Shown piece by piece: positions 1-57,994 of a stretch of DNA of 57,994 nt. Source of the stretch: a virus (taxonomy: Duplodnaviria; Caudoviricetes); IMG/VR virus record IMGVR_UViG_3300044971_003295, positions 1 through 57,994 of that record. The stretch is one strand, 5' to 3'. Every line of letters starts with the position of its first letter. Positions within the stretch are counted from its first letter, which is position 1. The translations under genes and the position numbers were made by a program. Under the pieces are notes generated by a model, which did not search any database, was not told the DNA's origin, and saw only the letters and a list, made by a program, of their open reading frames with translations.

Positions 1-842
1 TTCGGATGCGGCGTAAAAGCTAGTAGCAGTAAAGTTTGTTGCCGAAACCCAAGACTGAAACGACGTGTAACTGACGCTATAGGTGTTAGTGTTACCTTTT
101 CTAGTGTAGGCAGGGTTGTTATAGGTAAACCTAGAGTATGTAGTTCCAGCAGTGTAGTTAGTGGCTAGTTTAAAGTAACTAACTGAGCTTGTGTAGACTG
201 CAAATACACTGTACGGAGTTGAAGAAGTGTAGGGCGTGGAAGCGGTATATAAACCGCCAGCTAACGTGTAGCTAGTTGCTCCTTGAGTGTATGTGGTGAC
301 TCCAGCAGTAAACGTATCTGCGCTTGAGGTAAAGGTATCCGCACCTTTAGTGTACGTCGCAGTTCCTACTGAGTATTGTGGCCCGCCGATGCTATATGTA
401 GTATCGCCTTTGGTATACCCGGTTGCGCCGGATGTGTATGTAGGTGCACTAGACGTGTATGTTGTTGCTCCGGATGTGTAGTTTGTATTTCCTGGTATGC
501 TGTTAAATGTTGAGTCAGTGGTGACCATCCACCAGTCGGAACTGCTTTGCACCCAGATGGCAGCGGAAGCGCCGTTGCCGACGTCAACAATGCTAAGGAT
601 GTTGTCCTGGGTTGGCATTGAAATTGTAGCGATTGGGTATGAAGACCCTACTAATGGAGTTGCGGTTGCGGTTGCTTTTGCTTTGCCGGAGTTCACTTCG
701 ATAACTCCCGAGATGGCGTCCCATTTGCTACCGTCAGTTGCTGTTCCTAGTGAGCCGGTAGTGTTTGACCTTGCGGCAAAGTTATCGTAAAACCGTTTTC
801 TTACTGAAGATACGGCACCTAAAAATACGTCTTTAATAGCCA

Positions 843-843
<1 letters not shown>
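1..843 (-). CDS. Virion/tail protein with Tyr-Thr periodic repeats (3' end runs off the window)
   Basis: Open frame from ATG at 843 (TAATG overlap with the upstream stop) to base 1: MAIKDVFLGAVSS...YTSGATT-YTSSAPT-YTSGATG-YTKGDTT. Absent from the ORF track, presumably because it has no stop in the window; co-oriented with the tail genes. Confidence 0.8.
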
Positions 844-2861
<2,018 letters not shown>

Positions 2862-2892
2862 GATAAGTCCTTCTGTTGCTTATATCTTACTA

Positions 2893-4434
2893 TTAGCCAA
2901 CTACTACAACACGGTAACTGTCAGCAGAAACGTTTGCAGTTGCAACCCAAGTTAAGGTTACGGCTGCGGTATTGGTTCTAGCTACATCAACTTCAACCTG
3001 CTCATAGGTGCTTAGTTCGTATACCTGAACGTTCACGTCCCTAGAAGCCATGCCGTGAGTAACAACCCAAGTGACTACGTTGCTGGCTGGCTGTAGAAGG
3101 GTGTTGTTTTCAGCATATTTGGTAGTGAATCCGAGGTTGGTTTTAGCGCCAGCGGCGGTTGAGGAGCCAGTACCACCGTCTGCAACAGCAATGTCAGTAC
3201 CATTCCATACACCAGTAGCGATAGTTCCAAGGGTAGTAATGGTGTTCTGACCAACGTAGGTTGAAGCAATGTCAACGCTGTCACCGTTAGCGGTGATTCG
3301 GTCGGCTGTGCCTACTACGTTTAGCGTGTTTCCAGTCTTGGTAAGACCGTCGCCTGCAGTAATCTGACCTAGGCCAGTGAACTGAGTAAACGTAAGAGCG
3401 GTAGTGCCAACAGTTACTGCACCGTCGTTAGTAAGTACCCAGCCAGAATCTGCGTTAGCCGTACCTTCTTCAACGAATACTGCAAAGTTTCCAGTTACTT
3501 CAGCGTTTGCATCTGCGTCTGTTGAACGTACAGGTGCACCAGTAGCCTGAACTACGTAGATACCGTTCTGTGAGCCAGTAGACTGGTTTTTGATAAGAAT
3601 GCGGTCTCCGGTAGCAAGCGTTACACCGTCAACCGTTGAACCATCAGCAAATGCTGATGCCAAAGTTCCAGTTGCAGTTGTAGCTACACGGACAGATGCT
3701 TTCCAGTCAATTCCCTGTGCTGCTGAGTCAACGTATGCCTTGGTTGCGGCGTCTGTTGCATCGGTAGGAGTTCCAAGACCGGTGATCTTGTTGGTGCCCA
3801 TCGCGATGGCACCAGTCATGGTACCGCCAGCTAGGGCCAGCTTTGCATCAAGCTGAGTCTGAACTGAGCTGGTAACGCCATCGACGTAGTTAAGCTCGGT
3901 GGCAGTGGCAGTAAGAACTACATCCTCGTTAATCTTTGGTGAGGTGAGTGTCTTGTTGGTTAGGGTCTGGGTGTTAGTTGTTCCAACTACTGCACCAGTA
4001 GCACCGTGCGCTTCTGTTGCACTTGTGTGGGTTGTGAGGTTGCCTGCAACTGTTGATGCTGAACCATATGCATCATATGTGTTCGTGGTTACAGAGATTG
4101 CACCAGTTGTGTCGTTGTAGGTAAGACCAGTTCCAACTGCGTTACCGATAGCGTCCTGAGCACGCTCGTCAGTGAAGTACTTGTTGGTCGAGCCTTCTTC
4201 AATGACGTCAGTAGTTAGTGCGTCAATAGCAGTGGTAATCTGAGTAGCGGTGTCGCCACCAGCAGCTAGAGAGACCCAAGCGCTACCGTTCCAGAGGGTG
4301 ATCTGGTTGGTGTCGGTGTCGTAGTAGATTTGACCTGCTACCGGGCTTGATGGCGCGGTGGATAGGTTTTGGATTCTTGCATTAAGAAGCTCATTCTTAT
4401 TAAGATTGAGCCCTGTTAAAAATGAGCGTGACAT
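2893..4434 (-). CDS. Tail fibre / baseplate-associated structural protein
   Basis: T/A/G-rich 513 aa; motifs DAATKAYVD, WKASVRVAT, GDRILIKNQ..QNGIY common in phage tail proteins. Confidence 0.75.
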   Translation of the reverse strand: MSRSFLTGLNLNKNELLNARIQNLSTAPSSPVAGQIYYDTDTNQITLWNGSAWVSLAAGGDTATQITTAIDALTTDVIEEGSTNKYFTDERAQDAIGNAVGTGLTYNDTTGAISVTTNTYDAYGSASTVAGNLTTHTSATEAHGATGAVVGTTNTQTLTNKTLTSPKINEDVVLTATATELNYVDGVTSSVQTQLDAKLALAGGTMTGAIAMGTNKITGLGTPTDATDAATKAYVDSAAQGIDWKASVRVATTATGTLASAFADGSTVDGVTLATGDRILIKNQSTGSQNGIYVVQATGAPVRSTDADANAEVTGNFAVFVEEGTANADSGWVLTNDGAVTVGTTALTFTQFTGLGQITAGDGLTKTGNTLNVVGTADRITANGDSVDIASTYVGQNTITTLGTIATGVWNGTDIAVADGGTGSSTAAGAKTNLGFTTKYAENNTLLQPASNVVTWVVTHGMASRDVNVQVYELSTYEQVEVDVARTNTAAVTLTWVATANVSADSYRVVVVG

Positions 4435-4443
4435 TTGATTTCC

Positions 4444-4797
4444 TTAGGATAGATAAGCAATTCCAGAAATAGTTGCTGAAAATGCAATGGTTAATGAGTT
4501 TGAGTTGGTGTGCGTTACTGCGCCTTCAACCATGGTGTTGGCGCTATCAAACACCGTTACATTTGGTCGAAAGTTTAAATTGTGTGCGATTGTCCAAGTA
4601 GCAGAGGCTGCTGCTTGGTTGTGAGTGTAGGAGACTAAAGCTGGAATATCTCCTGAAATAAGCCCTCCCGGACCTGTGGCTCCTGTAGGTCCGGTCGGTC
4701 CTTGAACGCCTTGAGGGCCTCCATAGGCGATTGTTACACTATTGCCAGTCTTATCGATCTGGACAATATTTGGTTTATCTTCGTATTCGACCGGCAT
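4444..4797 (-). CDS. Small virion structural protein with short collagen segment
   Basis: [13 protein letters not shown] followed by a W.I.HNL..P.V.V.D domain; sits in the tail operon. Confidence 0.65.
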   Translation of the reverse strand: MPVEYEDKPNIVQIDKTGNSVTIAYGGPQGVQGPTGPTGATGPGGLISGDIPALVSYTHNQAAASATWTIAHNLNFRPNVTVFDSANTMVEGAVTHTNSNSLTIAFSATISGIAYLS

Positions 4798-5162
4798 TAA
4801 CGAGTAACCTCCGGCCTTACTACGAAGTTTCCCTGTACCAATCTGCTGACTACACCTGATACAGGAGCTATTAGTTCCAGATCGTAAACGTGAATACCTG
4901 GGGTCAGGTTTGCGGTTACTGATGCTGGAACAGACATGGTGACGGTGCCTGCGGCTCCGCCTAAAGTTATGTATGTGTTCTCGGTGGTGAGAACTAGAAG
5001 TGTGGTGCTGGCGTCAACAGTGGCTCTGACGTGCATTCTCGCTGTGTATCCTGTGACGTTGATTGCCACTTTAGCAGAAGTTTTCCAGGTGATGGTACGC
5101 GAAAACGTCGCGCCTTGGTCGGCAACGATGTTATAGAGTCCTGCTGGTGGGCAACAGCTCAT
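4797..5162 (-). CDS. Virion structural protein (Ig-like tail/baseplate type)
   Basis: QGATF...N.TGY.A.M..R...YDLEL...R..QG pattern; first gene of the tail operon. Confidence 0.6.
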   Translation of the reverse strand: MSCCPPAGLYNIVADQGATFSRTITWKTSAKVAINVTGYTARMHVRATVDASTTLLVLTTENTYITLGGAAGTVTMSVPASVTANLTPGIHVYDLELIAPVSGVVSRLVQGNFVVRPEVTR

Positions 5163-5212
5163 GATGCCTCAATTCGGAAGAAAGGTGTAGTCCCTATTAT
5201 TGTACAACAAAT

Positions 5213-6163
5213 ATGGGAATGTTAGAATGTGGTATGGACCTAAAGACCTTTAAAGACCTGGGTGGAGAGACCTGGCGGGTTAGACGGCTCATCTCAAAAG
5301 ATGACCCGCATTGGTCAGCGTTTAACCCATCTATAGGGCTAAACCCTGATGGAAGTTTGATTGCACTATTTAGATCCAGCAACTATGTAATTGACCCGAA
5401 TAATGGCTCAATAATCATAGTTCAAGGTAATAAAGTAAGAAATCGTTTGTATTTTTCTCCGCTGGATAGCGAGTTTAAACCCGTTGAGCTTACTGAAATA
5501 CATATAATAAACTCTCCATTCCCCTTGGTTAGAGGAGTAGAAGATGCAAAACTTTATTATAGAGATAGCTCCTGGTACTTCACTGGAGTAATTAAAGAAT
5601 CTGATTACTGCCCTACACCTAAACTTGCAACTTTTAAACTTTTGTCACCTAATTCTGCTGAATTACTAAGAATATGGGACTTAACCGCCGAAATTACGGA
5701 GAAAAACTGGATGGCTCCAAGGGACAATAAAAATTTTGATTTTATATACGGTCCAACTTCTGTAGTAAAAAATAACAAAATAGTTGAGGTAAGAGAGTTA
5801 TCTGACTCGATTAGAAAAATTAGAGGCAACACTAACCTATTAGACCTGCCGGACGGATCGTATCTGTCTGTTGTGCATGAGACTAGAGGGGTTAGAAGTG
5901 CTGAGTACTATGACCCTAAATCTTTTAGCGTAAGGTCTAGCGTTCTAAGGGAGTACTCTCATAGGTTTGCGTTCTACTCGTCTGGCGGAGTTCTGATAAA
6001 ATTATCAAAGCAGTTTTGTTTTGAAAGTCCTGGCATAGAGTATGCAGCAGGATTAATCCTTAAAGATGGGTACATATACGTGTCGTACGGTAAAAAGGAT
6101 ATTAGGTCTCATGTTGCTAAAATTAGTATGGATTTAGTTTTGGATATGTTGGAGGAAGTATAA
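5213..6163 (+). CDS. Predicted glycoside hydrolase-like beta-propeller protein
   Basis: FNPSI, EDAKL, EKNW and SYG..D motifs; AT-richer than neighbours; true start may be 5234. Confidence 0.55.
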   Translation: MGMLECGMDLKTFKDLGGETWRVRRLISKDDPHWSAFNPSIGLNPDGSLIALFRSSNYVIDPNNGSIIIVQGNKVRNRLYFSPLDSEFKPVELTEIHIINSPFPLVRGVEDAKLYYRDSSWYFTGVIKESDYCPTPKLATFKLLSPNSAELLRIWDLTAEITEKNWMAPRDNKNFDFIYGPTSVVKNNKIVEVRELSDSIRKIRGNTNLLDLPDGSYLSVVHETRGVRSAEYYDPKSFSVRSSVLREYSHRFAFYSSGGVLIKLSKQFCFESPGIEYAAGLILKDGYIYVSYGKKDIRSHVAKISMDLVLDMLEEV

Positions 6164-6390
6164 TGTTAGATTTATTAGAGGACACCGACGTACGTACAAA
6201 TGATTCTAATGAAAACGAACAATTTGCTCATTATGCTGAAAAGGCCTCTGTAACTGAGGGGTATATTATGGGAACTCCAGTAATGGCTATATGCGGTAAA
6301 ATCTTTGTCCCCTCTAGAGACCCCGAAAAATTAAGGGTGTGTCCCCCTTGCAAAGAAATTTTAGATGCACTATTCTTATCTAGCGAGTAA
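6163..6390 (+). CDS. DUF3039-family Zn-binding protein (actinobacterial)
   Basis: HY..K...G.PV.A.CGK.FVP.RDP....CP.CKEI. Confidence 0.8.
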   Translation: MLDLLEDTDVRTNDSNENEQFAHYAEKASVTEGYIMGTPVMAICGKIFVPSRDPEKLRVCPPCKEILDALFLSSE

Positions 6391-6456
6391 TACTAGGTAT
6401 TTAAAAACTAGAGTATACTTGTAAAACTATCAATCCCTAACTCTAAGGCGGCACAA

Positions 6457-8496
6457 TTGTCTCTGTTCTCTTTTGAACTCAATAAAGAATTTGTAGCTGA
6501 ATATAAGAGCAAAGAATCTCCTTTCGGATACAAAGATGCCGCTGGCAACTCTGTAGGCGAAATCACATTCTTGCGAACATATTCACGTAAAAAGGAAGAT
6601 GGTACCAAAGAAACATGGGCAGAAGTCTGCGAACGTGTTACCAACGGTACTTACTCTATCCAGAAAGACCACGCAAAGCAGAACCGCTTGCCATGGTCAG
6701 ACGCTAAGGCTGCGGCCTCGGCAAAAGAGTTTTTCGACTCTCTATTCAATCTAAAGTGGTCACCACCTGGCCGTGGTCTTTGGGTTATGGGAACAGATAT
6801 TGTAAATCGTCAGAAGAACTCTGCGGCTCTTCAGAACTGTGCATTTGTCTCGACCCTAGAGATGACCAAGCAGAACCCTGGTAAGCCATTCGCGTTCCTT
6901 ATGGAAGCCTCGATGCTCGGCGTGGGAGTTGGCTTTGATGACAAGGGTGCTGACAAGAACTTTGAAATCTATGAGCCAGCTGGGTTCCAGGAATATGTAA
7001 TTCCGGACACCAGAGAAGGTTGGATGGAGTCAACTGTTGCTCTTATCAACTCGTTCCTAAAGCCAGACCAGCCAATCTGGGAGTTCAACTATGACCAGAT
7101 TCGTCCGTACGGTGCCCCGATTGCTACCTTCGGTGGAACCGCGTCAGGTCCAGACCCGTTGTTTGCACTTCACGGGAAGATTCGTGCAATTTTCTTAGGT
7201 CGTAAGGGTCAGCTCCTAACTACTGTCGACATTGCCGACATTGGTAACTTAATCGGTAGGTGTGTAGTTTCTGGAAACGTCCGTCGTTCGGCAGAACTTC
7301 TAATCGGTCGCATTGATGACGATAACTTCTTGAACCTTAAGAATGCAGAGGCGTTCCCGGAGCGTAACTCGTATGACCCAGAGACTCCAGGATGGGGTTG
7401 GATGTCAAACAACTCGGTCATGGTAAGCGTTGGTACTGACTTCTCAAAGATTATCGATGGCATTATCCGCAACGGTGAGCCAGGCGTAATCTGGGAAGAT
7501 GTGTCAAAGGCTTATGGCCGTCTAGGTGACCCAATCAACAACAAGGACCACCGCATCATGGGCTACAACCCTTGTGCAGAGCAGTCTCTCGAAAGCTATG
7601 AGATGTGTACCTTGGTTGAAACATACCTAAACCGCCACGAGAGTAAGGAAGACTACCTTCGTACTTTGAAGTTTGCTTACCTCTACGCTAAGACCGTAAC
7701 TCTCATGCCTACCCACTGGGAAGAGACCAACGCAATTATGCAGCGCAACCGTCGCATCGGAACTTCGATGTCTGGTATCGCTAACTTTGCTGACATCCAT
7801 GGGCTTCCGGCTCTTCGTACTTGGATGGACGAGGGCTACGCAGTTATCAAGAAGTACGATGTCACTTACTCGGAGTGGCTAGGTATTCGCGAGTCAATCA
7901 AGACTACGACCGTCAAGCCGTCGGGCACCGTGTCGATTCTTGCAGGCGAGAGCCCAGGCGTTCACTGGACTCCAGGTGGCGAGTACTTTATGCGTGCTAT
8001 CCGCTTTGGTAACAATGACCCGATGCTTCCGCTATTCAAGATGGCTAACTACAATGTAGAGCCAGCTTCAGAGAGTCCAGAGACTACCTCGGTAGTGTTC
8101 TTCCCAATCAAGTCAGGTGCAAAGCGTGCAGAGCGCGGCGTTACTATCTTTGAGAAGATGGCACTTGCTGCTACTGCCCAGCGTTACTGGTCAGACAACT
8201 CGGTGTCAGTCACCATCTCGTTTGACCCAGAGACGGAAGCTCAGCACGTTGAGTCTGTGCTTCACATGTATGACGGTCAGCTCAAGACGGTATCGTTCTT
8301 GCCATCTGGTAACTACACCTACCCTCAAATGCCTTACACCCAGATTACAAAAGAAGAGTATGAGAGCGCGGCTGAGAAGTTGTTCCCTATCTCGTTTGAT
8401 GGCGTCTACCAGGGTCTAGGCGTTGAAGCTATTGGCGAAGCCTACTGCACCACAGACGCATGTGAAGTAAAGCTCATCAAGGAAAACCAGAAGTAA
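6457..8496 (+). CDS. nrdJ: Class II (adenosylcobalamin-dependent) ribonucleotide reductase
   Basis: RTYSR, PPGRGLW, NPCAEQ active site, TTVKPSGTVS, C-terminal C.TDAC; TTG start. Confidence 0.93.
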   Translation: MSLFSFELNKEFVAEYKSKESPFGYKDAAGNSVGEITFLRTYSRKKEDGTKETWAEVCERVTNGTYSIQKDHAKQNRLPWSDAKAAASAKEFFDSLFNLKWSPPGRGLWVMGTDIVNRQKNSAALQNCAFVSTLEMTKQNPGKPFAFLMEASMLGVGVGFDDKGADKNFEIYEPAGFQEYVIPDTREGWMESTVALINSFLKPDQPIWEFNYDQIRPYGAPIATFGGTASGPDPLFALHGKIRAIFLGRKGQLLTTVDIADIGNLIGRCVVSGNVRRSAELLIGRIDDDNFLNLKNAEAFPERNSYDPETPGWGWMSNNSVMVSVGTDFSKIIDGIIRNGEPGVIWEDVSKAYGRLGDPINNKDHRIMGYNPCAEQSLESYEMCTLVETYLNRHESKEDYLRTLKFAYLYAKTVTLMPTHWEETNAIMQRNRRIGTSMSGIANFADIHGLPALRTWMDEGYAVIKKYDVTYSEWLGIRESIKTTTVKPSGTVSILAGESPGVHWTPGGEYFMRAIRFGNNDPMLPLFKMANYNVEPASESPETTSVVFFPIKSGAKRAERGVTIFEKMALAATAQRYWSDNSVSVTISFDPETEAQHVESVLHMYDGQLKTVSFLPSGNYTYPQMPYTQITKEEYESAAEKLFPISFDGVYQGLGVEAIGEAYCTTDACEVKLIKENQK

Positions 8497-8511
8497 TATC
8501 TGTAAAGCAGG

Positions 8512-8541
8512 AAAGCCGTCCTTCGGGGCGGCTTTTTTGTT
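8512..8541 (+). terminator. Intrinsic terminator
   Basis: AAAGCCGTCC-TTCG-GGGCGGCTTT followed by a T-run. Confidence 0.85.
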
Positions 8542-8627
8542 ATCAATTTGTAATTGCCTCTTGCGTAAATTAAGAGGCCAAGATAGGCTTTTTCTAGTGC
8601 CAACAAGCAGAAAATAAGGAACTAAAT

Positions 8628-8951
8628 ATGCCAGCGTTTGAGTCGTTTTTCCCAGAAGATTATCCAGATTTTGAAGAATTTGGGACTCCTCCCTGCGCTA
8701 CGAGCGACCCTGACTCCTTCTTTTCTGAAGACCATCCTGATGGAATGAAAAAGATTCGGCCTATCTACCGCTATGAGCGTGAAGCAAAGCAAATATGCCT
8801 AGAGTGTCCTTATATGAAACGATGCTTGCAGTTTGCTTTGGACAACCCCGACGTGCAAGGTATCTGGGGAGCAACCACTGAGCAGCAGCGAATTAAGATA
8901 AGGAAGGGTATTCCGGTTTCCATAGCCCTGCCCTCAAGTAAACATCGCTAA
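8628..8951 (+). CDS. whiB: WhiB-family Fe-S transcription factor
   Basis: C..DPD.FF...AKQICLECPY...C...GIWG. Confidence 0.9.
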   Translation: MPAFESFFPEDYPDFEEFGTPPCATSDPDSFFSEDHPDGMKKIRPIYRYEREAKQICLECPYMKRCLQFALDNPDVQGIWGATTEQQRIKIRKGIPVSIALPSSKHR

Positions 8952-9015
8952 AATGAGGTAAAATAGTATTGCCTGGGAGAGGGTGCTAATTAACCATACC
9001 TATCCCGGGAGAATT

Positions 9016-9276
9016 ATGTACATATTAAAAACCATCCTAAAGCGTACTGTCGCTTTGGTGATTCTAAAAGTCAGTGCAGTTCTAGCCGCCGGTTCTATCG
9101 GTGGCGTTGAGCTGTGGCAGTCAGCCCTTATCGCCGCGTTTGTCGGTGTCATGGAAGTTGCTGAATCTCTAGCCCGTGCCTATGTTGTAGACGGAAATCT
9201 AAGCGAAGACGAGATCAACGTTGCGTTCGCATCGTCTGCTGAAGCTGAAGTTGCTAAGAACAAGGGCGTCAACTAG
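9016..9276 (+). CDS. Small membrane protein (possible holin)
   Basis: Two hydrophobic segments; GGGAG RBS before ATG 9016. Confidence 0.5.
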   Translation: MYILKTILKRTVALVILKVSAVLAAGSIGGVELWQSALIAAFVGVMEVAESLARAYVVDGNLSEDEINVAFASSAEAEVAKNKGVN

Positions 9277-9282
9277 TTCAAT

Positions 9283-9321
9283 AAAAAAAGAACCCCCTGC
9301 GAAAGCAGGGGGTTTTTTCTT
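9283..9321. terminator. Bidirectional intrinsic terminator
   Basis: A-run, AACCCCCTGC-GAAA-GCAGGGGGTT, T-run between convergent genes. Confidence 0.85.
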
Positions 9322-9323
9322 AA

Positions 9324-9794
9324 TTAGATTATGTCTTCGCCTTTGAGTTTAGTTCTGGCTACTCCATAGTACAAAGGGTTAGCTGAGCTCAGGCCCATAG
9401 CTTTTGCAATCTTAGTGAGCGAGATACCTTTGTCTTCGTATTCGAAGCGAAGTGCTTCGTGATACTGGTCTGTCCCGTAAGTCTTGGCAGTTTGAATTCT
9501 TTCGACTGCTTCCTGAATTTCGGTTGGTGTTGCCTTGCTACGAGTTCTTTTAGCTGCTACTGGAATCTCGGCCATGATTACTCGGCGTCGAACTCCTGCG
9601 TATGTGACCTCAAGCTTCTTGGCTAGAGCCAACAGGCTACCGCCCTTCGAGTAGTACTCAACGAGAAGTTCCGTATAGGTCCTAGATGCGTCATGCTGAG
9701 GAGACTTGGTGTCTCTTGATCCGTATGCCTTTTTGGCTAGTGGCAGTACCGGAGCGATTTTCTCCGCGTACTCTTCTAGTAGTTCGTCTTTCAT
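9324..9794 (-). CDS. Protein with two HTH-like repeats
   Basis: GSLLALAKKLEVTYAGV and ISLTKIAKAMGLSSANPL; AAGGAG RBS. Confidence 0.6.
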   Translation of the reverse strand: MKDELLEEYAEKIAPVLPLAKKAYGSRDTKSPQHDASRTYTELLVEYYSKGGSLLALAKKLEVTYAGVRRRVIMAEIPVAAKRTRSKATPTEIQEAVERIQTAKTYGTDQYHEALRFEYEDKGISLTKIAKAMGLSSANPLYYGVARTKLKGEDII

Positions 9795-9915
9795 ATTTGC
9801 TCCTTAGTGCTGGAAGATATAACTCACTATAATCAGGTTAAATAATACTTGTCAAGTACTTTACAAAAGAATTATTTGTGTGTTAGCATGTTCAAATCTA
9901 AAGAAAGGAATGACC

Positions 9916-10047
9916 ATGGCAAAAGGTAAAGGCGGCGGTCCTGCCCCTAAAAAGGGTGGCAATGATGACCGCAACAACAAGAAGGCGTTTAAGAAGCGTC
10001 CGAAGATATTTGACGCAATCAAGCGTCGTCTAATCACTAAGTCATAG
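9916..10047 (+). CDS. Small, highly basic protein (43 aa)
   Basis: MAKGKGGGPAPKKGG...KRRLITKS; GAAAGGA RBS; below the ORF-track length cutoff. Confidence 0.65.
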   Translation: MAKGKGGGPAPKKGGNDDRNNKKAFKKRPKIFDAIKRRLITKS

Positions 10048-10064
10048 TTTGCTATAATTGATGC

Positions 10065-10445
10065 ATGGGATACACAGGCGATAAGAAGCGAGAATACCAG
10101 CTCGACTACGTGACTAAGCGCAAGCGCGACTGGATTAAGTCTCAGGGCGGTAAATGTAAGAAGTGCGGGTCAACCAGCAATCTAGAGGTTGACCACATTG
10201 ATGAGAATGACAAGACATTTAACCCCCGTGACATATGGTCTCGTAGCGAAGAAGTTCGTAAGAAAGAGCTTCAACACTGTCAAGTCTTATGTGAAACATG
10301 CCATCAAAACAAAACAGACTCGTACAATAAAGATAAGAAAGAAGCGGCTATCATTGCTTGTGGTACTCCAGAGAAGTACAGTAGTGGGTGCAGGTGCTTT
10401 GTTTGCCGTCAGGACCATGTGTTTGCTTGGCGAAACTTGGTCTAG
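10065..10445 (+). CDS. HNH endonuclease
   Basis: CKKCG...LEVDHID...CQVLCETCH; TATAAT 6 nt upstream suggests a leaderless mRNA. Confidence 0.85.
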   Translation: MGYTGDKKREYQLDYVTKRKRDWIKSQGGKCKKCGSTSNLEVDHIDENDKTFNPRDIWSRSEEVRKKELQHCQVLCETCHQNKTDSYNKDKKEAAIIACGTPEKYSSGCRCFVCRQDHVFAWRNLV

Positions 10446-10471
10446 CTTTTAATACAACTAAATATAGAAAC

Positions 10472-10803
10472 GGGGATGACAGGTTTCGACTGGCATCTGA
10501 AGTTTGGTGAAGCAAGCCGAGATGGCGGAGTCTCGTAAAACCGCTAAAAGAAATAAATGCTGAATCACGTTCTGCATTCGCTCTAGCTGCTTAGTAGCAG
10601 TTAGAACCCCTAGAAAAGCACTAATCCTAAGTGGGCAGCTAGGCTTTAAATAAATAGGATAACCCGCACCACGTCCATGCTGGAGACGTAAAACTGTAGC
10701 ACCAGGAGATGTGGCAGTGCAGTCTCCGAAATATTCACTGCCTAAGCTTGTAGAAGAACAAATCGAATATGTTAGGACGCGGGTTCAATTCCCGCCATCT
10801 CCA
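10472..10803 (+). ncRNA. ssrA: tmRNA, tag (A)AESRSAFALAA
   Basis: 5' GGGGATG...TTCGAC; 3' T-arm GCGGG-TTCAATT-CCCGC; acceptor CATCTCC-A with a G3.U70 pair; tag ORF 10559-10594 after AAATAAAT. Confidence 0.95.
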
Positions 10804-10804
10804 C

Positions 10805-10834
10805 TTGACAACCGTAAGAAAAGAATGTTAATGT
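10805..10834 (+). promoter_or_regulatory. sigma70-type promoter
   Basis: TTGACA-18nt-TAATGT. Confidence 0.6.
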
Positions 10835-10840
10835 ATAAGT

Positions 10841-11030
10841 AACTGCTAGATTCAGCTGAGGAATCGCCCATAGCAACCTGAGTAGTATCCGAACCAATAG
10901 TACCCCGCAAGGCGTTGAGTAGTAAGAGAACCAATATGGAATGCATCGGAATCTGAGGTCGCGCTCGGATAGTACGTTTATTAGATGGATATCAGCGAAT
11001 CCCCCTGTGGAAACACAGGGGGTTTTGCTT
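10841..11030 (+). ncRNA. Candidate structured ncRNA of unknown family
   Basis: Own promoter and terminator (CCCCTGTG-GAAA-CACAGGGG plus T-run); closing stem GATTCAGCTGA/TCAGCGAATC; inner stem TATCCGA/TCGGATA; no sense ORF in the track. Confidence 0.55.
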
Positions 11031-11049
11031 TATGGTATGGTAGGTGACT

Positions 11050-11388
11050 ATGGCTAGAAAAAAGCAATCTGTTCCTAGCGGTCCAAGGCCGAACGACAAC
11101 TGGGTGATTGAGACAGAGATTCAGATCAACGGTCGCAATGTCGTGCCTGGAACTGAACTGAAGATAGAAGGAGAGCGTGGACGCTTCCTTTTCATGAGAT
11201 ACGTAGTCAACGGGGAAATCTCTTGGATAGACGTGCATGGCGGGTCAAAAGGCTATGAGCACACAAGAAGCTTTAGACTTGACAGGGTAAAGCGTGTACA
11301 CTATAAAAATCAAAGTACAACGAATCTTGCCAAAGAATACAAGGAAAAACTTAAGGCTAAACGGGATGAAAGTCCGGACGCCGTATAA
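11050..11388 (+). CDS. Hypothetical protein (beta-rich, basic)
   Basis: Clean ORF with AGGTG RBS. Confidence 0.65.
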   Translation: MARKKQSVPSGPRPNDNWVIETEIQINGRNVVPGTELKIEGERGRFLFMRYVVNGEISWIDVHGGSKGYEHTRSFRLDRVKRVHYKNQSTTNLAKEYKEKLKAKRDESPDAV

Positions 11389-11423
11389 ACTTGGGGTTAA
11401 GGTTATACAAGAAAAGAGATGAA

Positions 11424-11966
11424 ATGATTATTGGATTGTCAGGTTGGGCGCGTTCGGGTAAAGATACTGTTGCCAATCACCTTGTGGATAACTTTGGCTT
11501 TGTCAAGGTGTCCTTTGCAGAGCCTATGCGCGAGGCTTTAGTCCGCCTAAATCCTACGATTTCAATAAACGGGCTTCGCACGGAGCTTGCTTCTGCCGTT
11601 CGACTAATAGGCTGGGAGGACCTTAAATCCCAGAGCCCCGAAGTTCGTGGCCTCATGCAACGTTTCGGGACTGAAATTGGTCGAGAGATGTTTGGACAGG
11701 ACTTCTGGGTAAACCTAGCCCTGTCACGCGTGGAGCCTGGAGCGAACGTAGTTATCCCCGACTGTCGCTACCCTAACGAAGCCGACGCCATTAAGGCAAC
11801 CGGCGGTGTCGTGTGGAGAGTAGAACGTAACGGAGTTGGTCCAGCCAATGACCACGATTCAGAAAGAGCTCTAGACTCTTACAAGTTTGACCAGCGCCTA
11901 GCCAACTACGAAACTTTCGACGTCCTTAATGGATTAGTAGATGACTTGGTGGCTAGTGTCCTATAG
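11424..11966 (+). CDS. Deoxynucleoside monophosphate kinase
   Basis: IIGLSGWARSGKDT P-loop, FAEPMR, R.LMQ.FGTE.GR, DCRYPNE, H.SE. Confidence 0.88.
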   Translation: MIIGLSGWARSGKDTVANHLVDNFGFVKVSFAEPMREALVRLNPTISINGLRTELASAVRLIGWEDLKSQSPEVRGLMQRFGTEIGREMFGQDFWVNLALSRVEPGANVVIPDCRYPNEADAIKATGGVVWRVERNGVGPANDHDSERALDSYKFDQRLANYETFDVLNGLVDDLVASVL

Positions 11967-12303
11967 CAGTCTGTGGAAGGTTATCTACTTAGATGAGGAC
12001 AGGCAGTCTGAGTTTGTGTGGTACTGCAAGGCAGATAAGAAGAATAAGGCCATGAGCCTGTTTGTGCTTGAGCATGGTACTGAAAACTTTATCTGCGACG
12101 TCTTTATTGCTGATGAAGACGAGGTAGAGGCTTATGAGCAGGGATTCAATGCTGGTGGGGACTGGGAATACCAAAAGGCCTATGAGTCTGGTAAGGCTGT
12201 TCTTATTAAAAGAATGCTTGATACTCTGGACGGGACCAAGGTACCATGGAAACGTAAAGTAATTAAACGACTAATAGAGAAAGTGTGCTACGAAGGTGAC
12301 TGA
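11941..12303 (+). CDS. Hypothetical protein (similar to 18830-19282)
   Basis: Shares W.V.Y.DED...Y.KA and EV.AY..GF..G.D motifs with 18830-19282. Confidence 0.6.
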   Translation: MTWWLVSYSSLWKVIYLDEDRQSEFVWYCKADKKNKAMSLFVLEHGTENFICDVFIADEDEVEAYEQGFNAGGDWEYQKAYESGKAVLIKRMLDTLDGTKVPWKRKVIKRLIEKVCYEGD

Positions 12304-12514
12304 AAAAGAAGAATACACAACGATTGACATCGAGCCTAAGGACGAGGACCAGAAGCTGGCAATGCTTATCCTGATGAACGAAGGCGCTCTGCGCGAGCGT
12401 GAGCGTGTCATTGAAATCCTTAAGGAAGAACTAAAGGAGTCCCTGGACCCGATTGAAGGTACTAAGGGCGGATGGCGAGAGCATCTTATTGCTCGTATCA
12501 AAGGAGAGAAGTAG
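12296..12514 (+). CDS. Hypothetical protein ending IKGEK
   Basis: Coupled ORF with GAAGG RBS. Confidence 0.6.
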   Translation: MTEKEEYTTIDIEPKDEDQKLAMLILMNEGALRERERVIEILKEELKESLDPIEGTKGGWREHLIARIKGEK

Positions 12515-12708
12515 TGACTGATACCCCCATACATGACAACCTTTCGTCAGACTTTAACGCTTCTAGGTCATGGTGGAAGCACCAAGGCGCATTGGAGGAG
12601 CTCAAGTTAACGTTGACGTTCCTAAGGAAGATTAAGAAGCCAACTAAGCAGACTGAAGAGATTATTCAGATTTTGCAGAAAAGACTAGATGAATTTGGAA
12701 GAAAGTAA
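12514..12708 (+). CDS. Hypothetical protein
   Basis: GTG overlapping the upstream TAG; AAGGAG RBS. Confidence 0.55.
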   Translation: MTDTPIHDNLSSDFNASRSWWKHQGALEELKLTLTFLRKIKKPTKQTEEIIQILQKRLDEFGRK

Positions 12709-13378
12709 CGACCCTGGGTTAGCCCTGCTCTATGCCCGTGTGTCGACGCAATTACAGGTCAATGACGGAGTTTCGTTAGATGTGCAGGAGAGGCAGCTCA
12801 TAAACGCGGCTGAGTTTCATGGCTTCACTAAGTGGGAGTTAGTTCGTGAGGAAGGCCGTTCTGGTAAGAACATTACCGGCCGACCTGCGCTCGTCGACGC
12901 CCTTAAGAGGTTAGAGTCTGGAGACGCTCAGGCGTTACTGGTAACTCGTATTGACCGCTTGGCTCGTAGTACAACGGACTTCTTGGACATCGTAGACAGG
13001 GCCAACGCTAAGGGCTGGCGATTAATCATGCTAGACCTAAACCTGGATACTTCTTCGTACCAGGGGCGCTTCGTGGTGACCATTATGTCTGCGCTGGCTG
13101 AGATGGAGCGTGGCATTATTGCTGCGCGTCAGAAAGATGTGCACAAAGACCGCCGCGCTCGCGGAATTGTTTGGGGAGTGGACATGGGGCCAAAAAACAA
13201 AACTCCCGACGTCCTTAAGGATAGAATCCTTGCCGAGCGATTCAAGGGATTGTCGTACCGAGAGATTGCCAACGGACTAAATGCTGATGGGATACTTTCG
13301 CAAAACGGTGGGAAGTGGTATCCTACGACCGTAAAGAATATCGTAGACGCCATTATTGGAGGAGAAGAGAGTGCCTAG
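12689..13378 (+). CDS. Serine recombinase (resolvase/invertase family)
   Basis: YARVST catalytic Ser, SGK...RP.L, RIDRLARS, AEMER; C-terminal S...IA..LN..G...W DNA-binding part. Confidence 0.9.
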   Translation: MNLEESNDPGLALLYARVSTQLQVNDGVSLDVQERQLINAAEFHGFTKWELVREEGRSGKNITGRPALVDALKRLESGDAQALLVTRIDRLARSTTDFLDIVDRANAKGWRLIMLDLNLDTSSYQGRFVVTIMSALAEMERGIIAARQKDVHKDRRARGIVWGVDMGPKNKTPDVLKDRILAERFKGLSYREIANGLNADGILSQNGGKWYPTTVKNIVDAIIGGEESA

Positions 13379-13856
13379 TTTAGGTGGAGAAACATCAGTA
13401 TCTGCAACGGATGTGTGGTTAACACCACCTGCAATCATTAAGGCTTTGGGGCAGTTTGACTTAGACCCTTGTGCATCCCTGGACCGCCCGTGGGACACCG
13501 CTGGGCATCACTACACCATTGAAGACGATGGTTTGAAGCAGGAGTGGTTTGGTCGTGTGTGGTGCAATCCTCCGTATGGAAAAGCTATGGCTCCTTTCCT
13601 TGAGAAGATGGTTGCTCATGGTAACGGAGTAGTTCTAATCTTTGCTCGCACTGAGACAAAAGCTTTCTTTGATTATGTGTGGGACAAGGCAGACGCCATT
13701 CTATTTATGAAGGGCCGTGTGAAGTTTCACCTACCGGATGGATCGCAGGGTGGCACAGCTGGGGCTCCTAGCGTTCTAATTGCTTATGGCGCAGAGAACG
13801 TAAAGGCACTGGAGACCTGTGGAATTCCTGGAAAAATAGTTTATTTAAATACTTGA
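13371..13856 (+). CDS. Phage DNA N6-adenine methyltransferase
   Basis: W.TP, FDLDPCA, DGL...W, NPPYG, ARTET, GRVKF. Confidence 0.88.
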   Translation: MPSLGGETSVSATDVWLTPPAIIKALGQFDLDPCASLDRPWDTAGHHYTIEDDGLKQEWFGRVWCNPPYGKAMAPFLEKMVAHGNGVVLIFARTETKAFFDYVWDKADAILFMKGRVKFHLPDGSQGGTAGAPSVLIAYGAENVKALETCGIPGKIVYLNT

Positions 13857-13888
13857 CACGTTGTCGTCGACGTTCCTATAATCTGAAT

Positions 13889-14371
13889 ATGCAAACATTT
13901 CTCCCATATGACGACTTCTACAAAGTCGCAGAAGTACTAGACAACAAGCGCCTCAACAAGCAGATTCTTGAGTGCTACCAAATCCTAAACGTTCTATCCA
14001 ATGACGACCCTCGCGCTGGCTGGCGCAATCATCCTGCTGTCAAGATGTGGCGCGGGTTCGAGATGGGCCTATATCAATACACCTTCGTGATGATTGAAGA
14101 AGCTAACAAGCGTGGCATCAAGACAGACAAGAACGTAGCTAACCTTGAGGCCCTGCACGCACGTGCTTACAAGGACTGGGGCTATGGCATCCCTACCTGG
14201 TTCGATAACGTCGACGTCCTTAATAAAGTAACAACGACACACAAAGCCAACCTCTACAATAAGGACCCGGAATACTATGTAGACTTTGGTAGTGCAGTAA
14301 TGGATGCCAACAATGCTCCGTGCTGTGAAAAATGCAGTTACTATTGGGTGACTCACGTTAAGGACAGTTGA
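13889..14371 (+). CDS. MSMEG_6728 / pyrimidine-dimer DNA glycosylase-like protein
   Basis: MQTFLPY, LD.KRL.KQ..E..Q, HPAVKMWRG, H..NL..KDP..Y; leaderless after TTGACA-18-TATAAT (13853-13882). Confidence 0.8.
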   Translation: MQTFLPYDDFYKVAEVLDNKRLNKQILECYQILNVLSNDDPRAGWRNHPAVKMWRGFEMGLYQYTFVMIEEANKRGIKTDKNVANLEALHARAYKDWGYGIPTWFDNVDVLNKVTTTHKANLYNKDPEYYVDFGSAVMDANNAPCCEKCSYYWVTHVKDS

Positions 14372-14547
14372 TGCCAAGATATGAATACAAGTGCGCCAAG
14401 TGCGAGGACACAATCATCGTGTCCCGTAGTATTCATGACGACGACCCTGGCTACACTTGCGAGAAGTGCAATGAGCCTATGCAACAGGTGATGGGCAATA
14501 TCTCCCTATCTTTTAAGGGCACCGGCTGGTCTGGTAAGAGTAATTGA
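14371..14547 (+). CDS. FmdB-family zinc-ribbon protein
   Basis: MPRYEYKCAKC...CEKC...FKGTGW; 58 aa, below the track cutoff. Confidence 0.8.
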   Translation: MPRYEYKCAKCEDTIIVSRSIHDDDPGYTCEKCNEPMQQVMGNISLSFKGTGWSGKSN

Positions 14548-14802
14548 AAAACTGGCTTAAGGGTGCTTGGTGCTTTCTTCGGAGGCACAAACTTACAGTT
14601 GGAGCTGCGTGTCCTGTGACAGGAATTAGGGTATTGACGTGCGAACGCTGTAAGATAGACAACATGCCTACACACAGCAGAGGAATGAGTTTTGACTAAT
14701 GGCTAAAGCTGGATACCCGTGCCGAAGGCATCGAATTAGGTTTACTGGCAGTGTCTGCCCGAAGTGCTACAACGAGCGTAGAAAAGCTGAAAGAACCATT
14801 AA

Positions 14803-15399
14803 ATGAAAATACTAAACTTGTACGCCGGAATCGGAGGCAACAGAAGATTCTGGGGTGACGAGCATAAAGTCACTGCTGTAGAGTATGACCCACAGATTGC
14901 CGCGGTCTACGCTGACTTGTACCCGAAAGATACTGTGGTAGTTGGTGACGCACACCAGTACTTACTGGAGCACCATGACGAGTTCGACTTCATCTGGTCT
15001 TCTCCTCCTTGCCAGAGCCACTCTTCTTTCAGATTCAACATCGGCGTAAGGTTCAGAGGCACTGAGCCGAAGTATCCGGACATGAGTTTGTATGAGGAGA
15101 TTATCTTCTTGAAGTATCACTCGAATGCGCTGTGGGTTGTTGAGAACGTTGTTCCTTACTATCCTGCAATGGCAGACCCGCAGAAGATTAACAGGCACCT
15201 TTATTGGGCTAACTTTGAGATTGGTGAGTTGCCTAAGATTGTCGAGAACCTCAGAGACATACAAATCCCTGGACTTCAAAAGCTTCACGGGGTAGATTTA
15301 AGCAAGTACAAACTGACAAACAAAAGACAGATTCTAAGAAACTGTGTCCACGGAGAAACCGGGCTGGCTATTCTGGAATCTGCAATCAAGAGCAAATAA
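14803..15399 (+). CDS. DNA cytosine-C5 methyltransferase (compact)
   Basis: LYAGIGG SAM motif, SPPCQ catalytic motif, ENV. Confidence 0.85.
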   Translation: MKILNLYAGIGGNRRFWGDEHKVTAVEYDPQIAAVYADLYPKDTVVVGDAHQYLLEHHDEFDFIWSSPPCQSHSSFRFNIGVRFRGTEPKYPDMSLYEEIIFLKYHSNALWVVENVVPYYPAMADPQKINRHLYWANFEIGELPKIVENLRDIQIPGLQKLHGVDLSKYKLTNKRQILRNCVHGETGLAILESAIKSK

Positions 15400-15412
15400 G
15401 GAGTTGGCCATA

Positions 15413-15550
15413 GTGTCAGAAGGATTCGAGCGTATACCGTTTTTGAAGGCATATAAGATGCTTAGGGCAATTGGCATAAAGCCTTTAAAGGCCGTCTATT
15501 GGGCTGCTTGGGGGCTTAAGCAGTACGTAATTAAGTCAAATAAGAAATAA
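15413..15550 (+). CDS. Small hypothetical protein
   Basis: AAGGAG RBS then GTG. Confidence 0.45.
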   Translation: MSEGFERIPFLKAYKMLRAIGIKPLKAVYWAAWGLKQYVIKSNKK

Positions 15551-15585
15551 GCCCAGCGTGGTATCCTGATTAGACGGAGGTCATT

Positions 15586-15951
15586 ATGGGTATGCCTAAG
15601 CAGGTCAAGATAGGGCCTCAGGTATTCACTGTCGTCGAGCGTTCTAAAGCTGACGATGGAATGCTTAATGATGGCTGTTTTGGCTACACCATGGACATGT
15701 CTAATCTCATTGTCGTCGACGTCGATATTCACGTCACTAAAAAGCAAGTAACTCTCTTGCACGAAATCATGCACGCTTGTAGGATGGTATTCGAAGGTCC
15801 AAGCAAGCCTAGCAAGTCTGACGATGCAGATACTTGGGAACATCATTTTATTGGGGTGTGGGAATCTTCTTTGCTACTTGTGCTTCGAGAGAATCCAGAT
15901 ATAGTAAAGTGGTTGCTATCAGATGGTGGGACAGTTCCACCAAAGAAATAA
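15586..15951 (+). CDS. Putative Zn metallopeptidase (HExxH)
   Basis: TLLHEIMHA plus a downstream E; GGAGG RBS. Confidence 0.65.
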   Translation: MGMPKQVKIGPQVFTVVERSKADDGMLNDGCFGYTMDMSNLIVVDVDIHVTKKQVTLLHEIMHACRMVFEGPSKPSKSDDADTWEHHFIGVWESSLLLVLRENPDIVKWLLSDGGTVPPKK

Positions 15952-15969
15952 AGATTACATGGAGATAGA

Positions 15970-16641
15970 ATGACGACAGACAAACCTCACTACGATGTGC
16001 TTATCGCGACGCCTGGAAAGATGTTGCACGCTGAATACACTTCCAGTCTTGTAGATACAATTCGCTGGTTGGAGTCTGAGGGTAAGACATACAAGTTTCT
16101 AAACAAGCAGGGCTCCTTAATCTCTAGCACTCGCGAATCGACTGCGCTTGACTCGTACACTCCAAACTGGGAGACGCGTGAAGTTGGTGGCGGTGCCTAC
16201 ACCTACGGCAAAATCTTTTGGATTGACTCAGACGTTCAGTGGGACGTAGAAGCATTCAAGAAGATTTATGAATCAGACCTAGACATTGTTGGTGGTCTTT
16301 ATCAGACTGCCCCAGACGGTCGAGTTGCTCTAGCGTTCTTTGACGGACTTGGTCAGCCAACGGTTGTTCGTGAGCAAGACTTCATGATGATGGATGGCGA
16401 CATCCACGAAGCGTACGGAATCGGTTTTGGTTTCGTTGCTATGAAGTCTGGTGTCTTTGAGAAGTGTGATCGACCTTGGTTCTTGATGGAGCGTATCAAT
16501 TGGGCGCACCTGGACTTTCCATTGAACATCGGTGAAGATTATTCGTTCTGTGTGAACGCTCGTAGGAACGGGTTCAAAACTTATGTGGACTCAACCGTAA
16601 AGGTTATGCACCACAAGGAAACTGTCTATTTCATTAGGTAG
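15970..16641 (+). CDS. Glycosyltransferase (GT-A fold)
   Basis: WIDSD DxD motif, GFGFVAM, GEDYSFC, H.K. Confidence 0.8.
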   Translation: MTTDKPHYDVLIATPGKMLHAEYTSSLVDTIRWLESEGKTYKFLNKQGSLISSTRESTALDSYTPNWETREVGGGAYTYGKIFWIDSDVQWDVEAFKKIYESDLDIVGGLYQTAPDGRVALAFFDGLGQPTVVREQDFMMMDGDIHEAYGIGFGFVAMKSGVFEKCDRPWFLMERINWAHLDFPLNIGEDYSFCVNARRNGFKTYVDSTVKVMHHKETVYFIR

Positions 16642-16647
16642 ACACAA

Positions 16648-16721
16648 CGGGAGTTAGCTCAGCCGGTTAGAGCCCCGAACTCATAATTCGGTCGTCGCGG
16701 GTTCAAGTCCCGCACTCCTGA
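16648..16721 (+). tRNA. tRNA with CAT anticodon (elongator Met, or Ile2 after lysidine modification)
   Basis: Acceptor CGGGAGT/ACTCCTG, D-arm GCTC/GAGC, anticodon arm CCGAA-CTCATAA-TTCGG, T-arm GCGGG-TTCAAGT-CCCGC; lacks initiator features. Confidence 0.9.
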
Positions 16722-16757
16722 CTTGACAGAAATCATCGACGTCAGTAAGGTACTTAT

Positions 16758-16940
16758 ATGACAAATGCAGAGCTTGAGAAACTTCTAAAGGAAGCTAGGT
16801 TCATCAGACAGCAAGAACGTAAACGTCTGTATGAAAAAGCTAAGCGTGCTCGAAAAGCCTCCGGTACTCCAATGGCAGAGAGAGCCGACTTAAAATCGGT
16901 ACAGTGCGAGTTCGAGTCTCGCGCGGAGGACAATGGGTAG
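16758..16940 (+). CDS. Possible leaderless basic peptide running through tRNA-Leu
   Basis: TTGACA-17-TAAGGT (16723-16751) with ATG 6 nt later; helical basic N-terminal half. Confidence 0.4.
   Translation: MTNAELEKLLKEARFIRQQERKRLYEKAKRARKASGTPMAERADLKSVQCEFESRAEDNG
16858..16930 (+). tRNA. tRNA-Leu(TAA), short variable arm
   Basis: CCTCCG/CGGAGG acceptor (7th pair G.G), GCCGA-CTTAAAA-TCGGT, GCGAG-TTCGAGT-CTCGC. Confidence 0.8.
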
Positions 16941-17121
16941 GATACCAGACATGCCTAACTTAGAACGCTGCCCTAAATGCGCTAAGTTCGTAAACAGCAA
17001 GAACTTGGACGCCCTTGTTGAGCAGGATATTCAAGGGAACTTGGTAACTTATTGTAGTTACGTCTGCCTAAATTCGGACGTTGTGAGGCTACATAGTGAA
17101 GAGCCTGAAATAATCTATTAG
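16933..17121 (+). CDS. Small Cys-containing protein
   Basis: CPKC...YCSYVC; its GGAGG RBS lies in the tRNA 3' end. Confidence 0.6.
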   Translation: MGRIPDMPNLERCPKCAKFVNSKNLDALVEQDIQGNLVTYCSYVCLNSDVVRLHSEEPEIIY

Positions 17122-17181
17122 TCCTGTACTTCGGGGGCTTTCTGTGCTATTGTGTCATCATACGCAGAGAAGGTGATTTTA

Positions 17182-17379
17182 ATGGATGAAATTCTTGTAG
17201 GCAAAAAAGTGTCTATAGACTTTGGGCCGTCTTCGGCAATAATTCATGTCGAAATTGTGGAAGTAAATCCTGTATACTTAGTGGCTGTGGACGCGAATAA
17301 CAGACTTCGCTACATCCCGCTTACGGCAGTAAACATGATTACACTAAACAAAGGTCAACTAGGTAATGATTCAAATTGA
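17182..17379 (+). CDS. Small beta-barrel protein (possible Sm/Hfq-like fold)
   Basis: AAGGTG RBS; alternating hydrophobic strands. Confidence 0.55.
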   Translation: MDEILVGKKVSIDFGPSSAIIHVEIVEVNPVYLVAVDANNRLRYIPLTAVNMITLNKGQLGNDSN

Positions 17380-18064
17380 GTTTAGATCAGATGTAACCGT
17401 TCAGCTTGTCGACGCTAATGCGTCAGATAAATCAGTTGCCATGTCTGCGCGTATCTCAACCGGAGGTGCGTCAGTCGACGAGGCAAAAGATGCTGGGCTA
17501 ATTAACTACCTAATGCGTGACCGTCATGGTACTCCGTTTGAGCACAACTCATTTACGTTCCGTATCGAAGCCCCTATCTTTGTGTTCCGTGAATTCATGC
17601 GTCACCGTATTGCTTCGTACAACGAAGAGTCTGGACGTTACAAGGAACTAGACCCTGTGTTCTACATTCCGGACCCTGAGCGTAAGTTGATTCAGATTGG
17701 TAAGACTGGTGCTTACGAGTTCATCGAGGGGACTGACGACCATTACAAGACTACGTACGCTTGCTTGAAAGAGAGCAGTGTACAATCTTATGGTTACTAT
17801 CAGGACATGCTTGAAGCAGGTGTTGCTCGTGAGGTCGCTCGTATGTGTCTTCCGGTGAACCTATACTCTTCTATGTATGTCACCATGAACGCTCGTGCGC
17901 TTATGAACTTCCTATCGCTACGCACCAAGCGTGATGATTCAAAGTTCCCTAGCTATCCTCAGCGCGAAATCGAAATGGTCGCTGAGAAGATGGAAGAATT
18001 CTTCGCAGAGAAGATGCCTGTAACTCACTCAACATTCAACAAGAACGGACGCGTGGCACCATAA
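17366..18064 (+). CDS. thyX: Flavin-dependent thymidylate synthase
   Basis: H.TPFEH, RHR.ASYNEESGRY, REVAR..LP, LRT. Confidence 0.95.
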   Translation: MIQIEFRSDVTVQLVDANASDKSVAMSARISTGGASVDEAKDAGLINYLMRDRHGTPFEHNSFTFRIEAPIFVFREFMRHRIASYNEESGRYKELDPVFYIPDPERKLIQIGKTGAYEFIEGTDDHYKTTYACLKESSVQSYGYYQDMLEAGVAREVARMCLPVNLYSSMYVTMNARALMNFLSLRTKRDDSKFPSYPQREIEMVAEKMEEFFAEKMPVTHSTFNKNGRVAP

Positions 18065-18357
18065 TGGCTGACGACAAACTATTTGAAGACCCTGATGAAG
18101 CTGTAGTCAGCAAAGTACAGCACGCTGTCCAACTTGCTATGAAAGCTCGTAAGGGGTTAGAAGACGCTTCGCATGAAGCCATTGACGCTGCTACTACCTT
18201 TGGCTATGAACTTGGTGTCATAGACAGAGAGCAAGAGATTCTTGATTGGATTGAAGAGAACCGTTCTGCTATTGAGATTGAGCCTGGTAATAACATCTAC
18301 CGTGACCACTTTAACTCAGAGTCGTTGATTGCGTTTATCAAGGGAGAGAACAAATGA
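18064..18357 (+). CDS. Hypothetical protein ending IKGENK
   Basis: Coupled ORF. Confidence 0.6.
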   Translation: MADDKLFEDPDEAVVSKVQHAVQLAMKARKGLEDASHEAIDAATTFGYELGVIDREQEILDWIEENRSAIEIEPGNNIYRDHFNSESLIAFIKGENK

Positions 18358-18524
18358 GATTTATCCGTTGGTGGAAAAAACTTTGGCGACCTATGACCTA
18401 CGCCGAAATGACTATGAGGATTGGTACTGTAAGCCACAATCAGCAGGTCACGCAAGACGAATATATTGGTTCAGACAGTGGCACAGAGCGTTCTATTGAC
18501 CGTATCAAGGGAGAGAAAAAGTGA
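18354..18524 (+). CDS. Small hypothetical protein ending IKGEKK
   Basis: ATGA overlap; 56 aa, MRFIRWWKKLW... Confidence 0.55.
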   Translation: MRFIRWWKKLWRPMTYAEMTMRIGTVSHNQQVTQDEYIGSDSGTERSIDRIKGEKK

Positions 18525-18664
18525 GTTTATGGCAAGCGTGGCGATGGGCTGGAGTTCTTGCTAAACACAGCGAACTAAGCCGCTGGCAGTTACTAAAAGT
18601 AGTTAGACATTACGCTATTTGGGCTTACTTTCAGATGGCACTTATCAAGGGGGAGAACAAGTAA
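18521..18664 (+). CDS. Small hypothetical protein ending IKGENK
   Basis: GTGA overlap; 47 aa. Confidence 0.55.
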   Translation: MSLWQAWRWAGVLAKHSELSRWQLLKVVRHYAIWAYFQMALIKGENK

Positions 18665-18843
18665 TGAATCGAACTGACATGGATGCGCTGGTAGATGGAA
18701 TTGCGCTGTTCTTTGTGTTCAATGGGGTACTTGGCTTAGCAATCAGAACAGACCTGCTGTGGTTCTGTGGTCTGCTTATCCTTACTGGCCTAGGAATTAG
18801 ATGGGTCTACAGGGCTATTAAGAGGATGAATGACAATGGATAA
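18664..18843 (+). CDS. Small two-TM membrane protein
   Basis: TAATG overlap; two hydrophobic segments. Confidence 0.6.
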   Translation: MNRTDMDALVDGIALFFVFNGVLGLAIRTDLLWFCGLLILTGLGIRWVYRAIKRMNDNG

Positions 18844-19282
18844 GCTTTGGAGAGTCGAAGTTGAATACATTGACGAAGACGTTAGCTCCGACGTCATTAA
18901 GGAAATACACTACGTAAAGGCTGAAAGCGAGTCTGAGGTTGTAGAGGACTTTGAATGGGCTAAGTCGTTGTTTGTTACGCAAGCAAGTGAGCTTGAGGTT
19001 CAGGCTTATGACTCTGGGTTCATTGAGGGTTGGGATAGCAATGAAGACTACAGAGTTGCAAAAGAGCGTCTTGATGCTTATGATGGAACCGCTAGTCGAA
19101 TCGTAGACTTCGGTGACGACTTTGACCCCGTTTTTGAAGAGGTGTTTACCTGCGGAATCTGTAGGGTCACGCTGGCTAACATGTCGCTGATTAGTGGTAA
19201 GAAGATTCCGGTAGAGGGCTACAAGACTATGTGGAACGTGTGCCAGAGCTGTTCGGATATCGTAGACGCCCTTGATGAGTGA
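18830..19282 (+). CDS. Acidic protein with C-terminal CxxC...CxxC
   Basis: ORF track; Zn-binding motif. Confidence 0.65.
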   Translation: MTMDKLWRVEVEYIDEDVSSDVIKEIHYVKAESESEVVEDFEWAKSLFVTQASELEVQAYDSGFIEGWDSNEDYRVAKERLDAYDGTASRIVDFGDDFDPVFEEVFTCGICRVTLANMSLISGKKIPVEGYKTMWNVCQSCSDIVDALDE

Positions 19283-19490
19283 GTTTGAGCGCGTAACCTG
19301 GAAAGACCACTACGCCAGGGGTTTTGTTGCGGGGCAAAAAAATATAAAAGAAAGCTTGACACAGAAGATTCGAGCAGTTAGATTTGAGACTGCAAACCCA
19401 GACGCAAGGGACTGGGCAGAGAAACTACTGAAAGAGATTGAAGATGAGCATGGTAGAGACGGAAGCGGAAGCGAAAATAATAACTCCTGA
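19272..19490 (+). CDS. Hypothetical protein
   Basis: Coupled ORF. Confidence 0.55.
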   Translation: MMSEFERVTWKDHYARGFVAGQKNIKESLTQKIRAVRFETANPDARDWAEKLLKEIEDEHGRDGSGSENNNS

Positions 19491-20007
19491 GCTATCCAGA
19501 CGTTGGGAGCTGGAGGCTAAGCTTGCCTACATTCGCAAGGAGGCTGCTAAGGTTGGTGTCTTGGTTGAGACCAAAGCTAAGTTCGACACAGGTATAAGTG
19601 GCATTTTCAGATGTACTAGCGAAATTCATATCATAGACCCAAAGAGTTCTAGAATTGCTAGCGTATTTGGGTCTATGGCACTTAGGTCATCTGCTGTCGC
19701 TGGGGCTATTGAGGCTGAGTTTGCTCGTAAATGGAGCTCTGAACTGTGGGTGCTTAGAGAGTTGTTGGTTAAAGTTACTCGCGACATGGTCAATGAACCT
19801 GAGTGGTCTGTCCTAAACTCAGAAGACAGGCCCCCAAAAATTACTCTCTGGAAAGATGGCAATGTGTCTGGCAAAGATTTGTATAAGCACAGCGACGTTG
19901 CTTATGGTGGTTGGTTGTCTGACGACGATATCCTATCTCCGTACAGAGTGGTACACTATCCTACTGACTTCAAAAAAGAATTTGACTTCTACACCAGAGA
20001 GTTCTAA
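19444..20007 (+). CDS. Hypothetical protein
   Basis: Long ORF in operon. Confidence 0.6.
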   Translation: MSMVETEAEAKIITPELSRRWELEAKLAYIRKEAAKVGVLVETKAKFDTGISGIFRCTSEIHIIDPKSSRIASVFGSMALRSSAVAGAIEAEFARKWSSELWVLRELLVKVTRDMVNEPEWSVLNSEDRPPKITLWKDGNVSGKDLYKHSDVAYGGWLSDDDILSPYRVVHYPTDFKKEFDFYTREF

Positions 20008-20021
20008 GAAAGGCAATAAAA

Positions 20022-20327
20022 ATGGCAATAGAAGAAATTAAGTCTGAGGCAGAAATCTCTGACGGAACCGTGATGCTTTACTTCACTGCTGTGTGGTGTG
20101 GCCCTTGTAGGATGCTGGGACCTGTGATGGTATCGTTCGAAGAGAAGTATGCTGAAGTGGTCGACGTCCTTAAGGTTGATGTAGACGAGGCTCCAGCCCT
20201 AGCTGAGAAGTATGAGGTTAGGGGAGTGCCGACGTTGGTATTGATTAAGGATGGGGAAGTTGTGCACCAGATTACTGGTGCTAAGCCATTGCCCGGGCTT
20301 GAAAAAGAATTTGGCGAGTTTTTGTAA
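20022..20327 (+). CDS. trxA: Thioredoxin
   Basis: WCGPC active site, VPT cis-Pro motif. Confidence 0.92.
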   Translation: MAIEEIKSEAEISDGTVMLYFTAVWCGPCRMLGPVMVSFEEKYAEVVDVLKVDVDEAPALAEKYEVRGVPTLVLIKDGEVVHQITGAKPLPGLEKEFGEFL

Positions 20328-20413
20328 ACGTCGGCTGTTTATGTAAAGTCTGTCTTATACTAAAAAGGTGATGTTTGCTCATACATCTCATCTCCTTTCA
20401 GTGTGGGAAAAAG

Positions 20414-20454
20414 GAACCCCCCTATCTATCTAGAATAGATGGGGGGTTTCTTTC
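20414..20454. terminator. Bidirectional terminator
   Basis: AACCCCCCTATCTAT/ATAGATGGGGGGTT stem between convergent operons. Confidence 0.75.
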
Positions 20455-20512
20455 TGGAGGCTTACTTATTACGCGCTCTATGACTGAGTCAAAGTTGCAC
20501 CTTTATGCCTAC

Positions 20513-21409
20513 CTAGCCTAGTTTGGACCATGTCTTTGGTCCAACGATTCCGTCCGGAAGAGTGATGTCTTTAAACTTCTTCTGGAAAGTAATAGTCGCG
20601 ACGTGAGTTGTTCTGTCGAAAACGCCAGTAACTGGAACGCCGAGTTTGCTCTGCAAGTACGCAACCGATGCACCCTTTGAACCGAGCTTTAGTTCTGCCT
20701 TGAATGCTGGCTTAGTTGCAGGAACTACAACTGCTGGTTTTGCTACAGGTGGAACTTCTGCTTTAGGAGTTGGGGTCACAGGTGCTGGTGCTTTCGCAGC
20801 AACCTTAGCTGCAAGTCTTTCTGCTTCCACTTTCTCTGCCTGTGCTTCGTTGTGCTCTGGTGCTGGTGCTACTGGGTCATCATCAGTTGCAACAACACCT
20901 GCAGTTGCAATGGCTGCTTCTTTAGCAATCAAAGCCTTGAAGAATGCGATTGGCTCAATAAAGTTCTTACCAACGTTGTTCCATGCGTAGCTCTTGCCAA
21001 GCTGGAACTCCCAGTGGAGGTGCTTGCCAGTTGACATGCCAGTTGTGCCCATCTTGCCAAGAGGAGTGCCAGCTTCAATCTTCTGACCAACCTTAACTTT
21101 GATGGTGCCCTTCTGCATGTGTGCAAAGTTTGAGACGTAGAACTTGCCGTCAATTTTCATAAGAAGTTGGACGTAGTAACCGAAACCGCCAGGTTCTCCG
21201 TTTGCTTGCTTGGTCTTAGATGGACCTGCGAATACGACCTTTGCGTCGTAGGGTGCTTCAATCCAGCAAGGTTCGTGCTTCGACCAGATGTCGGTTCCGT
21301 TGTGATGCTTCTTTTCTTTCGTGACAGGGTGGATACGCATACCCATTAGGCTGGTGACCTTGAAGTCTTTGCCTAGTTTCCCGTCGATAGGGTATTGTGC
21401 TTTAGCCAT
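20513..21409 (-). CDS. Endolysin: M23 peptidase with C-terminal peptidoglycan-binding domain
   Basis: HNGTD and HLH Zn motifs, P/A linker, LKLGSKG..V..LQ..L...DGIVGPKTW. Confidence 0.88.
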   Translation of the reverse strand: MAKAQYPIDGKLGKDFKVTSLMGMRIHPVTKEKKHHNGTDIWSKHEPCWIEAPYDAKVVFAGPSKTKQANGEPGGFGYYVQLLMKIDGKFYVSNFAHMQKGTIKVKVGQKIEAGTPLGKMGTTGMSTGKHLHWEFQLGKSYAWNNVGKNFIEPIAFFKALIAKEAAIATAGVVATDDDPVAPAPEHNEAQAEKVEAERLAAKVAAKAPAPVTPTPKAEVPPVAKPAVVVPATKPAFKAELKLGSKGASVAYLQSKLGVPVTGVFDRTTHVATITFQKKFKDITLPDGIVGPKTWSKLG

Positions 21410-21451
21410 TAATAATCCTTATGTAATAGGGGTAATCTAATTCTAAACCTT

Positions 21452-21655
21452 TTACAGATTGGCTATTTCCCTGTTGGCATACTCTCTGCGATAAGTACCA
21501 ATGAAAGAGCGCTGATAAGTCTCGAACTCTACGCGTGTGTGTGGTCGAACTCTATAATACTCTTTGGCAGAGTTATAGGCCATTTCCGCTAGTTCTTTCT
21601 TATCAGGCTCATTCATAAGTCTGAAGTATCTAATTATCTGCTTTACTGTCTTCAT
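21452..21655 (-). CDS. Hypothetical protein
   Basis: AGGAG RBS. Confidence 0.55.
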   Translation of the reverse strand: MKTVKQIIRYFRLMNEPDKKELAEMAYNSAKEYYRVRPHTRVEFETYQRSFIGTYRREYANREIANL

Positions 21656-21796
21656 TTGTTTCTCTCTCCTCTATATAGGTTATAACGAATTTAATTCGCT
21701 TAAGCCACCAAAATTTTCTCCCCTGTAAAGCCTCTAACTTCCCTAACTCGTAATGTGCTTCTGCCCATAGTTGCTCGGTAGTTTTTGGCATTCAGG

Positions 21797-22039
21797 TTAC
21801 TTTTCCTTCTTGTTAGCCTTGCGTTGTTTGGGAGTTCCGTCGTAGACGAAACCGTCTTTGTCGCCGTCTTTTGGTTCGGCTGGATTTCTTAGCGGATAGG
21901 TCGCTACCCATACTGCGAGGGTGCCCATAATGCAGTAGCCAACGATGGTCTTTGCAGACCCTTCGAGAACTACCCACGCTACGAACATACCTAGCAGAGT
22001 CCATGCTTGACCTAATAGGTCGTTAATGAATTTCTTCAT
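21797..22039 (-). CDS. Two-TM membrane protein (possible holin)
   Basis: Two hydrophobic helices with a charged tail; near the endolysin. Confidence 0.6.
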   Translation of the reverse strand: MKKFINDLLGQAWTLLGMFVAWVVLEGSAKTIVGYCIMGTLAVWVATYPLRNPAEPKDGDKDGFVYDGTPKQRKANKKEK

Positions 22040-24612
22040 TAGTTGCTCCTTCTTGGTGTGTTTGATGTGCTTGCTGATGCTGATGCGCTTGCTGAGGCCG
22101 CGGCTGAAGCGGCTGATGCTGCGGCTGCTTGTACTGCTTGAACCGCGGCTCCAGTTGCGATAACCGACGCAATAACTGTCTTTTCCGCTTCTTCACGAAC
22201 TGCTGGTGCCATGTCAGCACCAATGTTTCCTAGGTCATTGAATGCTTCTAGAACTGCCGCTGCTGTTTCTCCAAGGAGAGGAATGGCTGCAAGTTCTGAT
22301 GGGATTTGTGGGTCGTCTGCCTGAGCAGCAACTGCTAGTGCTTCTAGTGCTTGCTGGTACTCTGGTGAGCCTTGCTCTGCGGACTCAAGGACTGCCTCTG
22401 CTTCGGTAACAAGTTCTTCAACTTGTTCTTCGCTTAGTTCTCTAGGGTCGCCTTCAGGAATCTCTGGAGCCTTAGGCTCTTCTGGCTCATACTCTGGGAT
22501 GGAGTCGAGCTCGTCCTGTGCAATGTCTACTGCATCCTGAGCCTTTTCGACGTCAGTTTGAGCTGACTGCTCGTCTGCATCTGAGTCGTTGAAAGTTGTT
22601 TCAGCCTCTTGGAAATTCTCTAGGGCTACGTCGTAGTCTCCCTTGATGGAGTCGACGTCTGATGAAACTTCGTCAAAAGATTCTTGAGCTGCTGTGAATT
22701 TAGATCCGGCTGTTTCATAGACTTCTAATGAAGCTTCGTAAGAAGTACGCTTAATAATACTAGTATTTTCTAGATTTGTCAAGTCGGCTTCTTCAGTATT
22801 GAAGGTTGCTAAGGCTTCTTCGTAAGAAGTCTGTGCGGCCGTAAGCTCCTCCTCTTTGTCTTGCGCGGCTTTATTAGAAGTTGAGGCGGCGGCCGTGGCG
22901 GTGGCTAAGTTTTGCTGGGCAGTTTGTTCTGCTTGCTGGGCGGAAGTTAGGTTAGCCTCACTGGATTGAACAACTAACAGAAGCGCGGGGTCCTTGATGA
23001 ATTGTGGTTCTGCGGTGGAGTAAGTCAGGGTTCCAACTAGACGCTTATACGAACCACCGCAAGAGTCGCCCCAAACGCCGTTGTCGGCAGCAAGGGTGAT
23101 AGTGTTTCCGCCTAAGGTGGGGGAAACGTTAGTTCCGCAGGATGGGTTGTCAATAGCCTCGTAGCGTAGGTTGCTTGAGATAAAGGTTCCGCCGTTGGGG
23201 GCGGTGTAGGTTGACTCTCCACCCTCGTTGATGTTAACTTGCATGGTTCCAGTTGTGGTTGAACCTTGGGTCGAACCTGTAATCCAGCCTAAGGTGAAAC
23301 GAACGTTGTTGGCTGCAGGGCCGTAAGTTCCTGCCCAGAATCCATTGTCGATTCCGTAGACTGCTATGCGAACTTTAGCAACTTCGGTAGTTGTGTTCGT
23401 GTTCCCCTGAAGGGTGACATCTCTCCACGAATGAACTTCGTTAGAAGTTACTGAGTCCTGGTGGATCAGGTTATTGTTTGCATCGTAGAAGTAGATGCGT
23501 AGGCTGTAGGTGTCTGGAATTGGCCCTTGATTTATAGAGTTCTGGTCTTGGTTCCAGATACCAACCGTGAACGTATAGTTGGCTATTTGTCTTGGGTAAA
23601 GCAGGATGTCCTGATAAACCTCTGTACCTATGTAAGAAAAGTGCAGGTGCCCTGGGTGAATCTCTGGCTGTCCGTTTTGTCCTGAACCGTCACCAATCCA
23701 CGGTGTCCCTGTCATAAAGTTGTTATCAGGAATTTGGTAAGAAGTTGGTTGGACGGTGTAGCTTGGCGCAACGTAGTTAGGGTTAGGAACCTGTGACGAG
23801 TTGTAGTTAGCCTGTGCAGTCTGTAAGGCTAATTGTGCGGTTAGGGTAGCCTGCTGTGCTTGGGCATAGGCAGACTGCTTTGTGGCAACGTTAGCCTGGG
23901 CAGAGGCTCTTGTGTTCTGGGCTGTCTGAAGATTTGATGTGGCTGAGGTTAGGTTGGTTTGGGCTGTGTCTAAGGCAACCTGGGCATCGTTCCTGATTTG
24001 CTCCTGCTGGGTCACTGACGCGTCAGCATCCCTCATATCCTCTGTGGCTGTGTCTAGGTCGGCCTTGGCTGCATCGAGGGCGTCCTGAGCCTCCTGGACC
24101 CTCTCCTGAGCTGTATCAACAGCATCGCTGGCTGAATCAAACTTGGCCTTGGCTGAATCTAGGGCATCTTGGGCTTTGTCTAGGGCAGACTGATTTCTTA
24201 TTTTTAATGCTTGCGCTAAGCTGAGGTCTGTGGTAGCCTTACTAAGTTGAGCCTTAGCCTCTGCCAATTTGGTACTTGCTTTGGCAAGCATATCTTGATA
24301 TTCTTGTTCAGAAGAAGGAGCATTAAAAAATGGAAATCTCGTTTGTGATTGAGTGGGCGTCTGTCCTAATAGGCTTTGTATTAGGGTTGTTGACGTTCTT
24401 TGTTGGTGCAGTGGTAGTTGCTTATCGTATGAAGAAGTCTGAGCTTTCTGAGGTATATAAGGCCTCTGGAAAGCAGAAGAAGTAGAGGCTGTAGCTGCCT
24501 GTGCGCATAGCAGAGGGTAGCAGAATAAAAGGGTCGCAGTCAGTATCTGTGGCCCTTTTAGCGTCTTTCTTGGCTTCGGGTGCTCTCCCTCACCCTTGTT
24601 AGGGTGAAGCAC
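22039..24612 (-). CDS. Large exported coiled-coil protein with central beta-sandwich domains
   Basis: Signal-like N-terminus; A/Q/D-rich heptads flanking a beta-rich insert; hydrophobic C-terminal segment. Confidence 0.7.
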   Translation of the reverse strand: MLHPNKGEGEHPKPRKTLKGPQILTATLLFCYPLLCAQAATASTSSAFQRPYIPQKAQTSSYDKQLPLHQQRTSTTLIQSLLGQTPTQSQTRFPFFNAPSSEQEYQDMLAKASTKLAEAKAQLSKATTDLSLAQALKIRNQSALDKAQDALDSAKAKFDSASDAVDTAQERVQEAQDALDAAKADLDTATEDMRDADASVTQQEQIRNDAQVALDTAQTNLTSATSNLQTAQNTRASAQANVATKQSAYAQAQQATLTAQLALQTAQANYNSSQVPNPNYVAPSYTVQPTSYQIPDNNFMTGTPWIGDGSGQNGQPEIHPGHLHFSYIGTEVYQDILLYPRQIANYTFTVGIWNQDQNSINQGPIPDTYSLRIYFYDANNNLIHQDSVTSNEVHSWRDVTLQGNTNTTTEVAKVRIAVYGIDNGFWAGTYGPAANNVRFTLGWITGSTQGSTTTGTMQVNINEGGESTYTAPNGGTFISSNLRYEAIDNPSCGTNVSPTLGGNTITLAADNGVWGDSCGGSYKRLVGTLTYSTAEPQFIKDPALLLVVQSSEANLTSAQQAEQTAQQNLATATAAASTSNKAAQDKEEELTAAQTSYEEALATFNTEEADLTNLENTSIIKRTSYEASLEVYETAGSKFTAAQESFDEVSSDVDSIKGDYDVALENFQEAETTFNDSDADEQSAQTDVEKAQDAVDIAQDELDSIPEYEPEEPKAPEIPEGDPRELSEEQVEELVTEAEAVLESAEQGSPEYQQALEALAVAAQADDPQIPSELAAIPLLGETAAAVLEAFNDLGNIGADMAPAVREEAEKTVIASVIATGAAVQAVQAAAASAASAAASASASASASTSNTPRRSN

Positions 24613-24678
24613 TTGTAGTCCTTTTCTAGATTGTGTGGGGTGTTATACGTCTATTTTACCCTTTATTTGTGTTGGCTA

Positions 24679-24951
24679 TTAATCTTCGTTGACTGCAAGA
24701 TTGAGCAACCAAACGATGAAAGACAATACTGCTACAACTAGACCTACTGTGCAGTATCCGCTAAATTTTCCAAACCATGCAACGCAAAGTGTGCCGACAA
24801 TTAGGAGTGCAAGACCTGCAAGTATGAACCCCCCTTTAATTTTATTTTCGAGAGATATTAGGCCAAAAGCTATAATAAAAGGCCACCCTAAAATGGCTGC
24901 TATTGGTATAATAATTAGCTCTAAAGAGTGGTCGCTTGTACTTTTTCCCAT
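24679..24951 (-). CDS. Membrane protein (3 TM)
   Basis: Hydrophobic; AAGGA RBS. Confidence 0.65.
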   Translation of the reverse strand: MGKSTSDHSLELIIIPIAAILGWPFIIAFGLISLENKIKGGFILAGLALLIVGTLCVAWFGKFSGYCTVGLVVAVLSFIVWLLNLAVNED

Positions 24952-25246
24952 GGTGTCCTTTTCGGTTGTTGAGGAGATACTATCAGAAATCTAACATTTT
25001 CGACGTACATTGTCAAATCTTCATACCTTAGGATACTAGCAGAAAACTTTTTTGAAAATGCAAAAAAAGTGATAGTACCTCTAACTGAAATAGACTATTA
25101 TGACTATTATGACTTATATTCCTATACGCGTATGTGTGTGCGTATGGGGGTACCGTGAAACTGGTTCATAATAGTTCTAAAGTTAAATAGGTCTGTTTTA
25201 GTGTGGTATAGTTTTTGTAAGGTCAACCGAAAGGAAAAAAGGAAAT

Positions 25247-25708
25247 ATGGAAGACGACAAAGTTACGGGATTTAATTTTTTGGATGTGCCTCTGGCCGAG
25301 GCACTCCAAACTTTGTATGAGGTCGATAATGTGAAAAAAGGCAAAGAAGTTTGTGCCTGTGGTCATGCTCTCGACAAGCACCGAGATTTAGGAATCGGTC
25401 GAAGAAGTTGCGAGCCTGGGAAACAATATTGCCCATGCAAATCAGTCAAAGCAGTTCTGAGAACATCGGACACGAGGTTCTTCCTTCGGAAGACCATCGG
25501 TGGTGGAGCATTACACGCTTTGGTGATGGGAGTAGCGTCTGCTACAAAAGCCGGAGCCGATGTAGAATGGTTAGTAGAGATGAAGTGCGAGAAGTGCGGA
25601 ACTGCCGGACCAGTCTCTCCAGTACCAACAACTCAATATGGGATTGTGGTTTCTGAGGCATCAGGCTATGATGCTCTGTTATGTGTGAATTGCAGAGAGG
25701 CTAGATAG
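25247..25708 (+). CDS. Cys-rich Zn-finger protein
   Basis: CACGH...H, CPC, CEKC, CVNC; GAAAGGA RBS. Confidence 0.7.
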   Translation: MEDDKVTGFNFLDVPLAEALQTLYEVDNVKKGKEVCACGHALDKHRDLGIGRRSCEPGKQYCPCKSVKAVLRTSDTRFFLRKTIGGGALHALVMGVASATKAGADVEWLVEMKCEKCGTAGPVSPVPTTQYGIVVSEASGYDALLCVNCREAR

Positions 25709-25712
25709 AGCA

Positions 25713-25946
25713 ATGCTAGACAACGAAATTGAACGTCTACGCAAGTGTCCATCCTGTGATGGCGAAGGTCGTCAATGGGATACTCATGTCAAGGACTACA
25801 CAATCTCTTGCGCTAATTGTGCAGGTGAGGGAGCTGTCTGCGGCAACTGCTACAAAGATGTCTTTACCTGCGATGGCGAAGATGTTTGTTGGGAATTGGA
25901 CAAGGACGAGATTTTCGAGTACTATCCAGATGAAGAAGAAGAATAG
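25713..25946 (+). CDS. DnaJ-type Zn-finger small protein
   Basis: CPSCDGEG, CANCAGEG. Confidence 0.65.
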   Translation: MLDNEIERLRKCPSCDGEGRQWDTHVKDYTISCANCAGEGAVCGNCYKDVFTCDGEDVCWELDKDEIFEYYPDEEEE

Positions 25947-25954
25947 GAACTGAA

Positions 25955-26269
25955 ATGGAAGAGCAACCGTCACGTAAAAAGCGTCGCAGTCGGACAGAGA
26001 TTCTGATTGACGATGCCATGAGCAATATCGAGCATGTGGAAGTCCAAACCGACTTCGGCGTTCTCAAGATTCTGTCTATGGGGGAAATGCCAATCGACCA
26101 AATGGTCATGTTCTCTCGTTCAGACAATGACGAGAAAATGCCAATCATGTTGGACTTTATCAAAATGTGCTTGGTAAATCCAGAAGATTGGGCTAAGATT
26201 GAAGAGCAACCTTTTGGTAAGGTGAATGGTATCCTCAAGCAGTGGATGGAAAAGAGTAGCGGAATTTAG
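25955..26269 (+). CDS. Hypothetical protein
   Basis: ORF with AGGA RBS. Confidence 0.6.
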   Translation: MEEQPSRKKRRSRTEILIDDAMSNIEHVEVQTDFGVLKILSMGEMPIDQMVMFSRSDNDEKMPIMLDFIKMCLVNPEDWAKIEEQPFGKVNGILKQWMEKSSGI

Positions 26270-26466
26270 TGAGCGACTCTGAAAGCAGAGTCTGTGGATG
26301 GTGCATGACTGGGTATCACGAATCCTGCAAACCAAAGATTGAGTTCTACGAAAAAGTGTGGTACTGTTACTGCACCAAATGCGACAATGACACAACGACA
26401 AAAGGAACAGATGAAAATGAGCAATCGTCTACAGAACCTCTTCTGGAAACTAACTCGGAAGAATAA
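26269..26466 (+). CDS. Small Cys/His-rich protein
   Basis: CGWC..G.H..C...C.C..C. Confidence 0.6.
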   Translation: MSDSESRVCGWCMTGYHESCKPKIEFYEKVWYCYCTKCDNDTTTKGTDENEQSSTEPLLETNSEE

Positions 26467-26514
26467 GCCAAAACCATACGAGCATGGTCCTCGTTTTCTA
26501 GTAAGGAATGACAA

Positions 26515-26733
26515 GTGAATTTTTTCACCAACTGGTTCAAGAAAGAGCCAACTACCAAAAAGCAATTTAAGCATGAAGAGCAGAGCCTAGAAACTTTGCT
26601 CTCGGTGAACGACAACGGCTGTTGCAAAACAGAAAAGGCTGAAGCACCAAAACCAAAGCCAGCACCAAAAGTTGCACCAGCAAAAAAGCCAGTAGCAAAA
26701 AAGCCAGCACCTAAGAAGCCAAAGGCCGAGTAA
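26515..26733 (+). CDS. Small protein with histone-like PAKK tail
   Basis: KPAPKVAPAKKPVAKKPAPKKPK. Confidence 0.6.
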   Translation: MNFFTNWFKKEPTTKKQFKHEEQSLETLLSVNDNGCCKTEKAEAPKPKPAPKVAPAKKPVAKKPAPKKPKAE

Positions 26734-26984
26734 TGTTGGTGACCCCAAAGGTCGCAGCGAACCATCATCAGGTCTACCCATCCATGATTAGTTACATGGC
26801 GCAAAGAGGCTACATCACAAAGCATTATATCTACGGCAATAAAAGAAACTACGCTGTGGATTTAGATGAAGTCACTCTGCAACTTGAGTTAGGCTATGAC
26901 CGAAAGCGAAAGCCTTTGTATAATCAAAACTGGTCTAGGCAACTACGAAACAAAGACGGCACTTTTGCCAAAAAGACACCATAA
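26733..26984 (+). CDS. Putative winged-helix DNA-binding protein
   Basis: TPK.AA....V....I.Y....G pattern. Confidence 0.5.
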   Translation: MLVTPKVAANHHQVYPSMISYMAQRGYITKHYIYGNKRNYAVDLDEVTLQLELGYDRKRKPLYNQNWSRQLRNKDGTFAKKTP

Positions 26985-27002
26985 CTGAAATCAGTTTTAT
27001 AG

Positions 27003-27050
27003 AACCCCCCGCGGAATCCAGAACCCTTGGATTCTCGGGGGTTTTCTTTT
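27003..27050 (+). terminator. Intrinsic terminator
   Basis: AACCCCC..GAATCCA/TGGATTC..GGGGGTT followed by a T-run. Confidence 0.7.
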
Positions 27051-27283
27051 GTTTCTAAATGGAAAAGTGTACCTGTGGCTCACCTCGCGCCCAAAAAACT
27101 TTTCAAACCACCCTCATAATGGTATTCGTTGGAAGTCTATAAAAGAGTTCCATCCGGAAGAGACGCCTACTTGCAACGAACGTTCGTTAGAAGTTCTAGC
27201 AGCCAGGTGCCCGGCCAGGCCATGTCTCTCCCCGCGGCCTGGTCGGGTCTTAACAATATAATAAAACGAAAGACGGCCCGTAG

Positions 27284-28216
27284 ATGTCCCAGGAAATTTC
27301 AACCGACCCCCTTTTTCAGAAGCCTGAAGAAGAGACGCCTATTATAGAAATCAATGAACCGATTAACCTACGTCCAGACCTTTCGGAACTAGGTATCGAA
27401 GAGCATGACCGTGGTATCTGTGAAGACTCTTACGAGAACCGTGCTGTCTTACGTCGAGCAAAACTAAATTGGATTCCTGTCTACGCAACTAACGGAATCC
27501 CAACCGGACTCATCCAAGCAGTCTCCGAAGAGATGTCGACGCAAAAACGAATCATGTCTCTTCATGAGAAGAAGCCGATCCTCGCGAACCCTGACAATAA
27601 GAATTCTGATTATATAACTGGACTTGACTTAATAGCCGAACCCGCGACAGACTACCTCGTACCACCTTGGGTGATAGGAGCAACCAGAGCATGGATCAAA
27701 GAACAAGAAACGGGACTAACGTCGGCGCGAAGGAAGCCGGCCGCACTTCCCATGAGATGTGCTGCAGTGAAGGAGGATGGGATCCGCTGCCAACTTTGGA
27801 CGAGCGGACGTCCACAAGATGACGGCCTTTGCCGCATTCACTTAAGAAGTTTGAAGCACCGGCCCGGAGATGACATCGAACGAGCTCGTGCGAAGTTGAC
27901 CCAAGCTGCACCGTACGCCGTCGATATGCTGGAACAACTAATGGACACCGCGGAATCAGAACCGGTCAAGCTGAAGGCAGCAACCGAAATCCTCGACCGC
28001 GCAGGCGTGCATGCAGGATTCGATTTGAACACCAAGATTGACGTTGACGTCCGGCCTGCAGCTAGCATTATTATGGAACGCCTCAACCGACTCGCTATCA
28101 ACGCAACCGACGCAGCGGCCCGCTTAGCGGACGCAGGGGTTCAACCGCAGGGTGACCCGAACATTATAGAAGCGGAAGTTGTTGAAACCGAGGGGACAGG
28201 ATCCGACGATGAGTAA
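27284..28216 (+). CDS. Putative terminase small subunit-like protein with CCCH Zn finger
   Basis: RC.A...DG.RC...GLCRIH, then a helical region ...SEPVKLKAATEILDRAG...IDVDV resembling many putative TerS proteins. Confidence 0.5.
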   Translation: MSQEISTDPLFQKPEEETPIIEINEPINLRPDLSELGIEEHDRGICEDSYENRAVLRRAKLNWIPVYATNGIPTGLIQAVSEEMSTQKRIMSLHEKKPILANPDNKNSDYITGLDLIAEPATDYLVPPWVIGATRAWIKEQETGLTSARRKPAALPMRCAAVKEDGIRCQLWTSGRPQDDGLCRIHLRSLKHRPGDDIERARAKLTQAAPYAVDMLEQLMDTAESEPVKLKAATEILDRAGVHAGFDLNTKIDVDVRPAASIIMERLNRLAINATDAAARLADAGVQPQGDPNIIEAEVVETEGTGSDDE

Positions 28217-28409
28217 ACTTTTAACGGACGCTCTATTAGAAGAGGCGACGCAGCTAGCTCAGCAGCTCCAAGATGACATCAAGTTAGCATCAACCCGCAT
28301 TGAGCATGTAAGATTAACAGCAAGAGCAAATGAAGCCGCGCTGCTTGCGGAGAGACTGAAGGAATTAAATAAAAATGACGTCGACACCGAAACCCAAGAA
28401 ACCGTCTAA
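28209..28409 (+). CDS. Small coiled-coil protein
   Basis: Overlapping ORF, heptad pattern. Confidence 0.55.
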   Translation: MSKLLTDALLEEATQLAQQLQDDIKLASTRIEHVRLTARANEAALLAERLKELNKNDVDTETQETV

Positions 28410-29184
28410 GCGCGAGCTCAGGGACCGGATCGTCCAGGTAGCAACTTCTTACGAAGGTTATCAAGCCGCAGCGGGATCCGCGGACATCTTCTCATCAAAA
28501 GTTGGGAAGCCCGGAGCTCACTGGAACGGAATCTACGTCGACGTTGTCTTGATGGAGGCAGGCCTCGAGCTCCCAACAACTCACGTAGCCACCGCGGCAG
28601 CGTTGAGGTATTACATGATCAGCGGCCGACTTCACACGAAGCCGAAGCCAGGCGATGTCGCCTTCTTCGTATTTCCAACGGACGGCGAGACTGGCCCGTA
28701 CAACCAGATGCACGTCGGGATTGTAACCGGCAGCGAGAACTTCTTACGAGACGGTTCGTTCAAAGTCATCGAAGGCCAGATCGATCCCGGCCTCCCGAAG
28801 TCTGGACTCCGACCAAAGAACGGCGTGCATGTACGCACGAGATATGCAACCGACGTCGTTGGATTTGGTCGGCCTGCACTGAAGCCAAAAGTTTTAACCG
28901 ATGAGCTGCAGCAGCCTGAACTTCTAACGAAGCCCGTCATCAAAGCCAGCATCATGAAACCGGGACTCAAGCACAGGCAAGTAGCGTTGCTCCAGCAGGA
29001 GCTGAAGGCAGCGAGACTTTTCACGGGCACGTACACAGGCATTCTTGATGCGAGGACCATGGCCGCCGTCGCGAGTTTCCAACGGACCATTGGTTACGTG
29101 GGAAGTGAGGCGTCCGGCGTGCCAGACCGCCAGACTTTGGAACGGCTAGCTCAGATCCGCCAAACTTTTAACGTAACTGATTAA
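28375..29184 (+). CDS. CHAP-like domain (catalytic Cys apparently absent) with peptidoglycan-binding domain
   Basis: P.PGDV.F...HVGIV...IEG...GFGRP CHAP scaffold, with WNG in place of WCA; C-terminal LQ..L...G.....T..AV..FQ. Confidence 0.7.
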   Translation: MTSTPKPKKPSKRELRDRIVQVATSYEGYQAAAGSADIFSSKVGKPGAHWNGIYVDVVLMEAGLELPTTHVATAAALRYYMISGRLHTKPKPGDVAFFVFPTDGETGPYNQMHVGIVTGSENFLRDGSFKVIEGQIDPGLPKSGLRPKNGVHVRTRYATDVVGFGRPALKPKVLTDELQQPELLTKPVIKASIMKPGLKHRQVALLQQELKAARLFTGTYTGILDARTMAAVASFQRTIGYVGSEASGVPDRQTLERLAQIRQTFNVTD

Positions 29185-29469
29185 AGCAGAGAGGTCGAGG
29201 GACCGGCCGGGAGACTCGAGCAACTTTTAACGGAGTTCTATAAAAAGATGAGAGCTGCGGGGATCCGGCCGCGGACCCACTTTTAACGGACGTCTACGTG
29301 AAAAGTTTCAGAAGGCGAGCTCATCCAGGGGGCGGAGAAAACACCGCATAACACTAAATCGCTGACGTGTCAAATCGGCGTGGTACACTGTCCCCTATAT
29401 TATTAATATAAGAAATAAAGAAAGACGGCGAGTCGGCCTGCTAACGCGAGAGGCCTGTAAGGAGAACCG

Positions 29470-29628
29470 ATGACCTTCATCGAAAGCAACTACGTCGAAT
29501 GTGAGGCCTGCTGGGGTGCAGGACGCCTAACCGATGAAGAACTCGACACGTGGGAGTGGTGCCCAGTGTGCGACGGTACAGGCGAGGTAGAGGTCGAGCC
29601 AGAAGACTCAACCGATGAGGAAATTTAA
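29470..29628 (+). CDS. DnaJ-type Zn-finger small protein
   Basis: CEACWGAG, CPVCDGTG; AAGGAG RBS. Confidence 0.65.
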   Translation: MTFIESNYVECEACWGAGRLTDEELDTWEWCPVCDGTGEVEVEPEDSTDEEI

Positions 29629-29662
29629 AATCATCAAATAAAAAATGTTTTACCATTAGGGT

Positions 29663-29896
29663 ATGGAACATTTGGAAATTCACGTCATCACAACTGAGTA
29701 CTCTGCTGAGTTGGCACTTGACGCTGGCTTGCTGGAAGAAGACGACACAGAACTCGTCTGCGACCACTGCGAGAAAAACCTTGGTAGCGACCCCGAGACC
29801 TACAAGTTCTCGCCTTTCTGTATCGCTATGAACGACAAAGAAGTCTGGTTCGTCTGCCTAGATTGCTCAGCCCCGCTGATTTACCCCGCTGGCTAG
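29663..29896 (+). CDS. Acidic Zn-finger protein
   Basis: CDHC...CLDC. Confidence 0.6.
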   Translation: MEHLEIHVITTEYSAELALDAGLLEEDDTELVCDHCEKNLGSDPETYKFSPFCIAMNDKEVWFVCLDCSAPLIYPAG

Positions 29897-30004
29897 AACT
29901 TCTCACGAAGAAATCGTTTGTTTATACTTCTAAATTATCTCTCTACGCGAAAATCCTCGTTATCATTTCGTTATCAAACTTTCCACGAAAAGCCCTATCT
30001 CGAT

Positions 30005-30033
30005 TTGCTTTATGTCGGGGGGTAGGCGTAATG
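30005..30033 (+). promoter_or_regulatory. Early sigma70-type promoter
   Basis: TTGCTT-17-TAATGT; similar promoters have -35 boxes at 31705, 33952, 34681, 36876 and 37616. Confidence 0.55.
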
Positions 30034-30067
30034 TAGTCCTTGTTCAGTTATCAGAGAGGAAAACAAA

Positions 30068-30568
30068 ATGGCTGAAAACACAAATCCAAGTGCTACAAAG
30101 GTAGGCGAGGCTCTTTATTTAGAGTTCCGCAAGGGCGTAAATACTGCCCAAGTAATCATCACTCCCGAGGCTCTAACTTCGGCAGGTGTCTATGTTCCAA
30201 CTTCTACTTGGCGTAGGCAGATTTCACAATGGTCGCCACGCAAACAATGGTCGCTCTATACCCCAGAGGGCGAAGTCGTTAGAAGTCGTAGCGAGAACGC
30301 AAAACTTTCGGGTTCGCTAGGAATTGGCAACTCGTCTGCTGGTGCTTACGAGTATGCGACAGAGGCTCTATTGCCTCTCACCACAACACTCAACAACCTA
30401 ATCAACAACGAGTGGGCTTTGTTTGAGAAACCTATTGTTGTAGAGTTCTCGGAAGAGGACTTGGCAAACACAATCAACAACGAAACCCCACAAGCCCTTA
30501 TTCGCAGAATACTCCGAGTTCGCAAAGAGTTCGGTTTCCCAGAAGAACTAATCGCAGAAGAAAAGTAA
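30068..30568 (+). CDS. Hypothetical early protein
   Basis: GAGAGG RBS. Confidence 0.7.
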   Translation: MAENTNPSATKVGEALYLEFRKGVNTAQVIITPEALTSAGVYVPTSTWRRQISQWSPRKQWSLYTPEGEVVRSRSENAKLSGSLGIGNSSAGAYEYATEALLPLTTTLNNLINNEWALFEKPIVVEFSEEDLANTINNETPQALIRRILRVRKEFGFPEELIAEEK

Positions 30569-30582
30569 GAGAGGACTTTCTA

Positions 30583-31641
30583 ATGACTACAACAACAACA
30601 ATCCAAACAGCAGAGTTTGAGGCTATGACCCCAACTAAGCGACTAGAACTTGCTGATAGACTTTATGAGGGTCTTGGCAATCTACTCGCTATGGTCGGTT
30701 CGCAAAACACAGGGTTCTACCCAACTGCCTCTGACTACGCAGACTTGCTAGAAACCCACAAGGGTAAAGCAAGCGAACTTACCAAGCGTAATGCCTCTGA
30801 CCCGACAGCGAAAGCAAAGGCGGAAGATGTGAGCATTGAGGCATTGGTTGGCGAGAACTCCTACGCCCGACCTAATGGCGAACTTTACTACTCTCGTATG
30901 TGGGGCGACCACCAAGACATACAGGTTCTACGCAAAGCCCGAGAGAACAAGCAGTTCATCTTGCTCTATGGAAGTCCTGGCTGTGGCAAAACTGCTCTCG
31001 TTGAGGGTGCGTTCCAAGACGACCTATACACTTTGCTCGGCACAGGCGACACAGAGGTTTCAGACTTTGTTGGTTCTTATGTTCAGACCCCGAGTGGTGG
31101 ATTTGAGTGGATTGACGGAGTTCTAACCCGAGCAGTAGAAGAGGGCAAAGTTCTTCTGATTGACGAGGTTGGTCTGATTGACCCGAAAGTTATGTCGCTT
31201 ATCTATGGACTAATGGACGGACGAGACGAACTAATCATCACCACCAATCCCGAGCGTGGAACTATCAAAGCAAAAGCAGGGTTCTATGTAATCTGTGCCA
31301 CGAACCCTAATGCGCCTGGGGTTCGCCTATCAGAGGCTCTGCTATCTCGCTGTGTAGTTCAGGCAGAAATGACTACTGATTGGAACTTGGCAAAGAAGTT
31401 GGGCGTTCCTGCCTCAATCACAACTGCCTCACAGAACTTGTCGAAAAAGCAGAAGTCGGGTGAAGTTTCTTGGTCGCCACAAATGCGAGAACTCCTAGCG
31501 TTCCGAGACTTGGCAAACACTTTCGGCACTAAGTTCGCAATCGCAAACTTGCTGGCAGTAGCCCCAGAAATGGACAGGGCTGTTGTAGCAGATGTATTCA
31601 CCCGAGTATTCGGTGAAGAGTGTCTGCCAGCAAAAATCTAG
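30583..31641 (+). CDS. MoxR/CbbQ-NirQ-type AAA+ ATPase
   Basis: GSPGCGKT Walker A, LLIDE Walker B, ATNP sensor, EALLSR arginine finger. Confidence 0.9.
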   Translation: MTTTTTIQTAEFEAMTPTKRLELADRLYEGLGNLLAMVGSQNTGFYPTASDYADLLETHKGKASELTKRNASDPTAKAKAEDVSIEALVGENSYARPNGELYYSRMWGDHQDIQVLRKARENKQFILLYGSPGCGKTALVEGAFQDDLYTLLGTGDTEVSDFVGSYVQTPSGGFEWIDGVLTRAVEEGKVLLIDEVGLIDPKVMSLIYGLMDGRDELIITTNPERGTIKAKAGFYVICATNPNAPGVRLSEALLSRCVVQAEMTTDWNLAKKLGVPASITTASQNLSKKQKSGEVSWSPQMRELLAFRDLANTFGTKFAIANLLAVAPEMDRAVVADVFTRVFGEECLPAKI

Positions 31642-31767
31642 ATAACCTCTCTTGTCTAGTCGGGGCAGGGTAGTCAGAAATGGCTACCCTGTTTCTGCCC
31701 CGATTTGACTTGATGTATAAGAGGGCGTAAAGTAAATACCACAAAGTCATTTATGAAAGGAAACGAA

Positions 31768-33585
31768 ATGGCACATCTAATAAACAACTCTGATAAAGAG
31801 CGTAAGACCCCGAGCGAGTGGTTGGGCGTTGGTGCGAGCATTGGCAAAGTAGTCAATGATTGGGCTATGCGAGACGACCTCGTTGTATTTGTTGGCGAGG
31901 AATTGTCGGCTAACGCACCTGCTCTATTCGACCCTGCCAAAGCAGAGATTGAGGTCAATACCAAAATCGCTTTCGGCAACTACGCTAACCCGACTTGGAT
32001 TGGCGACTTCACAGACAGGGATTGCCAATTCGACTTTCCCCGAGCAACAGGGGCAATCTTTCACGAAAGCCTACACGCCAGATTTACTCGCTGGTCATTA
32101 GAGCAATCATCAAAGGACTTAGAGCCTCGGGTCAATGAGATACTTCACCTGCTAGAAGAGGGTCGCATTGAGGCTATGGGCGTTCGTGTAATGCCAGAGA
32201 ACAAAGAGTTCCTACGCACCTCGGCGTTAGAGATTGTCCTAGCAAGCCTAGACCAGAGTGAAGAACCTATTGGTTCGGTTCGTGGTATGGCGAAAGTTGC
32301 CTCGCTCGTTGGTGCGAGAATTGACGCTGGCGTTCTACGCTTGCGAGATGTATCAGATGTGATTGACCTAATCAAAGAGGGTCTAGGTGAGGCTCTTTAC
32401 GAAGAACTACGCTCTATCTGGTCGCAAGCACAACGCCACTACCAGCACAACAACGCAGAACCTCTTTACGCTCTTGCGAAGATGTGGGATAAGTTGGTCG
32501 AAGAAGAGGCAGACAAGAGGGGCGAACCTAAGGGCGGTGGCGGTGGTTGCGGTGGTCTCTCTGTGCCAGCAGATAGCCCACTTGGTAAAGCAATCAAAGA
32601 GGCTCTTGACGAGGCGAAAGACCAATCAGAGATTGGTGCGAACTCGGCTCTCGCTGACCAGCAGACCAAAGAAGATTGGGAAAAAGAGGCTAAGGAAAAA
32701 GCGAACTCTGCCAAGCAACAGCACGAACACAAGAAAACTGCCGAGCAGGTATTCGGGCGTAAAGCAGACGGAACTAGCGAAATGGAAACTAGCGGTTCTC
32801 ACTCCACGCTGAAAGAAACTCGCAAGCCCACTTCGGCAGAACGAGTTGGTGCGGTCAAGATTGCCCAGATGTTAGAAAAGGCAAAGTATCGTGAGCGTGA
32901 TTTGACGATTGTTGGTTCGGTAGTTCCTGCTGGCAAACTACGCACGAAGTTATTGGTTCAGGCACAGGCTCTCAAAGAGCGTGGCGTTCTAACTCCTGTT
33001 GAGGCGTGGCGAAAGAAAACTCGCAAGCAGACAGACGAGCCTACGCTGACGATTGGCGTAATGGTTGATGTGTCTGGTTCTATGGGGAACGCTATGAACC
33101 CTATGGCGAGTATGGCTTGGATTATGTCCGAGGCTGGAAAACGAGTTCAGGCTAAGTCGGCTATGGTCTATTATGGCGAGGGCGTGTTTCCAACTTTGCG
33201 AGTTGGCGAACGCCTAGATGAAGTCAAAGTTTACTCGGCGGTGGACGGAACTGAAAAGTTTGATAAAGCGTTTCAGGCTCTCAATGGAACTTTGGACTTG
33301 CTCTATGGCTCGGGTGCGAGATTGCTCGTTGTAGTTTCAGACGGGGCTTACACCACCGAAGAACAGCGAGCCTGTAAGAAGTGGATAAAGGAGTGCGACA
33401 AGAACGGAGTTGCTGTGGTCTGGCTCAACTTTGATAAGAGTTGGGGCGAGGGCTACATCAAGGACTTTCTCAATGGCACGACAGGCGAGTATCTTCTGAT
33501 TGGCGACAAGCCCGAAGAAGTTGCCACCGAGATTGGCAAGAGGGCAAGCAAATCGCTCTCGGCAATCGGCAAGCGGAACGCCTAA
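31768..33585 (+). CDS. CobT-like protein: N-terminal HExxH metallopeptidase-like domain, C-terminal vWA domain
   Basis: FHESLH...LEEGRIE; MIDAS motifs DVSGSM, GT, SDG; adjacent to the MoxR ATPase. Confidence 0.85.
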   Translation: MAHLINNSDKERKTPSEWLGVGASIGKVVNDWAMRDDLVVFVGEELSANAPALFDPAKAEIEVNTKIAFGNYANPTWIGDFTDRDCQFDFPRATGAIFHESLHARFTRWSLEQSSKDLEPRVNEILHLLEEGRIEAMGVRVMPENKEFLRTSALEIVLASLDQSEEPIGSVRGMAKVASLVGARIDAGVLRLRDVSDVIDLIKEGLGEALYEELRSIWSQAQRHYQHNNAEPLYALAKMWDKLVEEEADKRGEPKGGGGGCGGLSVPADSPLGKAIKEALDEAKDQSEIGANSALADQQTKEDWEKEAKEKANSAKQQHEHKKTAEQVFGRKADGTSEMETSGSHSTLKETRKPTSAERVGAVKIAQMLEKAKYRERDLTIVGSVVPAGKLRTKLLVQAQALKERGVLTPVEAWRKKTRKQTDEPTLTIGVMVDVSGSMGNAMNPMASMAWIMSEAGKRVQAKSAMVYYGEGVFPTLRVGERLDEVKVYSAVDGTEKFDKAFQALNGTLDLLYGSGARLLVVVSDGAYTTEEQRACKKWIKECDKNGVAVVWLNFDKSWGEGYIKDFLNGTTGEYLLIGDKPEEVATEIGKRASKSLSAIGKRNA

Positions 33586-33674
33586 CCGATAGGTTTGGTT
33601 TGGGGCTAGGTATCGTTTCCACCTAGCCCCGAGCCGATTTGACTAACCGATACAAAGAGAGGACAATAAGGGTT

Positions 33675-33950
33675 ATGACTAGAAGTTGGTTTACAGAGTA
33701 TTCATACGGCGATGAAGATGAACTTGCCGTCTACGAAACTAGTTGGTGGACGAGGGCTATGTGGGATAACATACACCACAGAGATACAGAGTGGGGCATT
33801 GTGCTTGCCGACCACTACGACAAGAAAGTCCACGACTTCTCGAAAGTAGACAGAGATGAGGGCGAACTAGTTTGCCAGACCTGCGAACTAACCCCAGAGG
33901 AACTAGACATAAAGCCCACCAAAACAGACGAGGACATTATTTATTCTTGA
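33675..33950 (+). CDS. Hypothetical early protein
   Basis: ORF with H..F...CQTC; ends DIIYS. Confidence 0.6.
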   Translation: MTRSWFTEYSYGDEDELAVYETSWWTRAMWDNIHHRDTEWGIVLADHYDKKVHDFSKVDRDEGELVCQTCELTPEELDIKPTKTDEDIIYS

Positions 33951-34005
33951 CTTGACTTAGGTTGAGAAGTGTGAATAATAGAAGTAGGCAGAGAGAGGAA
34001 AACAA

Positions 34006-34674
34006 ATGCCAAACTGGGTATCAAACTGGGTAAGCGTTCAGGGCAAGAAAGCAGATGTCGAACGATTTATCGAAAAAGCACAACAGCCTCGTCCAACAGG
34101 TATCAACGAGGAAACAGGCGAGTTGGAATACTCGTCAGACGAGCAAGAGGTCTTGTCGTTCTGGAACTTTATTGCCCCACCAGAAGAGGCAGTAAAGAGT
34201 GGCGAATACTTTGGCACTCGGGGTTTCATTGATGGCGAGTCAAAGGGCGACAGCCCTAACAACTGGTATTCGTGGAACAATCGTGAGTGGGGAACGAAAT
34301 GGGACGCTTGCCACCTAGACCCTCACGAAATCGAAGTTGAGGGCGACAACGCCACAAAGTCCTACTCGTTTGAGACAGCGTGGGGTATCCCCGAGCCTGT
34401 GTTTGAGGCTATGGTCGAACAGCACCCCGAACTCAATTTCGACTTTGAGTGCGAAGAAGAGCAGGGTTGGGGTGCGGAGTATCGCGGCGAAGAGGGCGAA
34501 ATCTCTTTGGTCAAACAATGGGACATACCAAACAGCCACGCCGACTATGTTGAGCGTGATAGAGAAAGTAATTGTAATTGTGCTTGGAGTGAGGACACCG
34601 AGGATTGGTATGCGGATTGCCCACTACCCGAGGGTGGAACTGCTGGCGAAGAGGCACAGATTATTTACCAATAA
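34006..34674 (+). CDS. DUF1281/YubB-like ferredoxin-fold protein
   Basis: MPNW..N, WY.W...WGTKW, FETAW..P. Confidence 0.8.
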   Translation: MPNWVSNWVSVQGKKADVERFIEKAQQPRPTGINEETGELEYSSDEQEVLSFWNFIAPPEEAVKSGEYFGTRGFIDGESKGDSPNNWYSWNNREWGTKWDACHLDPHEIEVEGDNATKSYSFETAWGIPEPVFEAMVEQHPELNFDFECEEEQGWGAEYRGEEGEISLVKQWDIPNSHADYVERDRESNCNCAWSEDTEDWYADCPLPEGGTAGEEAQIIYQ

Positions 34675-34732
34675 ATGAACTTGACGCACCTCGCAAGAGG
34701 TGTGTAAGTTTGTTTATAGAAAGCGAGGACAA

Positions 34733-35065
34733 GTGGCAACATCAACAATAAAAGACCTAATCCAATGGGCAGAGGGCAGAGACCCTGACGAGCCTGTGCT
34801 GTGGTATCTATGGACTAAGGACGAGATAGCAGACCGCTTTCCAGACGGACAGCACATCACCAACGAAGAGGCAGACAGGGTTCTAGACGCTTTCTCATTT
34901 CCCGACTACTCTTGGGACGGAATAAACGAGAACTTTTGCGAGGCTCTTGACGAAGAGTTCGGCAGGTTTCGTTGCCAAGATTGCGGTGATTACGACAAAG
35001 AGGCACAGGTGGTAAATGACGAAACTACTTGTCGTGGTTGCGGTGAGGAAAAGGAAGTCGTCTGA
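34733..35065 (+). CDS. Acidic Zn-ribbon protein (paralog A)
   Basis: GAGG RBS with GTG start; CQDC...CRGCGEE. Confidence 0.7.
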   Translation: MATSTIKDLIQWAEGRDPDEPVLWYLWTKDEIADRFPDGQHITNEEADRVLDAFSFPDYSWDGINENFCEALDEEFGRFRCQDCGDYDKEAQVVNDETTCRGCGEEKEVV

Positions 35066-35391
35066 TGTACACGACCATAAAAGAACTCATTGAGAAGTTG
35101 TCCAAGCAAGACGAAAATGAGAAAATCTATGCGATTATCTGGGATAAGACAGACCTAATGCCTGACTTGCCAGACGGACAAGAGTGGTCAGAGGCACAAA
35201 TCACCAAAGTCTTTGATAACTTTTCGATTGACGACAACTCTTGGGAAGCAATCGGTCTTGACGAACAACACGCCAGAACCTCATTGGAAGAGTTCCGGTG
35301 CGAAAACTGCTACGATTTTGACCTACGAACAATTCAGGCTGGAAGCCACCGAGAGTGTCCGACCTGTGGCGAAGAGGAAGAGGTTGTCTAG
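35065..35391 (+). CDS. Acidic Zn-ribbon protein (paralog B)
   Basis: CENC...CPTCGEE; aligns end to end with 34733-35065. Confidence 0.7.
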   Translation: MYTTIKELIEKLSKQDENEKIYAIIWDKTDLMPDLPDGQEWSEAQITKVFDNFSIDDNSWEAIGLDEQHARTSLEEFRCENCYDFDLRTIQAGSHRECPTCGEEEEVV

Positions 35392-35696
35392 TGCGAAAGA
35401 TATACCGAATAGTCGGTTTTCGTGATAAAGAGACCGAAATGGGGTATGGCGACCTACTAAACAAGGTCGTTGAGGTCAAAAATAGCGTAAAAGTCGAAGT
35501 AAATGCTGATACCGCTGTGTTTTGGCAAGAAAAACACCCAAATTTGGAGTTTGGGCAGGTTTTTACGATAAATTATGTCTTTGGTTCGCAGGTAGGCAAC
35601 CGAACTTTCGGATTTTACGAGGATTTGCCTGAAATGGTCGCAGAAAACTCAATTCAGATGAAGTTTTTAGGCGAGGAAGAAGAGAAAATTGTCTGA
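35391..35696 (+). CDS. Hypothetical protein
   Basis: GTG overlapping the upstream stop. Confidence 0.55.
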   Translation: MRKIYRIVGFRDKETEMGYGDLLNKVVEVKNSVKVEVNADTAVFWQEKHPNLEFGQVFTINYVFGSQVGNRTFGFYEDLPEMVAENSIQMKFLGEEEEKIV

Positions 35697-35925
35697 TTTG
35701 GTCGGAAAATACGCAAAAATCGTCAAATACGAGCCTTTTGTGGATAGAAGTGCGCCTCTAATAGTCAAAAAAGGCACGATTTACGAGATTTTGGCCTATA
35801 AAGACGGTATGAGGGGAAAATACTACTATTTTCGGGAAAGACGGGCAGGATTGGGCAGTTATGCGATTTATGAGGCCGAAATTGAGTTTGAGGTCGTAGA
35901 AATCGAAGAAAATGTGTTTTCGTGA
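35689..35925 (+). CDS. Hypothetical protein
   Basis: TTG start, coupled. Confidence 0.5.
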   Translation: MSDLVGKYAKIVKYEPFVDRSAPLIVKKGTIYEILAYKDGMRGKYYYFRERRAGLGSYAIYEAEIEFEVVEIEENVFS

Positions 35926-36002
35926 TAAGTTCGTTATCTAACTTTTGACGAAAAAGCCCAAAAAGGGGCTATGATTATACAAACGAGCAAAAAGGAGTAA
36001 AA

Positions 36003-36374
36003 ATGGGCGACAGGTCTCACATTGTAATTCGGACAAGCAACCCTGCTGATACGATTACCCTCTACGGACATTGGGCAGGAACTACCAACATTGACGCTGT
36101 GCGAAGTGTTATGAGCCGAACAAAAATAGTGGGCGACATTTCGTATCTAACCGCAGAGTTGTTTTACGAGTTTGCGGTTGTTGAGGGCAAATACACAGGT
36201 GTCGGGTTCGACAGTTATGGTATCTGGGTTGGTGATGATGACGGTGCTTGGGCAGACAATCCGAGCGTTTATGTAAATGCCGAAGACGGAACTTTCGACT
36301 ATGAGGGCGAAACCGAAGAGGGCGAAGAAGAAGAAGAAAATGTAATGCTTGACCAAGACATAATTCACCGCTAA
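36003..36374 (+). CDS. Phage hypothetical protein (MGDRS...LY.HW.G type)
   Basis: AAGGAG RBS; own promoter at 35945. Confidence 0.7.
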   Translation: MGDRSHIVIRTSNPADTITLYGHWAGTTNIDAVRSVMSRTKIVGDISYLTAELFYEFAVVEGKYTGVGFDSYGIWVGDDDGAWADNPSVYVNAEDGTFDYEGETEEGEEEEENVMLDQDIIHR

Positions 36375-36401
36375 GATAGACACATCAAACGAGAGGCAAA
36401 A

Positions 36402-36593
36402 ATGGCAAAGGCAAACTTTTACCGCTTTGCGGTGTATGGCATTTCAGGAGTAGAACGCATTGAGGTAATTGCTACCAGCGTTCCCGAGGCGGTCAAAACT
36501 GCCGAAGAGTGGGAACTTGACGGACAGCGACCAATCAAGGTAGAACTAATGAGTAGCACAGCAAGCAAATACGAAATGCTAGGAACGGAATAG
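36402..36593 (+). CDS. Hypothetical protein
   Basis: GAGAGG RBS. Confidence 0.6.
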   Translation: MAKANFYRFAVYGISGVERIEVIATSVPEAVKTAEEWELDGQRPIKVELMSSTASKYEMLGTE

Positions 36594-36595
36594 AA

Positions 36596-36901
36596 ATGCG
36601 TTATCGTGTAGCACTAGGCGAGGTTATTCGTGAGGAACGATTAGCACAGCAACTATTCCAGCGAGAGATTGCTCGTAGAGGCGTAATCTCGGTTGGACAC
36701 CTCAGCGATGTTGAGCGAGGTCAGAAAGAGATTTCGTCTGAACTCTTAGACGGAGTTGCGGGTGGGCTTGGCGTAAAAGCATACGAACTCGTAATACGAG
36801 CAGGTCTAAAAATGGCAGGACAAGAGATACCAGACACGCCAGCCGAACTGCTCGACACCGCACTACAATTTGGATTTGACAAAGAACTCACAAATCACTA
36901 A
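36596..36901 (+). CDS. XRE-family HTH regulator, ClgR-like
   Basis: LGEVIREER..Q...REIA....IS.G.LS.VERG.KE.SSELL matches the actinobacterial ClgR pattern. Confidence 0.75.
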   Translation: MRYRVALGEVIREERLAQQLFQREIARRGVISVGHLSDVERGQKEISSELLDGVAGGLGVKAYELVIRAGLKMAGQEIPDTPAELLDTALQFGFDKELTNH

Positions 36902-36940
36902 ACTCATTACATCAAGCAACACCAAAAACTAGGAGAAAAA

Positions 36941-37420
36941 ATGTCAGAAAAAATTTCAGTTCAGGGTCTAGTGGCAACAACACCACGACACCTCATTACG
37001 CAAGACGGACTACCGATTACCTCGTTCCGTATGGCAAGCACTCACCGCAAGTTCGACAGAGTTAGCAAAAAGTGGGTGGACGGCGAAACTAATTGGTATA
37101 CCATTACGGCGTTTCGTCAGTTGGCAATCAACATAGCAGGTTCGGTTTCTAAGGGCGAGCGAGTTATGGTCAGCGGTGCGTTGCGAGTTCGTGATTGGGA
37201 TAACGGCGAGCGAGCAGGAACTTCTGTTGAGATTGAGGCAGAGGCAGTTGGACACGACCTAAATTGGGGAACAGGAACTTTCACCAGAACTATTCTTGTG
37301 CGTGAACCAGATGAAGAGCCAGACGAGCCAGAAACCTTTGCTAAGATTGTAGTAGAGCCAGAGGCTTTGACTATGCCACCAACCAAAGAAACACCAGCAC
37401 CAGAACCAGAAATGGTCTGA
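36941..37420 (+). CDS. ssb: Single-stranded DNA-binding protein (actinobacterial type)
   Basis: G....P......G....SFR.A...R.FDR....W.DG.T.W....AFR.LA.N...S..KG.RV.V.G.L..R.W. Confidence 0.9.
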   Translation: MSEKISVQGLVATTPRHLITQDGLPITSFRMASTHRKFDRVSKKWVDGETNWYTITAFRQLAINIAGSVSKGERVMVSGALRVRDWDNGERAGTSVEIEAEAVGHDLNWGTGTFTRTILVREPDEEPDEPETFAKIVVEPEALTMPPTKETPAPEPEMV

Positions 37421-37427
37421 TAGAATT

Positions 37428-37504
37428 GGAGTGTCGGGTTTGCCCCCTCGTTTATCCCGACACTCCATAGCCAATCGGGTTTGCCCCCTCATTTACCGAT
37501 TGGC
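37428..37504 (+). ncRNA. Twin hairpins with C-rich loops (candidate anti-RBS sRNA)
   Basis: 11-bp and 9-bp perfect stems of different sequence with near-identical loops TTTGCCCCCTC(G/A)TTTA. Confidence 0.5.
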
Positions 37505-37510
37505 AAAAGA

Positions 37511-37551
37511 AAGCCCCTGCGTTGAGTTTACTCCGCAGGGGTTTTCGCTTT
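37511..37551 (+). terminator. Intrinsic terminator
   Basis: GCCCCTGCG...CGCAGGGGT followed by TTTCGCTTT. Confidence 0.75.
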
Positions 37552-37672
37552 CTTGTAGCAGCCAGAAATAAAAAATAAAAACCGCTAATAAGTTATGAAC
37601 CTGTTATCCGCCAACTTGCCACCAACGCCATTTCTTCGCTATAATAATTACACAAGCAAACGAGAGGACACA

Positions 37673-37936
37673 ATGCTTTCACCACTAGAAAAATACCCAG
37701 ACCAATCGCTAACAGAACTATTGCCACAATGGTTATGGGGAATTACCATAAAGAATTACAAAGACAAAATTGTAAAACGAGTTCTATGGCAAGACGGAAG
37801 TATTACGCTTACTTTCTGGGAACGACCAGAACTGCGAACCTACCAATACGAACACACAAACACAATGGACTTTCCAACAACAGCCGAGTATGTCGCTTGG
37901 TTGCCAACACTAGAAAATTGGAACGGAGTAAAGTAA
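37673..37936 (+). CDS. Hypothetical early protein
   Basis: TTGCCA-18-TATAAT promoter; GAGAGG RBS. Confidence 0.65.
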   Translation: MLSPLEKYPDQSLTELLPQWLWGITIKNYKDKIVKRVLWQDGSITLTFWERPELRTYQYEHTNTMDFPTTAEYVAWLPTLENWNGVK

Positions 37937-38160
37937 TGGGATACAGCAACTACCCCGAGGGGTCAATGATGGGGTCAGGCATTTATTCAGTAGAAGTTGA
38001 GTATGATGAGTTCTTCTGCGAAAATTGCGAAAAGACCAACGAAGAGGGAACAACCTCAACTGATGATTGGGGCAACTACATTGTTGAGTGCGAGTTCTGT
38101 AATTACACGCACAAGGAGAGTAGCCTGAAACAAGACCGAGACGACTACTACCAAGATTAG
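37936..38160 (+). CDS. Acidic Zn-ribbon protein
   Basis: TAATG overlap; CENC...CEFC. Confidence 0.65.
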   Translation: MGYSNYPEGSMMGSGIYSVEVEYDEFFCENCEKTNEEGTTSTDDWGNYIVECEFCNYTHKESSLKQDRDDYYQD

Positions 38161-38357
38161 TCAAACAACCCGAGCAAGTTGTAAAACTGCTCACCACGCC
38201 TCGGGCGGAAAAATAAAAAATTTTTGCTGCTACGCAGCAAAAAATAAAAAATAAAAGCCTCATTTATAAAATGAACCCGCCGACCCCGACTTGCTAATGT
38301 CGCCCAAGTGTGTTTAGATTGTAGTGTGGAACAACCCCCACAAATGAGGAGAACAAA

Positions 38358-38801
38358 ATGTCGGAAACTAACTACAACCCAGACTTCCTAACCGAAGACC
38401 AAATCCGTATCAACTTGCTACAAGAGCAAGCAACAGCACAGGCAACAGAGTTGTCGAACACCATTGACCGCCTAAAATCAAAGACACAGCGAGTAAGCGA
38501 CCTCAATGATGAAAAGTATCGTGCCTTTGAGATTATCAAAGACGCAATCGAAAGCGACGACATTGAGGCTGACGCTGATTGGCTCAAAGAAGTTGCCGAG
38601 GTATTCAGTTGGGAACTCAAACGAGAAGTAAATGTGAGGTTCACAATCACAGGAACGGCTAGTGTAAGTCTGCCTTACGGCAAGGAACTAAGCGACTTCT
38701 CTTTCAGTTCGTCAGATGTTTCGATTGATTGTGATGGCTGGAACAATGATGCCGAGGTATCTGTCGAAGACCACCAACTCGAAGACATAGACGAAGAGTA
38801 A
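38358..38801 (+). CDS. Cassette gene: acidic coiled-coil protein
   Basis: Promoter plus GAGGAG RBS. Confidence 0.75.
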   Translation: MSETNYNPDFLTEDQIRINLLQEQATAQATELSNTIDRLKSKTQRVSDLNDEKYRAFEIIKDAIESDDIEADADWLKEVAEVFSWELKREVNVRFTITGTASVSLPYGKELSDFSFSSSDVSIDCDGWNNDAEVSVEDHQLEDIDEE

Positions 38802-39007
38802 ACCTGCGACCTGAGCAAGTCCTAAAACTGCTCAACAAACACCGCCGCGAAAAATAAAAAATTTTACGGGGCTACGCCCCGTAAAAATAAAAATCAAAAT
38901 CTTCATTTATAAATGAACACGCCGACCCCCGACTTGACTTATGTTGCGTTGTGTGGTTTGATTATAGAGTAGGGCAAATCGACAATCCTACAAAGGAGAT
39001 GGTTGCT

Positions 39008-39355
39008 ATGAGCAACGACAACAACGAGGGTGTAAAGCCCGACAACATTTCAGACAGCCCTGAAATTGTTGTTATCACCAGCACCAAAGTTCGCAAGGCT
39101 CACGCCGACTTTGTTCAGGCAAAGTTAGACGAGAACAACGCAAAGGAACGCAAGGCAAAAGCCGAGGCAATTCTTCGTGAGGCTCTCGGTGAGTTCGGCA
39201 AAGTTGGATACTTTGGCAAGACCAAAGCGTTCAGCCTTGTATCAAGCAAGAACACCAGCGTCAAGCGTGATGTTCTAGAAGAAAAATACCCTGTCGCTTT
39301 CGCAGACGAAGAAGTGTGGAACATCACTCCTTACGACTACATACGCACAGCGTAG
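39008..39355 (+). CDS. Cassette gene: hypothetical protein
   Basis: Promoter plus AAGGAG RBS. Confidence 0.75.
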   Translation: MSNDNNEGVKPDNISDSPEIVVITSTKVRKAHADFVQAKLDENNAKERKAKAEAILREALGEFGKVGYFGKTKAFSLVSSKNTSVKRDVLEEKYPVAFADEEVWNITPYDYIRTA

Positions 39356-39679
39356 TTCTTCACAACCTAAGCAAGTTGTAAAAAGGCTTACCTTGTTAGG
39401 TTGGGTAGGTGGTAGGTGTGTTCTGTGAGGCACACCTATCACCGCCGCCGAAAAATAAAAAATTTCCGCTACGCGGAAATAAAAATAAATTTTCCGCTAC
39501 GCGGAAAAATAAAAAAAATAAATTTCCTCGTTAGCGGGGCTACGCCCCGCGACCGAGGAAATAAAAAATAAAATCAAAACCATCATTTATAAAAATGACG
39601 CCGCCGACCCCGTTTGCGTATCGTTGCGTTTTGTGGTTAGATTATAGTGTGAGGACAATCTCACAAGAAACGAGGAAAA

Positions 39680-40021
39680 ATGTCGGAAAAGGTTATCATC
39701 ACAATCCAAATGGACGCTCAGGAAGTCTGGTCTAATGTGCTAGGTTCTGCTTGGGAAGATTGGGATTGGTGGGAAAAAATCAAATACAGCGAAGGTTCTG
39801 ATTGGGATAAGGTAGGCGAAATTACGCTTTCGATTACCGACCCAAATGACGAGGAAAAGGTTATTACCAAAACCCTCGGCGTTCAGGATTTGGCAAAGGC
39901 TTACGCCGAGTTAGCCTCTAAGAACTACGGCGGAACAAATCTAGACATACACGACCTAGACGCTGTGTATGGCGATTGCGTCTTACAGCAAGCAGTTCTC
40001 GGTGATGTTGTCTATGGATAA
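39680..40021 (+). CDS. Cassette gene: acidic phage protein (DA..GD..LQ....G.VVYG)
   Basis: Promoter plus AAACGAGG RBS. Confidence 0.75.
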   Translation: MSEKVIITIQMDAQEVWSNVLGSAWEDWDWWEKIKYSEGSDWDKVGEITLSITDPNDEEKVITKTLGVQDLAKAYAELASKNYGGTNLDIHDLDAVYGDCVLQQAVLGDVVYG

Positions 40022-40129
40022 CACTCGACAATCGTTGAGGAAGATAGCCCGAGTGTTCTACGGAATAGGAAACTTTTTTATGTCCGTAGAACACAGGGTT
40101 TATCTGAAACAACGCAGAAAGGAAAAGTA

Positions 40130-40504
40130 ATGAAAACGAGTTGGGATACAAACCGCAAAAAGAACCTAATTCCGAATTACAAGATTGACGAAAAACTAAA
40201 AACCTTTGAGAGTTTTGAGAATTACAACAGAACTATCACCGCTGTTCGTAATGGCTCTCTCTACTCAATCACTCATTGGGATACAGTAATTCTGAATTAT
40301 GATGTTGATAACTCAGAAATCTTGTTCTTCCGGTCTTACTACATCAGCAACACAACAAGTAAATTGGTTGGCAGACTTATCCGAGCATTTCCGCAAGGAA
40401 CTTTTGATAGACTGCTAGAACGGCAACGACCACAAGACCGCTCACGCCTAATGCGTATGCGTAAAGGCAGTAGCAACCAACAGCCAGAAATCATTTACGC
40501 CTAA
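40130..40504 (+). CDS. Cassette gene: hypothetical protein
   Basis: GAAAGG RBS; Y.I..W.T.I...S.TTSK motif. Confidence 0.7.
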   Translation: MKTSWDTNRKKNLIPNYKIDEKLKTFESFENYNRTITAVRNGSLYSITHWDTVILNYDVDNSEILFFRSYYISNTTSKLVGRLIRAFPQGTFDRLLERQRPQDRSRLMRMRKGSSNQQPEIIYA

Positions 40505-40675
40505 CATTTGCCCTCACCGCAAGGTGGGGGCATTTGGCGTTCCAAATAAAAAATAAAAAATAAAATCAAAAGCCTCATTTAGAAAAAGACACCGCCAGCC
40601 CCGAGTTGCGAAATGTCGTAGGTTCGTGAGAAGATTATTATGCGAGTATCTCTCGCAGAAAACGAGGTGATTACT

Positions 40676-40924
40676 ATGGCAGAAATGCCCAATCTACACA
40701 TCTGGACTTCTAACCACACTTACTTACGAGATGGCACAAATCAAGTAAGTATGAGCGTTAGAACCTACATCAAAAACCTTGATGATGACTACAACAACAG
40801 CACAGCAATTTCCGAGGCACAAGTTATTTTTAGCGTTGAGGGATTTGCTAGGTTTGTCGGAGAGATGAACGAACATCTCGAAAAAATCAAGGCTGAGGTA
40901 GCCGAGGTTTCCGAAGTAGCGTAG
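40676..40924 (+). CDS. Cassette gene: hypothetical protein
   Basis: Promoter plus GAGGTG RBS. Confidence 0.7.
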   Translation: MAEMPNLHIWTSNHTYLRDGTNQVSMSVRTYIKNLDDDYNNSTAISEAQVIFSVEGFARFVGEMNEHLEKIKAEVAEVSEVA

Positions 40925-41151
40925 CCAGACCCAAGCCCACCCGAAAGGGTGGGTGAGGGGTCGGCAAAAATAAAAAATTTTGCGCTACGCGCAAAAATAA
41001 AAAAAAATAGAATTACACCGCTGCGCGGTGAAATTCTAAATAAAAAATAAAAACCTTCATTTATAAAATGAACGCCGTCGCCCCGTTTGCGTAATGTCGC
41101 CATTTCCGATAAACTAGAACTACGGAGTGTGTCCGTAGAAAACGAGGAGTA

Positions 41152-41373
41152 ATGAGTTGTAAGTGTGAAGACCGCCCCGCTTGCGGTTGCCTTAGCGAAA
41201 GCGGATACTACGATTACGCCGACCCACACGACTACGCAGACGAACAGCGTGAAAAGATGTTCTCTGACGAAGACGGCTGTGAAATGTGCGGTGTTCGCTG
41301 GAACAGGCAAGACAACGAAGACGACATAACTCAGGGTTTCCACGCTGAGTGTGCCGACACTATCGTAATCTAA
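41152..41373 (+). CDS. Cassette gene: Cys-rich acidic protein (CEDRPACGC)
   Basis: Promoter plus GAGGAG RBS. Confidence 0.7.
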   Translation: MSCKCEDRPACGCLSESGYYDYADPHDYADEQREKMFSDEDGCEMCGVRWNRQDNEDDITQGFHAECADTIVI

Positions 41374-41434
41374 CAAAAACCTAACCTGAGTAAGTTATCA
41401 AACTGCTCACCCAACAAAAATGAGAGGAAACAAA

Positions 41435-41599
41435 GTGCCAAAATACAGAATAACCTCAACTATTCAGTTTGAGTTTGAGGGAGAGTTTGCCAACGAAGCA
41501 GAAGCAGAAAAGTTTGCTGGCAACTACGACAACCTACAATACTCAATGCCTGTCGAACTAGACATTGAGGAACTAGAAGACGAGGAAGAAGATGAGTGA
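41435..41599 (+). CDS. Cassette gene: very acidic 54-aa protein
   Basis: GAGAGG RBS, GTG start, MPKYRITSTI...DEEEDE. Confidence 0.65.
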   Translation: MPKYRITSTIQFEFEGEFANEAEAEKFAGNYDNLQYSMPVELDIEELEDEEEDE

Positions 41600-41843
41600 A
41601 ACCAGAGAAAACCCATACTTGTCTTACTCGCTAGATAGTCTAGGAACTATCGCACAGCAATACGCTCTAATGCTTGGTGGTGGGCAAACCACGCTAGGCA
41701 ACGGCGACAATCTAGGCGAGGCATACGAACAAGTATGCGAGGCAATCGAAAGTCGTCAGGAAACGGATTATTGTAAGCACGGAAACTTCCGTTGGACAGA
41801 CCACGATATTCCTTGCGGTGCTTGCGAGTTTGGCGAGGACTAA
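41592..41843 (+). CDS. Cassette gene: protein with C.H...C..C motif
   Basis: Coupled ORF. Confidence 0.65.
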   Translation: MSETRENPYLSYSLDSLGTIAQQYALMLGGGQTTLGNGDNLGEAYEQVCEAIESRQETDYCKHGNFRWTDHDIPCGACEFGED

Positions 41844-42034
41844 CCAGCAACCAGATACCAGCCGAAAGGTTGGTATTTGGTGTTGCGAAAAATAAAAAAT
41901 TTGCTTCGCAAATAAAAAATAAAAATCAAAAGCACAGATAAAAAAGCATCGCCAGCCCGCCGCTTGACTTTCCAAGCGTTTCGTAGTTAGATAGTAATGT
42001 GAGGACTACACTCACAGAAAACGAGGATAGTAGT

Positions 42035-42319
42035 ATGTGCGACAACCCTGAACACAACCACGAAATACCTGAAATGAGCGAGGCAGAAGTAGAAAAACTG
42101 TTTATGCTCGCAGGTGCGTTGGTGCTAGGTATTCAGTATTCCTTTGACCCGTCAGTAAATTTCCAAGAAGCACCAGAGGAAATTATAGAAATGGGGAAAT
42201 GGGAAATGATGGTCAGAACCATAAGTATCAAAAACGAACTAGGTGAACTGATAGACACAATCCTAGAACGGCAAAGCGACAACAAATTTGAGAACATAAT
42301 CAAAGACTTTGATTTGTAA
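42035..42319 (+). CDS. Cassette gene: hypothetical protein
   Basis: Promoter plus AAACGAGG RBS. Confidence 0.7.
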   Translation: MCDNPEHNHEIPEMSEAEVEKLFMLAGALVLGIQYSFDPSVNFQEAPEEIIEMGKWEMMVRTISIKNELGELIDTILERQSDNKFENIIKDFDL

Positions 42320-42381
42320 GAGCACGACCTAAGCAAGTCGCAAAAAGGCTTACCCACCTAAACGAGAGGAACAGATAACTA

Positions 42382-42723
42382 ATGGCAGACTTTTACGGCG
42401 TATCAGTTTTGCTACCCCACGCAAAGGCTATTGCTTGGGATACTTGCCACAAGATTTATATCTTGATGGACAACGAACAAGTAATAAAAATGCGTGAATA
42501 CGGCTACGGCGACGAAAATGACCCAGACAGCCTAATCACCGCAGAGCAAATGACCAAGCAAGAAATGTTAGACACTATCCAAAAGTGGTATAACAGCAGT
42601 TGCTCATTACGCTTTATCAACGCAGTATCAACTGTGCCAGAAGGCACAGACCCAAATGAAGGGTTCGAAGTTATTATCGGTCAATTTGACGACGAGGACG
42701 ACGACACCGACGACGAGTATTAG
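42382..42723 (+). CDS. Cassette gene: hypothetical protein (AWDTCHKIY...W...C.LRFI)
   Basis: GAGAGG RBS. Confidence 0.7.
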   Translation: MADFYGVSVLLPHAKAIAWDTCHKIYILMDNEQVIKMREYGYGDENDPDSLITAEQMTKQEMLDTIQKWYNSSCSLRFINAVSTVPEGTDPNEGFEVIIGQFDDEDDDTDDEY

Positions 42724-42944
42724 ACCCCCCTCGCAACCTGAGCAAGTTGATAAACTGCTCACTAAACACACCGCCGCAAAAATAAAAAATTGCGCTCCGC
42801 GCAAAAAATAAAATTGCCGCTGCGCGGCAAAATAAAAATCAAAACCAGCATTTATAAAATGCAGGCCGTCGCCCTCGTTTGACGGACACGTCCGTTTGTG
42901 ACAGACTAGTTATGCGGACACCGTCCGTAGAAATCGAGGACAAA

Positions 42945-43388
42945 TTGGAAACTGAAACAGAGAGAGTCTGTGTCTTAGAAATCAACTCAGACTGCACTTG
43001 CGAAGAGTATGACGAAGAAACAGGCGAAAGCAAAGTAGACGACAACGGCTATCCCGTTATGTCTAATTATTGCTACGGTTGCTACGATGACGACCTAGTG
43101 GCCTTGAAGTATGACGTATTACCTGAGTGGCTTGGAGCAAACGGTTGGGATACCGACACCAGAGTTACAATCAGAGGCTCAAGGATGGGTTGGACAAACG
43201 ATAGCGGGTATCTAACTACCACAATCGAATCAGCAGAAAAATTGCTTGATAAGTTGCGTATCAACGGCGACTACACCTTGCGATTCTATCGCAAGGGTAA
43301 GAACCTTGAAGTTGTAAGGTCAAGCCACGACGAACTTGGAGCGTTGTTTGAGTTTGAGTTAGCCGAAGAAAGTGATGAAGATTACTAA
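42945..43388 (+). CDS. Cassette gene: acidic protein (GW...SG; SHD..G)
   Basis: Promoter, GAGG RBS, TTG start. Confidence 0.7.
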   Translation: METETERVCVLEINSDCTCEEYDEETGESKVDDNGYPVMSNYCYGCYDDDLVALKYDVLPEWLGANGWDTDTRVTIRGSRMGWTNDSGYLTTTIESAEKLLDKLRINGDYTLRFYRKGKNLEVVRSSHDELGALFEFELAEESDEDY

Positions 43389-43584
43389 CAGTAGTCTACC
43401 TAGCCCTGCCGAAAGGCAGGGTTAGGCCACTTGCGGCGGAAAAATAAAAAATGCGCTACGCGCAAAAATAAAAAATAAAAATCAAAAGCTCAATTAGAAA
43501 AGCATCGCCCGCCCGCCGACTTGCGTAATGTTGCCGTTTGTGAAAGAATTGTCTTGCGGGACTATCCGCAGAAACGAGGAAATC

Positions 43585-44052
43585 ATGGGATTAGACATGT
43601 ATCTTTCGGTTCGCAAATACGCTTCGGAGTATTCAGGCGACATACCGAAAGCCGACATCGAACAGGCAATTCGCCTATTCGGTTTCAATCCGTCAGAAAT
43701 GGGTTCGGGCTACACCGCCGCAGAAATCAGACTGACCGCTATCTATTGGCGTAAAGAGAACGCTATTCACAACTGGTTTGTGAAAAATGTTCAAGACGGA
43801 ATAGATGAGTGCCAAAAAGCGATGGTATCAAGAGAGCAACTAGAAAAACTGAAATCGGAGTGTGAGGTTGTTCTAGCCTTTCCAGAGAAAGCAAGTAGTG
43901 TCTTACCGACAGCCAGCGGGTTATTCTTTGGTGGAACGGAGTTTGATGACTGGTATTATGAAGGCATCAAGATAACTCGCGACAAACTCGCTAAGATACT
44001 CACCGACCCGACCTTCAAAGATTGTGAATTTGAATACCAATCTAGTTGGTGA
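43585..44052 (+). CDS. Cassette gene: phage protein (MGLDMYL...YWRK.NAIH.WF type)
   Basis: Recognisable motif; AAACGAGG RBS. Confidence 0.75.
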   Translation: MGLDMYLSVRKYASEYSGDIPKADIEQAIRLFGFNPSEMGSGYTAAEIRLTAIYWRKENAIHNWFVKNVQDGIDECQKAMVSREQLEKLKSECEVVLAFPEKASSVLPTASGLFFGGTEFDDWYYEGIKITRDKLAKILTDPTFKDCEFEYQSSW

Positions 44053-44257
44053 TAACCGCCCTGCCCTCTCTACGGAGAGGGTAGGGTCATTGCCGCGAAA
44101 AATAAAAAATGCGCTTCGCGCAAAAAAATAAAAATTTCGCTGCGCGAAATAAAAGCAAAACCTCAATTAGAAAAGCATCGTCGTTCGCGCCGTTTGACTA
44201 AATCGCCAAACTATGAAAGACTAGTTATGCGAACGCCGTTCGCAGAAACGAGGAAAA

Positions 44258-44626
44258 ATGTCTGAAACAAAGAAAGCAGTTGTTGTTCAGCCGAACGGAA
44301 CTGCCGAAGTTATTGAGTTTACCAGCGATACCGCTCTGGCAACTCTACAAAAAGCAGTAGACGGCTACATCGAACCCGTATCCCTTGACGAGAATTTCGT
44401 TATGTGGGTAAACGAAGAAGGGCTACTACGCAACGACCTAGTATCAAACTATGTCGGAGCAATTCTTTACCAAGAGGTATTCCAAATTCCAAATCCAATC
44501 AACGGCACTATCGTCTTTACAGGCGGAACTGACGAAGAGGGCTACACGCAGGGTCTAACCACCGCACAAGTATTCGCAGCGTTGAGTATGGCGGATGTAG
44601 CCTACAAAGCATCAAACCAGCAATAA
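44258..44626 (+). CDS. Cassette gene: DUF3846-like protein
   Basis: L..LQ.AV.GYIE.V...VNEEG...N...I.G..V..G. Confidence 0.75.
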   Translation: MSETKKAVVVQPNGTAEVIEFTSDTALATLQKAVDGYIEPVSLDENFVMWVNEEGLLRNDLVSNYVGAILYQEVFQIPNPINGTIVFTGGTDEEGYTQGLTTAQVFAALSMADVAYKASNQQ

Positions 44627-44819
44627 GTTTCCCTCGAAATCACCTGAGCAAGTGGCTAAACTGCTCTCTCCTTGCCTTTGGCAAAAATAAAAATTTGCGC
44701 TTCGCGCAAAAATAAAAAATAAAAACACATTTAGAAAAGCAAGCCGCTCGACCCGATTTGCGTTTAGTCGCGTTCTGTGGCAAACTGATTATGCGGACAC
44801 TCCGCAGAAACGAGGAAAA

Positions 44820-45449
44820 ATGTTTATTGTCGAAGACATAAGAACTTGGTTTACGCCCTCAACTATCGACGAGTATCGTAGACTAATAAAACAGCCAACT
44901 CACAAAATAAATAGTGAAGATGAAGTTTGGAACAACTCTCTAAGTCTTTCTCAGTTTGTAGTCTACGGATACCCTAAGCCGAGAGATTACGGACAGGTAA
45001 ACTCAGGCTACCAACGCACTTCCGAGCCTATGAAACTAGGGTTGGTATCGCCAGAAGATTACGAGTGGCAAATTGCCGTAGAAAACTACTACCAATCAAA
45101 CTTGTTCGGTCAATACATACTGAACGATGAGATTAGAGAGCCAAAACTTGCCAAAAGTAAGTATCGCCTACACTACGCTAGGTTGCTACTTCCGTTCAAG
45201 CCCTTCCATTGGTCAAGTAGAGATTATTGGTCAAAAGAAGGCTCTCCGTTTATTCCCTGCTACTACATAGAGCGACTAGACGAAACAGGCAAAAAGGTCA
45301 GGAAATACATAGATTACTTTGCCGTAGACAACGCTTTCGTCTTAGAGCCTACGGGTTGGAACAAATCAGGCAGACGCTCACACACAATCCCCGAAGATTG
45401 GCTGAGTGGCAGACTTGATGGACTAGACGGATACGCCAAATTCGCATAA
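44820..45449 (+). CDS. Cassette gene: hypothetical protein
   Basis: Promoter plus AAACGAGG RBS. Confidence 0.7.
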   Translation: MFIVEDIRTWFTPSTIDEYRRLIKQPTHKINSEDEVWNNSLSLSQFVVYGYPKPRDYGQVNSGYQRTSEPMKLGLVSPEDYEWQIAVENYYQSNLFGQYILNDEIREPKLAKSKYRLHYARLLLPFKPFHWSSRDYWSKEGSPFIPCYYIERLDETGKKVRKYIDYFAVDNAFVLEPTGWNKSGRRSHTIPEDWLSGRLDGLDGYAKFA

Positions 45450-45683
45450 CCCACGCCCTACACCGCAAGGTGTAGGGTTTGGCGTTTGCGGAAAATAAAA
45501 AAAATTCGCTGCGCGAATAAAATAAAAAATAAAAAATCAAAAAACACATTTACAAAAAACACGCCGCGCCCGCCCGTTTGACTTTCACCGCTATCGGTGG
45601 CAAACTATAAATGTAGAGCGGCGGCCTTTCGTTCCCCCCCCCCTGATACCGCCGCTCTACACCTACAAATCGAGAGGAATAAA

Positions 45684-46055
45684 ATGTCGCTAGATTGGAA
45701 CGCGTCAAAAGTCCCAAACATAGATTGGGACAACGAAGATGAGTCAAACCGAGTTGGTCGGTTCGCCTTTGTCTTGATGTTTCTCGGTATCGGTTCGGTA
45801 TCGGAAACCAATGTTGCCGAAGTAATTGTTCGCAACAAAATCCACGAGGCTTTGTTCGGGCCAGCGTATTACTACATAGACGAGGCCACAGGCGTTCGCA
45901 AGAGCGCTTACGACGCCGAGTTTATTCGCAAAATGGTCGGATACAGCACCAATGTTAGCACCGAGCCAAGAGCGAAGTGGCTAAAGCGTATGACCGACAG
46001 CGCAATCGCAGACCAAGTTAGGCAAGCCCCCCAAGCCGAGCCAGCGTTAGTCTAA
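45684..46055 (+). CDS. Cassette gene: hypothetical protein (MSLDW...G..TNV)
   Basis: GAGAGG RBS. Confidence 0.7.
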   Translation: MSLDWNASKVPNIDWDNEDESNRVGRFAFVLMFLGIGSVSETNVAEVIVRNKIHEALFGPAYYYIDEATGVRKSAYDAEFIRKMVGYSTNVSTEPRAKWLKRMTDSAIADQVRQAPQAEPALV

Positions 46056-46112
46056 GCACCAAGACCTGAGTATGTCTAAAACTGCTCACCCACTCCAACA
46101 GCAAGGACAAAA

Positions 46113-46292
46113 ATGCCAAAAAAATCAGTAGTTGATACGAGTGCCAAAGTGTGCGAAATGTGCCTACGAAATCCAGCAAAGGTTGATGTAGTAGTGCCAA
46201 TGGGCTTAGGCGAAAACTACGGCTGGGCTTATTGCGAAATGTCGCTATGCGCCGTATGTGTCGAAAGTCTGCCAGACCTGAAAACCAAATAG
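46113..46292 (+). CDS. Cassette gene: 59-aa CxxC...CxxC protein
   Basis: AAGGA RBS; below the track cutoff. Confidence 0.6.
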   Translation: MPKKSVVDTSAKVCEMCLRNPAKVDVVVPMGLGENYGWAYCEMSLCAVCVESLPDLKTK

Positions 46293-46480
46293 AACCGCAC
46301 CTGAGCAAGTGATAAAACTGCTCGCCTCAAAAAATAAAATAAAAAATTGCGCTCCGCGCAAAATAAAAAATAAAAGCAAAATCCTCATTTAGAAAAGCAT
46401 CGCCGTCGCCGCCGTTTGCGAATGTCAGCGTTATGTGGCAAACTGATAGTGCGGAACAACCCCCGCAGAAATGAGCAATC

Positions 46481-47155
46481 GTGGAAACAGCAACTACCGC
46501 AACACTTGAGGTTCTAAATAAAATGTTCCTCGAAAACACTGGTCGCAGTTTTTTGGACAGTGGCAATGCCTACGGTCGGCACTTTGAACGCCAGCAGTCG
46601 ATTAGTAACGCCGAGCGTGAGCAGGGAAAAACCAGCGTCGATGAATGGGGAAACATCACCGTTCCATTATTCCCAGCAATTTCGGCTGTGGTTGAGTATG
46701 ACCCTGAACTAAATGAACAGTGGAAAAAATTCGATGCCGAACACCCTGACGATTCTTGGCACGATACGATGGGAATGTTCTTAGATGAACTAGGCGTTTC
46801 AAGGACTGGCGACCTTTACAGTGACAGTTTCCGCTACGGGGTCAATTCTTACAACAGCGAAAACTACCTGAGCCAAGATTTCCAAGCCGAGATTTTTGCT
46901 TACGGTTTCGAGATGTATGCCCTGCTTCAGATTCACGGTGGCACTGACATTCGCGGAGGATACACCGCACCCGTAGTGTTCAAGTGCGACTGGGAATCCT
47001 TAGTGACTCTAGGGCAGACAGCGTTCCTGAACTGTGCCGAATGTGATTTTGATTTAGTGATGAATGTTGTTGACGGTATCGTCGAATCAACTGACGACAT
47101 ACCTGACAACTGGGAACTGAAAAACGGTTGCCCACGCTGTAAATCGAAATTCTAA
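46481..47155 (+). CDS. Cassette gene: phage protein (ENTG..FLDSG...GR; QIHGG.D.RGGY..P) with Zn ribbon
   Basis: Promoter, GTG start, enzyme-like conserved motifs. Confidence 0.75.
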   Translation: METATTATLEVLNKMFLENTGRSFLDSGNAYGRHFERQQSISNAEREQGKTSVDEWGNITVPLFPAISAVVEYDPELNEQWKKFDAEHPDDSWHDTMGMFLDELGVSRTGDLYSDSFRYGVNSYNSENYLSQDFQAEIFAYGFEMYALLQIHGGTDIRGGYTAPVVFKCDWESLVTLGQTAFLNCAECDFDLVMNVVDGIVESTDDIPDNWELKNGCPRCKSKF

Positions 47156-47366
47156 CCCCGAACCACCGCCGAGCATTAGACCCCCTAATGCTCGGCGGAA
47201 TCGGCGTTCAAAAATAAAAAAATTCGCTACGCGAATAAAAATAAAAAATAAAAAATAAAATCAAAAGCTCAATTATAAATCGTCGTCGTCGGCCAGGTCG
47301 TTTGACTCGCGACCGCCGATGCGATAGTCTGGTGATGCGGGTCGCCCCCGCAGAAAAGAGTGGAAA

Positions 47367-47798
47367 ATGATTGTACAAATTGTTGAAATGGAGAGAGACG
47401 AAGGTTGCGAGCACTTGGATGATGGCAAGTGCCAGCAGCACCGCATCGTTGGAGAAATCGACACAGACTCAGTGTTCTGGGCCTACGCCGAATTTCTAGA
47501 CAACGGCGAGTGGGTAAGAGATGACGGCGTTGTTTCTTACCAGCGCGACAGCATCGCCGTCCCTAACCTTGAGTATGACCCCGATGTTGCCTTGTTCTTT
47601 GCGGGTCAAGGTTTGGCCAAGGTTGGTGACACCAGAGATTATGACGATTGGGTCAAACTACAGAAACAGGTCAACTGGGAAAATCGAGTTGATGGCGAGT
47701 GCGAGATTTGCCACCACGCCTATCCAGCGAACTGCACTTGCCCGAGCGATGTGGACTGTCCAAATTGCTTAGCAGGCTCAGTCTGCATCTTTCACTAG
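47367..47798 (+). CDS. Cassette gene: Cys-rich protein
   Basis: Promoter; C-terminal CEIC..C.C...CPNC...C..H. Confidence 0.7.
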   Translation: MIVQIVEMERDEGCEHLDDGKCQQHRIVGEIDTDSVFWAYAEFLDNGEWVRDDGVVSYQRDSIAVPNLEYDPDVALFFAGQGLAKVGDTRDYDDWVKLQKQVNWENRVDGECEICHHAYPANCTCPSDVDCPNCLAGSVCIFH

Positions 47799-47852
47799 CA
47801 ACACCGCCTGAGTATGCGGAGAAACTGCTCACCCAACAATAAGGAGAAACTG

Positions 47853-48014
47853 ATGACCAAAAAAGATTATCAACTTATCGCCCAAGCAATCGCTGATACT
47901 TGGTGCGATGCCGCGGCACAACTTGCCATTGCCGAGAACATCGCTAAAGCATTGGCAGACACCAACCCGTTATTTGATAGAGACCGCTTTCTAGCAATGT
48001 GCGGAGTGGCCTGA
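47853..48014 (+). CDS. Cassette gene: small protein (MTKKDY..IA...NP.FD.DRF..CG type)
   Basis: AAGGAG RBS. Confidence 0.7.
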   Translation: MTKKDYQLIAQAIADTWCDAAAQLAIAENIAKALADTNPLFDRDRFLAMCGVA

Positions 48015-48211
48015 ACCACGCCCCAGCCGAAAGGCTGGGGAACAGGCGTTCAAAAAATAAAAATAAAAATAAAAATAAAAATTTACGGCTGCGCCGCAAA
48101 AATAAAAATAAAAGCTCATTTACAAAAAGCACGCGCCGCTCGGTCGTTTGCGTAATGTTGCGTTTCGTGGCAAACTATAAGAGCAGCACCACAACCAAAC
48201 AAGGAGATCAG

Positions 48212-48451
48212 ATGCAAATCACTCACGTAGCAAAGACGGACAGCGGAGATTACACAATTTCTTCGCTACCTTGCCCAAAGTGTTCGGTAGTATTCACCAC
48301 CGAAATCACGGGCGAGCAGTTGTTCAAAATCAACAACAACGCCCTAATTCAAGACATCGGCTTAGACCTTACCGCAGACCAGCGAGAGCAGTTTATCTCA
48401 GGGTATTGCGGAACGTGCTGGGCTGAAGAATTCTTTGGGGATGAGGACTAA
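48212..48451 (+). CDS. Cassette gene: Zn-binding protein (CPKC...RE..ISG.C..CW)
   Basis: AAGGAG RBS. Confidence 0.7.
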   Translation: MQITHVAKTDSGDYTISSLPCPKCSVVFTTEITGEQLFKINNNALIQDIGLDLTADQREQFISGYCGTCWAEEFFGDED

Positions 48452-48573
48452 TGGCACAAGCAGGATACATCAATTGCTCGGGCTGCGGGCGTTTGTTCAG
48501 CGCAGAGAGCAAAGATGAAATGGACTTGCTACTCTCGCACACCTGCGAAGACGAGGAAGGAGAAGAAGAATGA
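48451..48573 (+). CDS. Cassette gene: 40-aa CxxC..H.C peptide
   Basis: TAATG overlap; GAGG RBS. Confidence 0.55.
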   Translation: MAQAGYINCSGCGRLFSAESKDEMDLLLSHTCEDEEGEEE

Positions 48574-48716
48574 ACCCCGAACTCGCGAAAAAATTCGTAG
48601 CAATTCTCAATGCTTACGAAGACCGAGAGATTAGTGCCGAAGAAGCACTAATCCGTATCCAAATCGCCGTAGCCAACGCTAACGAAGATGCGGAACACAA
48701 CGAAATCACTCTCTAA
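48570..48716 (+). CDS. Cassette gene: 48-aa helical peptide
   Basis: ATGA overlap; AAGGAG RBS. Confidence 0.55.
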   Translation: MNPELAKKFVAILNAYEDREISAEEALIRIQIAVANANEDAEHNEITL

Positions 48717-48952
48717 CGCTGCCCGAAGCCCACACCGAAAGGTGTGGGCCTTGGCGTTTGCGAAAAATAAAAAAAAATAAAATTTGCGGCTGCGCCGCAA
48801 AAATAAAAAATAAAACCAAAAGCTCATTTACAAAAGACACGCCGCTCCGCCCGTTTGACTTCCGTTGCCGTATGTGGCAAACTAGTATTGCCAGGCAGTA
48901 AGTAATCCCCCCCCTTTCGTTGCTTACTGCCTGGCCTTATCTAAGGAGATAG

Positions 48953-49135
48953 ATGACCACCGCAACCACCGACAGAATAGAAATGTTGAGCCGAAACTTG
49001 GCCAGACACCAAATCATTATTTCGCTACTAAGCAAAAAACAGAAATGCGATGAAAGCGAAAAACCCTGCGACATTTGCTACGGATTTGATTTAGCAATCA
49101 AACTTGTCCAAGACCAACTAGAACCCGAGAATTAG
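48953..49135 (+). CDS. Cassette gene: hypothetical protein
   Basis: AAGGAG RBS. Confidence 0.65.
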   Translation: MTTATTDRIEMLSRNLARHQIIISLLSKKQKCDESEKPCDICYGFDLAIKLVQDQLEPEN

Positions 49136-49143
49136 GAGAACCA

Positions 49144-49311
49144 ATGATACCTTGCGAAGTGTGCGGAAAGGACACCGCCGACACAGGCGAGCCTTGTGAT
49201 GAGTGTATGAACCCGTCATTCACCAAGCCAGACTTTGGCAGCAGACCTGCTGATGAGTATTTCGCCTACATAAAGAGCGACGCTTACATCGCCTATCTCA
49301 ACAGCAACTAG
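49144..49311 (+). CDS. Cassette gene: 55-aa CxxC...CxxC peptide
   Basis: AGGAG RBS. Confidence 0.55.
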   Translation: MIPCEVCGKDTADTGEPCDECMNPSFTKPDFGSRPADEYFAYIKSDAYIAYLNSN

Positions 49312-49497
49312 CACCGAGCCGCCCTGCCACTTTCGAGTGGCAGGGTTTCGGCTTTGCGGAAAATAAAAATTGCTGCTCCGCAGCAAAAATAAAATTTGCT
49401 GCTCCGCAGCAAAAATAAAAATCTAAAAGCTCATTTATAAAAGACACGCGCCGCTCGGTCGTTTGACTAAGTGCCGTAATTGTGAAAGACTATTCTT

Positions 49498-49683
49498 GGA
49501 CCCAAACGCTGGCTGGTAAAGGCTATGGGCGTTGGCTATGGCGGTCATAGCAATCGGCTTACCAGAGCCGACACAAGATAGCGGAGAGAGTGAATAAAAT
49601 ACCGCTCGCGACCTTAGGCAGTTGCTACCGATTACAAGCCTATAACTGCGTAAGGTGCTAGGGAGAGCAACCCCCTAGCACCG
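49498..49683 (+). ncRNA. Candidate structured RNA carried as cassette cargo or leader
   Basis: Starts at the predicted TSS; at least five helices and a possible pseudoknot; no ORF with an RBS. Confidence 0.5.
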
Positions 49684-49711
49684 AACTCCAACCCAACAAC
49701 AAGGAGATACA

Positions 49712-49954
49712 ATGCCAGAAACACAAATACTCGCAAGGTATGAAGAAGACGGGCTTGCCTGTGAGATTACTTGCGAAAACGGAGAGTATTGGTTTGTAGA
49801 TACTTACCGCACCACCGAAGATAACGAGATGGTATGGCTCAACAATACCGGCTCGCTTACCACCTACGCCGAAGCGTTCGACGCCTTCCGTCTAGACCTA
49901 GACTGCTTCTTCGGCAAGGAGTTTCACCCAACAATGCTAGTCCGCAACAAGTAG
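49712..49954 (+). CDS. Cassette gene: hypothetical protein
   Basis: AAGGAG RBS. Confidence 0.65.
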   Translation: MPETQILARYEEDGLACEITCENGEYWFVDTYRTTEDNEMVWLNNTGSLTTYAEAFDAFRLDLDCFFGKEFHPTMLVRNK

Positions 49955-50153
49955 CAACCACCGACCCCTGCCGAAAGGCAGGGTGTTCGGCGTTTCAAAT
50001 AAAAAATTTGCGGCTGCGCCGCAAAAAATAAAAAGCGGCTACGCCGCAAAATCAAAAGCTCATTTACAAAAGACACGCCGCTCCCCCGATTTGCGAAGTG
50101 TGCCAAATTATGTAATGATTAGATGGGGAACTATCAAAAACAAGGAGAACCTG

Positions 50154-50420
50154 ATGAACAATCAACCACTCAGCGCCACAATCAACAAAGCCCGAGCAAT
50201 CACTTATGTTGCCAGCAACAACCCTGATGCCTTCACCACCGCTCAACTAATCCAGATTATCAAATACGCTAACGCTGTCCTTCACACCACCAGCATAGCC
50301 TTATACCCAGACGGCTTGCCGAAAACGCCTGCTGATGTGAAAGACCAACTAGAGTCAGTAATTGCCAGAGAAGTAGCAATCTTTGAGAGAGAAGTTAGAG
50401 CAACTCTGCCTAAATTCTAA
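50154..50420 (+). CDS. Cassette gene: hypothetical protein
   Basis: AAGGAG RBS. Confidence 0.65.
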   Translation: MNNQPLSATINKARAITYVASNNPDAFTTAQLIQIIKYANAVLHTTSIALYPDGLPKTPADVKDQLESVIAREVAIFEREVRATLPKF

Positions 50421-50548
50421 CCCCGAACTGCCCTGCCTAGTCCCCCCACTAGGCAGGGTTTCGGCGTGAAAAAAATTTGCCGCTGCGCGGCAAAAAAATT
50501 TGCCGCTGCGCGGCAAAAATAATTTTGCGGCTGCGCCGCAAATAAAAT

Positions 50549-50797
50549 CGCTCAACGCGCTTCGCTTGGCCGCCGCGATCTTCCCCGGGTCGATAGCTGA
50601 ACGCTCCTTCGTCGCTTTTCAGCCTCCCCGGGTTCAGACGCTGCTGCCTTCGCTTCGGCGTTTCGCGAATAAAAATGCCGCTTTGCTTCGCTCAGCTGCT
50701 TAGGTCTCCACGGCCGGCGGGCAATCCCGGCTTCGCTGCGCTCATCGGGATGCACCTTGGCCGGGTCGAACCACGCAGCCTCCGCTCGCGACGCGGC
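50549..50797. other. GC-rich non-coding insert rich in GCTTCGC/GCTGCGC mini-hairpins
   Basis: Interrupts one repeat unit between its hairpins and its CATTTA box. Confidence 0.6.
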
Positions 50798-50926
50798 AAA
50801 ATAAAAAATAAAATCTAAATCTAAATCTCATTTACAAAAGACACGCTGCTCCGCCCGTTTGACTAACGTGCCGTTTCGTGATTGACTTAGTGTGCGGGCA
50901 AGCCCGCAGAAAACGAGGTGATGTAA

Positions 50927-51139
50927 ATGAGTTTCGGAATTGATGTTCGGTATCCCGATGTCTTTGTCCAACTTACGGGCGAAGATGGGAACTCCGTTTC
51001 CATTATGGGTCGGGTTGCTAAGGCACTAAGAGATGCTGATGTGCCTAAGGAAGAAATTGACGAATACTACGCTCAATCAATGAGCGGAGATTACGACAAT
51101 CTTCTACGCACCGCTGCCGAGTGGGTATCGGTAGGGTAA
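50927..51139 (+). CDS. Cassette gene: small protein (V.L.G.DGN...I.G.V..AL...SGDY..LL type)
   Basis: Recognisable motif; GAGGTG RBS. Confidence 0.75.
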   Translation: MSFGIDVRYPDVFVQLTGEDGNSVSIMGRVAKALRDADVPKEEIDEYYAQSMSGDYDNLLRTAAEWVSVG

Positions 51140-51198
51140 TCTCCAACACCTGAGCAAGTGTCTAAAAGGCTCACAACCCTAACAAGAAAAGAAAAGAG

Positions 51199-51402
51199 AT
51201 GAAAATGGGCGGACATAAATCCGAACTCTTCACCGCCGATAGCCCAGGCTATCGAGTGCGGTTCAGAGAATACGCCAAAAATTGGTGGCTATACGAAGAC
51301 AGCAAAGGCAAGGAGTGGGTCAAGAAATTTGACGACCCCAGCTCAGCCAAATCGTTTGCCAACAATCTAATCACGACTAATCTGATTTTGTCTGGTTTGT
51401 AG
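51199..51402 (+). CDS. Cassette gene: hypothetical protein
   Basis: ORF following a pseudoknot copy. Confidence 0.55.
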   Translation: MKMGGHKSELFTADSPGYRVRFREYAKNWWLYEDSKGKEWVKKFDDPSSAKSFANNLITTNLILSGL

Positions 51403-51584
51403 CGAGTGCTGAGAAAGGCGACCTTTGCGGTCGCCTTTCTTGGCGTTTCGCACAAATAAAAAATAAAACCAAAAACCTCATTTACAAAGGACACGCCGTC
51501 CCCGCCGAATTGACTAAGTGCCGCAATTGTGGCAAACTGAAAGAGCAACACCTAACCCAAGCACCGCTAACAAAGGAAGACAAA

Positions 51585-51791
51585 ATGCCTGAATACAAAC
51601 TAACAGCAGCAAAAAAGAACCAAATCGCTTCGGTATTCTTCTCAGCACCATCAAACCAAGACGCAATTCTAAAAGCAGTATTTCGTATCTTAGACAACGC
51701 TCGCCTAGACCCTAATAGTTGTTGGGCAATTGGCAAGGTCACCCTAAGCGACAGCAAAGGCGAAACAATTTCAGAAATTCCAGCCAAATAG
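51585..51791 (+). CDS. Cassette gene: hypothetical protein
   Basis: AAGGA RBS. Confidence 0.65.
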   Translation: MPEYKLTAAKKNQIASVFFSAPSNQDAILKAVFRILDNARLDPNSCWAIGKVTLSDSKGETISEIPAK

Positions 51792-52047
51792 GAAAGCACC
51801 GACCCCTGCCGAAAGGCAGGGTTAGGTGCGTTGGCGGAAAATAAAAAATTTGCGGCTGCGCCGCAAAAAATAAAAAATGCGGCTGCGCCGCAAAAGCAAA
51901 AGCTTCATTTAGAAAAGACACGCGCCGCCCGCCGTTTGCGTTTGTCTGCCGTCTATGGCAGACTTAGACCATAACAGAATACCTAGCAGGGTAGGCAACC
52001 CCCCCGCCTGCCCTGCTAGGACAATCCAACTAACTAGGAGAAAAAAA

Positions 52048-52284
52048 ATGTTATTTACCGCAATTATGCTATGTGCCTTGACGCTAGCAACTTTCGTTTC
52101 TAATTCGGTTATCAGCACACTATTTGCCGAAGCAATCCACTTGGGAAGTGCCGAAGAAATTTGGTTGTTCGGCAGTATTTGGTTTGTGTTGCTTATCAAT
52201 TCCGTAGTCTTAGCAGGTGTGGCAATCAAAGAAATTATGGACTACAACGACAACCGCCCACGCTATCCACTCCGCAACAGATAA
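52048..52284 (+). CDS. Cassette gene: two-TM membrane protein
   Basis: AGGAG RBS; two hydrophobic helices. Confidence 0.65.
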   Translation: MLFTAIMLCALTLATFVSNSVISTLFAEAIHLGSAEEIWLFGSIWFVLLINSVVLAGVAIKEIMDYNDNRPRYPLRNR

Positions 52285-52487
52285 CCCCGAAATGCCCTGC
52301 CTAGTTTACGCTAGGCAGGGTTTCGGCGTTGCGGATCAAAAATAAAAATGCGGCTGCGCCGCAAAAATAAAAAATAAAACCAAAAGCTCATTTACAAAAG
52401 ACACGCCGCCCCCGTTGTTTGCGTTTGTCGCTATTCTATGTTTAGATAGTAGTGCGGAACTACCCGCCTAATTAGGAGATGATGTAA

Positions 52488-52802
52488 GTGCCAGAACTAG
52501 AAAGCAAATTCACTTGGTCCGTATTCTCAGACAACAACTGCCAATGCGGACAAGAACACTCTTTCGAGACAGACAAACTGCCAGACATTAGCCAGCCCGT
52601 AGTTATCCAAGATGTTTGGAATTGCGGAGAAGTTTGGTATAACTTCTTCTCAAACGGGGATAACGAATTCTACGCAGACCCGAAACACGAACTCTGCCCC
52701 GTCTGCCAGACGAACGCTATGCCGAAAGACCAAGCGAGTTGGTGTGATGAGTGTGTAGCCTTAGACGAACGCCGAGCCGAGCGAGCGTTATACGGAGAAT
52801 AA
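52488..52802 (+). CDS. Cassette gene: Cys-rich protein
   Basis: AGGAG RBS; CQC..H, CPVC..CDEC. Confidence 0.65.
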   Translation: MPELESKFTWSVFSDNNCQCGQEHSFETDKLPDISQPVVIQDVWNCGEVWYNFFSNGDNEFYADPKHELCPVCQTNAMPKDQASWCDECVALDERRAERALYGE

Positions 52803-53025
52803 CCACCAAGCCACTTGCCTAGTATCTACCCCCCTAGATACTAGGCAAGTTTGGCGGCGGAAAATAAAAAATTTGCGGCTGCGCCGCAAAATAAAACCAA
52901 AAATAAAAAATAAAATCAAAAGCACCATTAGAAAAGCCACGCCGCTCCCGCCGTTTGCGTTTGTCTGCCGTCTATGGCAGACTTAGAGCGTAGCACCACC
53001 ACACCCTAAATCAAAGGAAATCACA

Positions 53026-53157
53026 ATGCCAGAGTATCTTGGACTATGCCAAACCTGCGCCGAACGACACCCTGAACACCGACCAGCCGTTGCTATCTAT
53101 TGGACACTTCTAGGTGGTATGTGTGCCGAACACTTCGCAACTTATGAACAAAACTAA
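53026..53157 (+). CDS. Cassette gene: 43-aa CxxC..C..H peptide
   Basis: AAGGA RBS. Confidence 0.55.
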   Translation: MPEYLGLCQTCAERHPEHRPAVAIYWTLLGGMCAEHFATYEQN

Positions 53158-53284
53158 ATAACACCGAGCCACTCACCGAGTATCTACCCCCCCCCCAGAT
53201 ACTCGGTGAGTTTCGGCGGCGGAAAATAAAAAAAATTTTTTCCGCTTACGCGGAAAAATAAATTTTGCTGCTCCGCAGCAAAAT

Positions 53285-53846
53285 AAAATGAGCTCGCGCA
53301 GCTCGCACTCATTTTCAAAACCAAAGGCAAAATGAGCTCGCGCAGCTCGCACTCATTTTCAAAGCTCGGTGCTCGTACCTGTGCTTGGCTTCCAGCCGCG
53401 AGCAAGTCGCGTCTTCAGCCTACGCACGGTACTCGACACCTTGATGGCATCCCTCGCACAAGTGCTCGGTATGCTTGTTCGCAACTGCATCCGCAGTATG
53501 CTCACGCGGTACTCGCTGCGCTCGTCCGCCCATTGAAAGCATGGCAGCTCGCTCCACTCGCCTCGCGGTCCAGAGCCGGGAAACCCGTCTCTTCCCGCTT
53601 CGCCGGGAGCTCGGCCCTTTTTACGCATTACTCGCAGGCGCTCGTAATGCTGTTCGCAACTGCATCCGCAGTATGCTCACTCGGAGCTCGCGTTGCTCGC
53701 CCGATTGTTTGAGGCATGGTACCCGTCCCCCCTAAGCTCGCTACGCTCGCGGGGACGGCCCCTTTAGACGCATCATTCGCCGTTGCTCATGATGCTGCTC
53801 GCTCCCGCATCCGCGGTCGCTCCCTGAGTGTTCGCTACGCTCACCT
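53285..53846. repeat. Non-coding block of direct repeats and hairpins closing the array
   Basis: 35-bp repeat at 53285 and 53329; 30-bp repeat at 53476 and 53651; many GCTCGC/GCTACGC. Confidence 0.75.
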
Positions 53847-53879
53847 GTATTTCTTGGAATAGGTGCTATACTGTATGAC

Positions 53880-54122
53880 ATGGAAGACAATACAATCGAC
53901 AGTACCGATGACCTACAAAAGGGAATCGAAGACTCAAAGAACCTTGTTCTATATGCCTACAGCAAATGGATTAAGGGAGACTACAAGCCGACAGACCAAG
54001 CGCGGGAAGATTTAGTCAATATTGAAGTCAATTTTAGAATTGCTGGCAGCGTCCTCGATTATGAACAGCACGGCAAACTTTCCCAGTTTAGACAGGAATG
54101 TTTAGTAGCCTTAGGAATGTAG
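53880..54122 (+). CDS. Hypothetical protein (probably leaderless)
   Basis: TGCTATACT extended -10 directly upstream. Confidence 0.6.
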   Translation: MEDNTIDSTDDLQKGIEDSKNLVLYAYSKWIKGDYKPTDQAREDLVNIEVNFRIAGSVLDYEQHGKLSQFRQECLVALGM

Positions 54123-54137
54123 ACCTAGCCAGTCAGA

Positions 54138-54170
54138 AGAAAACTCTCAGAAATCTGAGAGTTTTTTCTT
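54138..54170 (+). terminator. Intrinsic terminator
   Basis: AAAAACTCTCAG-AAAT-CTGAGAGTTTTT. Confidence 0.7.
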
Positions 54171-54281
54171 GCTTTCGGGCCAAACCTTACGGTAAACTAT
54201 TAGGACACCCCTGGAAAGGTGTACGGGAGACCCCAACAAGATACGACCGAGTACTAACTACCAAGGAAAGGTAGGTCGAGA

Positions 54282-54932
54282 ATGAAAAGGTTACTGATAA
54301 CTGGAGCTGTACTAGGAATGACCATGTCCATCACTGGATGTGTAACTCCGAATGCGGCTGCGGAACCTATACAAGTAAATAAAGCGTTGAGCGTAAGTTC
54401 AACAACTGCTGAAGATCCACTAGCGTTTGCGGATGATGCCAAAAGAATACCGAGCATCACTCCTGTTGACAGCATCGTAGAAAGTGAGCGGAAGCAGGGC
54501 ATTGTTCGTAAGCTATATGACAATACCGTCAAGATCAACCAAATTGTAGCTAAGCTGAAGAAGACTGCAGGCAAGACCTGGTATGTTTTCTCAGGAGCGA
54601 CTCCCGGTGGTTGGGACTGTTCGGGTCTAGTCATGTGGGCATACGGACAAGTGGGAGTAACACTCGAACACAGAGCTTCGTTACAGGCTAAAGCCGGTAC
54701 CGTAGTTAAAGAACCTGTGATCGGAGATATTGTTGCTTACTTCTACCGAGGCAGTAAGAGCGCATTCCATGTTGGAATCTATATTGGAGATGGAAAAGTA
54801 ATCCATGCACCAAGACCAGGTACCAGCACGAGAATCGAATCTGCTACCAAGGGAGAGTTCAATACCCCAGGCGTGAAGGTCAAGTACATACGGCTTGTCC
54901 CTCAGGTCATCGATGGGAAACTGACTCTGTAA
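54282..54932 (+). CDS. NlpC/P60 peptidoglycan endopeptidase with lipoprotein-like signal
   Basis: GWDCSGLV..AY, HVGIYIG.G..IHA; N-terminal K/R, hydrophobic stretch, ITGC. Confidence 0.88.
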   Translation: MKRLLITGAVLGMTMSITGCVTPNAAAEPIQVNKALSVSSTTAEDPLAFADDAKRIPSITPVDSIVESERKQGIVRKLYDNTVKINQIVAKLKKTAGKTWYVFSGATPGGWDCSGLVMWAYGQVGVTLEHRASLQAKAGTVVKEPVIGDIVAYFYRGSKSAFHVGIYIGDGKVIHAPRPGTSTRIESATKGEFNTPGVKVKYIRLVPQVIDGKLTL

Positions 54933-55044
54933 GCACAAAGTCAAGGTGGAACAGCTACACGCTGCTTGGCTCACAACTTAATATTGCGGAAGACCCTGGC
55001 GTTTTGCTGGGGTCTTCCTGTTTCTATAGTGCTATGATGTAGAC

Positions 55045-55257
55045 ATGGAAATTTTTATATACGGAATGATAGTTCTAGGAGTCGTAGTATTCTTTTGCGC
55101 AGCGCTCCTAGCCGCCTTAGCTATGCTAAGTGCCGCCTTTGTAGGTGACCCAGAATTTGAATTCGAAAGCTATCTAGACGATAAGCCTAAAGAAGACATG
55201 CCGATGCCGTTACTTGGTGTCGTCCAACCAAAAGAGAAAAGAGATACAAATGCCTAG
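55045..55257 (+). CDS. Single-TM membrane protein
   Basis: Hydrophobic N-terminus; TGCTATGAT upstream. Confidence 0.6.
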   Translation: MEIFIYGMIVLGVVVFFCAALLAALAMLSAAFVGDPEFEFESYLDDKPKEDMPMPLLGVVQPKEKRDTNA

Positions 55258-55420
55258 TTGGCTAATCAAGATTAGAGACATCATCTGGTCGTCAGTGTTT
55301 GCGGTAGTGCTTTCAGTTGCTGCCGTCTTAGTTGCAATCATTGCCCCTGGCGCATTGTCATTGTCAATTTCCCTAGGACTAGCAGCAGTCACATCAGCTC
55401 TTCTAGCTCAGAGAGTCTAA
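55250..55420 (+). CDS. Two-TM membrane protein
   Basis: Hydrophobic, 56 aa. Confidence 0.6.
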   Translation: MPSWLIKIRDIIWSSVFAVVLSVAAVLVAIIAPGALSLSISLGLAAVTSALLAQRV

Positions 55421-55468
55421 AGTACTATACAATAGGAACGTCAACCATAACAGTTAGGAAGGCCCCTC

Positions 55469-55963
55469 ATGTCTGAGGAACTCAAACCAGATGTAGAACT
55501 AGAGATTGTTGCTGAGCCAGTCGTAGAAGAAGCTGAGCCAGTCGTAGAAGAAGTTGAGCCAGAGCCTGTAGCAGTAGCTCCAGAACCTCCAAGGCGGACC
55601 ATTGTCCCTGTGCCTGTCAACATCGAAGAGGTCATTGCAAGACTTGAGGAAGAAGCGGTTAAGCCTGCAGGTCCTTTCGTCATTAGTGCTGATGCCGAAG
55701 TAGATACAGTCAAGGTGTCAGCTATCAAGTTCAAGAACCTAAGTGCACGTCGTTCGATTAGTGTCTACCACACCCAGCGTCGTCTTAAAGAACTAGGATA
55801 TGCCGAAGCTGGTGCAGATCGCGAAGGATTCTATGCGGAGGGTACTAAAGTAGCTATGGAGAAGTTCCAAGCTGACAAAGGGCTTGCGGTAGAAGGTATG
55901 CCGAATCTAGAGACCTTAGAAAAGCTTTTTGATGGTGATGTGAATGTTAAGGTAGAAGAATAG
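55469..55963 (+). CDS. Acidic protein with C-terminal peptidoglycan-binding domain
   Basis: E/P/V-rich N-terminus; Q.RL..LGY....G.Y...T..A...FQ...GL...G. Confidence 0.7.
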   Translation: MSEELKPDVELEIVAEPVVEEAEPVVEEVEPEPVAVAPEPPRRTIVPVPVNIEEVIARLEEEAVKPAGPFVISADAEVDTVKVSAIKFKNLSARRSISVYHTQRRLKELGYAEAGADREGFYAEGTKVAMEKFQADKGLAVEGMPNLETLEKLFDGDVNVKVEE

Positions 55964-56036
55964 GGTATATAAGGGTTCAACTCTAGCAGCCACCCCTAGA
56001 CAAATATACTGTAATCTAACCCTGATACAATAAATC

Positions 56037-57449
56037 ATGGCTAAAAGTTTAATGGAGACCATATCTCTCCTCCCCCCTGAAGAACAGGCGCTGGCACTTG
56101 CCGGTATGGATCCCGATGCATTGCTGTGGGATTGGTCAGTATGGGGTAGACCCGAACAACAGGCACCTGCCGGTGACGACTGGGCTATCTGGGCATACAT
56201 TGCCGGACGTGGTGCAGGTAAAACCAGGACAGCTGCTGAGTGGGTCCGAGAGCAGGCTAAGTATACGACTGAAGGTCAGAGGCGCTTTGCCCTGGTTGCC
56301 CGTACTGCTGCCGACGTACGTGACGTCATCGTCGAAGGTGAATCCGGGATCATGAATGTGACCCCTCCATCTGAACGTCCACTCTACGAACCTTCAAAGC
56401 GAAGGCTGACTTGGCCAAACGGTAATACCGCGACATGCTTCACAGCCGATGAGCCCGACTCACTACGTGGTCCTCAGTTCAGTCATGCATGGGGCGATGA
56501 GGTTGCCGCCTGGAGACAAACTCCAGATGCCGCAGGTATGACAGCTTTCGATAACCTTCGTGTTGGAACCCGTCTTGGAGCTAACCCAAAGATCATGGTC
56601 ACCACCACGCCTAAGCGGGTGCCTCTGCTTTATAAGCTCATCGAGGAAGCTAAGACTGGCCGTGTCGTTATTACCAGGGGATCGACCCTGGACAATTCGG
56701 GTAACCTATCCGGTGCCTACCTCGATGCCATCACTGGTGTCTATGCCGGGACTCGCCTAGCCGCTCAGGAACTGTATGGTGAGATGCTTGACGATGTTGA
56801 AGGCGCACTTTGGACTGAAGAAATGCTTGAAGCCGGTCGTGAAGGCTACATGCCACTAGGTACACCACTGCGCATCATTGGCGTTGACCCCAGCGTTGCC
56901 GAGAACCCTCGAGATGAATGTGGGATTGTTGTTTGCGCTTCGACATCTGATCGAGACCTTTATAAGCGTCAAGCCTGGGTCCTCGAAGATGCTTCAGTCT
57001 TAGGCTCGCCGGATAAGTGGGCTAATAAGGTTGTTGAGATGGCTCGCAAATGGGGATGCCCTGTCGTTGCCGAAGTGAACCAGGGTGGAGCCTTAGTTCG
57101 CAATGCCATTAATGCCATTGACCCCAACATCACAGTTCTTGAGGTCCACTCGAAACACGGTAAGGCTTTACGTGCCGAGCCTGTAACTCTAGCCTATGAA
57201 CAACGTCGTGTTCACCACATAGGCTACCTGGCTGATCTCGAAAGCCAGATGACTTCGTGGGTTCCAGGTGAAGGTAAGTCTCCAGACCGCGTTGACGCTC
57301 TAGTTCACGCCCTCACAGCCTTACTTATCAAGCCTCCATCAGGATTTACAGGTGGGCGCATCAGTGCTAAGTCTATGGCAGATAGAAAACTAGATTTAGG
57401 CAGGGGCACAGGCACAGGGCGCTCTGGAGGCATTTTCAGGGTAAGATAA
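56037..57449 (+). CDS. terL: Terminase large subunit
   Basis: AGRGAGKT Walker A, LRGPQF..AW.DE Walker B, TTTP, GVDP nuclease motif, SPDRVDA. Confidence 0.92.
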   Translation: MAKSLMETISLLPPEEQALALAGMDPDALLWDWSVWGRPEQQAPAGDDWAIWAYIAGRGAGKTRTAAEWVREQAKYTTEGQRRFALVARTAADVRDVIVEGESGIMNVTPPSERPLYEPSKRRLTWPNGNTATCFTADEPDSLRGPQFSHAWGDEVAAWRQTPDAAGMTAFDNLRVGTRLGANPKIMVTTTPKRVPLLYKLIEEAKTGRVVITRGSTLDNSGNLSGAYLDAITGVYAGTRLAAQELYGEMLDDVEGALWTEEMLEAGREGYMPLGTPLRIIGVDPSVAENPRDECGIVVCASTSDRDLYKRQAWVLEDASVLGSPDKWANKVVEMARKWGCPVVAEVNQGGALVRNAINAIDPNITVLEVHSKHGKALRAEPVTLAYEQRRVHHIGYLADLESQMTSWVPGEGKSPDRVDALVHALTALLIKPPSGFTGGRISAKSMADRKLDLGRGTGTGRSGGIFRVR

Positions 57450-57639
57450 GGCAAAATAGGGCTTTCTGGCGTCGAAGGGCGGAGTTGAACCTCAATAATA
57501 TTGATCCTATTTGATTATTAGGCAGGGGCACAGGCACAGGGCGCTCTGGAGGCATTTTCAGGGTAAGATAAGGCAAAATAGGCGTTTTTGGGGTCAATAG
57601 GCGGAGTTGAACCTTATTAGTATTGCCTTTATTCAATCA
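57396..57639 (+). repeat. 122-bp tandem duplication covering the terL 3' end
   Basis: 57396-57460 identical to 57518-57582 (65 bp); remainder diverged. Confidence 0.9.
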
Positions 57640-57661
57640 GCAGGGCAGGGCAGGGTAAAGC

Positions 57662-57689
57662 AAAACCCCTGCCTATTGGCAGGGGCTTC
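57662..57689 (-). terminator. Terminator for the minus-strand gene
   Basis: CCCCTGCC-TATT-GGCAGGGG preceded by AAAA (T-run on the minus strand). Confidence 0.65.
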
Positions 57690-57700
57690 GCTCAGGCGTC

Positions 57701-57877
57701 TTACTTAGAATCGTAGTATCTAATAAGTCCATAGATAGCCCAGAGCATAATCGCAACACCAGAGTAGATGATGACTAAGAATTGCCCAGCCATTGGAGCA
57801 ATAATGATTAGCAAAATAGATAGAGCGATAATCGAAAACATAAAGCCCGAGATTGTAGCGAATTCTTTGTTAGACAT
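57701..57877 (-). CDS. 58-aa two-TM membrane protein
   Basis: MSNKEFATISGFMFSII...YYDSK; AAGGGG RBS; own promoter TTGACT-16-TAGCCT (57956-57929). Confidence 0.7.
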   Translation of the reverse strand: MSNKEFATISGFMFSIIALSILLIIIAPMAGQFLVIIYSGVAIMLWAIYGLIRYYDSK

Positions 57878-57994
57878 TTGATACCCCTTTACTTATTGAG
57901 CCTGCCCTTTGCCTGCCCTGATGTAATCAGGCTACACCATAGACACGCCTAGTCAAGCCAATTTTGATAACAGGTTGATAACGCTTGGCAGGGC

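Follow-up and report, generated by a model that had tools for sequence, protein, structure and literature searches.

Single-motif experiments with T5-like and T7-like phages have shown that restriction acts mainly on the part of the genome that is exposed first. In T5 and BF23, restriction-modification is reported to act only on sites within the first-step-transfer (FST) repeat (PMC10644984), and in T5-like phages the sites in the terminal early region alone are described as setting sensitivity, with pre-early functions protecting the rest (PMC10644984, 10.1101/866236). A Murciavirus is described as escaping the Mme2I Type I system if its first-injected region is free of the motif (PMC12455610). 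The same report describes the leading region in conjugative plasmids, which is the first part to enter, as depleted of restriction targets and rich in anti-defence genes, and states that earlier surveys of site avoidance ignored the location of the sites (PMC12455610). A search of the literature on regional palindrome purges returned no comparable case among the matches listed, as judged by their titles and the openings of their abstracts.

The stretch of DNA analysed here (the window, 57,994 nt) is a fragment of the genome of a ~135-kb putative freshwater actinophage belonging to a large uncultured family. The source samples are lake-water metagenomes, and the phage is uncultured. A preliminary description of the window had started from the premise that first-injected phage DNA tends to avoid restriction sites. 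That freedom from sites is required only of the DNA entering first has experimental precedent in T5/BF23 (PMC10644984) and Murciavirus (PMC12455610). Our main reading, to which we give a probability of roughly 0.55, is that 29.70–53.29 kb is an immediate-early region purged of Type II/IIS words in a ~135-kb siphovirus with a putative freshwater Actinobacteria host.

Extent and edges of the purged domain

Sites for ten 4-bp palindromes (ACGT, AGCT, ATAT, CATG, CCGG, GATC, GGCC, GTAC, TGCA and TTAA) were counted along the window. The purged domain (29,699–53,290; 23,592 b) contains 58 of them, against a density of 16–57 per kb in the flanks, and the depletion is real and far beyond chance. Both edges are sharp. 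On the left, no site follows the GTAC at 29,698 until position 35,067, so that 29,699–35,066 has none, and the edge falls ~30 nt into a small ORF (29,668–29,896). On the right, the final inside site is at 52,385 and from 53,291 the density is back to 26–41 per kb. The region also has a strong A>T skew (0.1–0.27).

The residual sites are unevenly divided. The core (29,699–42,800, + strand), which is the more conserved part with 4.9% divergence from the relative G001, has 8 sites in 13.1 kb, while the less complete purge to its right (42,801–53,290, + strand) has 50 in 10.5 kb and tolerates CGCG, GCGC and GCNGC. This second part is a hypervariable small-gene array with 11.4% divergence from G001 and rearrangements besides, and a lineage-specific 0.7-kb insertion within it (50,105–50,803), absent in G001, accounts for 12 of the 58 residual sites. 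Raw counts for 29,720–42,800 (0 each for ACGT, AGCT, CATG, GATC, TGCA and TTAA, 1 for GTAC, 2 each for CCGG and GGCC, and 3 for ATAT) bear out the earlier observation that palindromes are nearly absent from 29.7–42.8 kb and rare to 53.3 kb. The three GATC sites listed then (48,206, 50,577 and 52,334) are exact, with no others between 29,263 and 54,413. The accompanying claim that most of these words are common on the flanks holds (73–135 each in 1–29,719, GATC excepted with 26). GATC is under-represented outside the region as well (26 vs 88 expected), and the remark that the depletion extends even inside long genes does not suit a region in which genes are mostly short, the longest being 610 and 352 aa.

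Specificity for restriction-type words

Expectations for 4-mers were obtained from a maximal-order Markov model over the 136 reverse-complement classes in 29.7–42.8 kb. The 13 lowest observed/expected ratios belong without exception to palindromes, examples being TGCA (0 vs 54), AGCT (0 vs 42) and TTAA (0 vs 41). CTAG and AATT show no depletion, TCGA and TATA are mildly depleted, and CGCG and GCGC, depleted in the left half only, are nearly or wholly missing from the core. Interrupted palindromes are affected in the same way, with GTNAC (0 vs 37), TTNAA (0 vs 28), GGNCC (0 vs 15) and GANTC (1 vs 35) missing or nearly so and CCNGG also nearly or wholly missing from the core. Degenerate palindromes (GTCAAC, 0 vs 9; CTCAAG, 0 vs 8) and asymmetric Type IIS-like words (GGATG, GAATG and GGAGG; 0 vs 9–11 expected) complete a depletion that is specific to restriction-type words.

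The codon-preserving shuffle proposed in the preliminary description was run 200 times with codons and amino acids both preserved. The 21 genes of 29.7–42.8 kb contain 7 sites vs 245±13 expected (minimum 212), and the 17 genes of 42.8–53.3 kb contain 31 vs 166±10, so codon usage does not explain the depletion, which survives control for composition and codons alike. Control segments gave 345 vs 412±14 (5–20.4 kb) and 112 vs 123±9 (53.3–57.5 kb).

Conservation of the purge in relatives

The relative G001 is ~93% identical to the window, keeps the same purge and has the same GTAC at its left edge. In the core, 12,856 bases can be aligned, with 633 substitutions between the two genomes. Each has 8 sites there, whereas random placement of the 633 substitutions produced 98±9 sites (minimum 67, 300 trials). 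The flanks behave neutrally (643 and 674 sites in the two genomes vs 684 simulated), as does the island to the right of the domain (114 and 115 vs 123). Because ~90 new sites were expected from these substitutions and there was no net gain, selection is ongoing and keeps the purge in place.

Six further relatives (G002, G003, G004, G007, G009 and G010) each have a purged stretch of 15–26 kb that starts 0.5–3.5 kb past the endolysin gene, just before an operon for an AAA ATPase and a VWA protein, and ends near the gene for the large terminase (TerL). The word sets vary. G002 retains AGCT and GATC and loses TCGA, G010 retains ATAT, GTAC, CGCG and GCGC, and some lineages also have words missing genome-wide, such as ACGT, AGCT, GATC and GCGC in G003 (0 in 135 kb) or ATAT and TTAA in phage DSL-LC01 (0 of each in 129,469 b). 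In 15 of 40 TerL loci, the 7-kb stretch from 3 to 10 kb upstream of TerL is purged of at least four words, while a purge of at least four words downstream of it was found in only 3 of 15 loci with data. The purge of the G007 clade takes in the late gene TerL as well. A conserved map position combined with lineage-specific word sets fits restriction-modification pressure.

Genes and promoters of the purged domain

All 17 predicted promoter cassettes, which are near-identical and were recognised by eye, lie inside the purge on the + strand (38,261–52,476). Each consists of a GC hairpin flanked by A-tracts, a box (CAWTTANAWAA), a GC-rich spacer, a -35 element (TTGACT/TTGCGT) separated by 17 nt from a -10 of the type cAaACT/TAGATT, and a leader hairpin followed by GAGGA ahead of the ATG. 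Only one match to the box was found on the - strand. The presence of these 17 predicted host-type promoters makes the purged region look like an early region.

The purge starts just upstream of the operon for a MoxR/CobS-like AAA ATPase (30,583–31,641, +) in all relatives examined. The 610-aa partner protein (31,753–33,585, +) gave a weak VWA (CoxE-like) match under the Pfam cut-off and is homologous to a 'cobalamin biosynthesis protein' of DSL-LC01. An acidic (pI 4.1) YubB/DUF1281_C (Api92-like) protein (34,006–34,674, +) is homologous to gene 13 of the cultured relative Pumpernickel, inside the terminal repeat of that phage, and an SSB-like protein (phrog_44) is encoded at 36,941–37,420 (+). 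A family scan with Pfam and/or PHROGs covered 40 proteins of 27.3–56 kb, of ~75 ORFs from 27 kb to the end of the window. Among these 40 proteins no anti-restriction family and no A1/A2-type transfer protein family was recognised, and those encoded in the region gave no match to a nuclease family. Many small acidic proteins (pI 4.1–4.3) are encoded there, none of which matches a known anti-restriction family. The two phage methyltransferase genes mentioned in the preliminary description were found, both outside the purge. One encodes a Dam-like N6-adenine methyltransferase (13,356–13,856, +), and the other a C5-cytosine methylase (14,803–15,399, +) that matches only the N-terminal 77 profile positions and may be truncated or split.

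Edge elements, terminase island and DNA ends

Just to the left of the purge are iteron repeats (ACTTTTAACG; 29,161–29,309), which occur three times in direct and once in inverted orientation, 56–59 b apart. The right edge is marked by an apparently non-coding cluster of hairpins and repeats (53,197–53,817), which includes two perfect 35-b repeats (53,285–53,319 and 53,329–53,363) followed by repeats of 58–91 b. Beyond the edge is an unpurged island of 4.2 kb (53,291–57,503, +; 112 sites vs 123±9 in the shuffle) with genes for an NlpC/P60 protein (54,282–54,932, +), a peptidoglycan-binding protein (55,469–55,963, +) and TerL (56,037–57,449, +), and its normal site density is held across relatives with TerL 87–91% identical. 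The preliminary description was thus right that 53.3–57.5 kb is rich in sites, but in its final 491 bases the window is again free of sites. These bases form the start of a second purged block (57,504–57,994, -; 0 sites), which contains a 58-aa gene on the - strand (57,701–57,877) with a promoter-like site, TTGACT-N16-TAGCCT. In relatives this block is ~2 kb and its content varies by sub-clade; it might be a region of rapid cassette turnover whose cassettes come from the same purged pool.

The long terminal repeats of the two cultured relatives (fixed ends) cover the homologous gene array. They measure 19,963 b in Pumpernickel (TerL 62% identical) and 7,581 b in GodonK (TerL 49% identical), and neither shows such a purge. 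The Pumpernickel repeat starts upstream of the homologues of the window genes at 27,284 and 28,375 and includes the endolysin gene. No support was found for a virion end at 29.3–29.9 kb, as suggested earlier; this synteny would put a repeat start at least 2.4 kb to the left of the purge edge, and contig depth has no step at 29.7 kb. Depth was judged on assembled contigs, the form of all 23 runs listed; around 29.7 kb, depth was 14 then 15.7 (X2), 21.7, 25.8 and 24.0 (X16) and 26.9, 20 and 25.5 (X14), and the purge is therefore not a two-copy repeat starting there. Depth is lower to the left of ~24.9–27 kb in four runs, for which a strain mixture is equally possible. If the repeat starts upstream of 27,284, the left end would carry 2.4 kb of very site-rich DNA, as the DNA from 27,284 to the edge is the most site-rich in the window (44–57 sites per kb). 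The earlier proposal that the region enters and is expressed first agrees with the early-type promoter array, but the second purged block beyond the unpurged island counts against a simple entry-order gradient, and no single monotonic order of entry accounts for the pattern.

Proposed mechanism and alternatives

The purge probably marks the part of the viral genome that lies exposed while the phage still has no defence in place, and our best reading of the analysis is a T5/T7-like segment exposed ahead of protection. Such a segment would lie in the cytoplasm at a time when the restriction enzymes of the host can still act, and a single cut there would therefore be lethal. The remaining genome would arrive later, or be protected beforehand by products of the region, and could for that reason keep its sites. 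We infer host restriction-modification as the agent, staged entry, and a physical DNA end at one edge, either 29.70 or 53.29 kb. The position of the left edge inside an ORF and the purging of TerL in the G007 clade argue for an edge that is physical rather than functional. A wider reading, which we put forward tentatively, is that a large uncultured freshwater actinophage family delivers its genome in stages, that the sharp purge is the footprint of the first-delivered part and its word set that of the restriction repertoire of the host population of each lineage, and that the conserved MoxR-type AAA ATPase and its VWA partner at the purge edge belong to the machinery for resuming transfer or setting up protection. 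Under staged delivery, the unpurged island with purged DNA on both sides would imply that exposure follows more than the distance from one end; then either the two flanks would both be exposed, or transcription would govern the shielding.

Transcription is central to a rather unlikely alternative, in which vulnerability tracks early expression. Host RNA polymerase would strip a shield, such as a co-injected or host DNA-coating protein, from immediate-early units, which would have to lose their sites wherever they lie. Both purged compartments are small-gene arrays with predicted host-type promoters (the + strand array at 38.3–52.4 kb and the - strand block past TerL) and the late-type island between them is unpurged, all in favour of this. 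Against that, TerL itself is purged in the G007 clade, the left edge is within an ORF, after an unpurged gene of the same orientation and not at a recognisable promoter, no coating protein was identified, and we know of no precedent for shielding that is stripped by transcription. It is also improbable that the agent is one or more early endonucleases of the phage itself, destroying host DNA at a time when any phage DNA present must lack the sites, an idea that is Davison's proposal for A1 of T5 (10.1101/866236). The geometry would be that of our main model and the case has been argued for T5 (10.1101/866236), but 10–12 words that vary between close lineages would need many fast-changing nucleases, and the scanned proteins of the region include no nuclease family.

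The purge could instead coincide with a long direct terminal repeat and reflect a specific lack of protection there, for instance if one repeat copy is made at packaging and escapes methylation by the phage. The exact repeats of 7.6 kb and 20 kb over the homologous array in relatives, the phage-encoded methyltransferases and the two sharp edges would suit this. We nevertheless consider it very unlikely given the lack of a depth step at 29.7 kb in three runs, the endolysin gene that is inside the repeat of Pumpernickel yet site-rich here, the unpurged repeats of both cultured relatives, and the fact that hemimethylated DNA is usually protected. A mosaic origin, with the segment imported from a genome-wide-purged lineage and its composition merely retained, seems to us improbable. 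Lineages with several genome-wide-absent words do exist (G003, G007, G008 and DSL-LC01), cassette turnover is high, and a single 0.7-kb insertion added 12 sites. Retention alone is opposed by the absence of net new sites from 633 substitutions since the split from G001, with neutral flanks and an identical edge, and none of the relatives examined lacks all 10–12 words genome-wide. A cause other than restriction, whether composition, strand bias or an assembly chimera, has almost no probability left. The A>T skew (0.1–0.27) speaks for it, but the Markov and codon controls already contradict it, as do the confinement of the effect to symmetric or restriction-type words, the identical structure of G001 as an independent contig and the contigs of other runs that bridge the left edge.

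Significance

In these abundant uncultured lake phages, the principle seen in single-motif experiments seems to give a near-absolute, sharp-edged signature that extends over 24 kb and affects more than 15 recognition words. If this is true, sequence by itself would suffice to map staged entry, or a segment exposed early, even in unculturable phages, and genome-wide avoidance statistics would have missed the strongest signal. Purged word sets would then allow an estimate, made from the phage side, of which restriction enzymes are at work in host populations in nature. The estimate would cover words such as ATAT, for which we know of no common restriction enzyme.

Comparison with known systems

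The T5 FST is a parallel to the proposed mechanism in its first-step transfer. Its repeat-rich non-coding border, which is an injection stop signal, may have a counterpart in the repeat cluster at 53.2–53.8 kb here, and the relatives of this phage also carry long terminal repeats. The FST differs in measuring 8–10 kb rather than 24 kb and in having no general purge of 4-bp palindromes (627 vs 750 expected; 68.6 vs 64.3 per kb elsewhere). Entry in two steps is known in T5, whereas here it is only a prediction; A1/A2-like genes were not recognised among the 40 proteins scanned, and nothing in T5 corresponds to a purged block that lies beyond an unpurged island.

In T7 the parallel is with host RNA polymerase, which draws in the early region only. 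The T7 early region has one-way host-type promoters and then a terminator, and the domain described here has one-way predicted host-type promoters and then a hairpin cluster (53.2–53.4 kb). In contrast to the T7 case, no Ocr-like gene was recognised among the proteins scanned here, and the genome is of siphovirus type and ~135 kb. The yub genes are located in the leading region of F, and the SSB-like and YubB/DUF1281-like proteins encoded in the purge are a likeness to plasmid leading regions that we regard as a lead only, since plasmid DNA enters single-stranded and this is a phage. Murciavirus resembles the present case in that selection by restriction-modification is described as concentrated on the first-injected segment (PMC12455610). 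The Murciavirus and T7 cases involve a single Type I motif and a few kb, whereas here the words missing over 23.6 kb include 10–13 of the 16 4-bp palindromes as well as 5-bp and asymmetric ones. Genome-wide site avoidance affects the same kinds of words, and the relatives show it for some of them, but the main purge here is sub-genomic and base-pair-sharp and is laid over a weaker genome-wide avoidance, as seen for GATC.

Depletion of short palindromes

The density of ten 4 bp palindromes (ACGT, AGCT, ATAT, CATG, CCGG, GATC, GGCC, GTAC, TGCA and TTAA, hereafter sites) was 16–57 per kb over 1–29.7 kb. No site was present from 29,699 to 35,066, eight were found up to 42,800 (the core) and 58 in total up to 53,290, and from 53,291 rightward the density returned to 26–41 per kb. 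When the 136 classes of 4-mer in 29.7–42.8 kb were ranked against a Markov expectation, palindromes filled the 13 most depleted places, among them TGCA (0 observed/54 expected), AGCT (0/42), TTAA (0/41), ACGT (0/37) and GATC (0/33), and under the same control CTAG and AATT were undepleted. The depletion extended to interrupted palindromes, namely GTNAC (0/37), TTNAA (0/28), GGNCC (0/15), GANTC (1/35) and CCNGG (2/17). Two degenerate palindromes, GTCAAC and CTCAAG, and asymmetric words, among them GGATG, GAATG and GGAGG, were each absent where 8–11 copies were expected; FokI, HincII and others are presumably the enzymes that correspond to such words.

The preliminary description had reported by eye that about 29.7–53.3 kb is purged of palindromes, and the site counts, the Markov expectation and the breadth of words affected show that this depletion is real. 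It also persisted in the codon-preserving control that had been proposed there, as synonymous-codon shuffling of each gene in the purged domain gave 245±13 sites where 7 were observed and 166±10 where 31 were observed. The same shuffle in control regions gave values near those observed (345 observed, 412±14 expected; 112 observed, 123±9 expected). GATC was also scarce outside the purged domain (1–29,698; 26 observed, 88 expected), and the same genome encodes a Dam-like methyltransferase.

Maintenance of the purge

A related IMG/VR contig, G001 (51,704 bases), is collinear with the window and about 93% identical. It shares the purge, whose left edge is set by the same GTAC in both sequences. 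Across 12,856 aligned bases of the core, 633 substitutions separated the two and each contained eight sites, whereas random placement of the substitutions produced 98±9 sites (300 trials, minimum 67). In 42.8–53.3 kb, where there were 524 substitutions, 16 and 18 sites were found compared to 80±8 expected. Site counts in the left flank and in the unpurged island containing the large terminase gene (terL) agreed with the same simulation. Because the core counts stay far below the simulation while the flank and island match it, the purge is kept up in place and is not a composition that was merely inherited.

Sites that remain in the purged domain were distributed as 16 in the 3,392 bases that do not align with G001 and 42 in 20,200 aligned bases. 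The possibility that they came chiefly from recent insertions was true only in part, with 12 of the 16 unaligned sites found in one insertion.

Edges of the purged domain

The left edge falls about 30 nt into a small ORF (29,668–29,896), and the co-oriented gene directly upstream (29,471–29,628) is rich in sites. Its position within an ORF suggests a boundary of physical or recombinational origin and not one at which a transcription unit ends. Further to the left, ACTTTTAACG occurs four times (29,161–29,309), three times in direct and once in inverted orientation. At the right edge lie a hairpin cluster and two perfect 35 base repeats, together with about 500 bases of repeat-rich DNA that is apparently non-coding. 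No motif was common to the purge edges and the ends of the terminal repeats of the named relatives Pumpernickel and GodonK.

The phage and its relatives

The record is linear with a CheckV completeness of 43%, implying a genome of about 135 kb. It encodes collagen-like tail fibres, ribonucleotide reductase, ThyX, a dNMP kinase, the Dam-like methyltransferase, an endolysin (28,375–29,184) and TerL (56,037–57,449). There is also a piece of a C5 methyltransferase (14,803–15,399); its match to the Pfam profile is confined to positions 1–77, so the ORF may be truncated or interrupted. Genes for tRNA-Met and tRNA-Leu were found at 16,648–16,931, and ARAGORN detected a tmRNA gene (10,472–10,804, tag peptide AESRSAFALAA) that might help to name the host. 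Among named relatives, the lake-derived Actinomycetia phage DSL-LC01 is the nearest, with the same gene order and a TerL that is 77% identical; Microbacterium phage Pumpernickel (62%) and Gordonia phage GodonK (49%) are more distant. Nearly intact copies of the window's DNA occur in metagenomes of lake water (20 rows across 18 studies, nine of them possibly the source sample itself). A megablast search of GenBank phages with the purge core returned no matches, and a 30-mer used to extend the phage past the right end likewise found no longer contig in IMG/VR or among metagenome contigs.

Distribution of the purge and its word sets

Relatives were identified in IMG/VR via TerL; 80 of 418 were examined and nine contigs were read whole or in large part. 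A word was counted as purged if at least six copies were expected and the number observed was no more than 10% of that. By this strict rule, in the 7 kb lying 3–10 kb upstream of terL at least four words were purged in 15 of 40 loci and none in 10 of 40. Downstream of terL, three of the 15 loci with data had at least four purged words, and all three purge genome-wide.

In every genome with a regional purge, it starts 0.5–3.5 kb past the endolysin gene, just ahead of an operon containing the homologue of the window gene at 30,068, an AAA ATPase and a VWA protein, and it ends near terL. The words removed differed. The complete 137.5 kb genome G002 lacks ACGT, ATAT, CATG, GCGC, GGCC, GTAC, TCGA, TGCA and TTAA over about 30–45 kb and retains AGCT and GATC there. 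In G010, ACGT, AGCT, CATG, CCGG, GATC, GGCC, TGCA and TTAA are missing over 18 kb, and ATAT, GTAC, CGCG and GCGC are retained. Two lineages combine genome-wide and regional layers. G007 lacks AGCT, CCGG, CGCG, GATC, GCGC and GGCC in all of its 48.6 kb and six more words from 22–48 kb. In G003 (135,069 bases, complete), ACGT, AGCT, GATC and GCGC are missing genome-wide, and a stretch of about 15 kb also lacks AATT, ATAT, GTAC and GGCC. DSL-LC01 (GenBank accession number OQ999401.1, 129,469 bases) contains no ATAT or TTAA and very few AATT genome-wide. A regional purge was absent from DSL-LC01, the contig G006 and several other loci. We infer that one vulnerable segment facing hosts with varied restriction repertoires would be expected to show shifting word sets at a fixed position.

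Genes and candidate promoters

Genes in the purged segment are almost all on the plus strand. An operon-like cluster in the left third encodes a 166 aa protein, a MoxR/CobS-like AAA ATPase, a 610 aa protein that weakly matches VWA, an acidic YubB/DUF1281-like protein, an HTH protein and an SSB-like protein. Further right, a composite element was found in 17 copies, every one on the plus strand (38.3–52.4 kb). It consists of a GC hairpin between A-tracts, the box CAWTTANAWAA, a spacer rich in GC, either TTGACT or TTGCGT separated by 17 nt from a hexamer (CAAACT, TAGATT or similar), and a leader hairpin followed by GAGGA ahead of ATG. By eye, these are putative host-type (sigma-70/sigma-A) promoters, each serving one small gene, and many of the small genes encode very acidic proteins (pI 4.1–4.3). 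If the elements are promoters, 38.3–52.4 kb would constitute an immediate-early array.

The intergenic hairpins that precede the cassettes (38,200–53,300) are flanked on either side by A-runs in the plus strand. Several of them contain C-GNA-G triloops (GCGTAGC). Read on the minus strand, the hairpins resemble intrinsic terminators and would be predicted to halt antisense rather than sense transcription. Most of the CGCG and GCGC remaining in this interval sit in these hairpins. Several joints between promoter cassettes in contigs from other metagenome runs, for example 38,250 to 43,478, show that natural populations gain and lose these cassettes. Contigs of runs X14 and X16 also carry a 244 base deletion at 26,726–26,971.

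Pfam, PHROGs and ESM Atlas named no anti-restriction family; the Pfam and/or PHROGs scans covered 40 proteins from 27.3–56 kb, out of about 75 ORFs called between 27 kb and the end of the window. A DUF3846 protein is encoded at 44,258–44,626, and the one paper found to mention this domain was unrelated.

Genome ends

Depth was taken from Logan contigs, which give one figure per contig and cover 24–44 kb of the window; they yielded no molecule ends. Around 29.7 kb successive contigs had depths of 14 and 15.7 in run X2, 21.7, 25.8 and 24.0 in X16 and 26.9, 20 and 25.5 in X14. There is no step at 29.7 kb in these runs and thus the purge is not a two-copy repeat starting there. Depth dropped left of about 24.9–27 kb in all four runs; this may reflect a strain mixture and was not counted as a repeat edge. 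There may be a short repeat at 29.7 kb, or a long repeat that starts further left.

Exact long terminal repeats are present in Pumpernickel (19,963 bases) and GodonK (7,581 bases), and the homology of TerL to theirs argues for fixed genome ends in this phage. The Pumpernickel repeat holds homologues of the window genes at 27,284, 28,375, 34,006 and 55,469, and by synteny a long repeat here would start before 27,284. Such a repeat would take in 2.4 kb of the most site-rich DNA in the window, and the entering end might then be at 53.3 kb, not 29.7 kb. Many of the long contigs at the 80 terL loci, the window and G001 among them, stop 0.2–2.4 kb past terL inside a hypervariable minus-strand block. 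It looks as if assembly broke off there at repeats or microdiversity, and not as if the DNA ended.

Proposed exposure to restriction

A total purge implies that each single site is strongly harmful inside the domain and harmless next door. The simplest physical cause would be timing, with the purged DNA present in the host at a time when restriction enzymes still act and the remaining genome arriving, or meeting attack, only after products of the purged region have neutralised them.

It is also conceivable, though unlikely, that exposure tracks early transcription and not the order of entry. This alternative draws on the 4.2 kb terminase island (53,291–57,503), which encodes an NlpC/P60 protein, a peptidoglycan-binding protein and TerL at normal site density, and on the roughly 2 kb beyond it, which are purged again and contain small minus-strand genes with a putative host-type promoter. 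This succession of island and purged block agrees poorly with exposure by order of entry. The normal density of the island is retained across relatives with TerL 87–91% identical, and in the G007 clade the purge continues straight across terL. Since the block after terL is not homologous between sub-clades, it may have been refilled from the same pool of purged cassettes, which we offer as a patch for exposure by order of entry and not as a finding. A 122 base tandem duplication spanning the terL stop codon (57,396–57,639, copies 86–91% identical) was considered as a clue to the origin of the island. It was unmatched among 88 related sequences and was dropped because it is private to this contig.

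Comparison with known systems

The principle underlying exposure by timing is known already. Experiments provide a precedent, in that T5-like phages withstand Type I and Type II restriction-modification unless a site lies in the first-step-transfer repeat (PMC10644984; 10.1101/866236), and Murciavirus evades a Type I system if no motif is present in its first-injected region (PMC12455610). A literature search covering titles and the openings of abstracts found no regional palindrome purge described. What is new here is the removal of more than 15 words across 24 kb with base-pair-sharp edges, the demonstrable current selection, the fixed map position with lineage-specific word sets, and the additional layer of genome-wide avoidance in some lineages.

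No comparable purge was seen in the T5 first-step-transfer region (627 sites, 750 expected) or in the terminal repeats of Pumpernickel and GodonK, and hence the magnitude of the purge is without counterpart among the phages checked. The early region of T7 is drawn in by host RNA polymerase, and it is this region that the uniformly rightward putative promoters of the window, ending at a hairpin cluster, bring to mind.

What the first reader, a model, noticed from the sequence alone, without database searches (positions are those of the whole stretch)
37428..37551. Twin-loop RNA whose loops are complementary to the array's ribosome-binding sites
Seen: after ssb there are two hairpins with different stems but almost the same loop, followed by a terminator. 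Loop 1 contains CCTCGTTT (37446), the exact reverse complement of AAACGAGG, which is the RBS of eight cassettes (39668, 40660, 41140, 42019, 43572, 44246, 44808, 50911). Loop 2 contains CCTCATTT (37487), complementary to AAATGAGG, the RBS of the first cassette (38342). Established: C-rich loops of sRNAs such as staphylococcal RNAIII seed on Shine-Dalgarno sequences. Inference: a 3'-UTR-derived phage sRNA that shuts off translation of many early cassettes at once. Caveat: part of the match is generic anti-SD.
Basis: partly seen in the sequence, partly recalled or inferred. Interest (0 to 1): 0.75.

Follow-up and report, generated by a model that had tools for sequence, protein, structure and literature searches.

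The report
Twin anti-RBS hairpins after phage ssb
Two conserved RNA hairpins at the end of a freshwater actinophage's ssb message carry loops that copy the ribosome's anti-Shine-Dalgarno tail and match the ribosome-binding sites of the phage's own small-gene cassettes, so they probably tune translation of those genes, but no RNA has yet been observed.

Summary
Directly after ssb (36941-37420) lie HP1 (37427-37467), HP2 (37470-37504) and an intrinsic terminator (37509-37553). The fold has z -8.45. The two 17-nt loops are almost identical. The window is a complete 58-kb phage record, and its SSB relatives sit in Rhodoluna/Microbacteriaceae assemblies.

The two-hairpin architecture recurs in nine related phage lineages with different stems: 18 of 21 pairs change on both sides, and 0 of 500 shuffles do as well. 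The loop core CTC[G/A]TTT is kept in eight of them.

That core is complementary to AAA[C/T]GAGG, the RBS of nine promoter-proximal cassettes. However, seven of the eight letters simply repeat the 16S tail (CCTCCTTT). Only the G/A versus C/T position is specific.
- That position agrees in 6 of 7 single-type lineages (lineage-level P = 5/35).
- One orthologous cassette shows a compensatory change.
- One lineage disagrees.
- Composition-matched shuffled loops reach the window's match count 6% of the time.
- Energy ranking does not single out the cassettes.

Host chromosomes carry a single C-rich-loop hairpin after their own ssb, upstream of ettA, so the element looks host-derived.

Best reading (0.45): an ssb-3'UTR anti-SD mimic that base-pairs with the cassette RBSs. 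It is not a 6C member. No RNA evidence was obtained.

The parts
36876..36904 (+). sigma-70-like promoter of the ssb unit (TTGACA, 17 nt, TAAACT)
   Evidence: Consensus scan, 10 of 12 matches. Conserved in L258, L320 and L399. Function inferred.
36941..37420 (+). ssb gene (159 aa). Its own RBS is CTAGGAGAA, not the AAAYGAGG type.
   Evidence: PHROG 44 single-strand DNA-binding protein, E 1.4e-16. RBS read.
37427..37467 (+). HP1: 12-bp stem with 17-nt loop 37439-37455. Core CCTCGTTT at 37446-37453 (G-type).
   Evidence: Stem covariation across lineages, helix 1: 10 of 12 pairs changed on both sides.
37470..37504 (+). HP2: 9-bp stem with 17-nt loop 37479-37495. Core CCTCATTT at 37487-37494 (A-type).
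   Evidence: Helix 2: 8 of 9 pairs changed on both sides.
37509..37553 (+). Intrinsic terminator: G+C-rich hairpin followed by TTTTCGCTTTCTT. Flanked by an A-run upstream, so its shape is bidirectional.
37616..37672 (+). Next promoter (TTGCCA, 18 nt, TATAAT) and RBS AAACGAGAGG of the first downstream gene (37673-37936).
38342..38349 (+). AAATGAGG RBS of cassette gene 38358-38801 (T-type, complementary to loop 2).
39668..39675 (+). AAACGAGG RBS of 39680-40021 (C-type, complementary to loop 1).
40660..40667 (+). AAACGAGG RBS, cassette start 40677.
41140..41147 (+). AAACGAGG RBS of 41152-41373.
42019..42026 (+). AAACGAGG RBS of 42035-42319.
43572..43579 (+). AAACGAGG RBS of 43585-44052.
44246..44253 (+). 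AAACGAGG RBS of 44258-44626 (DUF3846 protein).
44808..44815 (+). AAACGAGG RBS of 44820-45449.
50911..50918 (+). AAACGAGG RBS of 50927-51139.

Best explanation
The twin hairpins are the structured 3' end of the ssb transcript of a freshwater actinophage. Each 17-nt loop displays a near copy of the 16S anti-Shine-Dalgarno tail in which one letter is changed (CCUC-G-UUU and CCUC-A-UUU against CCUC-C-UUU). The promoter-proximal genes of the phage's small-gene cassettes use a matching private RBS, AAA-C-GAGG or AAA-U-GAGG. That RBS pairs with 16S with one central mismatch but pairs with the loops perfectly over 8 bp. The RNA, either as the ssb 3'UTR or as a stable decay product held between HP1 and the terminator, would bind these exposed RBSs in trans. 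It would compete with the 30S subunit and so lower translation (and possibly stability) of many cassette mRNAs together. ssb itself has a different RBS and would be exempt. Shown: the structure, its conservation with covarying stems, loop-core conservation, complementarity, partial G/A-C/U covariation, and target accessibility. Inferred: that the RNA accumulates, that it pairs in vivo, the direction of the effect (repression), and any timing. The element probably descends from a single C-rich-loop hairpin that follows the host's own ssb.
For: Structure: z -8.45. Nine lineages (window/L001/L399, L320, L007, L035, L042, L043, L377 with two copies, L280, and L290/L293 at other positions) keep two hairpins plus a terminator, each with different stems. 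On the model-based alignment, 98.8% of cells are paired, 18 of 21 pairs change on both sides, and 0 of 500 shuffles do as well; slid controls give 28-49% paired. A few G-U pairs on the + strand favour + strand RNA. The element starts 2-7 nt after the ssb stop and has no conserved -10. The terminator shields it from minus-strand transcripts. The loop core kept across the phage lineages, CTC[G/A]TTT, is exactly the part complementary to AAA[C/T]GAG. All 9 AAAYGAGG sites that precede a start codon lie in the cassette region 38.3-50.9 kb, each directly after a 5' leader hairpin. Their mean unpaired probability is 0.27-0.84. Covariation: downstream of the element, G-only lineages have 21 C-type and 0 T-type sites; A-only lineages have 2 C-type and 6 T-type (Fisher 6e-5 at site level). 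L320 has two G loops, and its orthologue of the first cassette reads AAAACGAGG where the window and L001 read AAATGAGG. The 7 loci with twin loops carry 4-9 strict AAYGAGG start sites per locus against 0-2 in the other viral loci. The ssb gene's own RBS is never complementary to its own loops, in 9 of 9 sequences. Loop 1 forms contiguous 8-bp duplexes of -11.6 to -13.0 kcal/mol with the eight C-type sites, mean -11.9 against -10.3 for the 16S tail. Precedent in the same phylum: the 6C sRNA binds mRNAs through C-rich loops without a chaperone (abstract of PMC6486639).
Against: Seven of the eight paired letters are those of the 16S tail read from a host-family genome, so most of the complementarity follows from any anti-SD-like loop. 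Composition-preserving shuffles of loop 1 reach its 8 SD-positioned matches in 186 of 3000 trials, and loop 2 is not distinguishable from shuffles (804 of 3000). Unrestricted duplex scanning ranks G-runs in coding regions above every cassette. Restricted to start regions, the cassettes rank 24-51 of 298. The C5 run of the loops is not used in the proposed pairing. At lineage level only 6 of 7 single-type lineages agree, P = 5/35. L293 has two A-type loops but C-type RBSs. L043 has an A loop with no T-type site in 10 kb. The sites counted within a lineage are paralogous and not independent. The advantage over 16S pairing is small, and it is reversed for 40660 and 50911, which pair with 16S at -14.2 and -14.8. 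A related hairpin follows ssb in host chromosomes that lack the cassettes, so an ssb-linked or cis role is possible. No transcript evidence was obtained.
Confidence: 0.45

Rival explanations
1. A cis-acting 3'-end element of ssb inherited from the host. The hairpins protect the ssb mRNA from 3' exonucleases, help termination, or serve some ssb-linked control (for example binding of SSB or another protein to pyrimidine-rich loops). Under this reading the match to cassette RBSs is a by-product of C/U-rich, anti-SD-like loops.
For: 107 of 221 SSB-related loci are host-type, with an ettA-like start 99-476 nt after ssb. In 77 of 94 distinct host spacers, a hairpin of at least 7 bp with a CCCC/CCCT loop starts a median of 10 nt after the ssb stop. 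One host loop even reads ACCTCCCCCTCGTTTC (L349). So the tie between this hairpin and ssb is older than the phage cassettes. The shuffle controls show that the match is only marginal.
Against: This reading does not explain why 17-nt loops with a fixed core are kept while the stems turn over. It does not explain why the phages doubled the hairpin. It does not explain why the same loop type sits after non-ssb genes in L290, L293 and L377. It does not explain the G/A-C/T agreement or the compensatory change in L320. A terminator is already present.
Confidence: 0.25
2. A general anti-SD mimic aimed at host messages or at SD sequences at large. The C-rich loops would soak up G-rich Shine-Dalgarno regions, including host ones, as a broad brake on translation rather than a cassette-specific one.
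For: The loops are 7 of 8 identical to the 16S tail. The C5 run pairs best with GGGGG-type sites. L280 keeps twin hairpins with CCCCCTTT and CCCC loops without the CTCRTTT core, and its RBSs are of the AAAGGG kind. Host hairpins keep CCCCTC.
Against: The changed letter (G or A instead of C) weakens pairing to canonical GGAGG sites. The C run is not conserved across phage lineages (loops such as TTTTCTCGTTTC). Host targets were not examined.
Confidence: 0.1
3. Protein-binding hairpins. The identical loops would be recognition sites for a phage or host RNA-binding protein (S1-like, a translational repressor, or an RNase), presented twice for cooperative binding.
For: Identical loops on unrelated stems are the usual signature of a sequence-specific loop reader.
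Against: No candidate protein was found. A protein site gives no reason for complementarity to the RBS or for the G/A-C/T agreement.
Confidence: 0.08
4. A cis-acting transcription element: a put-like antiterminator or an attenuator that decides read-through of the terminator into the cassette array. Alternatively, a DNA-level hairpin signal such as an origin or priming site next to ssb.
For: Two stem-loops directly upstream of a terminator and of a long array of units.
Against: The element sits at the end of a unit, not after a promoter. Every cassette has its own promoter, so read-through is not needed. G-U pairs argue for RNA of the + strand rather than DNA. There is no similarity to any Rfam family.
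Confidence: 0.05

Closest known systems
6C sRNA of Actinobacteria (Rfam RF01066; Mycobacterium B11/6C)
   Same: Two adjacent stem-loops with C-rich loops followed by a terminator. Host phylum Actinomycetota. In M. tuberculosis the C-rich loops are the direct mRNA-binding sites and no chaperone is needed (abstract of PMC6486639).
   Different: No match to the 6C covariance model even at E up to 10 or at gathering score. It is embedded in an mRNA 3'UTR instead of being a free-standing gene. The loops are U-flanked with a run of five C. It is phage-borne. 6C was not detected in five host-type genomes, but that search rang only weakly in its positive control.
C-rich-loop anti-SD sRNAs of Firmicutes (staphylococcal RNAIII, RsaE and similar); recalled, not tested here
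   Same: Unpaired C-rich loop motifs seed on Shine-Dalgarno regions of several mRNAs.
   Different: Unrelated sequences and hosts. Here the loop copies the 16S tail over 7 of 8 letters, and the targets would be the phage's own messages.
3'UTR-derived sRNAs of enterobacteria (CpxQ, DapZ, SroC type); recalled
   Same: The regulator shares the terminator of a protein-coding mRNA and starts just after the stop codon.
   Different: Those depend on Hfq and RNase E processing. Neither processing nor a discrete species is shown here.
Phage-encoded sRNA PreS/LPR1 of lambda (abstract of bioRxiv 10.1101/2024.10.31.621285)
   Same: A phage RNA that acts by base-pairing during infection.
   Different: PreS acts on host genes (dnaN) with Hfq. 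Here the proposed targets are a family of phage mRNAs sharing one RBS.
T4 RegB and RegA (recalled)
   Same: Phage devices that act on the SD or initiation region of many early messages at once.
   Different: Those are proteins (a GGAG-cutting nuclease and a repressor). This would be an RNA.
Hairpin after the host's own ssb, upstream of ettA, in Rhodoluna/Microbacteriaceae genomes
   Same: Same position (a median of 10 nt after the ssb stop). C-rich loop with CCCCTC, sometimes CTCGTTT. SSB 57-83% identical to the phage's.
   Different: A single hairpin, followed by a long terminator-like hairpin and ettA. No cassettes. No Rfam family. Function unknown.

Membership tests
6C sRNA (RF01066) | Two adjacent hairpins whose loops are C-rich (the family name refers to runs of C; recalled) | tested here: met
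   Loops of 17 nt with 7 C each, including a run of five.
6C sRNA (RF01066) | Scores at or above the Rfam gathering threshold (47 bits) on the family covariance model | tested here: not met
   No 6C hit at gathering score on the whole window, nor at E up to 10 on 37300-37700.
6C sRNA (RF01066) | Free-standing gene with its own promoter (recalled) | tested here: not met
   HP1 begins 7 nt after the ssb stop. The TAGAAT just upstream is not kept in relatives.
6C sRNA (RF01066) | Loops bind mRNA targets directly | not testable with these tools
   Only complementarity and partial covariation could be shown.
3'UTR-derived regulatory RNA | Lies between the stop codon and the terminator of a coding transcript | tested here: met
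   Stop at 37420, hairpins at 37427-37504, terminator at 37509-37553. Same layout in relatives.
3'UTR-derived regulatory RNA | Accumulates as a discrete RNA species | not testable with these tools
   The one RNA run that held part of the stretch (contigs only) had nothing on 37204-37873.
3'UTR-derived regulatory RNA | Conserved seed complementary to conserved target sites | tested here: inconclusive
   The core CTC[G/A]TTT is conserved and complementary. It agrees with the RBS letter in 6 of 7 lineages. However, it is largely generic anti-SD.
Intrinsic terminator | G+C-rich hairpin directly followed by a U tract | tested here: met
   True for the third hairpin only. HP1 and HP2 have no U tract and large loops, so they are not terminators.
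Processive antitermination RNA (put-like) | Promoter-proximal RNA that lets polymerase read through downstream terminators | tested here: inconclusive
   It lies at the end of the ssb unit, and each downstream cassette has its own promoter. Read-through could not be measured.

The most novel reading that the evidence does not exclude
The phage runs a private Shine-Dalgarno channel. The first genes of its accessory cassettes use an SD variant (AAA-C/U-GAGG) that the ribosome reads with one mismatch. A two-headed RNA at the end of the ssb message copies the 16S tail but carries the two matching letters (G and A), so it can out-pair the ribosome on exactly these messages. The device would have been built by doubling and retuning a hairpin that the host keeps after its own ssb, and the loop letter and RBS letter would co-evolve from phage to phage.
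Probability: 0.3. Interest if true: 0.8.

Novelty: new variant of a known kind. Interest (0 to 1): 0.6.

Why it matters
If the pairing is real, this is a phage-encoded RNA that controls a whole set of the phage's own transcription units through one shared ribosome-binding site. It would do so in Actinomycetota, which lack Hfq, by imitating the ribosome's own anti-SD tail with a changed specificity letter. That would add an RNA counterpart to protein devices such as T4 RegB and RegA. It would give a natural example of an orthogonal SD/anti-SD pair. It would also show how a host 3' hairpin can be captured with a gene and turned into a regulator. The natural G/A and C/U variants make the idea directly testable with compensatory reporters. 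If it is only a 3'-end stabiliser, the finding is an ordinary conserved terminator region with an unusual loop.

Tried and rejected
- blastn of 36900-38400 against deposited phage genomes: no match.
- Rfam at gathering score and at E up to 10: only weak terminator-driven hits and no 6C. The host ssb-ettA spacer has no family either.
- 6C in five host-type genomes: none, but the control rang only weakly.
- Exact loop patterns scanned in viral contigs (filtered in 25): only the contigs already known had the motif in a hairpin loop.
- Leader 14-mers scanned in viral contigs (filtered in 67): no new members.
- Alignment of the first-cassette protein against viral contigs: only 4 known contigs. The L007 orthologue has a plain GAGGAG RBS, so it is uninformative.
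- RNA evidence: one metatranscriptome run (contigs) held a quarter of the sampled words. When laid on the stretch it covered parts of 36892-40304 but nothing on 37204-37873. This is no evidence either way.
- Duplex-energy ranking of the whole genome and of start regions did not single out the cassettes.
- Sense match of loop 2 (CCTCATTTA) to the element upstream of some cassette promoters: rejected as the link, because relatives have other upstream elements.
- Idea that A-type loops target AAATGAG start-codon contexts: 0-3 such starts per locus, whatever the loop type. Rejected.
- Cis action on the first downstream gene: its RBS letter disagrees with the loops in L377.
- ORFs 37431-37571 (+) and 37259-37492 (-) across the hairpins: rejected as coding, because loop lengths vary by non-multiples of three and the stems covary.
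- A planned permutation test of host loops against the ettA RBS was not run, so it stays open whether the host hairpin acts as a cis anti-SD.
- Supplements of papers were not consulted.

Full report
WHAT THE WINDOW IS. The window is the whole record (57,994 bp, one contig). It is a phage. It carries a terminase large subunit, collagen-like tail fibres, a ribonucleotide reductase and an SSB, plus a tmRNA and two tRNA genes. It has no nucleotide match among deposited phage genomes. Relatives of its SSB in genome assemblies lie overwhelmingly in records titled Rhodoluna, Microbacteriaceae, Micrococcales or Actinomycetota. The host is therefore most likely a freshwater member of the Microbacteriaceae; this is an inference.

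THE OBSERVATION. The ssb gene ends at 37420. HP1 (37427-37467, 12-bp stem) and HP2 (37470-37504, 9-bp stem) have unrelated stems and nearly identical 17-nt loops: TTTGCCCCCTCGTTTAT and GTTTGCCCCCTCATTTA. A G+C-rich hairpin with a T-rich tail follows at 37509-37553. The fold is far better than shuffles (z -8.45, 0 of 200). The loop motif occurs nowhere else in the genome.

CASSETTE ARCHITECTURE.
- an A-tract;
- a -35/-10 pair of the TTGCxx / TAGAtT kind;
- a 5' leader hairpin whose stem differs from cassette to cassette;
- then AG(A)AAA-C/T-GAGG and a start codon 5-8 nt later.
The 8-mer is mostly unpaired in leader folds (0.27-0.84). Ten cassette proteins gave one Pfam hit (DUF3846) and four PHROGs of unknown function.

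IS THE STRUCTURE FUNCTIONAL? Yes, on comparative grounds.
- SSB-based searches of viral contigs (64 loci), metagenomes and genomes (160 loci) gave further phages with 'stop codon, 2-7 nt, hairpin, hairpin, terminator': L001/L399 (near-identical, with a compensatory G-C to A-T change in HP1), L320, L007, L035, L042/L044, L043 and L377.
- A covariance model built from the window's clade also recovered a second copy in L377 and a twin hairpin 1 kb after ssb in L280.
- Related hairpin pairs or single hairpins sit after other genes in L290 and L293.
- On the model-based alignment of 10 elements, 98.8% of cells pair and 18 of 21 pairs change on both sides. No shuffle of 500 does as well, and slid controls pair in 28-49% of cells. 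That alignment is fitted to the model, which favours the structure. Even so, the independent single-sequence folds give the same hairpins.
- The loops keep T-rich flanks and the core CTC[G/A]TTT, while the C run before it varies from zero to six.
- No conserved promoter precedes HP1. The terminator would stop minus-strand transcripts before they reach the hairpins, and a few G-U pairs lie on the + strand.
The element is therefore best read as RNA at the 3' end of the ssb message.

HOW SPECIFIC IS THE MATCH TO THE RBS?
- The 16S rRNA 3' end of a host-family chromosome reads ..GGATCACCTCCTTTCT.
- The loop core CCTC-G/A-TTT equals CCTC-C-TTT in seven of eight letters.
- AAA-C/T-GAGG is therefore an extended SD with one central mismatch to 16S and none to the loops.
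- Only that one letter is specific.

Within this genome the match is weak evidence:
- Composition-preserving shuffles of loop 1 reach its eight SD-positioned 8-mer matches in 6% of trials, and loop 2's single match is unremarkable.
- Duplex energies favour loop 1 over the 16S tail only slightly (means -11.9 and -10.3 kcal/mol). They are reversed for 40660 and 50911, whose GAGGTGAT pairs strongly with 16S.
- A free duplex scan ranks G-rich coding sites first.
- Among 298 mechanical start regions, the cassettes come 24th to 51st.

COVARIATION OF THE ONE SPECIFIC LETTER. The comparison between phages is the main support. A mechanical rule was used: A[C/T]GAG[A/G] after a small hairpin and 2-12 nt before a start of an ORF of at least 35 aa. 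This rule also picks up some sites inside genes. Downstream of the element it gives:
- lineages with only G-type loops (L320, L035, L042, L377): 21 C-type and 0 T-type sites;
- lineages with only A-type loops (L007, L290, L293): 2 C-type and 6 T-type sites (Fisher 6e-5).

Sites within a phage are paralogous. The fair unit is therefore the lineage: 6 of 7 agree, which random assignment reaches in 5 of 35 cases.
- L293 is a clear miss: it has two A-type loops, yet its sites are AAACGAG.
- L043 has an A loop with no T-type site in 10 kb.
- The window and L001 carry both loop letters and both RBS letters, and one orthologous cassette even differs between them (C in the window at 41140, T in L001).
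- The best single case is L320. Both loops are G-type, and its orthologue of the first cassette (51% protein identity) reads AAAACGAGG, where the window and L001 (with an A loop) read AAATGAGG.
- Twin-loop loci are also the loci rich in this RBS type (4-9 per locus against 0-2). But the two features are physically adjacent and may simply travel together.
- The ssb RBS itself never matches its own loops (9 of 9).

THE HOST CONNECTION. About half of the SSB-related loci (107 of 221) are host chromosomes in which ssb is followed within 99-476 nt by an ettA-like gene. This is a lower bound, because some use TTG. In 77 of 94 distinct spacers, a hairpin of at least 7 bp with a C-rich loop starts a median of 10 nt after the ssb stop. 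In 67 of them the loop holds CCCTC or CCCCT, and in L349 it reads ACCTCCCCCTCGTTTC. A long terminator-like hairpin and the ettA RBS follow, and Rfam has no family for this spacer.

The phage element thus looks like a captured and duplicated host hairpin. This explains the C run that the cassette pairing leaves unused. It also keeps alive a rival in which the hairpin serves ssb (or, in the host, ettA) in cis. Whether the host loop pairs with the ettA SD was not tested.

MECHANISM. I commit, at 0.45, to an anti-SD mimic in the ssb 3'UTR that pairs in trans with the AAAYGAGG sites of the cassette leaders and lowers their translation. The steps shown are the structure, conservation, complementarity, accessibility and partial covariation. 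The steps inferred are accumulation of the RNA, pairing in the cell, the sign of the effect, and any timing.

The ssb gene has its own sigma-70-like promoter (36876-36904), so the RNA may be made alongside the cassettes and act as a brake rather than a switch.

Rivals:
- a cis 3'-end element inherited with ssb (0.25);
- a broad anti-SD sponge (0.10);
- a protein-binding site (0.08);
- transcriptional or DNA-level roles (0.05).

COMPARISON WITH KNOWN SYSTEMS. It works like the actinobacterial 6C sRNA, whose C-rich loops bind mRNAs without a chaperone (abstract of PMC6486639). It also works like staphylococcal C-rich-loop sRNAs (recalled). It is built like a 3'UTR-derived sRNA (recalled). It is not a 6C member: the covariance model gives no hit and it has no promoter of its own.

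Phage sRNAs are known, for example lambda PreS, which acts on host dnaN (abstract only). Two full-text searches for a phage RNA of this kind found none: terms 'phage-encoded', 'small RNA', 'anti-Shine-Dalgarno', 'early genes', and 'UTR-derived', 'single-stranded DNA-binding protein', 'sRNA', 'phage'. The library does not hold most subscription journals, and supplements were closed.

VERDICT. This is a real, conserved, structured RNA element with anti-SD-like loops. It is a new variant of a known kind. Interest 0.6.

Noticed in passing
window 10472-10804, 16648-16722, 16858-16931: The phage carries a full-length tmRNA gene (157.8 bits, tag peptide AESRSAFALAA) together with tRNA-Met(CAT) and tRNA-Leu(TAA).
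   Followed up: no
window 38224-53281 (15 sites, e.g. 38224, 42814, 48784, 49370, 50477, 50500, 50525, 51850, 52873, 53265): Short perfect palindromes TTGCNGC-NNA-GCNGCAA flanked by A-runs lie between the cassettes (27 strand-matches against 0.15 expected). On the minus strand they look like intrinsic terminators, as if to block antisense transcription of the array.
   Followed up: partly
window 38171, 38812, 41387, 42739, 44645, 46302 (+): A conserved hairpin TGAGCAAGTnnTAAAACTGCTCA (5-bp stem, fixed 11-nt loop) occurs six times at cassette 3' ends against 0 expected. The same motif follows ssb in relatives that lack the twin loops, for example L008, L012, L020, L032 and L036. It also follows the twin hairpins in L290 and L293. 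Function unknown.
   Followed up: partly
window 38973-38987; L001, L007, L035, L042, L043, L377: A leader hairpin with covarying stems and the fixed loop GGCAAATCGACAATC precedes a gene with a canonical AAGGAG RBS and is kept across the relatives.
   Followed up: no
window 38258-38275, about 39585, about 41060: In three cassettes the element upstream of the -35 reads as an inverted repeat TCATTT-N3-4-AAATGA, which looks like a site for a dimeric DNA-binding protein. Relatives have different upstream elements.
   Followed up: partly
host-type loci, e.g. L442 10444-10615, L463, L473, L335, L349: Between ssb and ettA in Rhodoluna/Microbacteriaceae genomes, the C-rich-loop hairpin is followed by a long terminator-like hairpin with an apical GGATAAACTTATCC-like stem-loop and a T run. 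In some genomes this hairpin sequesters the ettA SD. No Rfam family matches it. It may be an unrecognised ettA leader.
   Followed up: partly
L264 (contig of L007) 12151-12230: A strong leader hairpin (z -5.1) carries ACCTCCCCCTCATTT in its apical part and ends 13 nt before the RBS AAAATGAGAGG of the next gene. Here an anti-RBS loop and its RBS lie in the same leader, so a pseudoknot is possible.
   Followed up: partly
L025, L028, L037, L045 and similar loci, just after ssb: Relatives without twin loops have arrays of CTAACGGCTCGC-like direct and inverted repeats between ssb and the next promoter. These look like iterons.
   Followed up: no

Follow-up and report, generated by a model that had tools for sequence, protein, structure and literature searches.

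Eleven copies of a compact pseudoknot in a phage fragment

The window, that is, the whole stretch of DNA analysed, is a fragment of 58 kb from an actinobacterial phage. Among a run of its small accessory genes lie exactly eleven copies of a 27-29 nt element that folds as an H-type pseudoknot, every one on the + strand, which is the coding strand (Table 1). A preliminary description had placed these eleven pseudoknots 4-13 nt after stop codons, five of them intercistronic and the others at cassette ends; all were present, the measured gaps were 4-13 nt, and the split was five and six. Next starts lie 11-30 nt past the intercistronic knots. Homologues of the ORF preceding copy 2 occur at 18 further motif-bearing loci.

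Table 1. Pseudoknot copies in the window. The gap is counted from the stop codon of the upstream ORF to the first base of stem 1.
Copy	Position	Strand	Setting	Stem 1	Stem 2	Loop 3	Other	Score (bits)	Upstream ORF (stop)	Gap (nt)
1	38165..38193	+	cassette end	ACAAC/GTTGT	CGAGCA/TGCTCA (5 bp)	AAAAC	loop 1 C; tail CCA	44.9	37729-38160 (TAG)	4
2	38808..38834	+	cassette end	GAC/GTC	TGAGCA/TGCTCA			40.9	38358-38801 (TAA)	6
3	39362..39390	+	cassette end	ACAAC/GTTGT	TAAGC/GCTTA		covariant stem 2	35.7	38951-39355 (TAG)	6
4	41382..41409	+	intercistronic	TAAC/GTTA	TGAGTA/TGCTCA		G-U pair in stem 2	42.3	41152-41373 (TAA)	8
5	42325..42352	+	intercistronic	CGAC/GTCG	TAAGC/GCTTA		covariant stem 2	33.7	41999-42319 (TAA)	5
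6	42734..42761	+	cassette end	CAAC/GTTG				44.3	42382-42723 (TAG)	10
7	44640..44667	+	cassette end	TCAC/GTGG			U-G pair in stem 1	43.1	44258-44626 (TAA)	13
8	46062..46088	+	intercistronic	AGAC/GTCT	TGAGTA/TGCTCA	AAAAC		38.9	45597-46055 (TAA)	6
9	46298..46324	+	cassette end	CAC/GTG				38.9	46113-46292 (TAG)	5
10	47804..47831	+	intercistronic	CCGC/GCGG	TGAGTA/TGCTCA			39.2	47367-47798 (TAG)	5
11	51146..51173	+	intercistronic	ACAC/GTGT	TGAGC/GCTCA	CTAAAA		37.2	50927-51139 (TAA)	6

The topology first proposed, with a 1-nt loop 1, a stem 2 of 5-6 bp and an A-rich loop, was upheld. Stem 1 is typically 4 bp long, at times 3 or 5, and always has a closing C-G pair, its sequence being otherwise free. 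Loop 1 is a single C and leads into the 5' strand of stem 2 (mostly UGAGCA/UGCUCA, with variants); a single A or U at the helix junction separates this strand from the 3' strand of stem 1, which is followed by the A-rich linker (loop 3; 5-7 nt in the window copies, ending in ..AAAC or ..AAAA) and, last, by the 3' strand of stem 2. Stem 2 covaries within the window: the copies starting at 39362 and 42325 read TAAGCA/GGCTTA, and three others (41382, 46062 and 47804) have TGAGTA, which forms a G-U pair. The adenines of loop 3 and the loop-1 C may brace the fold as a triplex, and the knot left after the proposed cleavage would probably be braced in this way.

A simple stem-2 pattern matched the window 6 times, against 0.31 matches expected, a number reached in none of 100 shuffled sequences, and 5 of the 6 matches were the motif. 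With a degenerate pattern, 10 forward and 0 reverse sites were obtained, the back-to-front control giving none on either strand, and a regular expression for the motif returned 11 sites on the + strand and 0 on the - strand. In a covariance model built from 145 instances, the 11 window copies among them, those copies scored 33.7-44.9 bits and the next best site in the window 10.5 bits.

Covariation, spread and comparison with described RNAs

A search of phage metagenomes, suggested as a check in the preliminary description along with a covariance model, yielded at least 119 IMG/VR contigs matching one motif pattern. This pattern fixed only stem 2 and the loops and left the flanks free; among the matches listed, the free flanks paired as stem 1 (at least 3 contiguous pairs) in 137 of 138 instances. 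In the 145-sequence alignment, each stem-1 pair occurred as 4-6 pair types, and the stem-2 pairs 10-30, 11-29 and 12-28 showed 7, 4 and 4 double changes, respectively, with zero unpaired cells. The covariation score was 0.400, compared to 0.137 for shuffled alignments (0 of 500 reached 0.400) and at most 0.092 for slid partners. Independent stem-2 covariants were also found (TGGACA/TGTCCA, TAGACA/TGTCTA, TGGCCA/TGGCC and TAAGCA/TGCTTA). The covariation claimed for both stems extends far outside the window, and the fold is almost certainly real: an H-type RNA pseudoknot, 27-30 nt long, that is transcribed and folds autonomously.

A repeat acting at the DNA level and not as RNA, where cassette borders recombine or are cut by a nuclease, would suit two observations: a contig from a related strain departs from the window at 42356, four bases past copy 5, and the copies flank variable small genes. 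This reading, already disfavoured, is very improbable, given that compensatory changes preserve both interleaved helices even though stem 1 is free in sequence, and that the motif lies strictly on the coding strand and is tied to stop codons.

The motif is present in cultured phages that infect Arthrobacter, Microbacterium, Celeribacter, Lentibacter and Clostridium. One crAss-like phage and prophage-like regions in several bacterial phyla also carry it, and the knot is kept in phages of at least five host phyla. The copies are grouped in one region per genome; near-complete genomes have 7, 7 and 5 of them, and this window has 11. About 17 positions of the 30-nt knot RNA are at least 90% conserved, and stem 2 covaries only at its middle three pairs, the ends being fixed. 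Such conservation over phages of Actinomycetota, Alphaproteobacteria and Bacillota and a crAss-like phage, together with the clustering of copies and the fixed ends of stem 2, would fit a site at which a conserved protein or machine docks specifically, so that selected messages are marked at their 3' ends for regulation; ribosomal protein S1 or the 30S subunit, RNA polymerase and a phage protein are candidate partners. We regard such a binding tag as possible, although rather doubtful: a phage-encoded partner would need to be present in very different phages, and the motif has no recurring neighbour gene that is a candidate for the partner. The genes 5' of the knot are diverse (93 ORFs falling into 53 clusters), and the most shared neighbour families (DUF932, a WhiB regulator, GP88, Hsp20 and unknowns) include no known RNA-binding protein.

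The preliminary description had not recognised the family. No Rfam 15 family reached its threshold with the window copies and no description of this pseudoknot was found in literature searches; by these searches, the pseudoknot matches no described RNA family. The sole Rfam family touching the element was GP20-b (RF03003), whose best match, with 1 of the 11 copies, scored 18.3 bits, the cut-off being 36.2. The aligned part of its model is a 5-bp hairpin (ccgca/ugcgg) with the loop GgCgUAAAAg and with gGuC in front, an order of pieces that equals the stem 1, stem 2 and A-rich loop of the knot. However, GP20-b is reported to be located upstream of GP20 genes (PMC10690425), whereas this knot follows stop codons. 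GP20-b gave no match in five near-complete motif-carrying genomes, and a pattern derived from its consensus found a single site in IMG/VR, which was an ordinary terminator.

Other small pseudoknots resemble the element in shape. The preQ1-I riboswitch aptamer (RF00522), among the smallest natural folded RNAs, is also an H-type fold of about 30 nt with an A-rich 3' loop, but its conserved bases are different and it belongs to a 5' leader, whereas this knot belongs at the 3' end of the gene before it; no Rfam match to it was obtained with the window copies up to an E of 10. The T2/T4 gene 32 pseudoknot, likewise a phage H-type fold with a short loop 1, occurs as a single copy, in one gene's 5' leader, where gp32 binds it for autoregulation, in contrast to the present knot, which is multicopy, lies 3' of unrelated genes and occurs in phages across phyla.

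Stop codons upstream and candidate processing signals downstream

An ORF of at least 30 codons had its stop codon 8-20 nt ahead of loop 1 in 86 of 132 instances, compared to 50 of 660 random positions. The stop-to-loop-1 distance has a sharp lower bound at 9 nt (n = 27, 13, 5, 13 and 11 at 9, 10, 11, 12 and 13 nt), with only 3 instances at 4-6 nt. For the ribosome-release element proposed in the preliminary description, this spacing is the one pertinent observation. In 5 of the 132 cases the ORF's own stop was the UGA inside the knot, indicating that the folded state is not required at termination.

A resemblance to the gene 32 and viral recoding pseudoknots had been noted previously, and it holds for topology only. 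The luteovirus-type and retroviral recoding pseudoknots (BWYV, MuLV) are also compact H-type folds with a very short, C-containing loop 1 and an A-rich loop 3 able to occupy the minor groove of stem 1, and they start 5-9 nt past the ribosomal A-site codon, a spacing to stem 1 that fits the present element. Stimulation of read-through or frameshifting at the stop, as by those signals, was already disfavoured and is scarcely credible here: the 0, -1 and +1 frames past the stop are short (medians of 8, 6 and 3 codons in 95 instances; 3-32 codons in the window, one chance in-frame neighbour excepted), and tRNAs or T-tracts follow many copies. Unlike the viral signals, this knot has no extended reading frame after it, no slippery site was noticed, and it lies in DNA phages, behind the ordinary stops of many unrelated genes.

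Where the downstream context is readable, the predicted RNA 3' end lies within about 20 nt of the knot, in one of three contexts: a tRNA start 2-14 nt on, a hammerhead cleavage site 8-19 nt on, or a U-tract directly. A tRNA gene begins 4-14 nt past stem 2 in 18 of 143 instances (tRNA-Asp in 14, plus Arg, Ser and Gly), but these cases are not independent, because 14 of the 18 share one orthologous DUF932-knot-tRNA-Asp arrangement. The gap is 2 nt both in Arthrobacter phage Amigo (SSB-knot-tRNA-Gly; counted by hand) and in Microbacterium phage A3Wally (gp129-knot-tRNA-Glu). In two instances a hammerhead type III core comes after the knot, scoring 32.1 bits (E 1.9e-5) in L012 and 21.4 bits in L015, both under the Rfam cut-off, and a second scan found a full knot plus hammerhead core in 8 of 120 matches. 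About five knot-hammerhead lineages look credible, their GUH cleavage sites, read by eye, lying 8-19 nt past the knot. A DUF2800 RNA (159.9 bits) stands directly 3' of one knot. Among the matches listed, a Shine-Dalgarno sequence and start codon come 13-41 nt after the knot, with no visible processing site, in 47 of 138 instances.

Some of these neighbours could profit from an insulator, a fast local fold that would keep unwound coding RNA off a following tRNA, ribozyme or ribosome-binding site, and also uncouple the translation of adjacent cistrons, and knots do stand directly 5' of tRNAs, hammerheads, the DUF2800 RNA and ribosome-binding sites. We consider this unlikely, since any hairpin would serve, which leaves the conserved sequence unexplained, as are the copies with only T-tracts or A-tract hairpins after them.

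T-tracts immediately after stem 2 were found in 30 of the 138 viral instances among the matches listed and in 11 of 27 genome instances, compared to 5.4% of random positions, examples being crAss-like cr7_1 and Clostridium phage phiCT19406B. With stem 1 as a brace, stem 2 might act as an intrinsic terminator hairpin or an RNA-polymerase pause signal, and the conventional hairpins of the window have their T-tracts on the opposite strand. Nevertheless, a terminator or pause element has a low probability: the T-tract is missing from most copies, including all 11 in the window, 18 copies have within 14 nt a tRNA gene that is necessarily transcribed, and the next ribosome-binding site comes no more than 41 nt after the 47 copies mentioned above. 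The earlier claim that the knot mostly replaces the terminator hairpin found no support, as A-tract-flanked hairpins still lie about 20-40 nt past the knots at cassette ends of the window.

The nucleotides after the knot suggested a further possibility. ACCA is the commonest 4-mer after TGCTC (11 of 140, or 8%, against a background of 0.46%), and ACC follows in 25 of 140 (18%, background 1.25%); in the window, ACC follows stem 2 in 6 of the 11 copies, and ACCA in copy 1. The sequence in A3Wally is TGCTCA-ACCA, with the tRNA starting two nucleotides further on. The stacked stems (10-11 bp) plus A-CCA might mimic an acceptor/T-arm minihelix, the message end being trimmed by tRNA 3' trimming enzymes and repaired by the CCA-adding enzyme; this would be 3'-end protection of a special kind. 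Like its counterpart in the acceptor stem of the tymovirus tRNA-like structure, the pseudoknot has a 3'-terminal strand paired with a hairpin loop, and its 3' tail would exit the far end of stem 2, with ACCA next in a minority of copies. A tRNA-like end is nonetheless improbable, considering how few copies carry ACC or ACCA, several of them from one lineage, that neither ARAGORN nor the Rfam tRNA model called the knots as tRNA, and that equivalents of the T-loop, T-arm and anticodon arm are absent.

A proposed cap at message 3' ends

The reading we favour, with a probability of roughly 40%, is that the knot may be a compact 3'-end cap shielding the upstream cistron from 3' exonucleases. It would form the 3'-boundary module of that cistron, as near the stop codon as folding during termination allows: the mRNA channel of the ribosome ends roughly 5 nt past the stop codon, and the first base of stem 1 lies about 5 nt or more past it. 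The transcript would be ended a few nucleotides downstream, by RNase P at the next tRNA, by a hammerhead ribozyme or by termination at a U-tract, a host endonuclease acting in the spacer being an alternative candidate. The remaining tail would be too short for PNPase or the RNase II/R family to engage, and a knot with such a tail, by resisting 3'-to-5' exonucleases, would protect the coding part of the message. Both the resistance of the knot and cleavage in spacers with no visible processing site are presumed in this proposal.

The recurrence of the knot a few nucleotides 5' of tRNA 5' ends, hammerhead sites and U-tracts provides indirect support for an exonuclease block or processing site; the interpretation given in the preliminary description is partly supported, its observation being confirmed. 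The same logic applies to the MALAT1/MEN-beta triple helix, the exonuclease-resistant RNAs of flaviviruses, and the REP and RNase III-site hairpins of bacterial and T7 messages, which have no sequence or fold homology with the knot. In MALAT1, RNase P cuts at a tRNA-like unit (mascRNA) and a compact structure remains at the RNA end, blocking exonucleases, an order paralleled by the ORF-knot-tRNA and ORF-knot-hammerhead arrangements.

Several observations weigh against a 3'-end cap. The instances followed by a Shine-Dalgarno sequence and start codon show no visible processing site, the knot-tRNA cases mostly reflect one orthologous arrangement, and folding during termination is dispensable in the 5 cases with the stop codon inside the knot. 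A plain hairpin would also block exonucleases, and the further strong hairpins found downstream of six window copies could protect the 3' end alone. Moreover, some 17 nt kept over at least five host phyla exceed the obvious need of a cap and hint at a specific partner. If the 3'-end cap is nevertheless true, the 11 knots of the window would give rise to individually stabilised messages from its run of small accessory genes.

Fold and covariation of the knots

The eleven H-type pseudoknots of 27-29 nt (38165-51173) that a preliminary description had placed behind stop codons were all recovered at the same coordinates, every copy on the + strand, with the stop codon of a + strand ORF 4-13 nt ahead of stem 1 in 11 of 11 cases and with five copies intercistronic and six at the close of a cassette, as it had reported. 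Its proposal that the knot replaces the hairpins at cassette ends did not stand, as A-tract-flanked hairpins are still present 3' of the knot. The genes 5' of the eleven copies are small ORFs of unknown function without exception. Each copy consists, from 5' to 3', of a stem 1 strand of 3-5 nt whose last base is C, a loop 1 formed by a single C, a stem 2 strand (UGAGCA, UAAGCA, CGAGCA or UGAGUA), a single A or U, the 3' strand of stem 1 opening with G, a linker of 5-7 nt ending in AAAC or AAAA (loop 3), and the 3' strand of stem 2 (UGCUCA, GGCUUA or GGCUCA). The two helices are interleaved and both carry compensatory changes, which assigns the structure to the H-type pseudoknot class. The bare stem 2 pattern matched the window 6 times against 0.31 expected, a 20-fold excess reached by none of 100 shuffles, and a degenerate pattern gave 10 matches on the forward strand and 0 on the reverse, its back-to-front control giving none on either. 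A covariance model built from a 145-sequence alignment, which includes the 11 window copies that it scores, assigned them 33.7-44.9 bits, and at most 10.5 bits to the rest of the window.

To look beyond the window, a pattern that left all but stem 2, the loops and the stem 1 G free was run on IMG/VR, where at least 119 contigs matched. Among the matches listed, 138 instances had sufficient flank to be examined; C precedes loop 1 in 137 of them, and the unconstrained flanks formed 3, 4, 5, 6 or 7 contiguous stem 1 pairs in 27, 77, 24, 8 and 1 instances, respectively, stem 1 being formed in 137 and unformed in one. Of the tests of stem 1, this count carries the least bias. When the same loci were scanned for structure alone, stem 2 covariants outside the reach of the pattern came to light (Table). 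In the 145-sequence alignment, many of whose rows are mutually related, 89.5% of the cells were paired versus 75.7% in shuffles (reached by 0 of 500), and slid partners attained at most 38%. Each stem 1 pair showed 4-6 pair types, and the three inner stem 2 pairs showed 7, 4 and 4 double changes with zero unpaired cells; rows were required to have three stem 1 pairs and stem 2 was admitted by base classes, so the figures for pairs 5-18, 6-17 and 7-16 are partly built in, and those for pair 4-19 and the stem 2 pairs are not. Stem 1 is typically 4 bp, since the fifth pair is formed in just a third of the rows. Seven columns are invariant and 10 further ones at least 90% conserved. A nested hairpin proposed by single-sequence folds, in which stem 2 is joined by G16-C25 and U17-A24, was rejected, column 17 being A in about half of the family and column 24 invariant. 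The covariation, together with the strand bias, also contradicts the notion that the copies are merely a repeat at the DNA level, which we regard as very improbable.

The last linker base and the first base of the stem 2 3' strand (alignment columns 25-26) change together from CU to AG in three window copies and in copies of four other sequences (L014, L037, L051 and L069). The change abolishes the junction-side A-U pair, and may represent a tertiary alternative rather than a simple pair loss.

Distribution and comparison with described families

The window is a complete IMG/VR virus record of 57,994 bases, with a CheckV completeness of 43%, and encodes a T4-type large terminase, a class II ribonucleotide reductase, an AAA/VWA pair, an M23 peptidase and a WhiB regulator (Table). 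Among cultured phages the closest by terminase (77.5% identity) is the lake-water Actinomycetia phage DSL-LC01, whose gene order is that of the window and which also has WhiB; this relationship, the common gene order and WhiB identify the window as a fragment of a large Actinobacteria phage. Several actinophage genes (DUF932, WhiB, GP88 and window ORF 38358-38798) are common to the window and many of the IMG/VR carriers. A recurrent module was also seen in about 14-22 contigs sharing genes with the window (L026, L027, L059, L064, L085, L111 and others), in which a 140-residue gene with a knot behind it is followed, after about 1.5 kb, by a DUF932 gene, a second knot, tRNA-Asp(GUC) and a homologue of that same ORF.

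Near-complete IMG/VR genomes carried 1, 1, 7, 7 and 5 copies, grouped in one part of each genome. Cultured and named phages were searched with a short BLAST query and then with the covariance model. Arthrobacter phage Amigo and twelve relatives carry the knot, and so do Celeribacter phage P12053L and Lentibacter phage ICBM2, where it separates the reductase gene from the glutaredoxin gene; Clostridium phage phiCT19406B has the stem 2 variant TAAGCA/TGCTTA, and crAss-like phage cr7_1 two good copies. A degenerate copy in Synechococcus phage S-CRM01, with a stem 2 of only 3 bp, was left uncounted. DSL-LC01 had no convincing knot (0 pattern matches; best model score 15.9 bits, at a site unlike the motif), Streptomyces phage Riptide, Arthrobacter phage Mimi and Gordonia phage GMA2 gave no model match better than E 0.08, and nothing useful came from cultured phages by blastn with the motif region or with L059, one of the module-bearing contigs, or by tblastn with a large window ORF. 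In bacterial genome contigs, stem 1 was present in 27 of 120 pattern instances and absent in 93, so that these matches are mostly due to chance. The 27 instances with stem 1 are surrounded by small ORFs or prophage genes and come from Saccharibacteria, other Patescibacteria, Calothrix, Lacticaseibacillus, Lachnospiraceae, Alistipes and others. Contig L025 contains, at about 9990-10030 (+), a second knot-like unit some 35 nt 3' of a canonical knot, with the same stem 2 and a longer insert in place of the stem 1 3' strand.

Table. Coordinates of features in the window and variants of the knot in other sequences
Feature	Sequence	Position	Strand	Remarks
WhiB regulator	window	8628-8948		
tmRNA, full-length	window	10472-10806	+	157.8 bits; tag peptide AESRSAFALAA
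tRNA-Met	window	16648-16722		
tRNA-Leu	window	16858-16931		
Cassette-border GC hairpins (examples)	window	38221-38243, 38862-38886, 42790-42830, 50476-50542		
Promoter-like blocks	window	38250-38340, 38895-38990, 42850-42880, 44720-44800, 46380-46470		
Knot variant of Microbacterium phage A3Wally (locus L252, L260)	MZ150783.1	84483-84540		extra GC-rich hairpin at the helix junction, separating stem 2 from the stem 1 3' strand
Stem 2 covariant TGGACA/TGTCCA	3 contigs			structure-only scan
Stem 2 covariant TAGACA/TGTCTA				structure-only scan
Stem 2 covariant TGGCCA/TGGCC				structure-only scan
Stem 2 covariant TAAGCA/TGCTTA or GGCTTA				structure-only scan

At the gathering score, Rfam 15 recognised only the tmRNA and the two tRNAs in the whole window, and the knots matched no family. 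In E-value mode the sole family falling on a knot was GP20-b (RF03003), with 18.3 bits at 38807-38866 against a gathering score of 36.2; the other 10 window copies had no GP20-b match at E up to 10, and there were 0 matches in the five motif-bearing near-complete genomes. The order of the pieces is similar in the GP20-b consensus and in the knot. In PMC10690425, GP20-b is described upstream of GP20 (portal-type) genes, whereas the knot comes after small ORFs in the window and after 53 upstream gene clusters elsewhere, and membership was ruled out by score and by context. The GP20-b consensus pattern retrieved a single IMG/VR site, an ordinary terminator hairpin. A full-text search of articles returned only primers and unrelated papers and no description of the motif, which could still stand in the supplementary motif lists of PMC10690425, PMC5737381 and bioRxiv 10.64898/2026.10.21.760802.

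The knot family is real, widespread and sharply conserved, and new both to Rfam and to the article text that can be searched. In topology it can be likened to luteoviral and retroviral recoding knots, to the preQ1-I aptamer and to the gene 32 leader knot. How closely the sequence is kept from host to host points to a specific partner, for which the knot would be a docking site; we regard this reading as unlikely, and it would indicate an unknown, widely shared step of phage gene expression.

Genes before the knot and elements behind it

Upstream genes are diverse, 93 ORFs falling into 53 clusters, the largest groups being DUF932 (22), the 140-residue family (8) and ribonucleotide reductase (2); SSB and an anti-restriction protein are found elsewhere. 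Clustering of gene neighbours yielded zero RNA-binding or nuclease candidates. In 86 of 132 instances, as compared to 50 of 660 random positions, the end of an ORF of at least 30 codons is found 8-20 nt 5' of loop 1. The distance from stop codon to loop 1 falls off abruptly below 9 nt, which, with a 4-bp stem 1, places the first stem 1 pair some 5 nt behind the stop codon. Given the length of the mRNA channel, this is about the nearest position to an A-site stop codon that a helix can occupy without being opened by the ribosome. A three-base periodicity hinted at by the stop-to-knot distances was set aside, being inflated by related contigs and absent from the window. The location behind a stop codon also raises programmed recoding, which we consider the least probable of all readings: the 0, -1 and +1 frames run past the stop for medians of just 8, 6 and 3 codons (95 instances).

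The element downstream of the knot is varied, and often one by which an RNA end is generated. In 18 of 143 instances a tRNA gene begins 4-14 nt 3' of the knot, and 14 of the 18 represent a single orthologous DUF932-knot-tRNA-Asp arrangement, the rest being Arg, Ser and Gly; in Amigo and A3Wally the tRNA starts 2 nt past the knot. The A3Wally variant lies inside a tRNA array, between a 57-codon ORF and tRNA-Glu, and has the tail ACCA. Hammerhead type III cores, intact (CUGAnGAG...CGAAAC) and below the Rfam cut-off of 48.5 bits, follow the knot in contigs L012 (32.1 bits) and L015 (21.4 bits), and a dedicated scan for knot plus hammerhead core found 8 full cases among 120 pattern matches, about five lineages of which are credible, with cleavage sites, read by eye, 8-19 nt 3' of the knot. 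The knot as a self-cleaving ribozyme (hammerhead, pistol or others) was rejected, with zero ribozyme matches on it and the hammerhead-like cores adjoining it from outside. In L029 a DUF2800 RNA (RF02960, 159.9 bits; 261-445, +) begins 1 nt past the matched knot pattern. In L009, a stretch of 81 nt (2105-2185, +) among tRNAs near a knot gave a short match to the tmRNA model, at 61.4 bits.

A T-tract directly follows the knot in 30 of 138 viral instances among the matches listed and in 11 of 27 genome instances, versus 5.4% of random positions, and a hairpin with an immediate U-tract was found at 0 of the 11 window copies. A ribosome-binding site and start codon lie within 13-41 nt 3' of the knot in 47 of 138 instances among the matches listed. 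These start sites and the tRNAs 3' of knots speak against a terminator or pause element, an improbable reading to our mind, and a folding insulator has to be placed at the same low level. The commonest tail is ACCA (11 of 140 instances versus a background of 0.46%). This minority is the sole support for a tRNA-like end, which appears equally doubtful; as a tRNA-like structure the knot was rejected, being called neither by ARAGORN nor by RF00005.

Between 38200 and 52900 the cassette borders of the window are marked by some 30 short GC hairpins whose loop is 3 nt long (examples in the Table). Their T-tract is nearly always on the - strand and the genes on the +, where the order is A-tract, hairpin, A-tract, so they look like antisense-transcription terminators or upstream promoter elements and not like terminators of the preceding genes; the scan counted 46 terminator-like sites versus 24.9 expected. 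A promoter-like block (CATTTATAAAATG..., TTGAC/TTGC..., TGATTAT-like box) is repeated 3' of the hairpins at each cassette start, and each small gene seems to have its own promoter. The only RNA run containing part of the knot region (0.23 of sampled words) consists of assembled contigs, which break at repeats and do not reflect RNA ends or levels. In a related-strain metatranscriptome contig the sequence is that of the window until 4 bases past knot copy 5 (42356), where a different gene start follows; the borders of mosaic modules may accordingly fall at knots.

A possible cap at the 3' end of messages

The knot is part of the upstream gene, and its distance to a 3' end that is made or could be made tends to be no more than about 20 nt. 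These two aspects of its position favour a cap at the 3' end of the upstream message, to which we give a probability of roughly 40%. The knot would remain folded during ribosome termination, the transcript would be ended directly 3' of it, possibly by cleavage in plain spacers as well, and the short tail and compact fold, presumably braced by the loop 3 adenines and the loop 1 C, would deny 3' exonucleases a grip. The main weakness of this cap is that a hairpin would do equally well. A more specific form of it, distinctly unlikely as a whole, is a portable mRNA end-cap common to phages of many bacterial phyla: a 30-nt triplex-braced pseudoknot at the exit of the terminating ribosome, just 3' of which the transcript would be cut by RNase P where a tRNA follows, by a hammerhead or through termination, and whose ACCA-tailed form would imitate a tRNA acceptor end, so that the phage message would be maintained by the tRNA end-trimming and CCA-repair enzymes of the host. 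The proposed logic of the cap resembles that of the MALAT1 triple helix and its RNase P-cut tRNA-like neighbour.

To our knowledge, RNA motifs in which sequence and pseudoknot alike are preserved among viruses of unrelated hosts are very rare, and most of them have proved to act as riboswitches, as ribozymes or as handles for the core machinery. The knot is tiny and easy to synthesise and mutate, and its function is directly testable, given the cultured, non-pathogenic phage-host pairs (Arthrobacter phage Amigo, Microbacterium phage A3Wally, and the Lentibacter and Celeribacter phages). If it is an exonuclease-proof 3' cap, it would mark true gene ends for gene callers, offer synthetic biology a 30-nt cross-host mRNA stabiliser, and explain how the messages of small early or accessory genes survive in tRNA arrays and long read-through transcripts. 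Should the portable end-cap be true, the MALAT1 triple helix with mascRNA would have its counterpart in bacterial viruses, and exonuclease-resistant RNAs would gain a new class.

Follow-up and report, generated by a model that had tools for sequence, protein, structure and literature searches.

Several described systems rely on short DNA hairpins. In bacteriophage N4, the inverted repeats of the early promoters enclose a GC-rich heptamer with its centre at -11, and extrusion of these promoters is reported at a superhelical density of -0.035 with Mg2+ and is gyrase-dependent in vivo (PMC4496689, in part). The N4 sequence, which we inspected, reads GTTGC-TTC-GCAAC on the coding strand at P1, 59 nt before gp1, and AAGAAGC-TCC-GCTTCTT on the coding strand at P2, 22 nt before gp2. 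In LUZ7, hairpin promoters occur in tandem with a spacing of 33 nt (PMC9163698, in part). As DNA, d(GCGNAGC) is described as far more stable than its RNA counterparts, and GCGNNAGC, which is matched by the variant element at 53,237-53,258 of the locus analysed here, is named as the other mini-hairpin motif (PMC13037366, in part).

We analysed a 57,994-nucleotide stretch (the window), roughly 43% of a ~130-kb freshwater (lake-water) actinophage genome. By extending the core outwards with perfect pairing, a stem of at least 4 bp and a 3-nt loop, we found 31 perfect hairpins with the invariant core GC-TNC-GC on the + strand between 38,221 and 53,284 (Table 1), and the same search returned no GC-GNA-GC hairpin on the + strand of the window. 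In 300 dinucleotide-preserving shuffles of 38,001-53,500 the mean was 0.34 on the + strand (largest 3) and 0.36 on the - strand (largest 2). The heptamer GCTNCGC occurs 55 times in the whole window, 47 times on + and 8 times on -, compared with a mean of 27.6 and a largest value of 48 in 100 dinucleotide shuffles. These counts bear out the first-pass annotation, which had noted about 31 strand-specific hairpins with a free N and had seen none in the opposite orientation, and whose five example coordinates proved exact.

The core is present in 31/31 mini-hairpins, and each core reads d(GCGNAGC) on the template strand of the neighbouring genes; as the first-pass annotation had it, this is exactly the invariant part. 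All four bases occur in the middle of the loop (TGC 14, TAC 9, TCC 5, TTC 3), stems vary from 4 to 11 bp, and 24 of the 31 sequences are distinct, several elements being identical copies. The flanks are almost pure A/T, and 75% of the 12 flanking nucleotides are A, in agreement with the described embedding in A-tracts. Of the GC-containing triloop hairpins with stems of 5 bp or longer, 29 of 38 in 38,001-53,500 and 1 of 19 in the rest of the window are of the C-TNC-G type. Only 1 of 224 stem pairs is G-T, the others being Watson-Crick, which is what a need for pairing in both DNA strands, or in one DNA strand, would lead one to expect. In the + strand terminators of these cassettes, 32 of 388 pairs are G-U, spread over 14 of 19 regions. 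Nearest-neighbour energy models did not separate the two strands of the mini-hairpins, so that the argument from DNA stability rests on the literature and not on our own computation.

Table 1. Positions of the mini-hairpins and of the cassette array in the window.
Feature	Stem (bp)	Loop	Position	Strand	Remark	Basis
Mini-hairpin	10	TAC	38221..38243	+	GTA on - strand; series start	core extension
Mini-hairpin	11	TAC	38862..38886	+		core extension
Mini-hairpin	8	TAC	39462..39480	+	absent from closest relative	core extension, orthologue comparison
Mini-hairpin	8	TAC	39490..39508	+	relative: TTC and both-sided stem change	core extension, orthologue comparison
Mini-hairpin	7	TAC	39534..39550	+	inside longer imperfect palindrome	core extension
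Mini-hairpin	8	TAC	40978..40996	+	relative: TTC	core extension, orthologue comparison
Mini-hairpin	6	TGC	41016..41030	+		core extension
Mini-hairpin	6	TTC	41899..41913	+		core extension
Mini-hairpin	6	TCC	42790..42804	+		core extension
Mini-hairpin	7	TGC	42814..42830	+		core extension
Mini-hairpin	5	TAC	43452..43464	+		core extension
Mini-hairpin	5	TTC	44110..44122	+	relative: TAC	core extension, orthologue comparison
Mini-hairpin	7	TGC	44134..44150	+	absent from relative	core extension, orthologue comparison
Mini-hairpin	7	TTC	44694..44710	+		core extension
Mini-hairpin	6	TGC	45504..45518	+	relative: TAC	core extension, orthologue comparison
Mini-hairpin	6	TCC	46347..46361	+	relative: TAC; left end of gene-cassette indel	core extension, comparison
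Mini-hairpin	6	TAC	47222..47236	+	right end of the same indel	core extension, comparison
Mini-hairpin	4	TGC	48086..48096	+	8 pairs with one G-T on - strand	core extension
Mini-hairpin	8	TGC	48783..48801	+		core extension
Mini-hairpin	7	TCC	49370..49386	+		core extension
Mini-hairpin	8	TCC	49395..49413	+		core extension
Mini-hairpin	8	TGC	50007..50025	+	relative: TCC and both-sided stem change	core extension, orthologue comparison
Mini-hairpin	5	TAC	50035..50047	+	absent from relative	core extension, orthologue comparison
Three-mini-hairpin array	8 each	TGC	50476..50542	+	50476-50494, 50499-50517, 50524-50542	core extension
Mini-hairpin	8	TGC	51849..51867	+	relative: TTC	core extension, orthologue comparison
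Mini-hairpin	6	TGC	51878..51892	+		core extension
Mini-hairpin	6	TGC	52349..52363	+		core extension
Mini-hairpin	8	TGC	52872..52890	+		core extension
Variant (32nd) hairpin	9	TTAC (4 nt)	53237..53258	+	- strand GTAA, GCGNNAGC form	
Mini-hairpin	10	TCC	53262..53284	+	series end	core extension
24 A-tract intergenic cassettes			37572..53290	+		

The mini-hairpins belong to a repeated cassette array headed by an SSB gene at 36,941-37,420 (Pfam SSB, E 1e-17), the phage ssb that had been noted just upstream. Each cassette runs from a + strand terminator hairpin with a T-rich tail through AAAAATAAAAAA, zero to three mini-hairpins and A-tracts to a CATTTAnAAAAG box, which is followed by a TTGCGT/TTGACT-N17-CAAACT-like promoter and by a 5' stem-loop with an SD. 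Mini-hairpins occur in 20 of the 24 cassettes, one to three in each, and tandem copies lie 23-43 nt apart. They occupy the A-rich spacer between the intrinsic terminator and a predicted sigma-A-type promoter, recognised by a simple pattern in 21/24 cassettes, and lie 50-145 bp upstream of the predicted early promoters. AAAATAAAA has 66 copies on + and 1 on -, all + copies falling within 37,572-53,280. The + strand terminators lie in the 62 nt upstream of the A-tracts, and these regions have a mean folding energy of -26.2 kcal/mol; five of the 24 cassettes have a weak upstream element only, without a strong terminator. The hairpins in these regions had been said to use mostly GAAA or GCAA loops; this is true of nine of 24 (GAAA 7, GCAA 2), the others having TTCG, TACG, TTAC, poly-C or other loops. 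The array at 50,476-50,542 stands in front of a GC-rich non-coding element.

We compared the elements with those of relatives. The closest one, with a TerL 99% identical, aligns across 22 of the 31 mini-hairpins, of which three units are absent and 19 present. Among these 19 the middle loop base changed in eight, the loop T and C changed at none of 38 positions, and three stems carry changes on both sides that preserve pairing. To judge from the aligned sequences, this pattern points to selection that acts on the G..A positions of the loop and maintains perfect Watson-Crick pairing in the stems, and the comparative data would agree better with a structure in DNA than with one in RNA. Four further lineages, with differing flanks, retain the core. 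Over whole records in TerL orientation, TNC:GNA tallies were 22:0, 24:1 and 22:1 in hairpin lineages and 1:1, 5:1 and 2:4 in three relatives without the hairpin system. The strand specificity proposed by the first-pass annotation, complete in the window (31:0), does not hold throughout: in one sister lineage, G003, four of ten cassette hairpins are flipped, with GAA on the coding strand and flanks unchanged. Copy number differs between close relatives, and whole sister lineages share the cassette plan yet lack mini-hairpins; together with the four bare cassettes of the window, this marks the element as accessory. The mini-hairpins are a lineage-specific add-on to a repeated early-gene cassette of terminator, A-rich spacer and sigma-A-type promoter. 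As a side effect, the repeated cassettes also form endpoints of gene-cassette gain and loss between relatives.

We searched for a protein that might read the hairpins. Neither the window, nor three fragments of hairpin lineages (36-43% complete), nor complete relatives yielded a T7/N4-like RNA polymerase, a tyrosine recombinase or a Y1 HUH nuclease/transposase, which leaves the candidate readers that had been suggested unsupported. Likewise, phrog_2206, phrog_2051, phrog_414 and PF00940 had no match in these sequences; as a positive control, these four polymerase family models detected all three polymerase genes of N4. Relatives encode a 3,229-3,289-aa protein of no assigned function between the portal and capsid-protease genes; it had no sequence match in Pfam, PHROG or PDB, showed no similarity to N4 gp50 by BLASTP, and also occurs in hairpin-free relatives.

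Taken together, we tentatively propose that the 31 elements are DNA-level mini-hairpins extruded by supercoiling, an explanation that we regard as plausible though somewhat short of probable. By likeness to the N4 promoter hairpins, we infer that they would extrude in vivo as small cruciforms under negative supercoiling and that, upstream of the early promoters, they may influence transcription as a structural signal, either as a local supercoil sink or sensor or as a landing site for a hairpin- or single-stranded-DNA-binding protein. The earlier idea of an ssDNA or cruciform signal gains from the heptamer, the match to N4 and the apparent selection on G..A and stems, and loses from the failure to find a reading enzyme; the absence of a detected hairpin-reading protein is also a point against our DNA-level reading. 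A role in promoter activation is weakened, since a predicted sigma-A-type promoter already lies downstream and the central loop base is free; with that promoter in each cassette, the hairpins are not needed for expression, which again tells against DNA-level extrusion, as does the accessory nature of the element. A plain cruciform permits the flips in G003, yet it gives no explanation for the strong orientation bias, which can only be ascribed to descent from one founder and the two-change cost of a flip. The main rival, which we consider unlikely, is that the mini-hairpins bring about intrinsic termination of antisense (- strand) transcription: read on the - strand, a GC-rich stem capped by a GNA loop and then UUUUUUAUUUUU would stand back to back with the + strand terminator and make each intergenic region a two-way stop. 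A terminator-consensus scan of 38,000-54,000 gave 51 sites against 23.1 expected and lists nearly all mini-hairpins, on the - strand; there a T-run follows the stem in 30/31 cases here and 20/22 in the closest relative (on the + strand, 1/31), and the 4-nt variant reads as a GNRA loop. This textbook terminator shape in the window counts against DNA-level extrusion. However, no - strand genes lie inside the array or rightwards to the contig end, sigma-70-like promoter matches in the array region are fewer than in shuffles (7 vs 16.7) with only three on the - strand, and a T-run also precedes the stem in 26/31, superfluous for a terminator; we counted this A-richness on both stem sides in favour of a DNA-level role. 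The antisense alternative, already raised by the first-pass annotation, does well in the window and poorly in sister lineages, which keep the heptamer and not the tail (G001 3/22, G002 8/24). It would also have to work with weak RNA stems (mean -8.4 kcal/mol, nine at -5.4 or weaker) compared with the + strand terminator regions, and it leaves the invariant G..A, the GC/GC closing pairs and the near-zero G-U pairs unexplained.

It is quite unlikely that the mini-hairpins serve, in the manner of N4, as promoters or priming sites in the form of single-stranded hairpins recognised on the template strand. Early transcription or priming would then have a second route, independent of the host, through a polymerase or primase beyond sequence-search recognition, such as a domain of the ~3,200-aa protein or the primase-helicase. 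The T-rich template-strand flanks are expected to bind SSB well, and the SSB gene heads the array. The heptamer, loop size and stem length equal those of N4 P1 and P2, and the strand, taken with respect to the downstream genes, is also the same, so that the likeness to N4 virion-RNAP promoters that had been pointed out is real. The elements precede early-type small genes, sometimes in tandem, as do the hairpin promoters of LUZ7 (PMC9163698, in part). Against this stand the polymerase search, the match-free giant protein that is present without hairpins too, and the flips in G003; the central loop base, contacted by N4 vRNAP according to part of PMC4496689, is free here, and instead of a G 11-14 nt downstream, where N4-like phages start as far as the cited parts of that literature describe, there is only A-tract. 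We find it very doubtful that the elements are palindromic repeats without direct function, spreading and turning over by slippage, gene conversion or recombination and offering at most homology for PeSL-like shuffling of small genes. Such turnover would suit the zero to three copies per cassette, units cleanly present or absent between close relatives, the hairpin-free sister lineages, identical copies, one orthologue apparently replaced by the sequence of another copy, and gene-cassette indels ending in hairpin/A-tract repeats (46,371-47,250 is missing in the relative). Short palindromes between direct repeats are deletion-prone; nevertheless at least five lineages retain the core although their flanks are no longer recognisably similar, and a free N, fixed T and C and both-sided stem changes form the pattern of purifying selection on structure and not of neutral copies. 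The least probable explanation is that they act in sense RNA, where they would give an RNase its cue for processing or stability in A-rich read-through transcripts. RNase E-type sites are typically A-rich single strands beside a stem-loop, and read-through into the hairpins is likely in the five cassettes with a weak upstream element. In most cassettes, however, the hairpins lie downstream of strong terminators and upstream of promoters, loops are flipped to GAA in G003, hardly any G-U pairs occur, in contrast to the RNA hairpins of these cassettes, and we know of no special property of a UNC triloop in RNA.

Compared with known systems, DNA-level mini-hairpins resemble the early promoters of N4 and N4-like phages in GCGNAGC on the template strand, a 3-nt loop, a short stem, a position upstream of small early genes and tandem copies as in LUZ7. 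They differ in number (31, where N4 has 3 and LUZ7 has 9 early start sites, the latter from part of PMC9163698), in pure A-tract flanks with an unconstrained central loop base and in lacking a conserved -17 to +1 sequence or a G at the expected start; moreover, no vRNAP/RNAPII homologue was found, each cassette continues into a sigma-A-type promoter, the host is actinobacterial and the nearest named relative is long-tailed (tape-measure and major tail protein annotations). Intrinsic (rho-independent) terminators share the - strand GC-rich stem and T-run; here there is no - strand transcription unit, stems are weak, loop and closing pairs are fixed, T-runs flank both sides and sister lineages have not kept the tail. 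Integron attC sites and REP/RAYT elements are likewise structure-conserved, sequence-variable, co-oriented palindromes, one per small co-directional gene, whereas ours are perfect palindromes without extrahelical bases, next to genes with their own promoters, and neither a tyrosine recombinase nor a Y1 HUH transposase was found. The phage G4 origin and RSF1010 ssiA/RepB' also pair a one-strand GNA/GNNA mini-hairpin with an SSB-binding single strand, at one or two sites in the origin of a single-stranded replicon (PMC13037366, in part), in contrast to 31 sites here, which are confined to the spacers between the genes of a 15-kb array and belong to a double-stranded phage. The promoter-early stem-loop (PeSL) of T4-like phages, another phage group with another host, has a stem-loop that is itself the terminator, whereas here an extra fixed-heptamer mini-hairpin and A-tracts lie between terminator and promoter; as far as part of PMC4122927 describes it, PeSL likewise combines a terminator stem-loop with a sigma-70-type early promoter in a repeated unit that separates the small ORFs of a variable region, and here too the indels and swaps of relatives end at cassettes.

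GCTNCGC occurs 47 times on the plus strand of the window and 8 times on the minus strand, a per-strand count that the first-pass annotation had proposed as a check. Thirty-one of these cores extend to perfect hairpins with stems of 4-11 bp, all on the plus strand between 38,221 and 53,284 and none in the other orientation, far above the chance level obtained from 300 dinucleotide shuffles of the region (mean 0.34 hairpins, maximum 3). The strand-specific mini-hairpins with a GC-TNC-GC core described earlier are thus borne out, as is their embedding in A-tracts, the flanks being 75% A. On the minus strand all 31 read GC-GNA-GC, the d(GCGNAGC) heptamer, with all four bases present at N; the plus-strand loops are TGC (14), TAC (9), TCC (5) and TTC (3), and 24 different hairpin sequences are represented. 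The word AAAATAAAA has 66 copies on the plus strand and one on the minus strand. A phage ssb gene does lie upstream of the array, as had been reported. Rfam yielded nothing on the hairpins, either at gathering thresholds over the whole window or at E-values up to 1 over 37,500-54,500. Immediately after the last hairpin, a word of ~31 nt whose ends are inverted, AAAATGAGCTCGCGCAGCTCGCACTCATTTT, occurs twice in direct orientation.

The hairpins belong to a larger design. The region from 37.5 to 53.3 kb is an array of small plus-strand genes with Shine-Dalgarno sequences, between which 24 copies of one cassette are found. The cassette runs from the stop codon of the upstream gene to a strong plus-strand hairpin with a T-rich tail of type GGGTTTGGCGTTTGCGG, then through AAAAATAAAAAA, zero to three mini-hairpins spaced by A-tracts and a further A-tract to a box of type CTCATTTAnAAAAG (within the palindrome TTCATTTATAAAATGAA in five cassettes), followed by TTGCGT or TTGACT, 17 nt, then CAAACT, CAGACT, AAGACT or TAGATT, and finally a 5' stem-loop plus ribosome-binding site. 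The promoter pattern TTGnnn-N16-18-nAnnnT is present in 21 of the 24 cassettes, and the 62-nt regions 5' of the A-tracts fold at a mean of -26.2 kcal/mol, 19 of 24 at -20 or better. The first-pass annotation had the neighbouring plus-strand hairpins mostly using GAAA or GCAA loops; these were found in 7 and 2 of the 24 cassettes, respectively, and the others carry TTCG, TACG and further loops. Twenty of the cassettes hold 28 of the mini-hairpins, the centre of the promoter-proximal one lying 50-84 nt before the -35 word, and the remaining three form an array that precedes a GC-rich non-coding element.

Several further features of the cassettes and their surroundings were observed (see table). 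In 5 of the 24 cassettes a conserved word of type CCTGAGCAAGTnnnTAAAACTGCTC, also seen near 6,930 in the distant relative L024, replaces the strong terminator hairpin. Most cassettes have the palindromic TTCATTTATAAAATGAA or half-conserved CTCATTTAnAAAAG between the hairpins and the -35 word, a box that looks like a putative site for a dimeric regulator. The GC-rich stretch inside the gene array is conserved in three lineages (the window; contig L016, 5,575-5,845; contig L007, 5,552-5,752), and its consensus fold, from only three sequences, contains 39 pairs, of which 8 have changed on both sides; it is possibly a structured RNA or DNA element. C-runs of 6-11 lie in the loops of long hairpins, in 5' leaders and terminators.

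Coordinates of features in the window
Feature	Position	Strand	Remark
Collagen-like tail-fibre genes	843-4,434	-	
Ribonucleotide reductase	6,457-8,496		
Phage-borne tmRNA	10,472-10,806		157.8 bits, full length
Serine recombinase	12,689-13,378		resolvase domain, E 3.5e-32
Two overlapping ORFs	13,356-13,856; 13,853-14,371		follow the serine recombinase
C5-methylase fragment	14,803-15,399		short
Two tRNA genes	16,648-16,721; 16,858-16,930		
Two paralogues	34,700-35,065; 35,065-35,391		hairpin lineages; zinc-ribbon-like ends
Single-stranded DNA-binding protein (SSB)	36,941-37,420		
Zinc-ribbon protein	~37,936-38,160		conserved part; hairpin lineages; stops 61 nt before first hairpin
CCTGAGCAAGTnnnTAAAACTGCTC-type word	~38,169-38,192; 5' of A-tracts at 38,850, 42,778, 44,683, 46,329		
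TTCATTTATAAAATGAA/CTCATTTAnAAAAG box	38,259-38,277; 38,902-38,919; 41,056-41,073; similar		
Gene of hairpin lineages	39,680-40,021		
C-runs in hairpin loops	near 45,640, 48,920, 52,010, 52,830, 53,170		
Triple mini-hairpin array	50,476-50,542		
GC-rich non-coding stretch	50,543-50,800		
Gene of hairpin lineages	50,927-51,139		
32nd element	53,237-53,258		4-nt loop TTAC (GTAA on minus strand)
Copies of AAAATGAGCTCGCGCAGCTCGCACTCATTTT	53,285-53,360		
Terminase large subunit (TerL)	56,037-57,449		
Window end past terminase gene	57,450-57,994		

The window is one contig of 57,994 bp that makes up the entire genome record, with a CheckV completeness estimate of 43%. Terminase relatives in the viral contig collection number 418; contigs of 113-137 kb carry some of them, and two of these contigs are rated 100% complete. 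Among named phages, the nearest is Actinomycetia phage DSL-LC01, of lake origin, with a 129,469-bp genome and a TerL 77.5% identical; Microbacterium and Gordonia phages give further TerL matches, and a sequencing-run search located the stretch in lake and freshwater metagenomes. From this completeness, the contig sizes of relatives, the kinship with DSL-LC01 and the metagenomic origin, we therefore conclude that the window is a fragment of a ~130-kb freshwater actinophage, without the structural and replication modules. Megablast of 38,000-46,000 against the phage collection gave no match. Besides the genes for tail fibres, ribonucleotide reductase, TerL and SSB, the window encodes an NlpC/P60 protein, an M23 peptidase, ThyX, a dNMP kinase and the serine recombinase, and the stretch from the latter to the C5-methylase fragment may consist of split genes. 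The window and the relatives G001, G002 and G004 all end ~0.2-0.8 kb past the terminase gene; two other hairpin-lineage contigs extend beyond it, L015 by ~10 kb and L006 by ~2.4 kb. In L006 (10,128-11,067) a second hairpin cluster, with C-TTC-G loops and unrelated stems, lies 3' of the terminase gene, and L009 has a few such hairpins (11,444-11,523).

To follow the hairpins through evolution, we turned to the closest relative, G004, which is collinear with the window, has a TerL 99% identical and carries 22 hairpins of the window type, all in one orientation. Whole genes and cassettes differ in presence between the two, with breaks within the hairpin/A-tract repeats; the segment 46,371-47,250, for example, is absent from G004. 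The alignment covers 22 of the 31 window hairpins and leaves 9 uncovered; of the 22, the units at 39,462, 44,134 and 50,035 are absent in G004 and 19 are present. The middle loop base differs in 8 of these 19 orthologues, whereas the loop T and C differ in 0 of 38 positions; were changes to fall randomly over the three positions, all eight would hit the middle with a probability of ~1.5 in 10,000 by our arithmetic. Three stems (39,490, 48,086 and 50,007) have changed on both sides with pairing kept. Comparison at the sequence level argues for selection acting on both the G..A loop pair and perfect pairing.

In four further lineages (G001, G002, G003 and G005), whose TerL is 88-90% identical, cassette plan and core are retained, with different flanks. 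G002 has one hairpin per cassette, arranged as GAAATTGAAATT, a stem with a TCC loop and AAACAGAATAA; the loops of G005 are TTC; G001 has A/C-rich flanks of type TAAAACCGTAAAACC and strings of two to four short mini-hairpins. The ten cassette hairpins of G003 comprise six with TNC loops and four identical copies of GGCGGC-GAA-GCCGCC, in which the loop is flipped between the same flanks. Whole-record counts of TNC versus GNA hairpins in the TerL orientation are 22:0 in G004, 24:1 in G002 and 22:1 in G001, compared with 2:4 in DSL-LC01, 1:1 in G006 and 5:1 in G007, more distant relatives without the hairpin system. No hairpin was found 5' of the promoters in L024 or in L018, a part of G006, which have a terminator, an A-rich stretch and a TTGACT promoter. 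As distant relatives have the cassette without the hairpin, the mini-hairpin is a clade-specific addition to an older cassette. In scans of viral contigs, a first pattern returned one true relative and a chance match in the AT-rich contig L004, and a corrected pattern matched only three already known contigs; no complete hairpin-lineage genome was found in these scans.

Some genes follow the same distribution. The zinc-ribbon protein, the two paralogues, the genes at 39,680-40,021 and 50,927-51,139, ThyX and the M23 peptidase are common to the hairpin lineages and missing in three hairpin-less relatives. The zinc-ribbon protein and both paralogues are small, have CxxC...CxxC zinc-ribbon-like ends and, among six records, occur in the hairpin clade only. 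We considered these genes as hairpin partners and set them aside; the hairpin lineages form one clade, so shared genes provide no link to the hairpins.

Four observations point to the mini-hairpins acting as DNA. The conserved part is exactly the heptamer GCGNAGC of the minus strand, with N free. Stems are nearly all Watson-Crick, with 1 G-T among 224 pairs compared with 32 G-U among 388 in the plus-strand terminators of their own cassettes (spread over 14 of 19 regions), although a perfect stem was itself the criterion for a mini-hairpin and the folded segments extended just 4 nt into the flanks. A-richness flanks the stem on both sides (26 and 30 of 31), and the flipped loops of G003 retain GNA on one of the two strands. 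Known as the mini-hairpin motif of Hirao and coworkers, GCGNAGC is described in the excerpt of PMC13037366 as far stabler as DNA than its RNA counterparts. We took this exceptional thermal and nuclease stability from the same excerpt and not from fold energies, as ViennaRNA, run on each hairpin as RNA and DNA and on both strands, gave identical energies for the two strands with parameter sets that hold no GNA bonus. The G003 flips also show that strand choice is not absolutely required. The orientation bias (31:0 in the window) may partly stem from descent from one founder, since a flip would need two coordinated changes or a template switch.

We also asked whether an enzyme that reads such hairpins is encoded. 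phrog_2206, phrog_2051, phrog_414 and PF00940 had no match in the window (43% complete), in the fragments G001, G002 and G004 or in the large relatives G006-G010, and the three PHROG models did find the N4 polymerase genes as a positive control. The tyrosine recombinase PF00589 and the Y1 HUH transposase PF01797 were each absent in 5 of 5 records, with control matches in 14 of 14 and in 6 genomes, respectively. The search for a virion RNA polymerase, HUH nuclease or tyrosine recombinase that the first-pass annotation had suggested therefore came back empty for the window and the relatives' records. Integron attC sites were rejected because no tyrosine integrase was found in the five records and the stems are perfect, without extrahelical bases; REP/RAYT or IS200/IS605-type elements were rejected because the Y1 HUH transposase was not found there. 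Between their portal and capsid-protease genes, relatives carry an ORF of 3,229-3,289 aa (L085, 28,738-38,607, corresponding to OQ999401, 52,800-62,669; L094, 2,135-11,824); its protein could be assigned to no known family and also occurs in hairpin-less relatives. As a hidden polymerase the DSL-LC01 member (3,289 aa) was discarded: Pfam gave only a sub-threshold ATP-cone, PHROGs none, a PDB sequence search E-values of at least 0.2 and BLASTP against N4 gp50 at least 0.9, and a crude regular expression for T7-type motifs nothing convincing. The same holds for the G006 member (3,229 aa), for which all protein-atlas leads scored <0.9.

How, then, are the mini-hairpins to be read? An antisense intrinsic terminator, the alternative named in the first-pass annotation, has the right shape in the window, where a T-run follows the stem on the minus strand in 30 of 31 hairpins and a terminator scan lists them as terminator-like. 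However, there are no minus-strand genes in the array or to its right, and promoter-like sites are fewer than expected from shuffles; the T-run is not kept wherever the hairpin is kept (3/22 in G001, 8/24 in G002, 6/8 in G003, 20/22 in G004); as RNA the hairpins are weak (mean -8.4 kcal/mol); and a terminator leaves the fixed loop and closing pairs unexplained. We regard this role as rather unlikely for the element in general, and the window's own lineage may have recruited it as an antisense terminator. The single RNA run consists of assembled contigs whose pieces break at the repeated A-tracts and carry no strand, start or end; uncovered parts are uninformative. Joints between hairpin positions in DNA runs were dismissed, most having 20-30-nt sides typical of repeat-end artefacts. 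A signal in the sense RNA is very improbable; on the plus strand the loop reads UNC, for which we know of no special property. That the hairpins are functionless repeats, only feeding recombination, would sit with the block breaks inside them, and the confinement of loop changes to the middle base and the re-paired stems speak of constraint; we hold it to be quite improbable.

That the hairpins serve an unrecognised polymerase or primase as genuine promoters or priming sites is suggested by the template-strand heptamer ahead of early genes, and is improbable with the central base free and the polymerase models unmatched. Were they such sites, the 31 GCGNAGC hairpins would be start sites and N4-style initiation would, improbably, exist outside N4-like podoviruses; it is similarly doubtful that the enzyme enters with the DNA or is made early, each early gene having a host-dependent and a host-independent start. 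We also tried the mini-hairpin as a sigma-70-like promoter spacer and rejected it, as this arrangement holds for 18 of 23 cassette hairpins in G002 only; none of the 31 in the window or of the 10 in L007 has it. In G002 (L016 and L088) these 18 hairpins are exactly the 16-18-nt spacer between TTGAA[AT] and CAGAAT. Taken together, we tentatively favor a mini-hairpin that acts at the DNA level, a cruciform-prone element of N4 type that PeSL-like early-gene cassettes have acquired within their A-rich spacer; its mode of action we infer.

To our knowledge, only one biological role of small DNA hairpins extruding from the double helix at physiological supercoiling is well studied, that of early promoter in N4-like phages. 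In the window, 31 hairpins with the N4 heptamer are spread over a 15-kb gene array of an unrelated actinobacterial phage in which no N4-type polymerase was found. Should they function as DNA, they would form a natural many-copy system of cruciform-prone elements beside ordinary bacterial promoters, for which supercoil sensing, insulation and protein landing sites are candidate roles to ask about; extrusion of all 31 would involve 535 bp, or ~51 helical turns by our arithmetic (535/10.5). If they are antisense terminators, the finding is an ordinary one, yet an unusually regular design for two-way termination. No such array outside N4-like phages was found in the literature, in a limited search that leaves a printed description conceivable.

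In N4, whose promoters are described in the excerpt of PMC4496689 as inverted repeats around a GC-rich heptamer with its centre at -11, we found GTTGC-TTC-GCAAC on the coding strand of NC_008720 (loop at position 95, 59 nt before gp1) and AAGAAGC-TCC-GCTTCTT (loop at 564, 22 nt before gp2). These N4 promoters extrude as cruciforms at a superhelical density of -0.035 with Mg2+, an extrusion that also occurs in vivo and there depends on gyrase; the polymerase touches both stem bases and the base at the loop centre, and an artificial promoter with the P1 hairpin as spacer is shut off by gyrase-driven extrusion (same excerpt). For phage LUZ7, the excerpt of PMC9163698 gives nine early start sites, most with hairpins whose centre lies 13-14 nt upstream of the starting G, and two strong promoters in tandem, 33 nt apart. 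The window hairpins differ from those of N4 in their free central base, in the orthologues as well, their free stems (24 sequences), the A-tract as the only element downstream and the lack of any T7-like polymerase among our matches; the conserved -17 to +1 sequence with its specific bases and a start 11-14 nt downstream were not seen. The likeness to N4 promoters proposed earlier therefore stands for the GC-rich heptamer centred in an inverted repeat on the template strand, the 3-nt loop, the short stem and the early genes downstream, with core, strand relative to the genes and stem size the same as in N4. The surrounding cassette has its own counterpart in the PeSLs of T4-like phages (Comeau, Arbiol and Krisch), described in the excerpt of PMC4122927 as terminator and promoter composites between small ORFs. 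The window is no T4-like myovirus genome, its nearest named relative being DSL-LC01, and Microbacterium and Gordonia phages giving further TerL matches. Like a PeSL, its cassette is a terminator/promoter composite repeated between small ORFs, with 24 copies, 19 strong upstream hairpins and 21 sigma-70-type promoter patterns, and gene gain and loss relative to G004 ends in the cassettes, as in the missing 46,371-47,250 segment, other block breaks and the hairpin units gained or lost.
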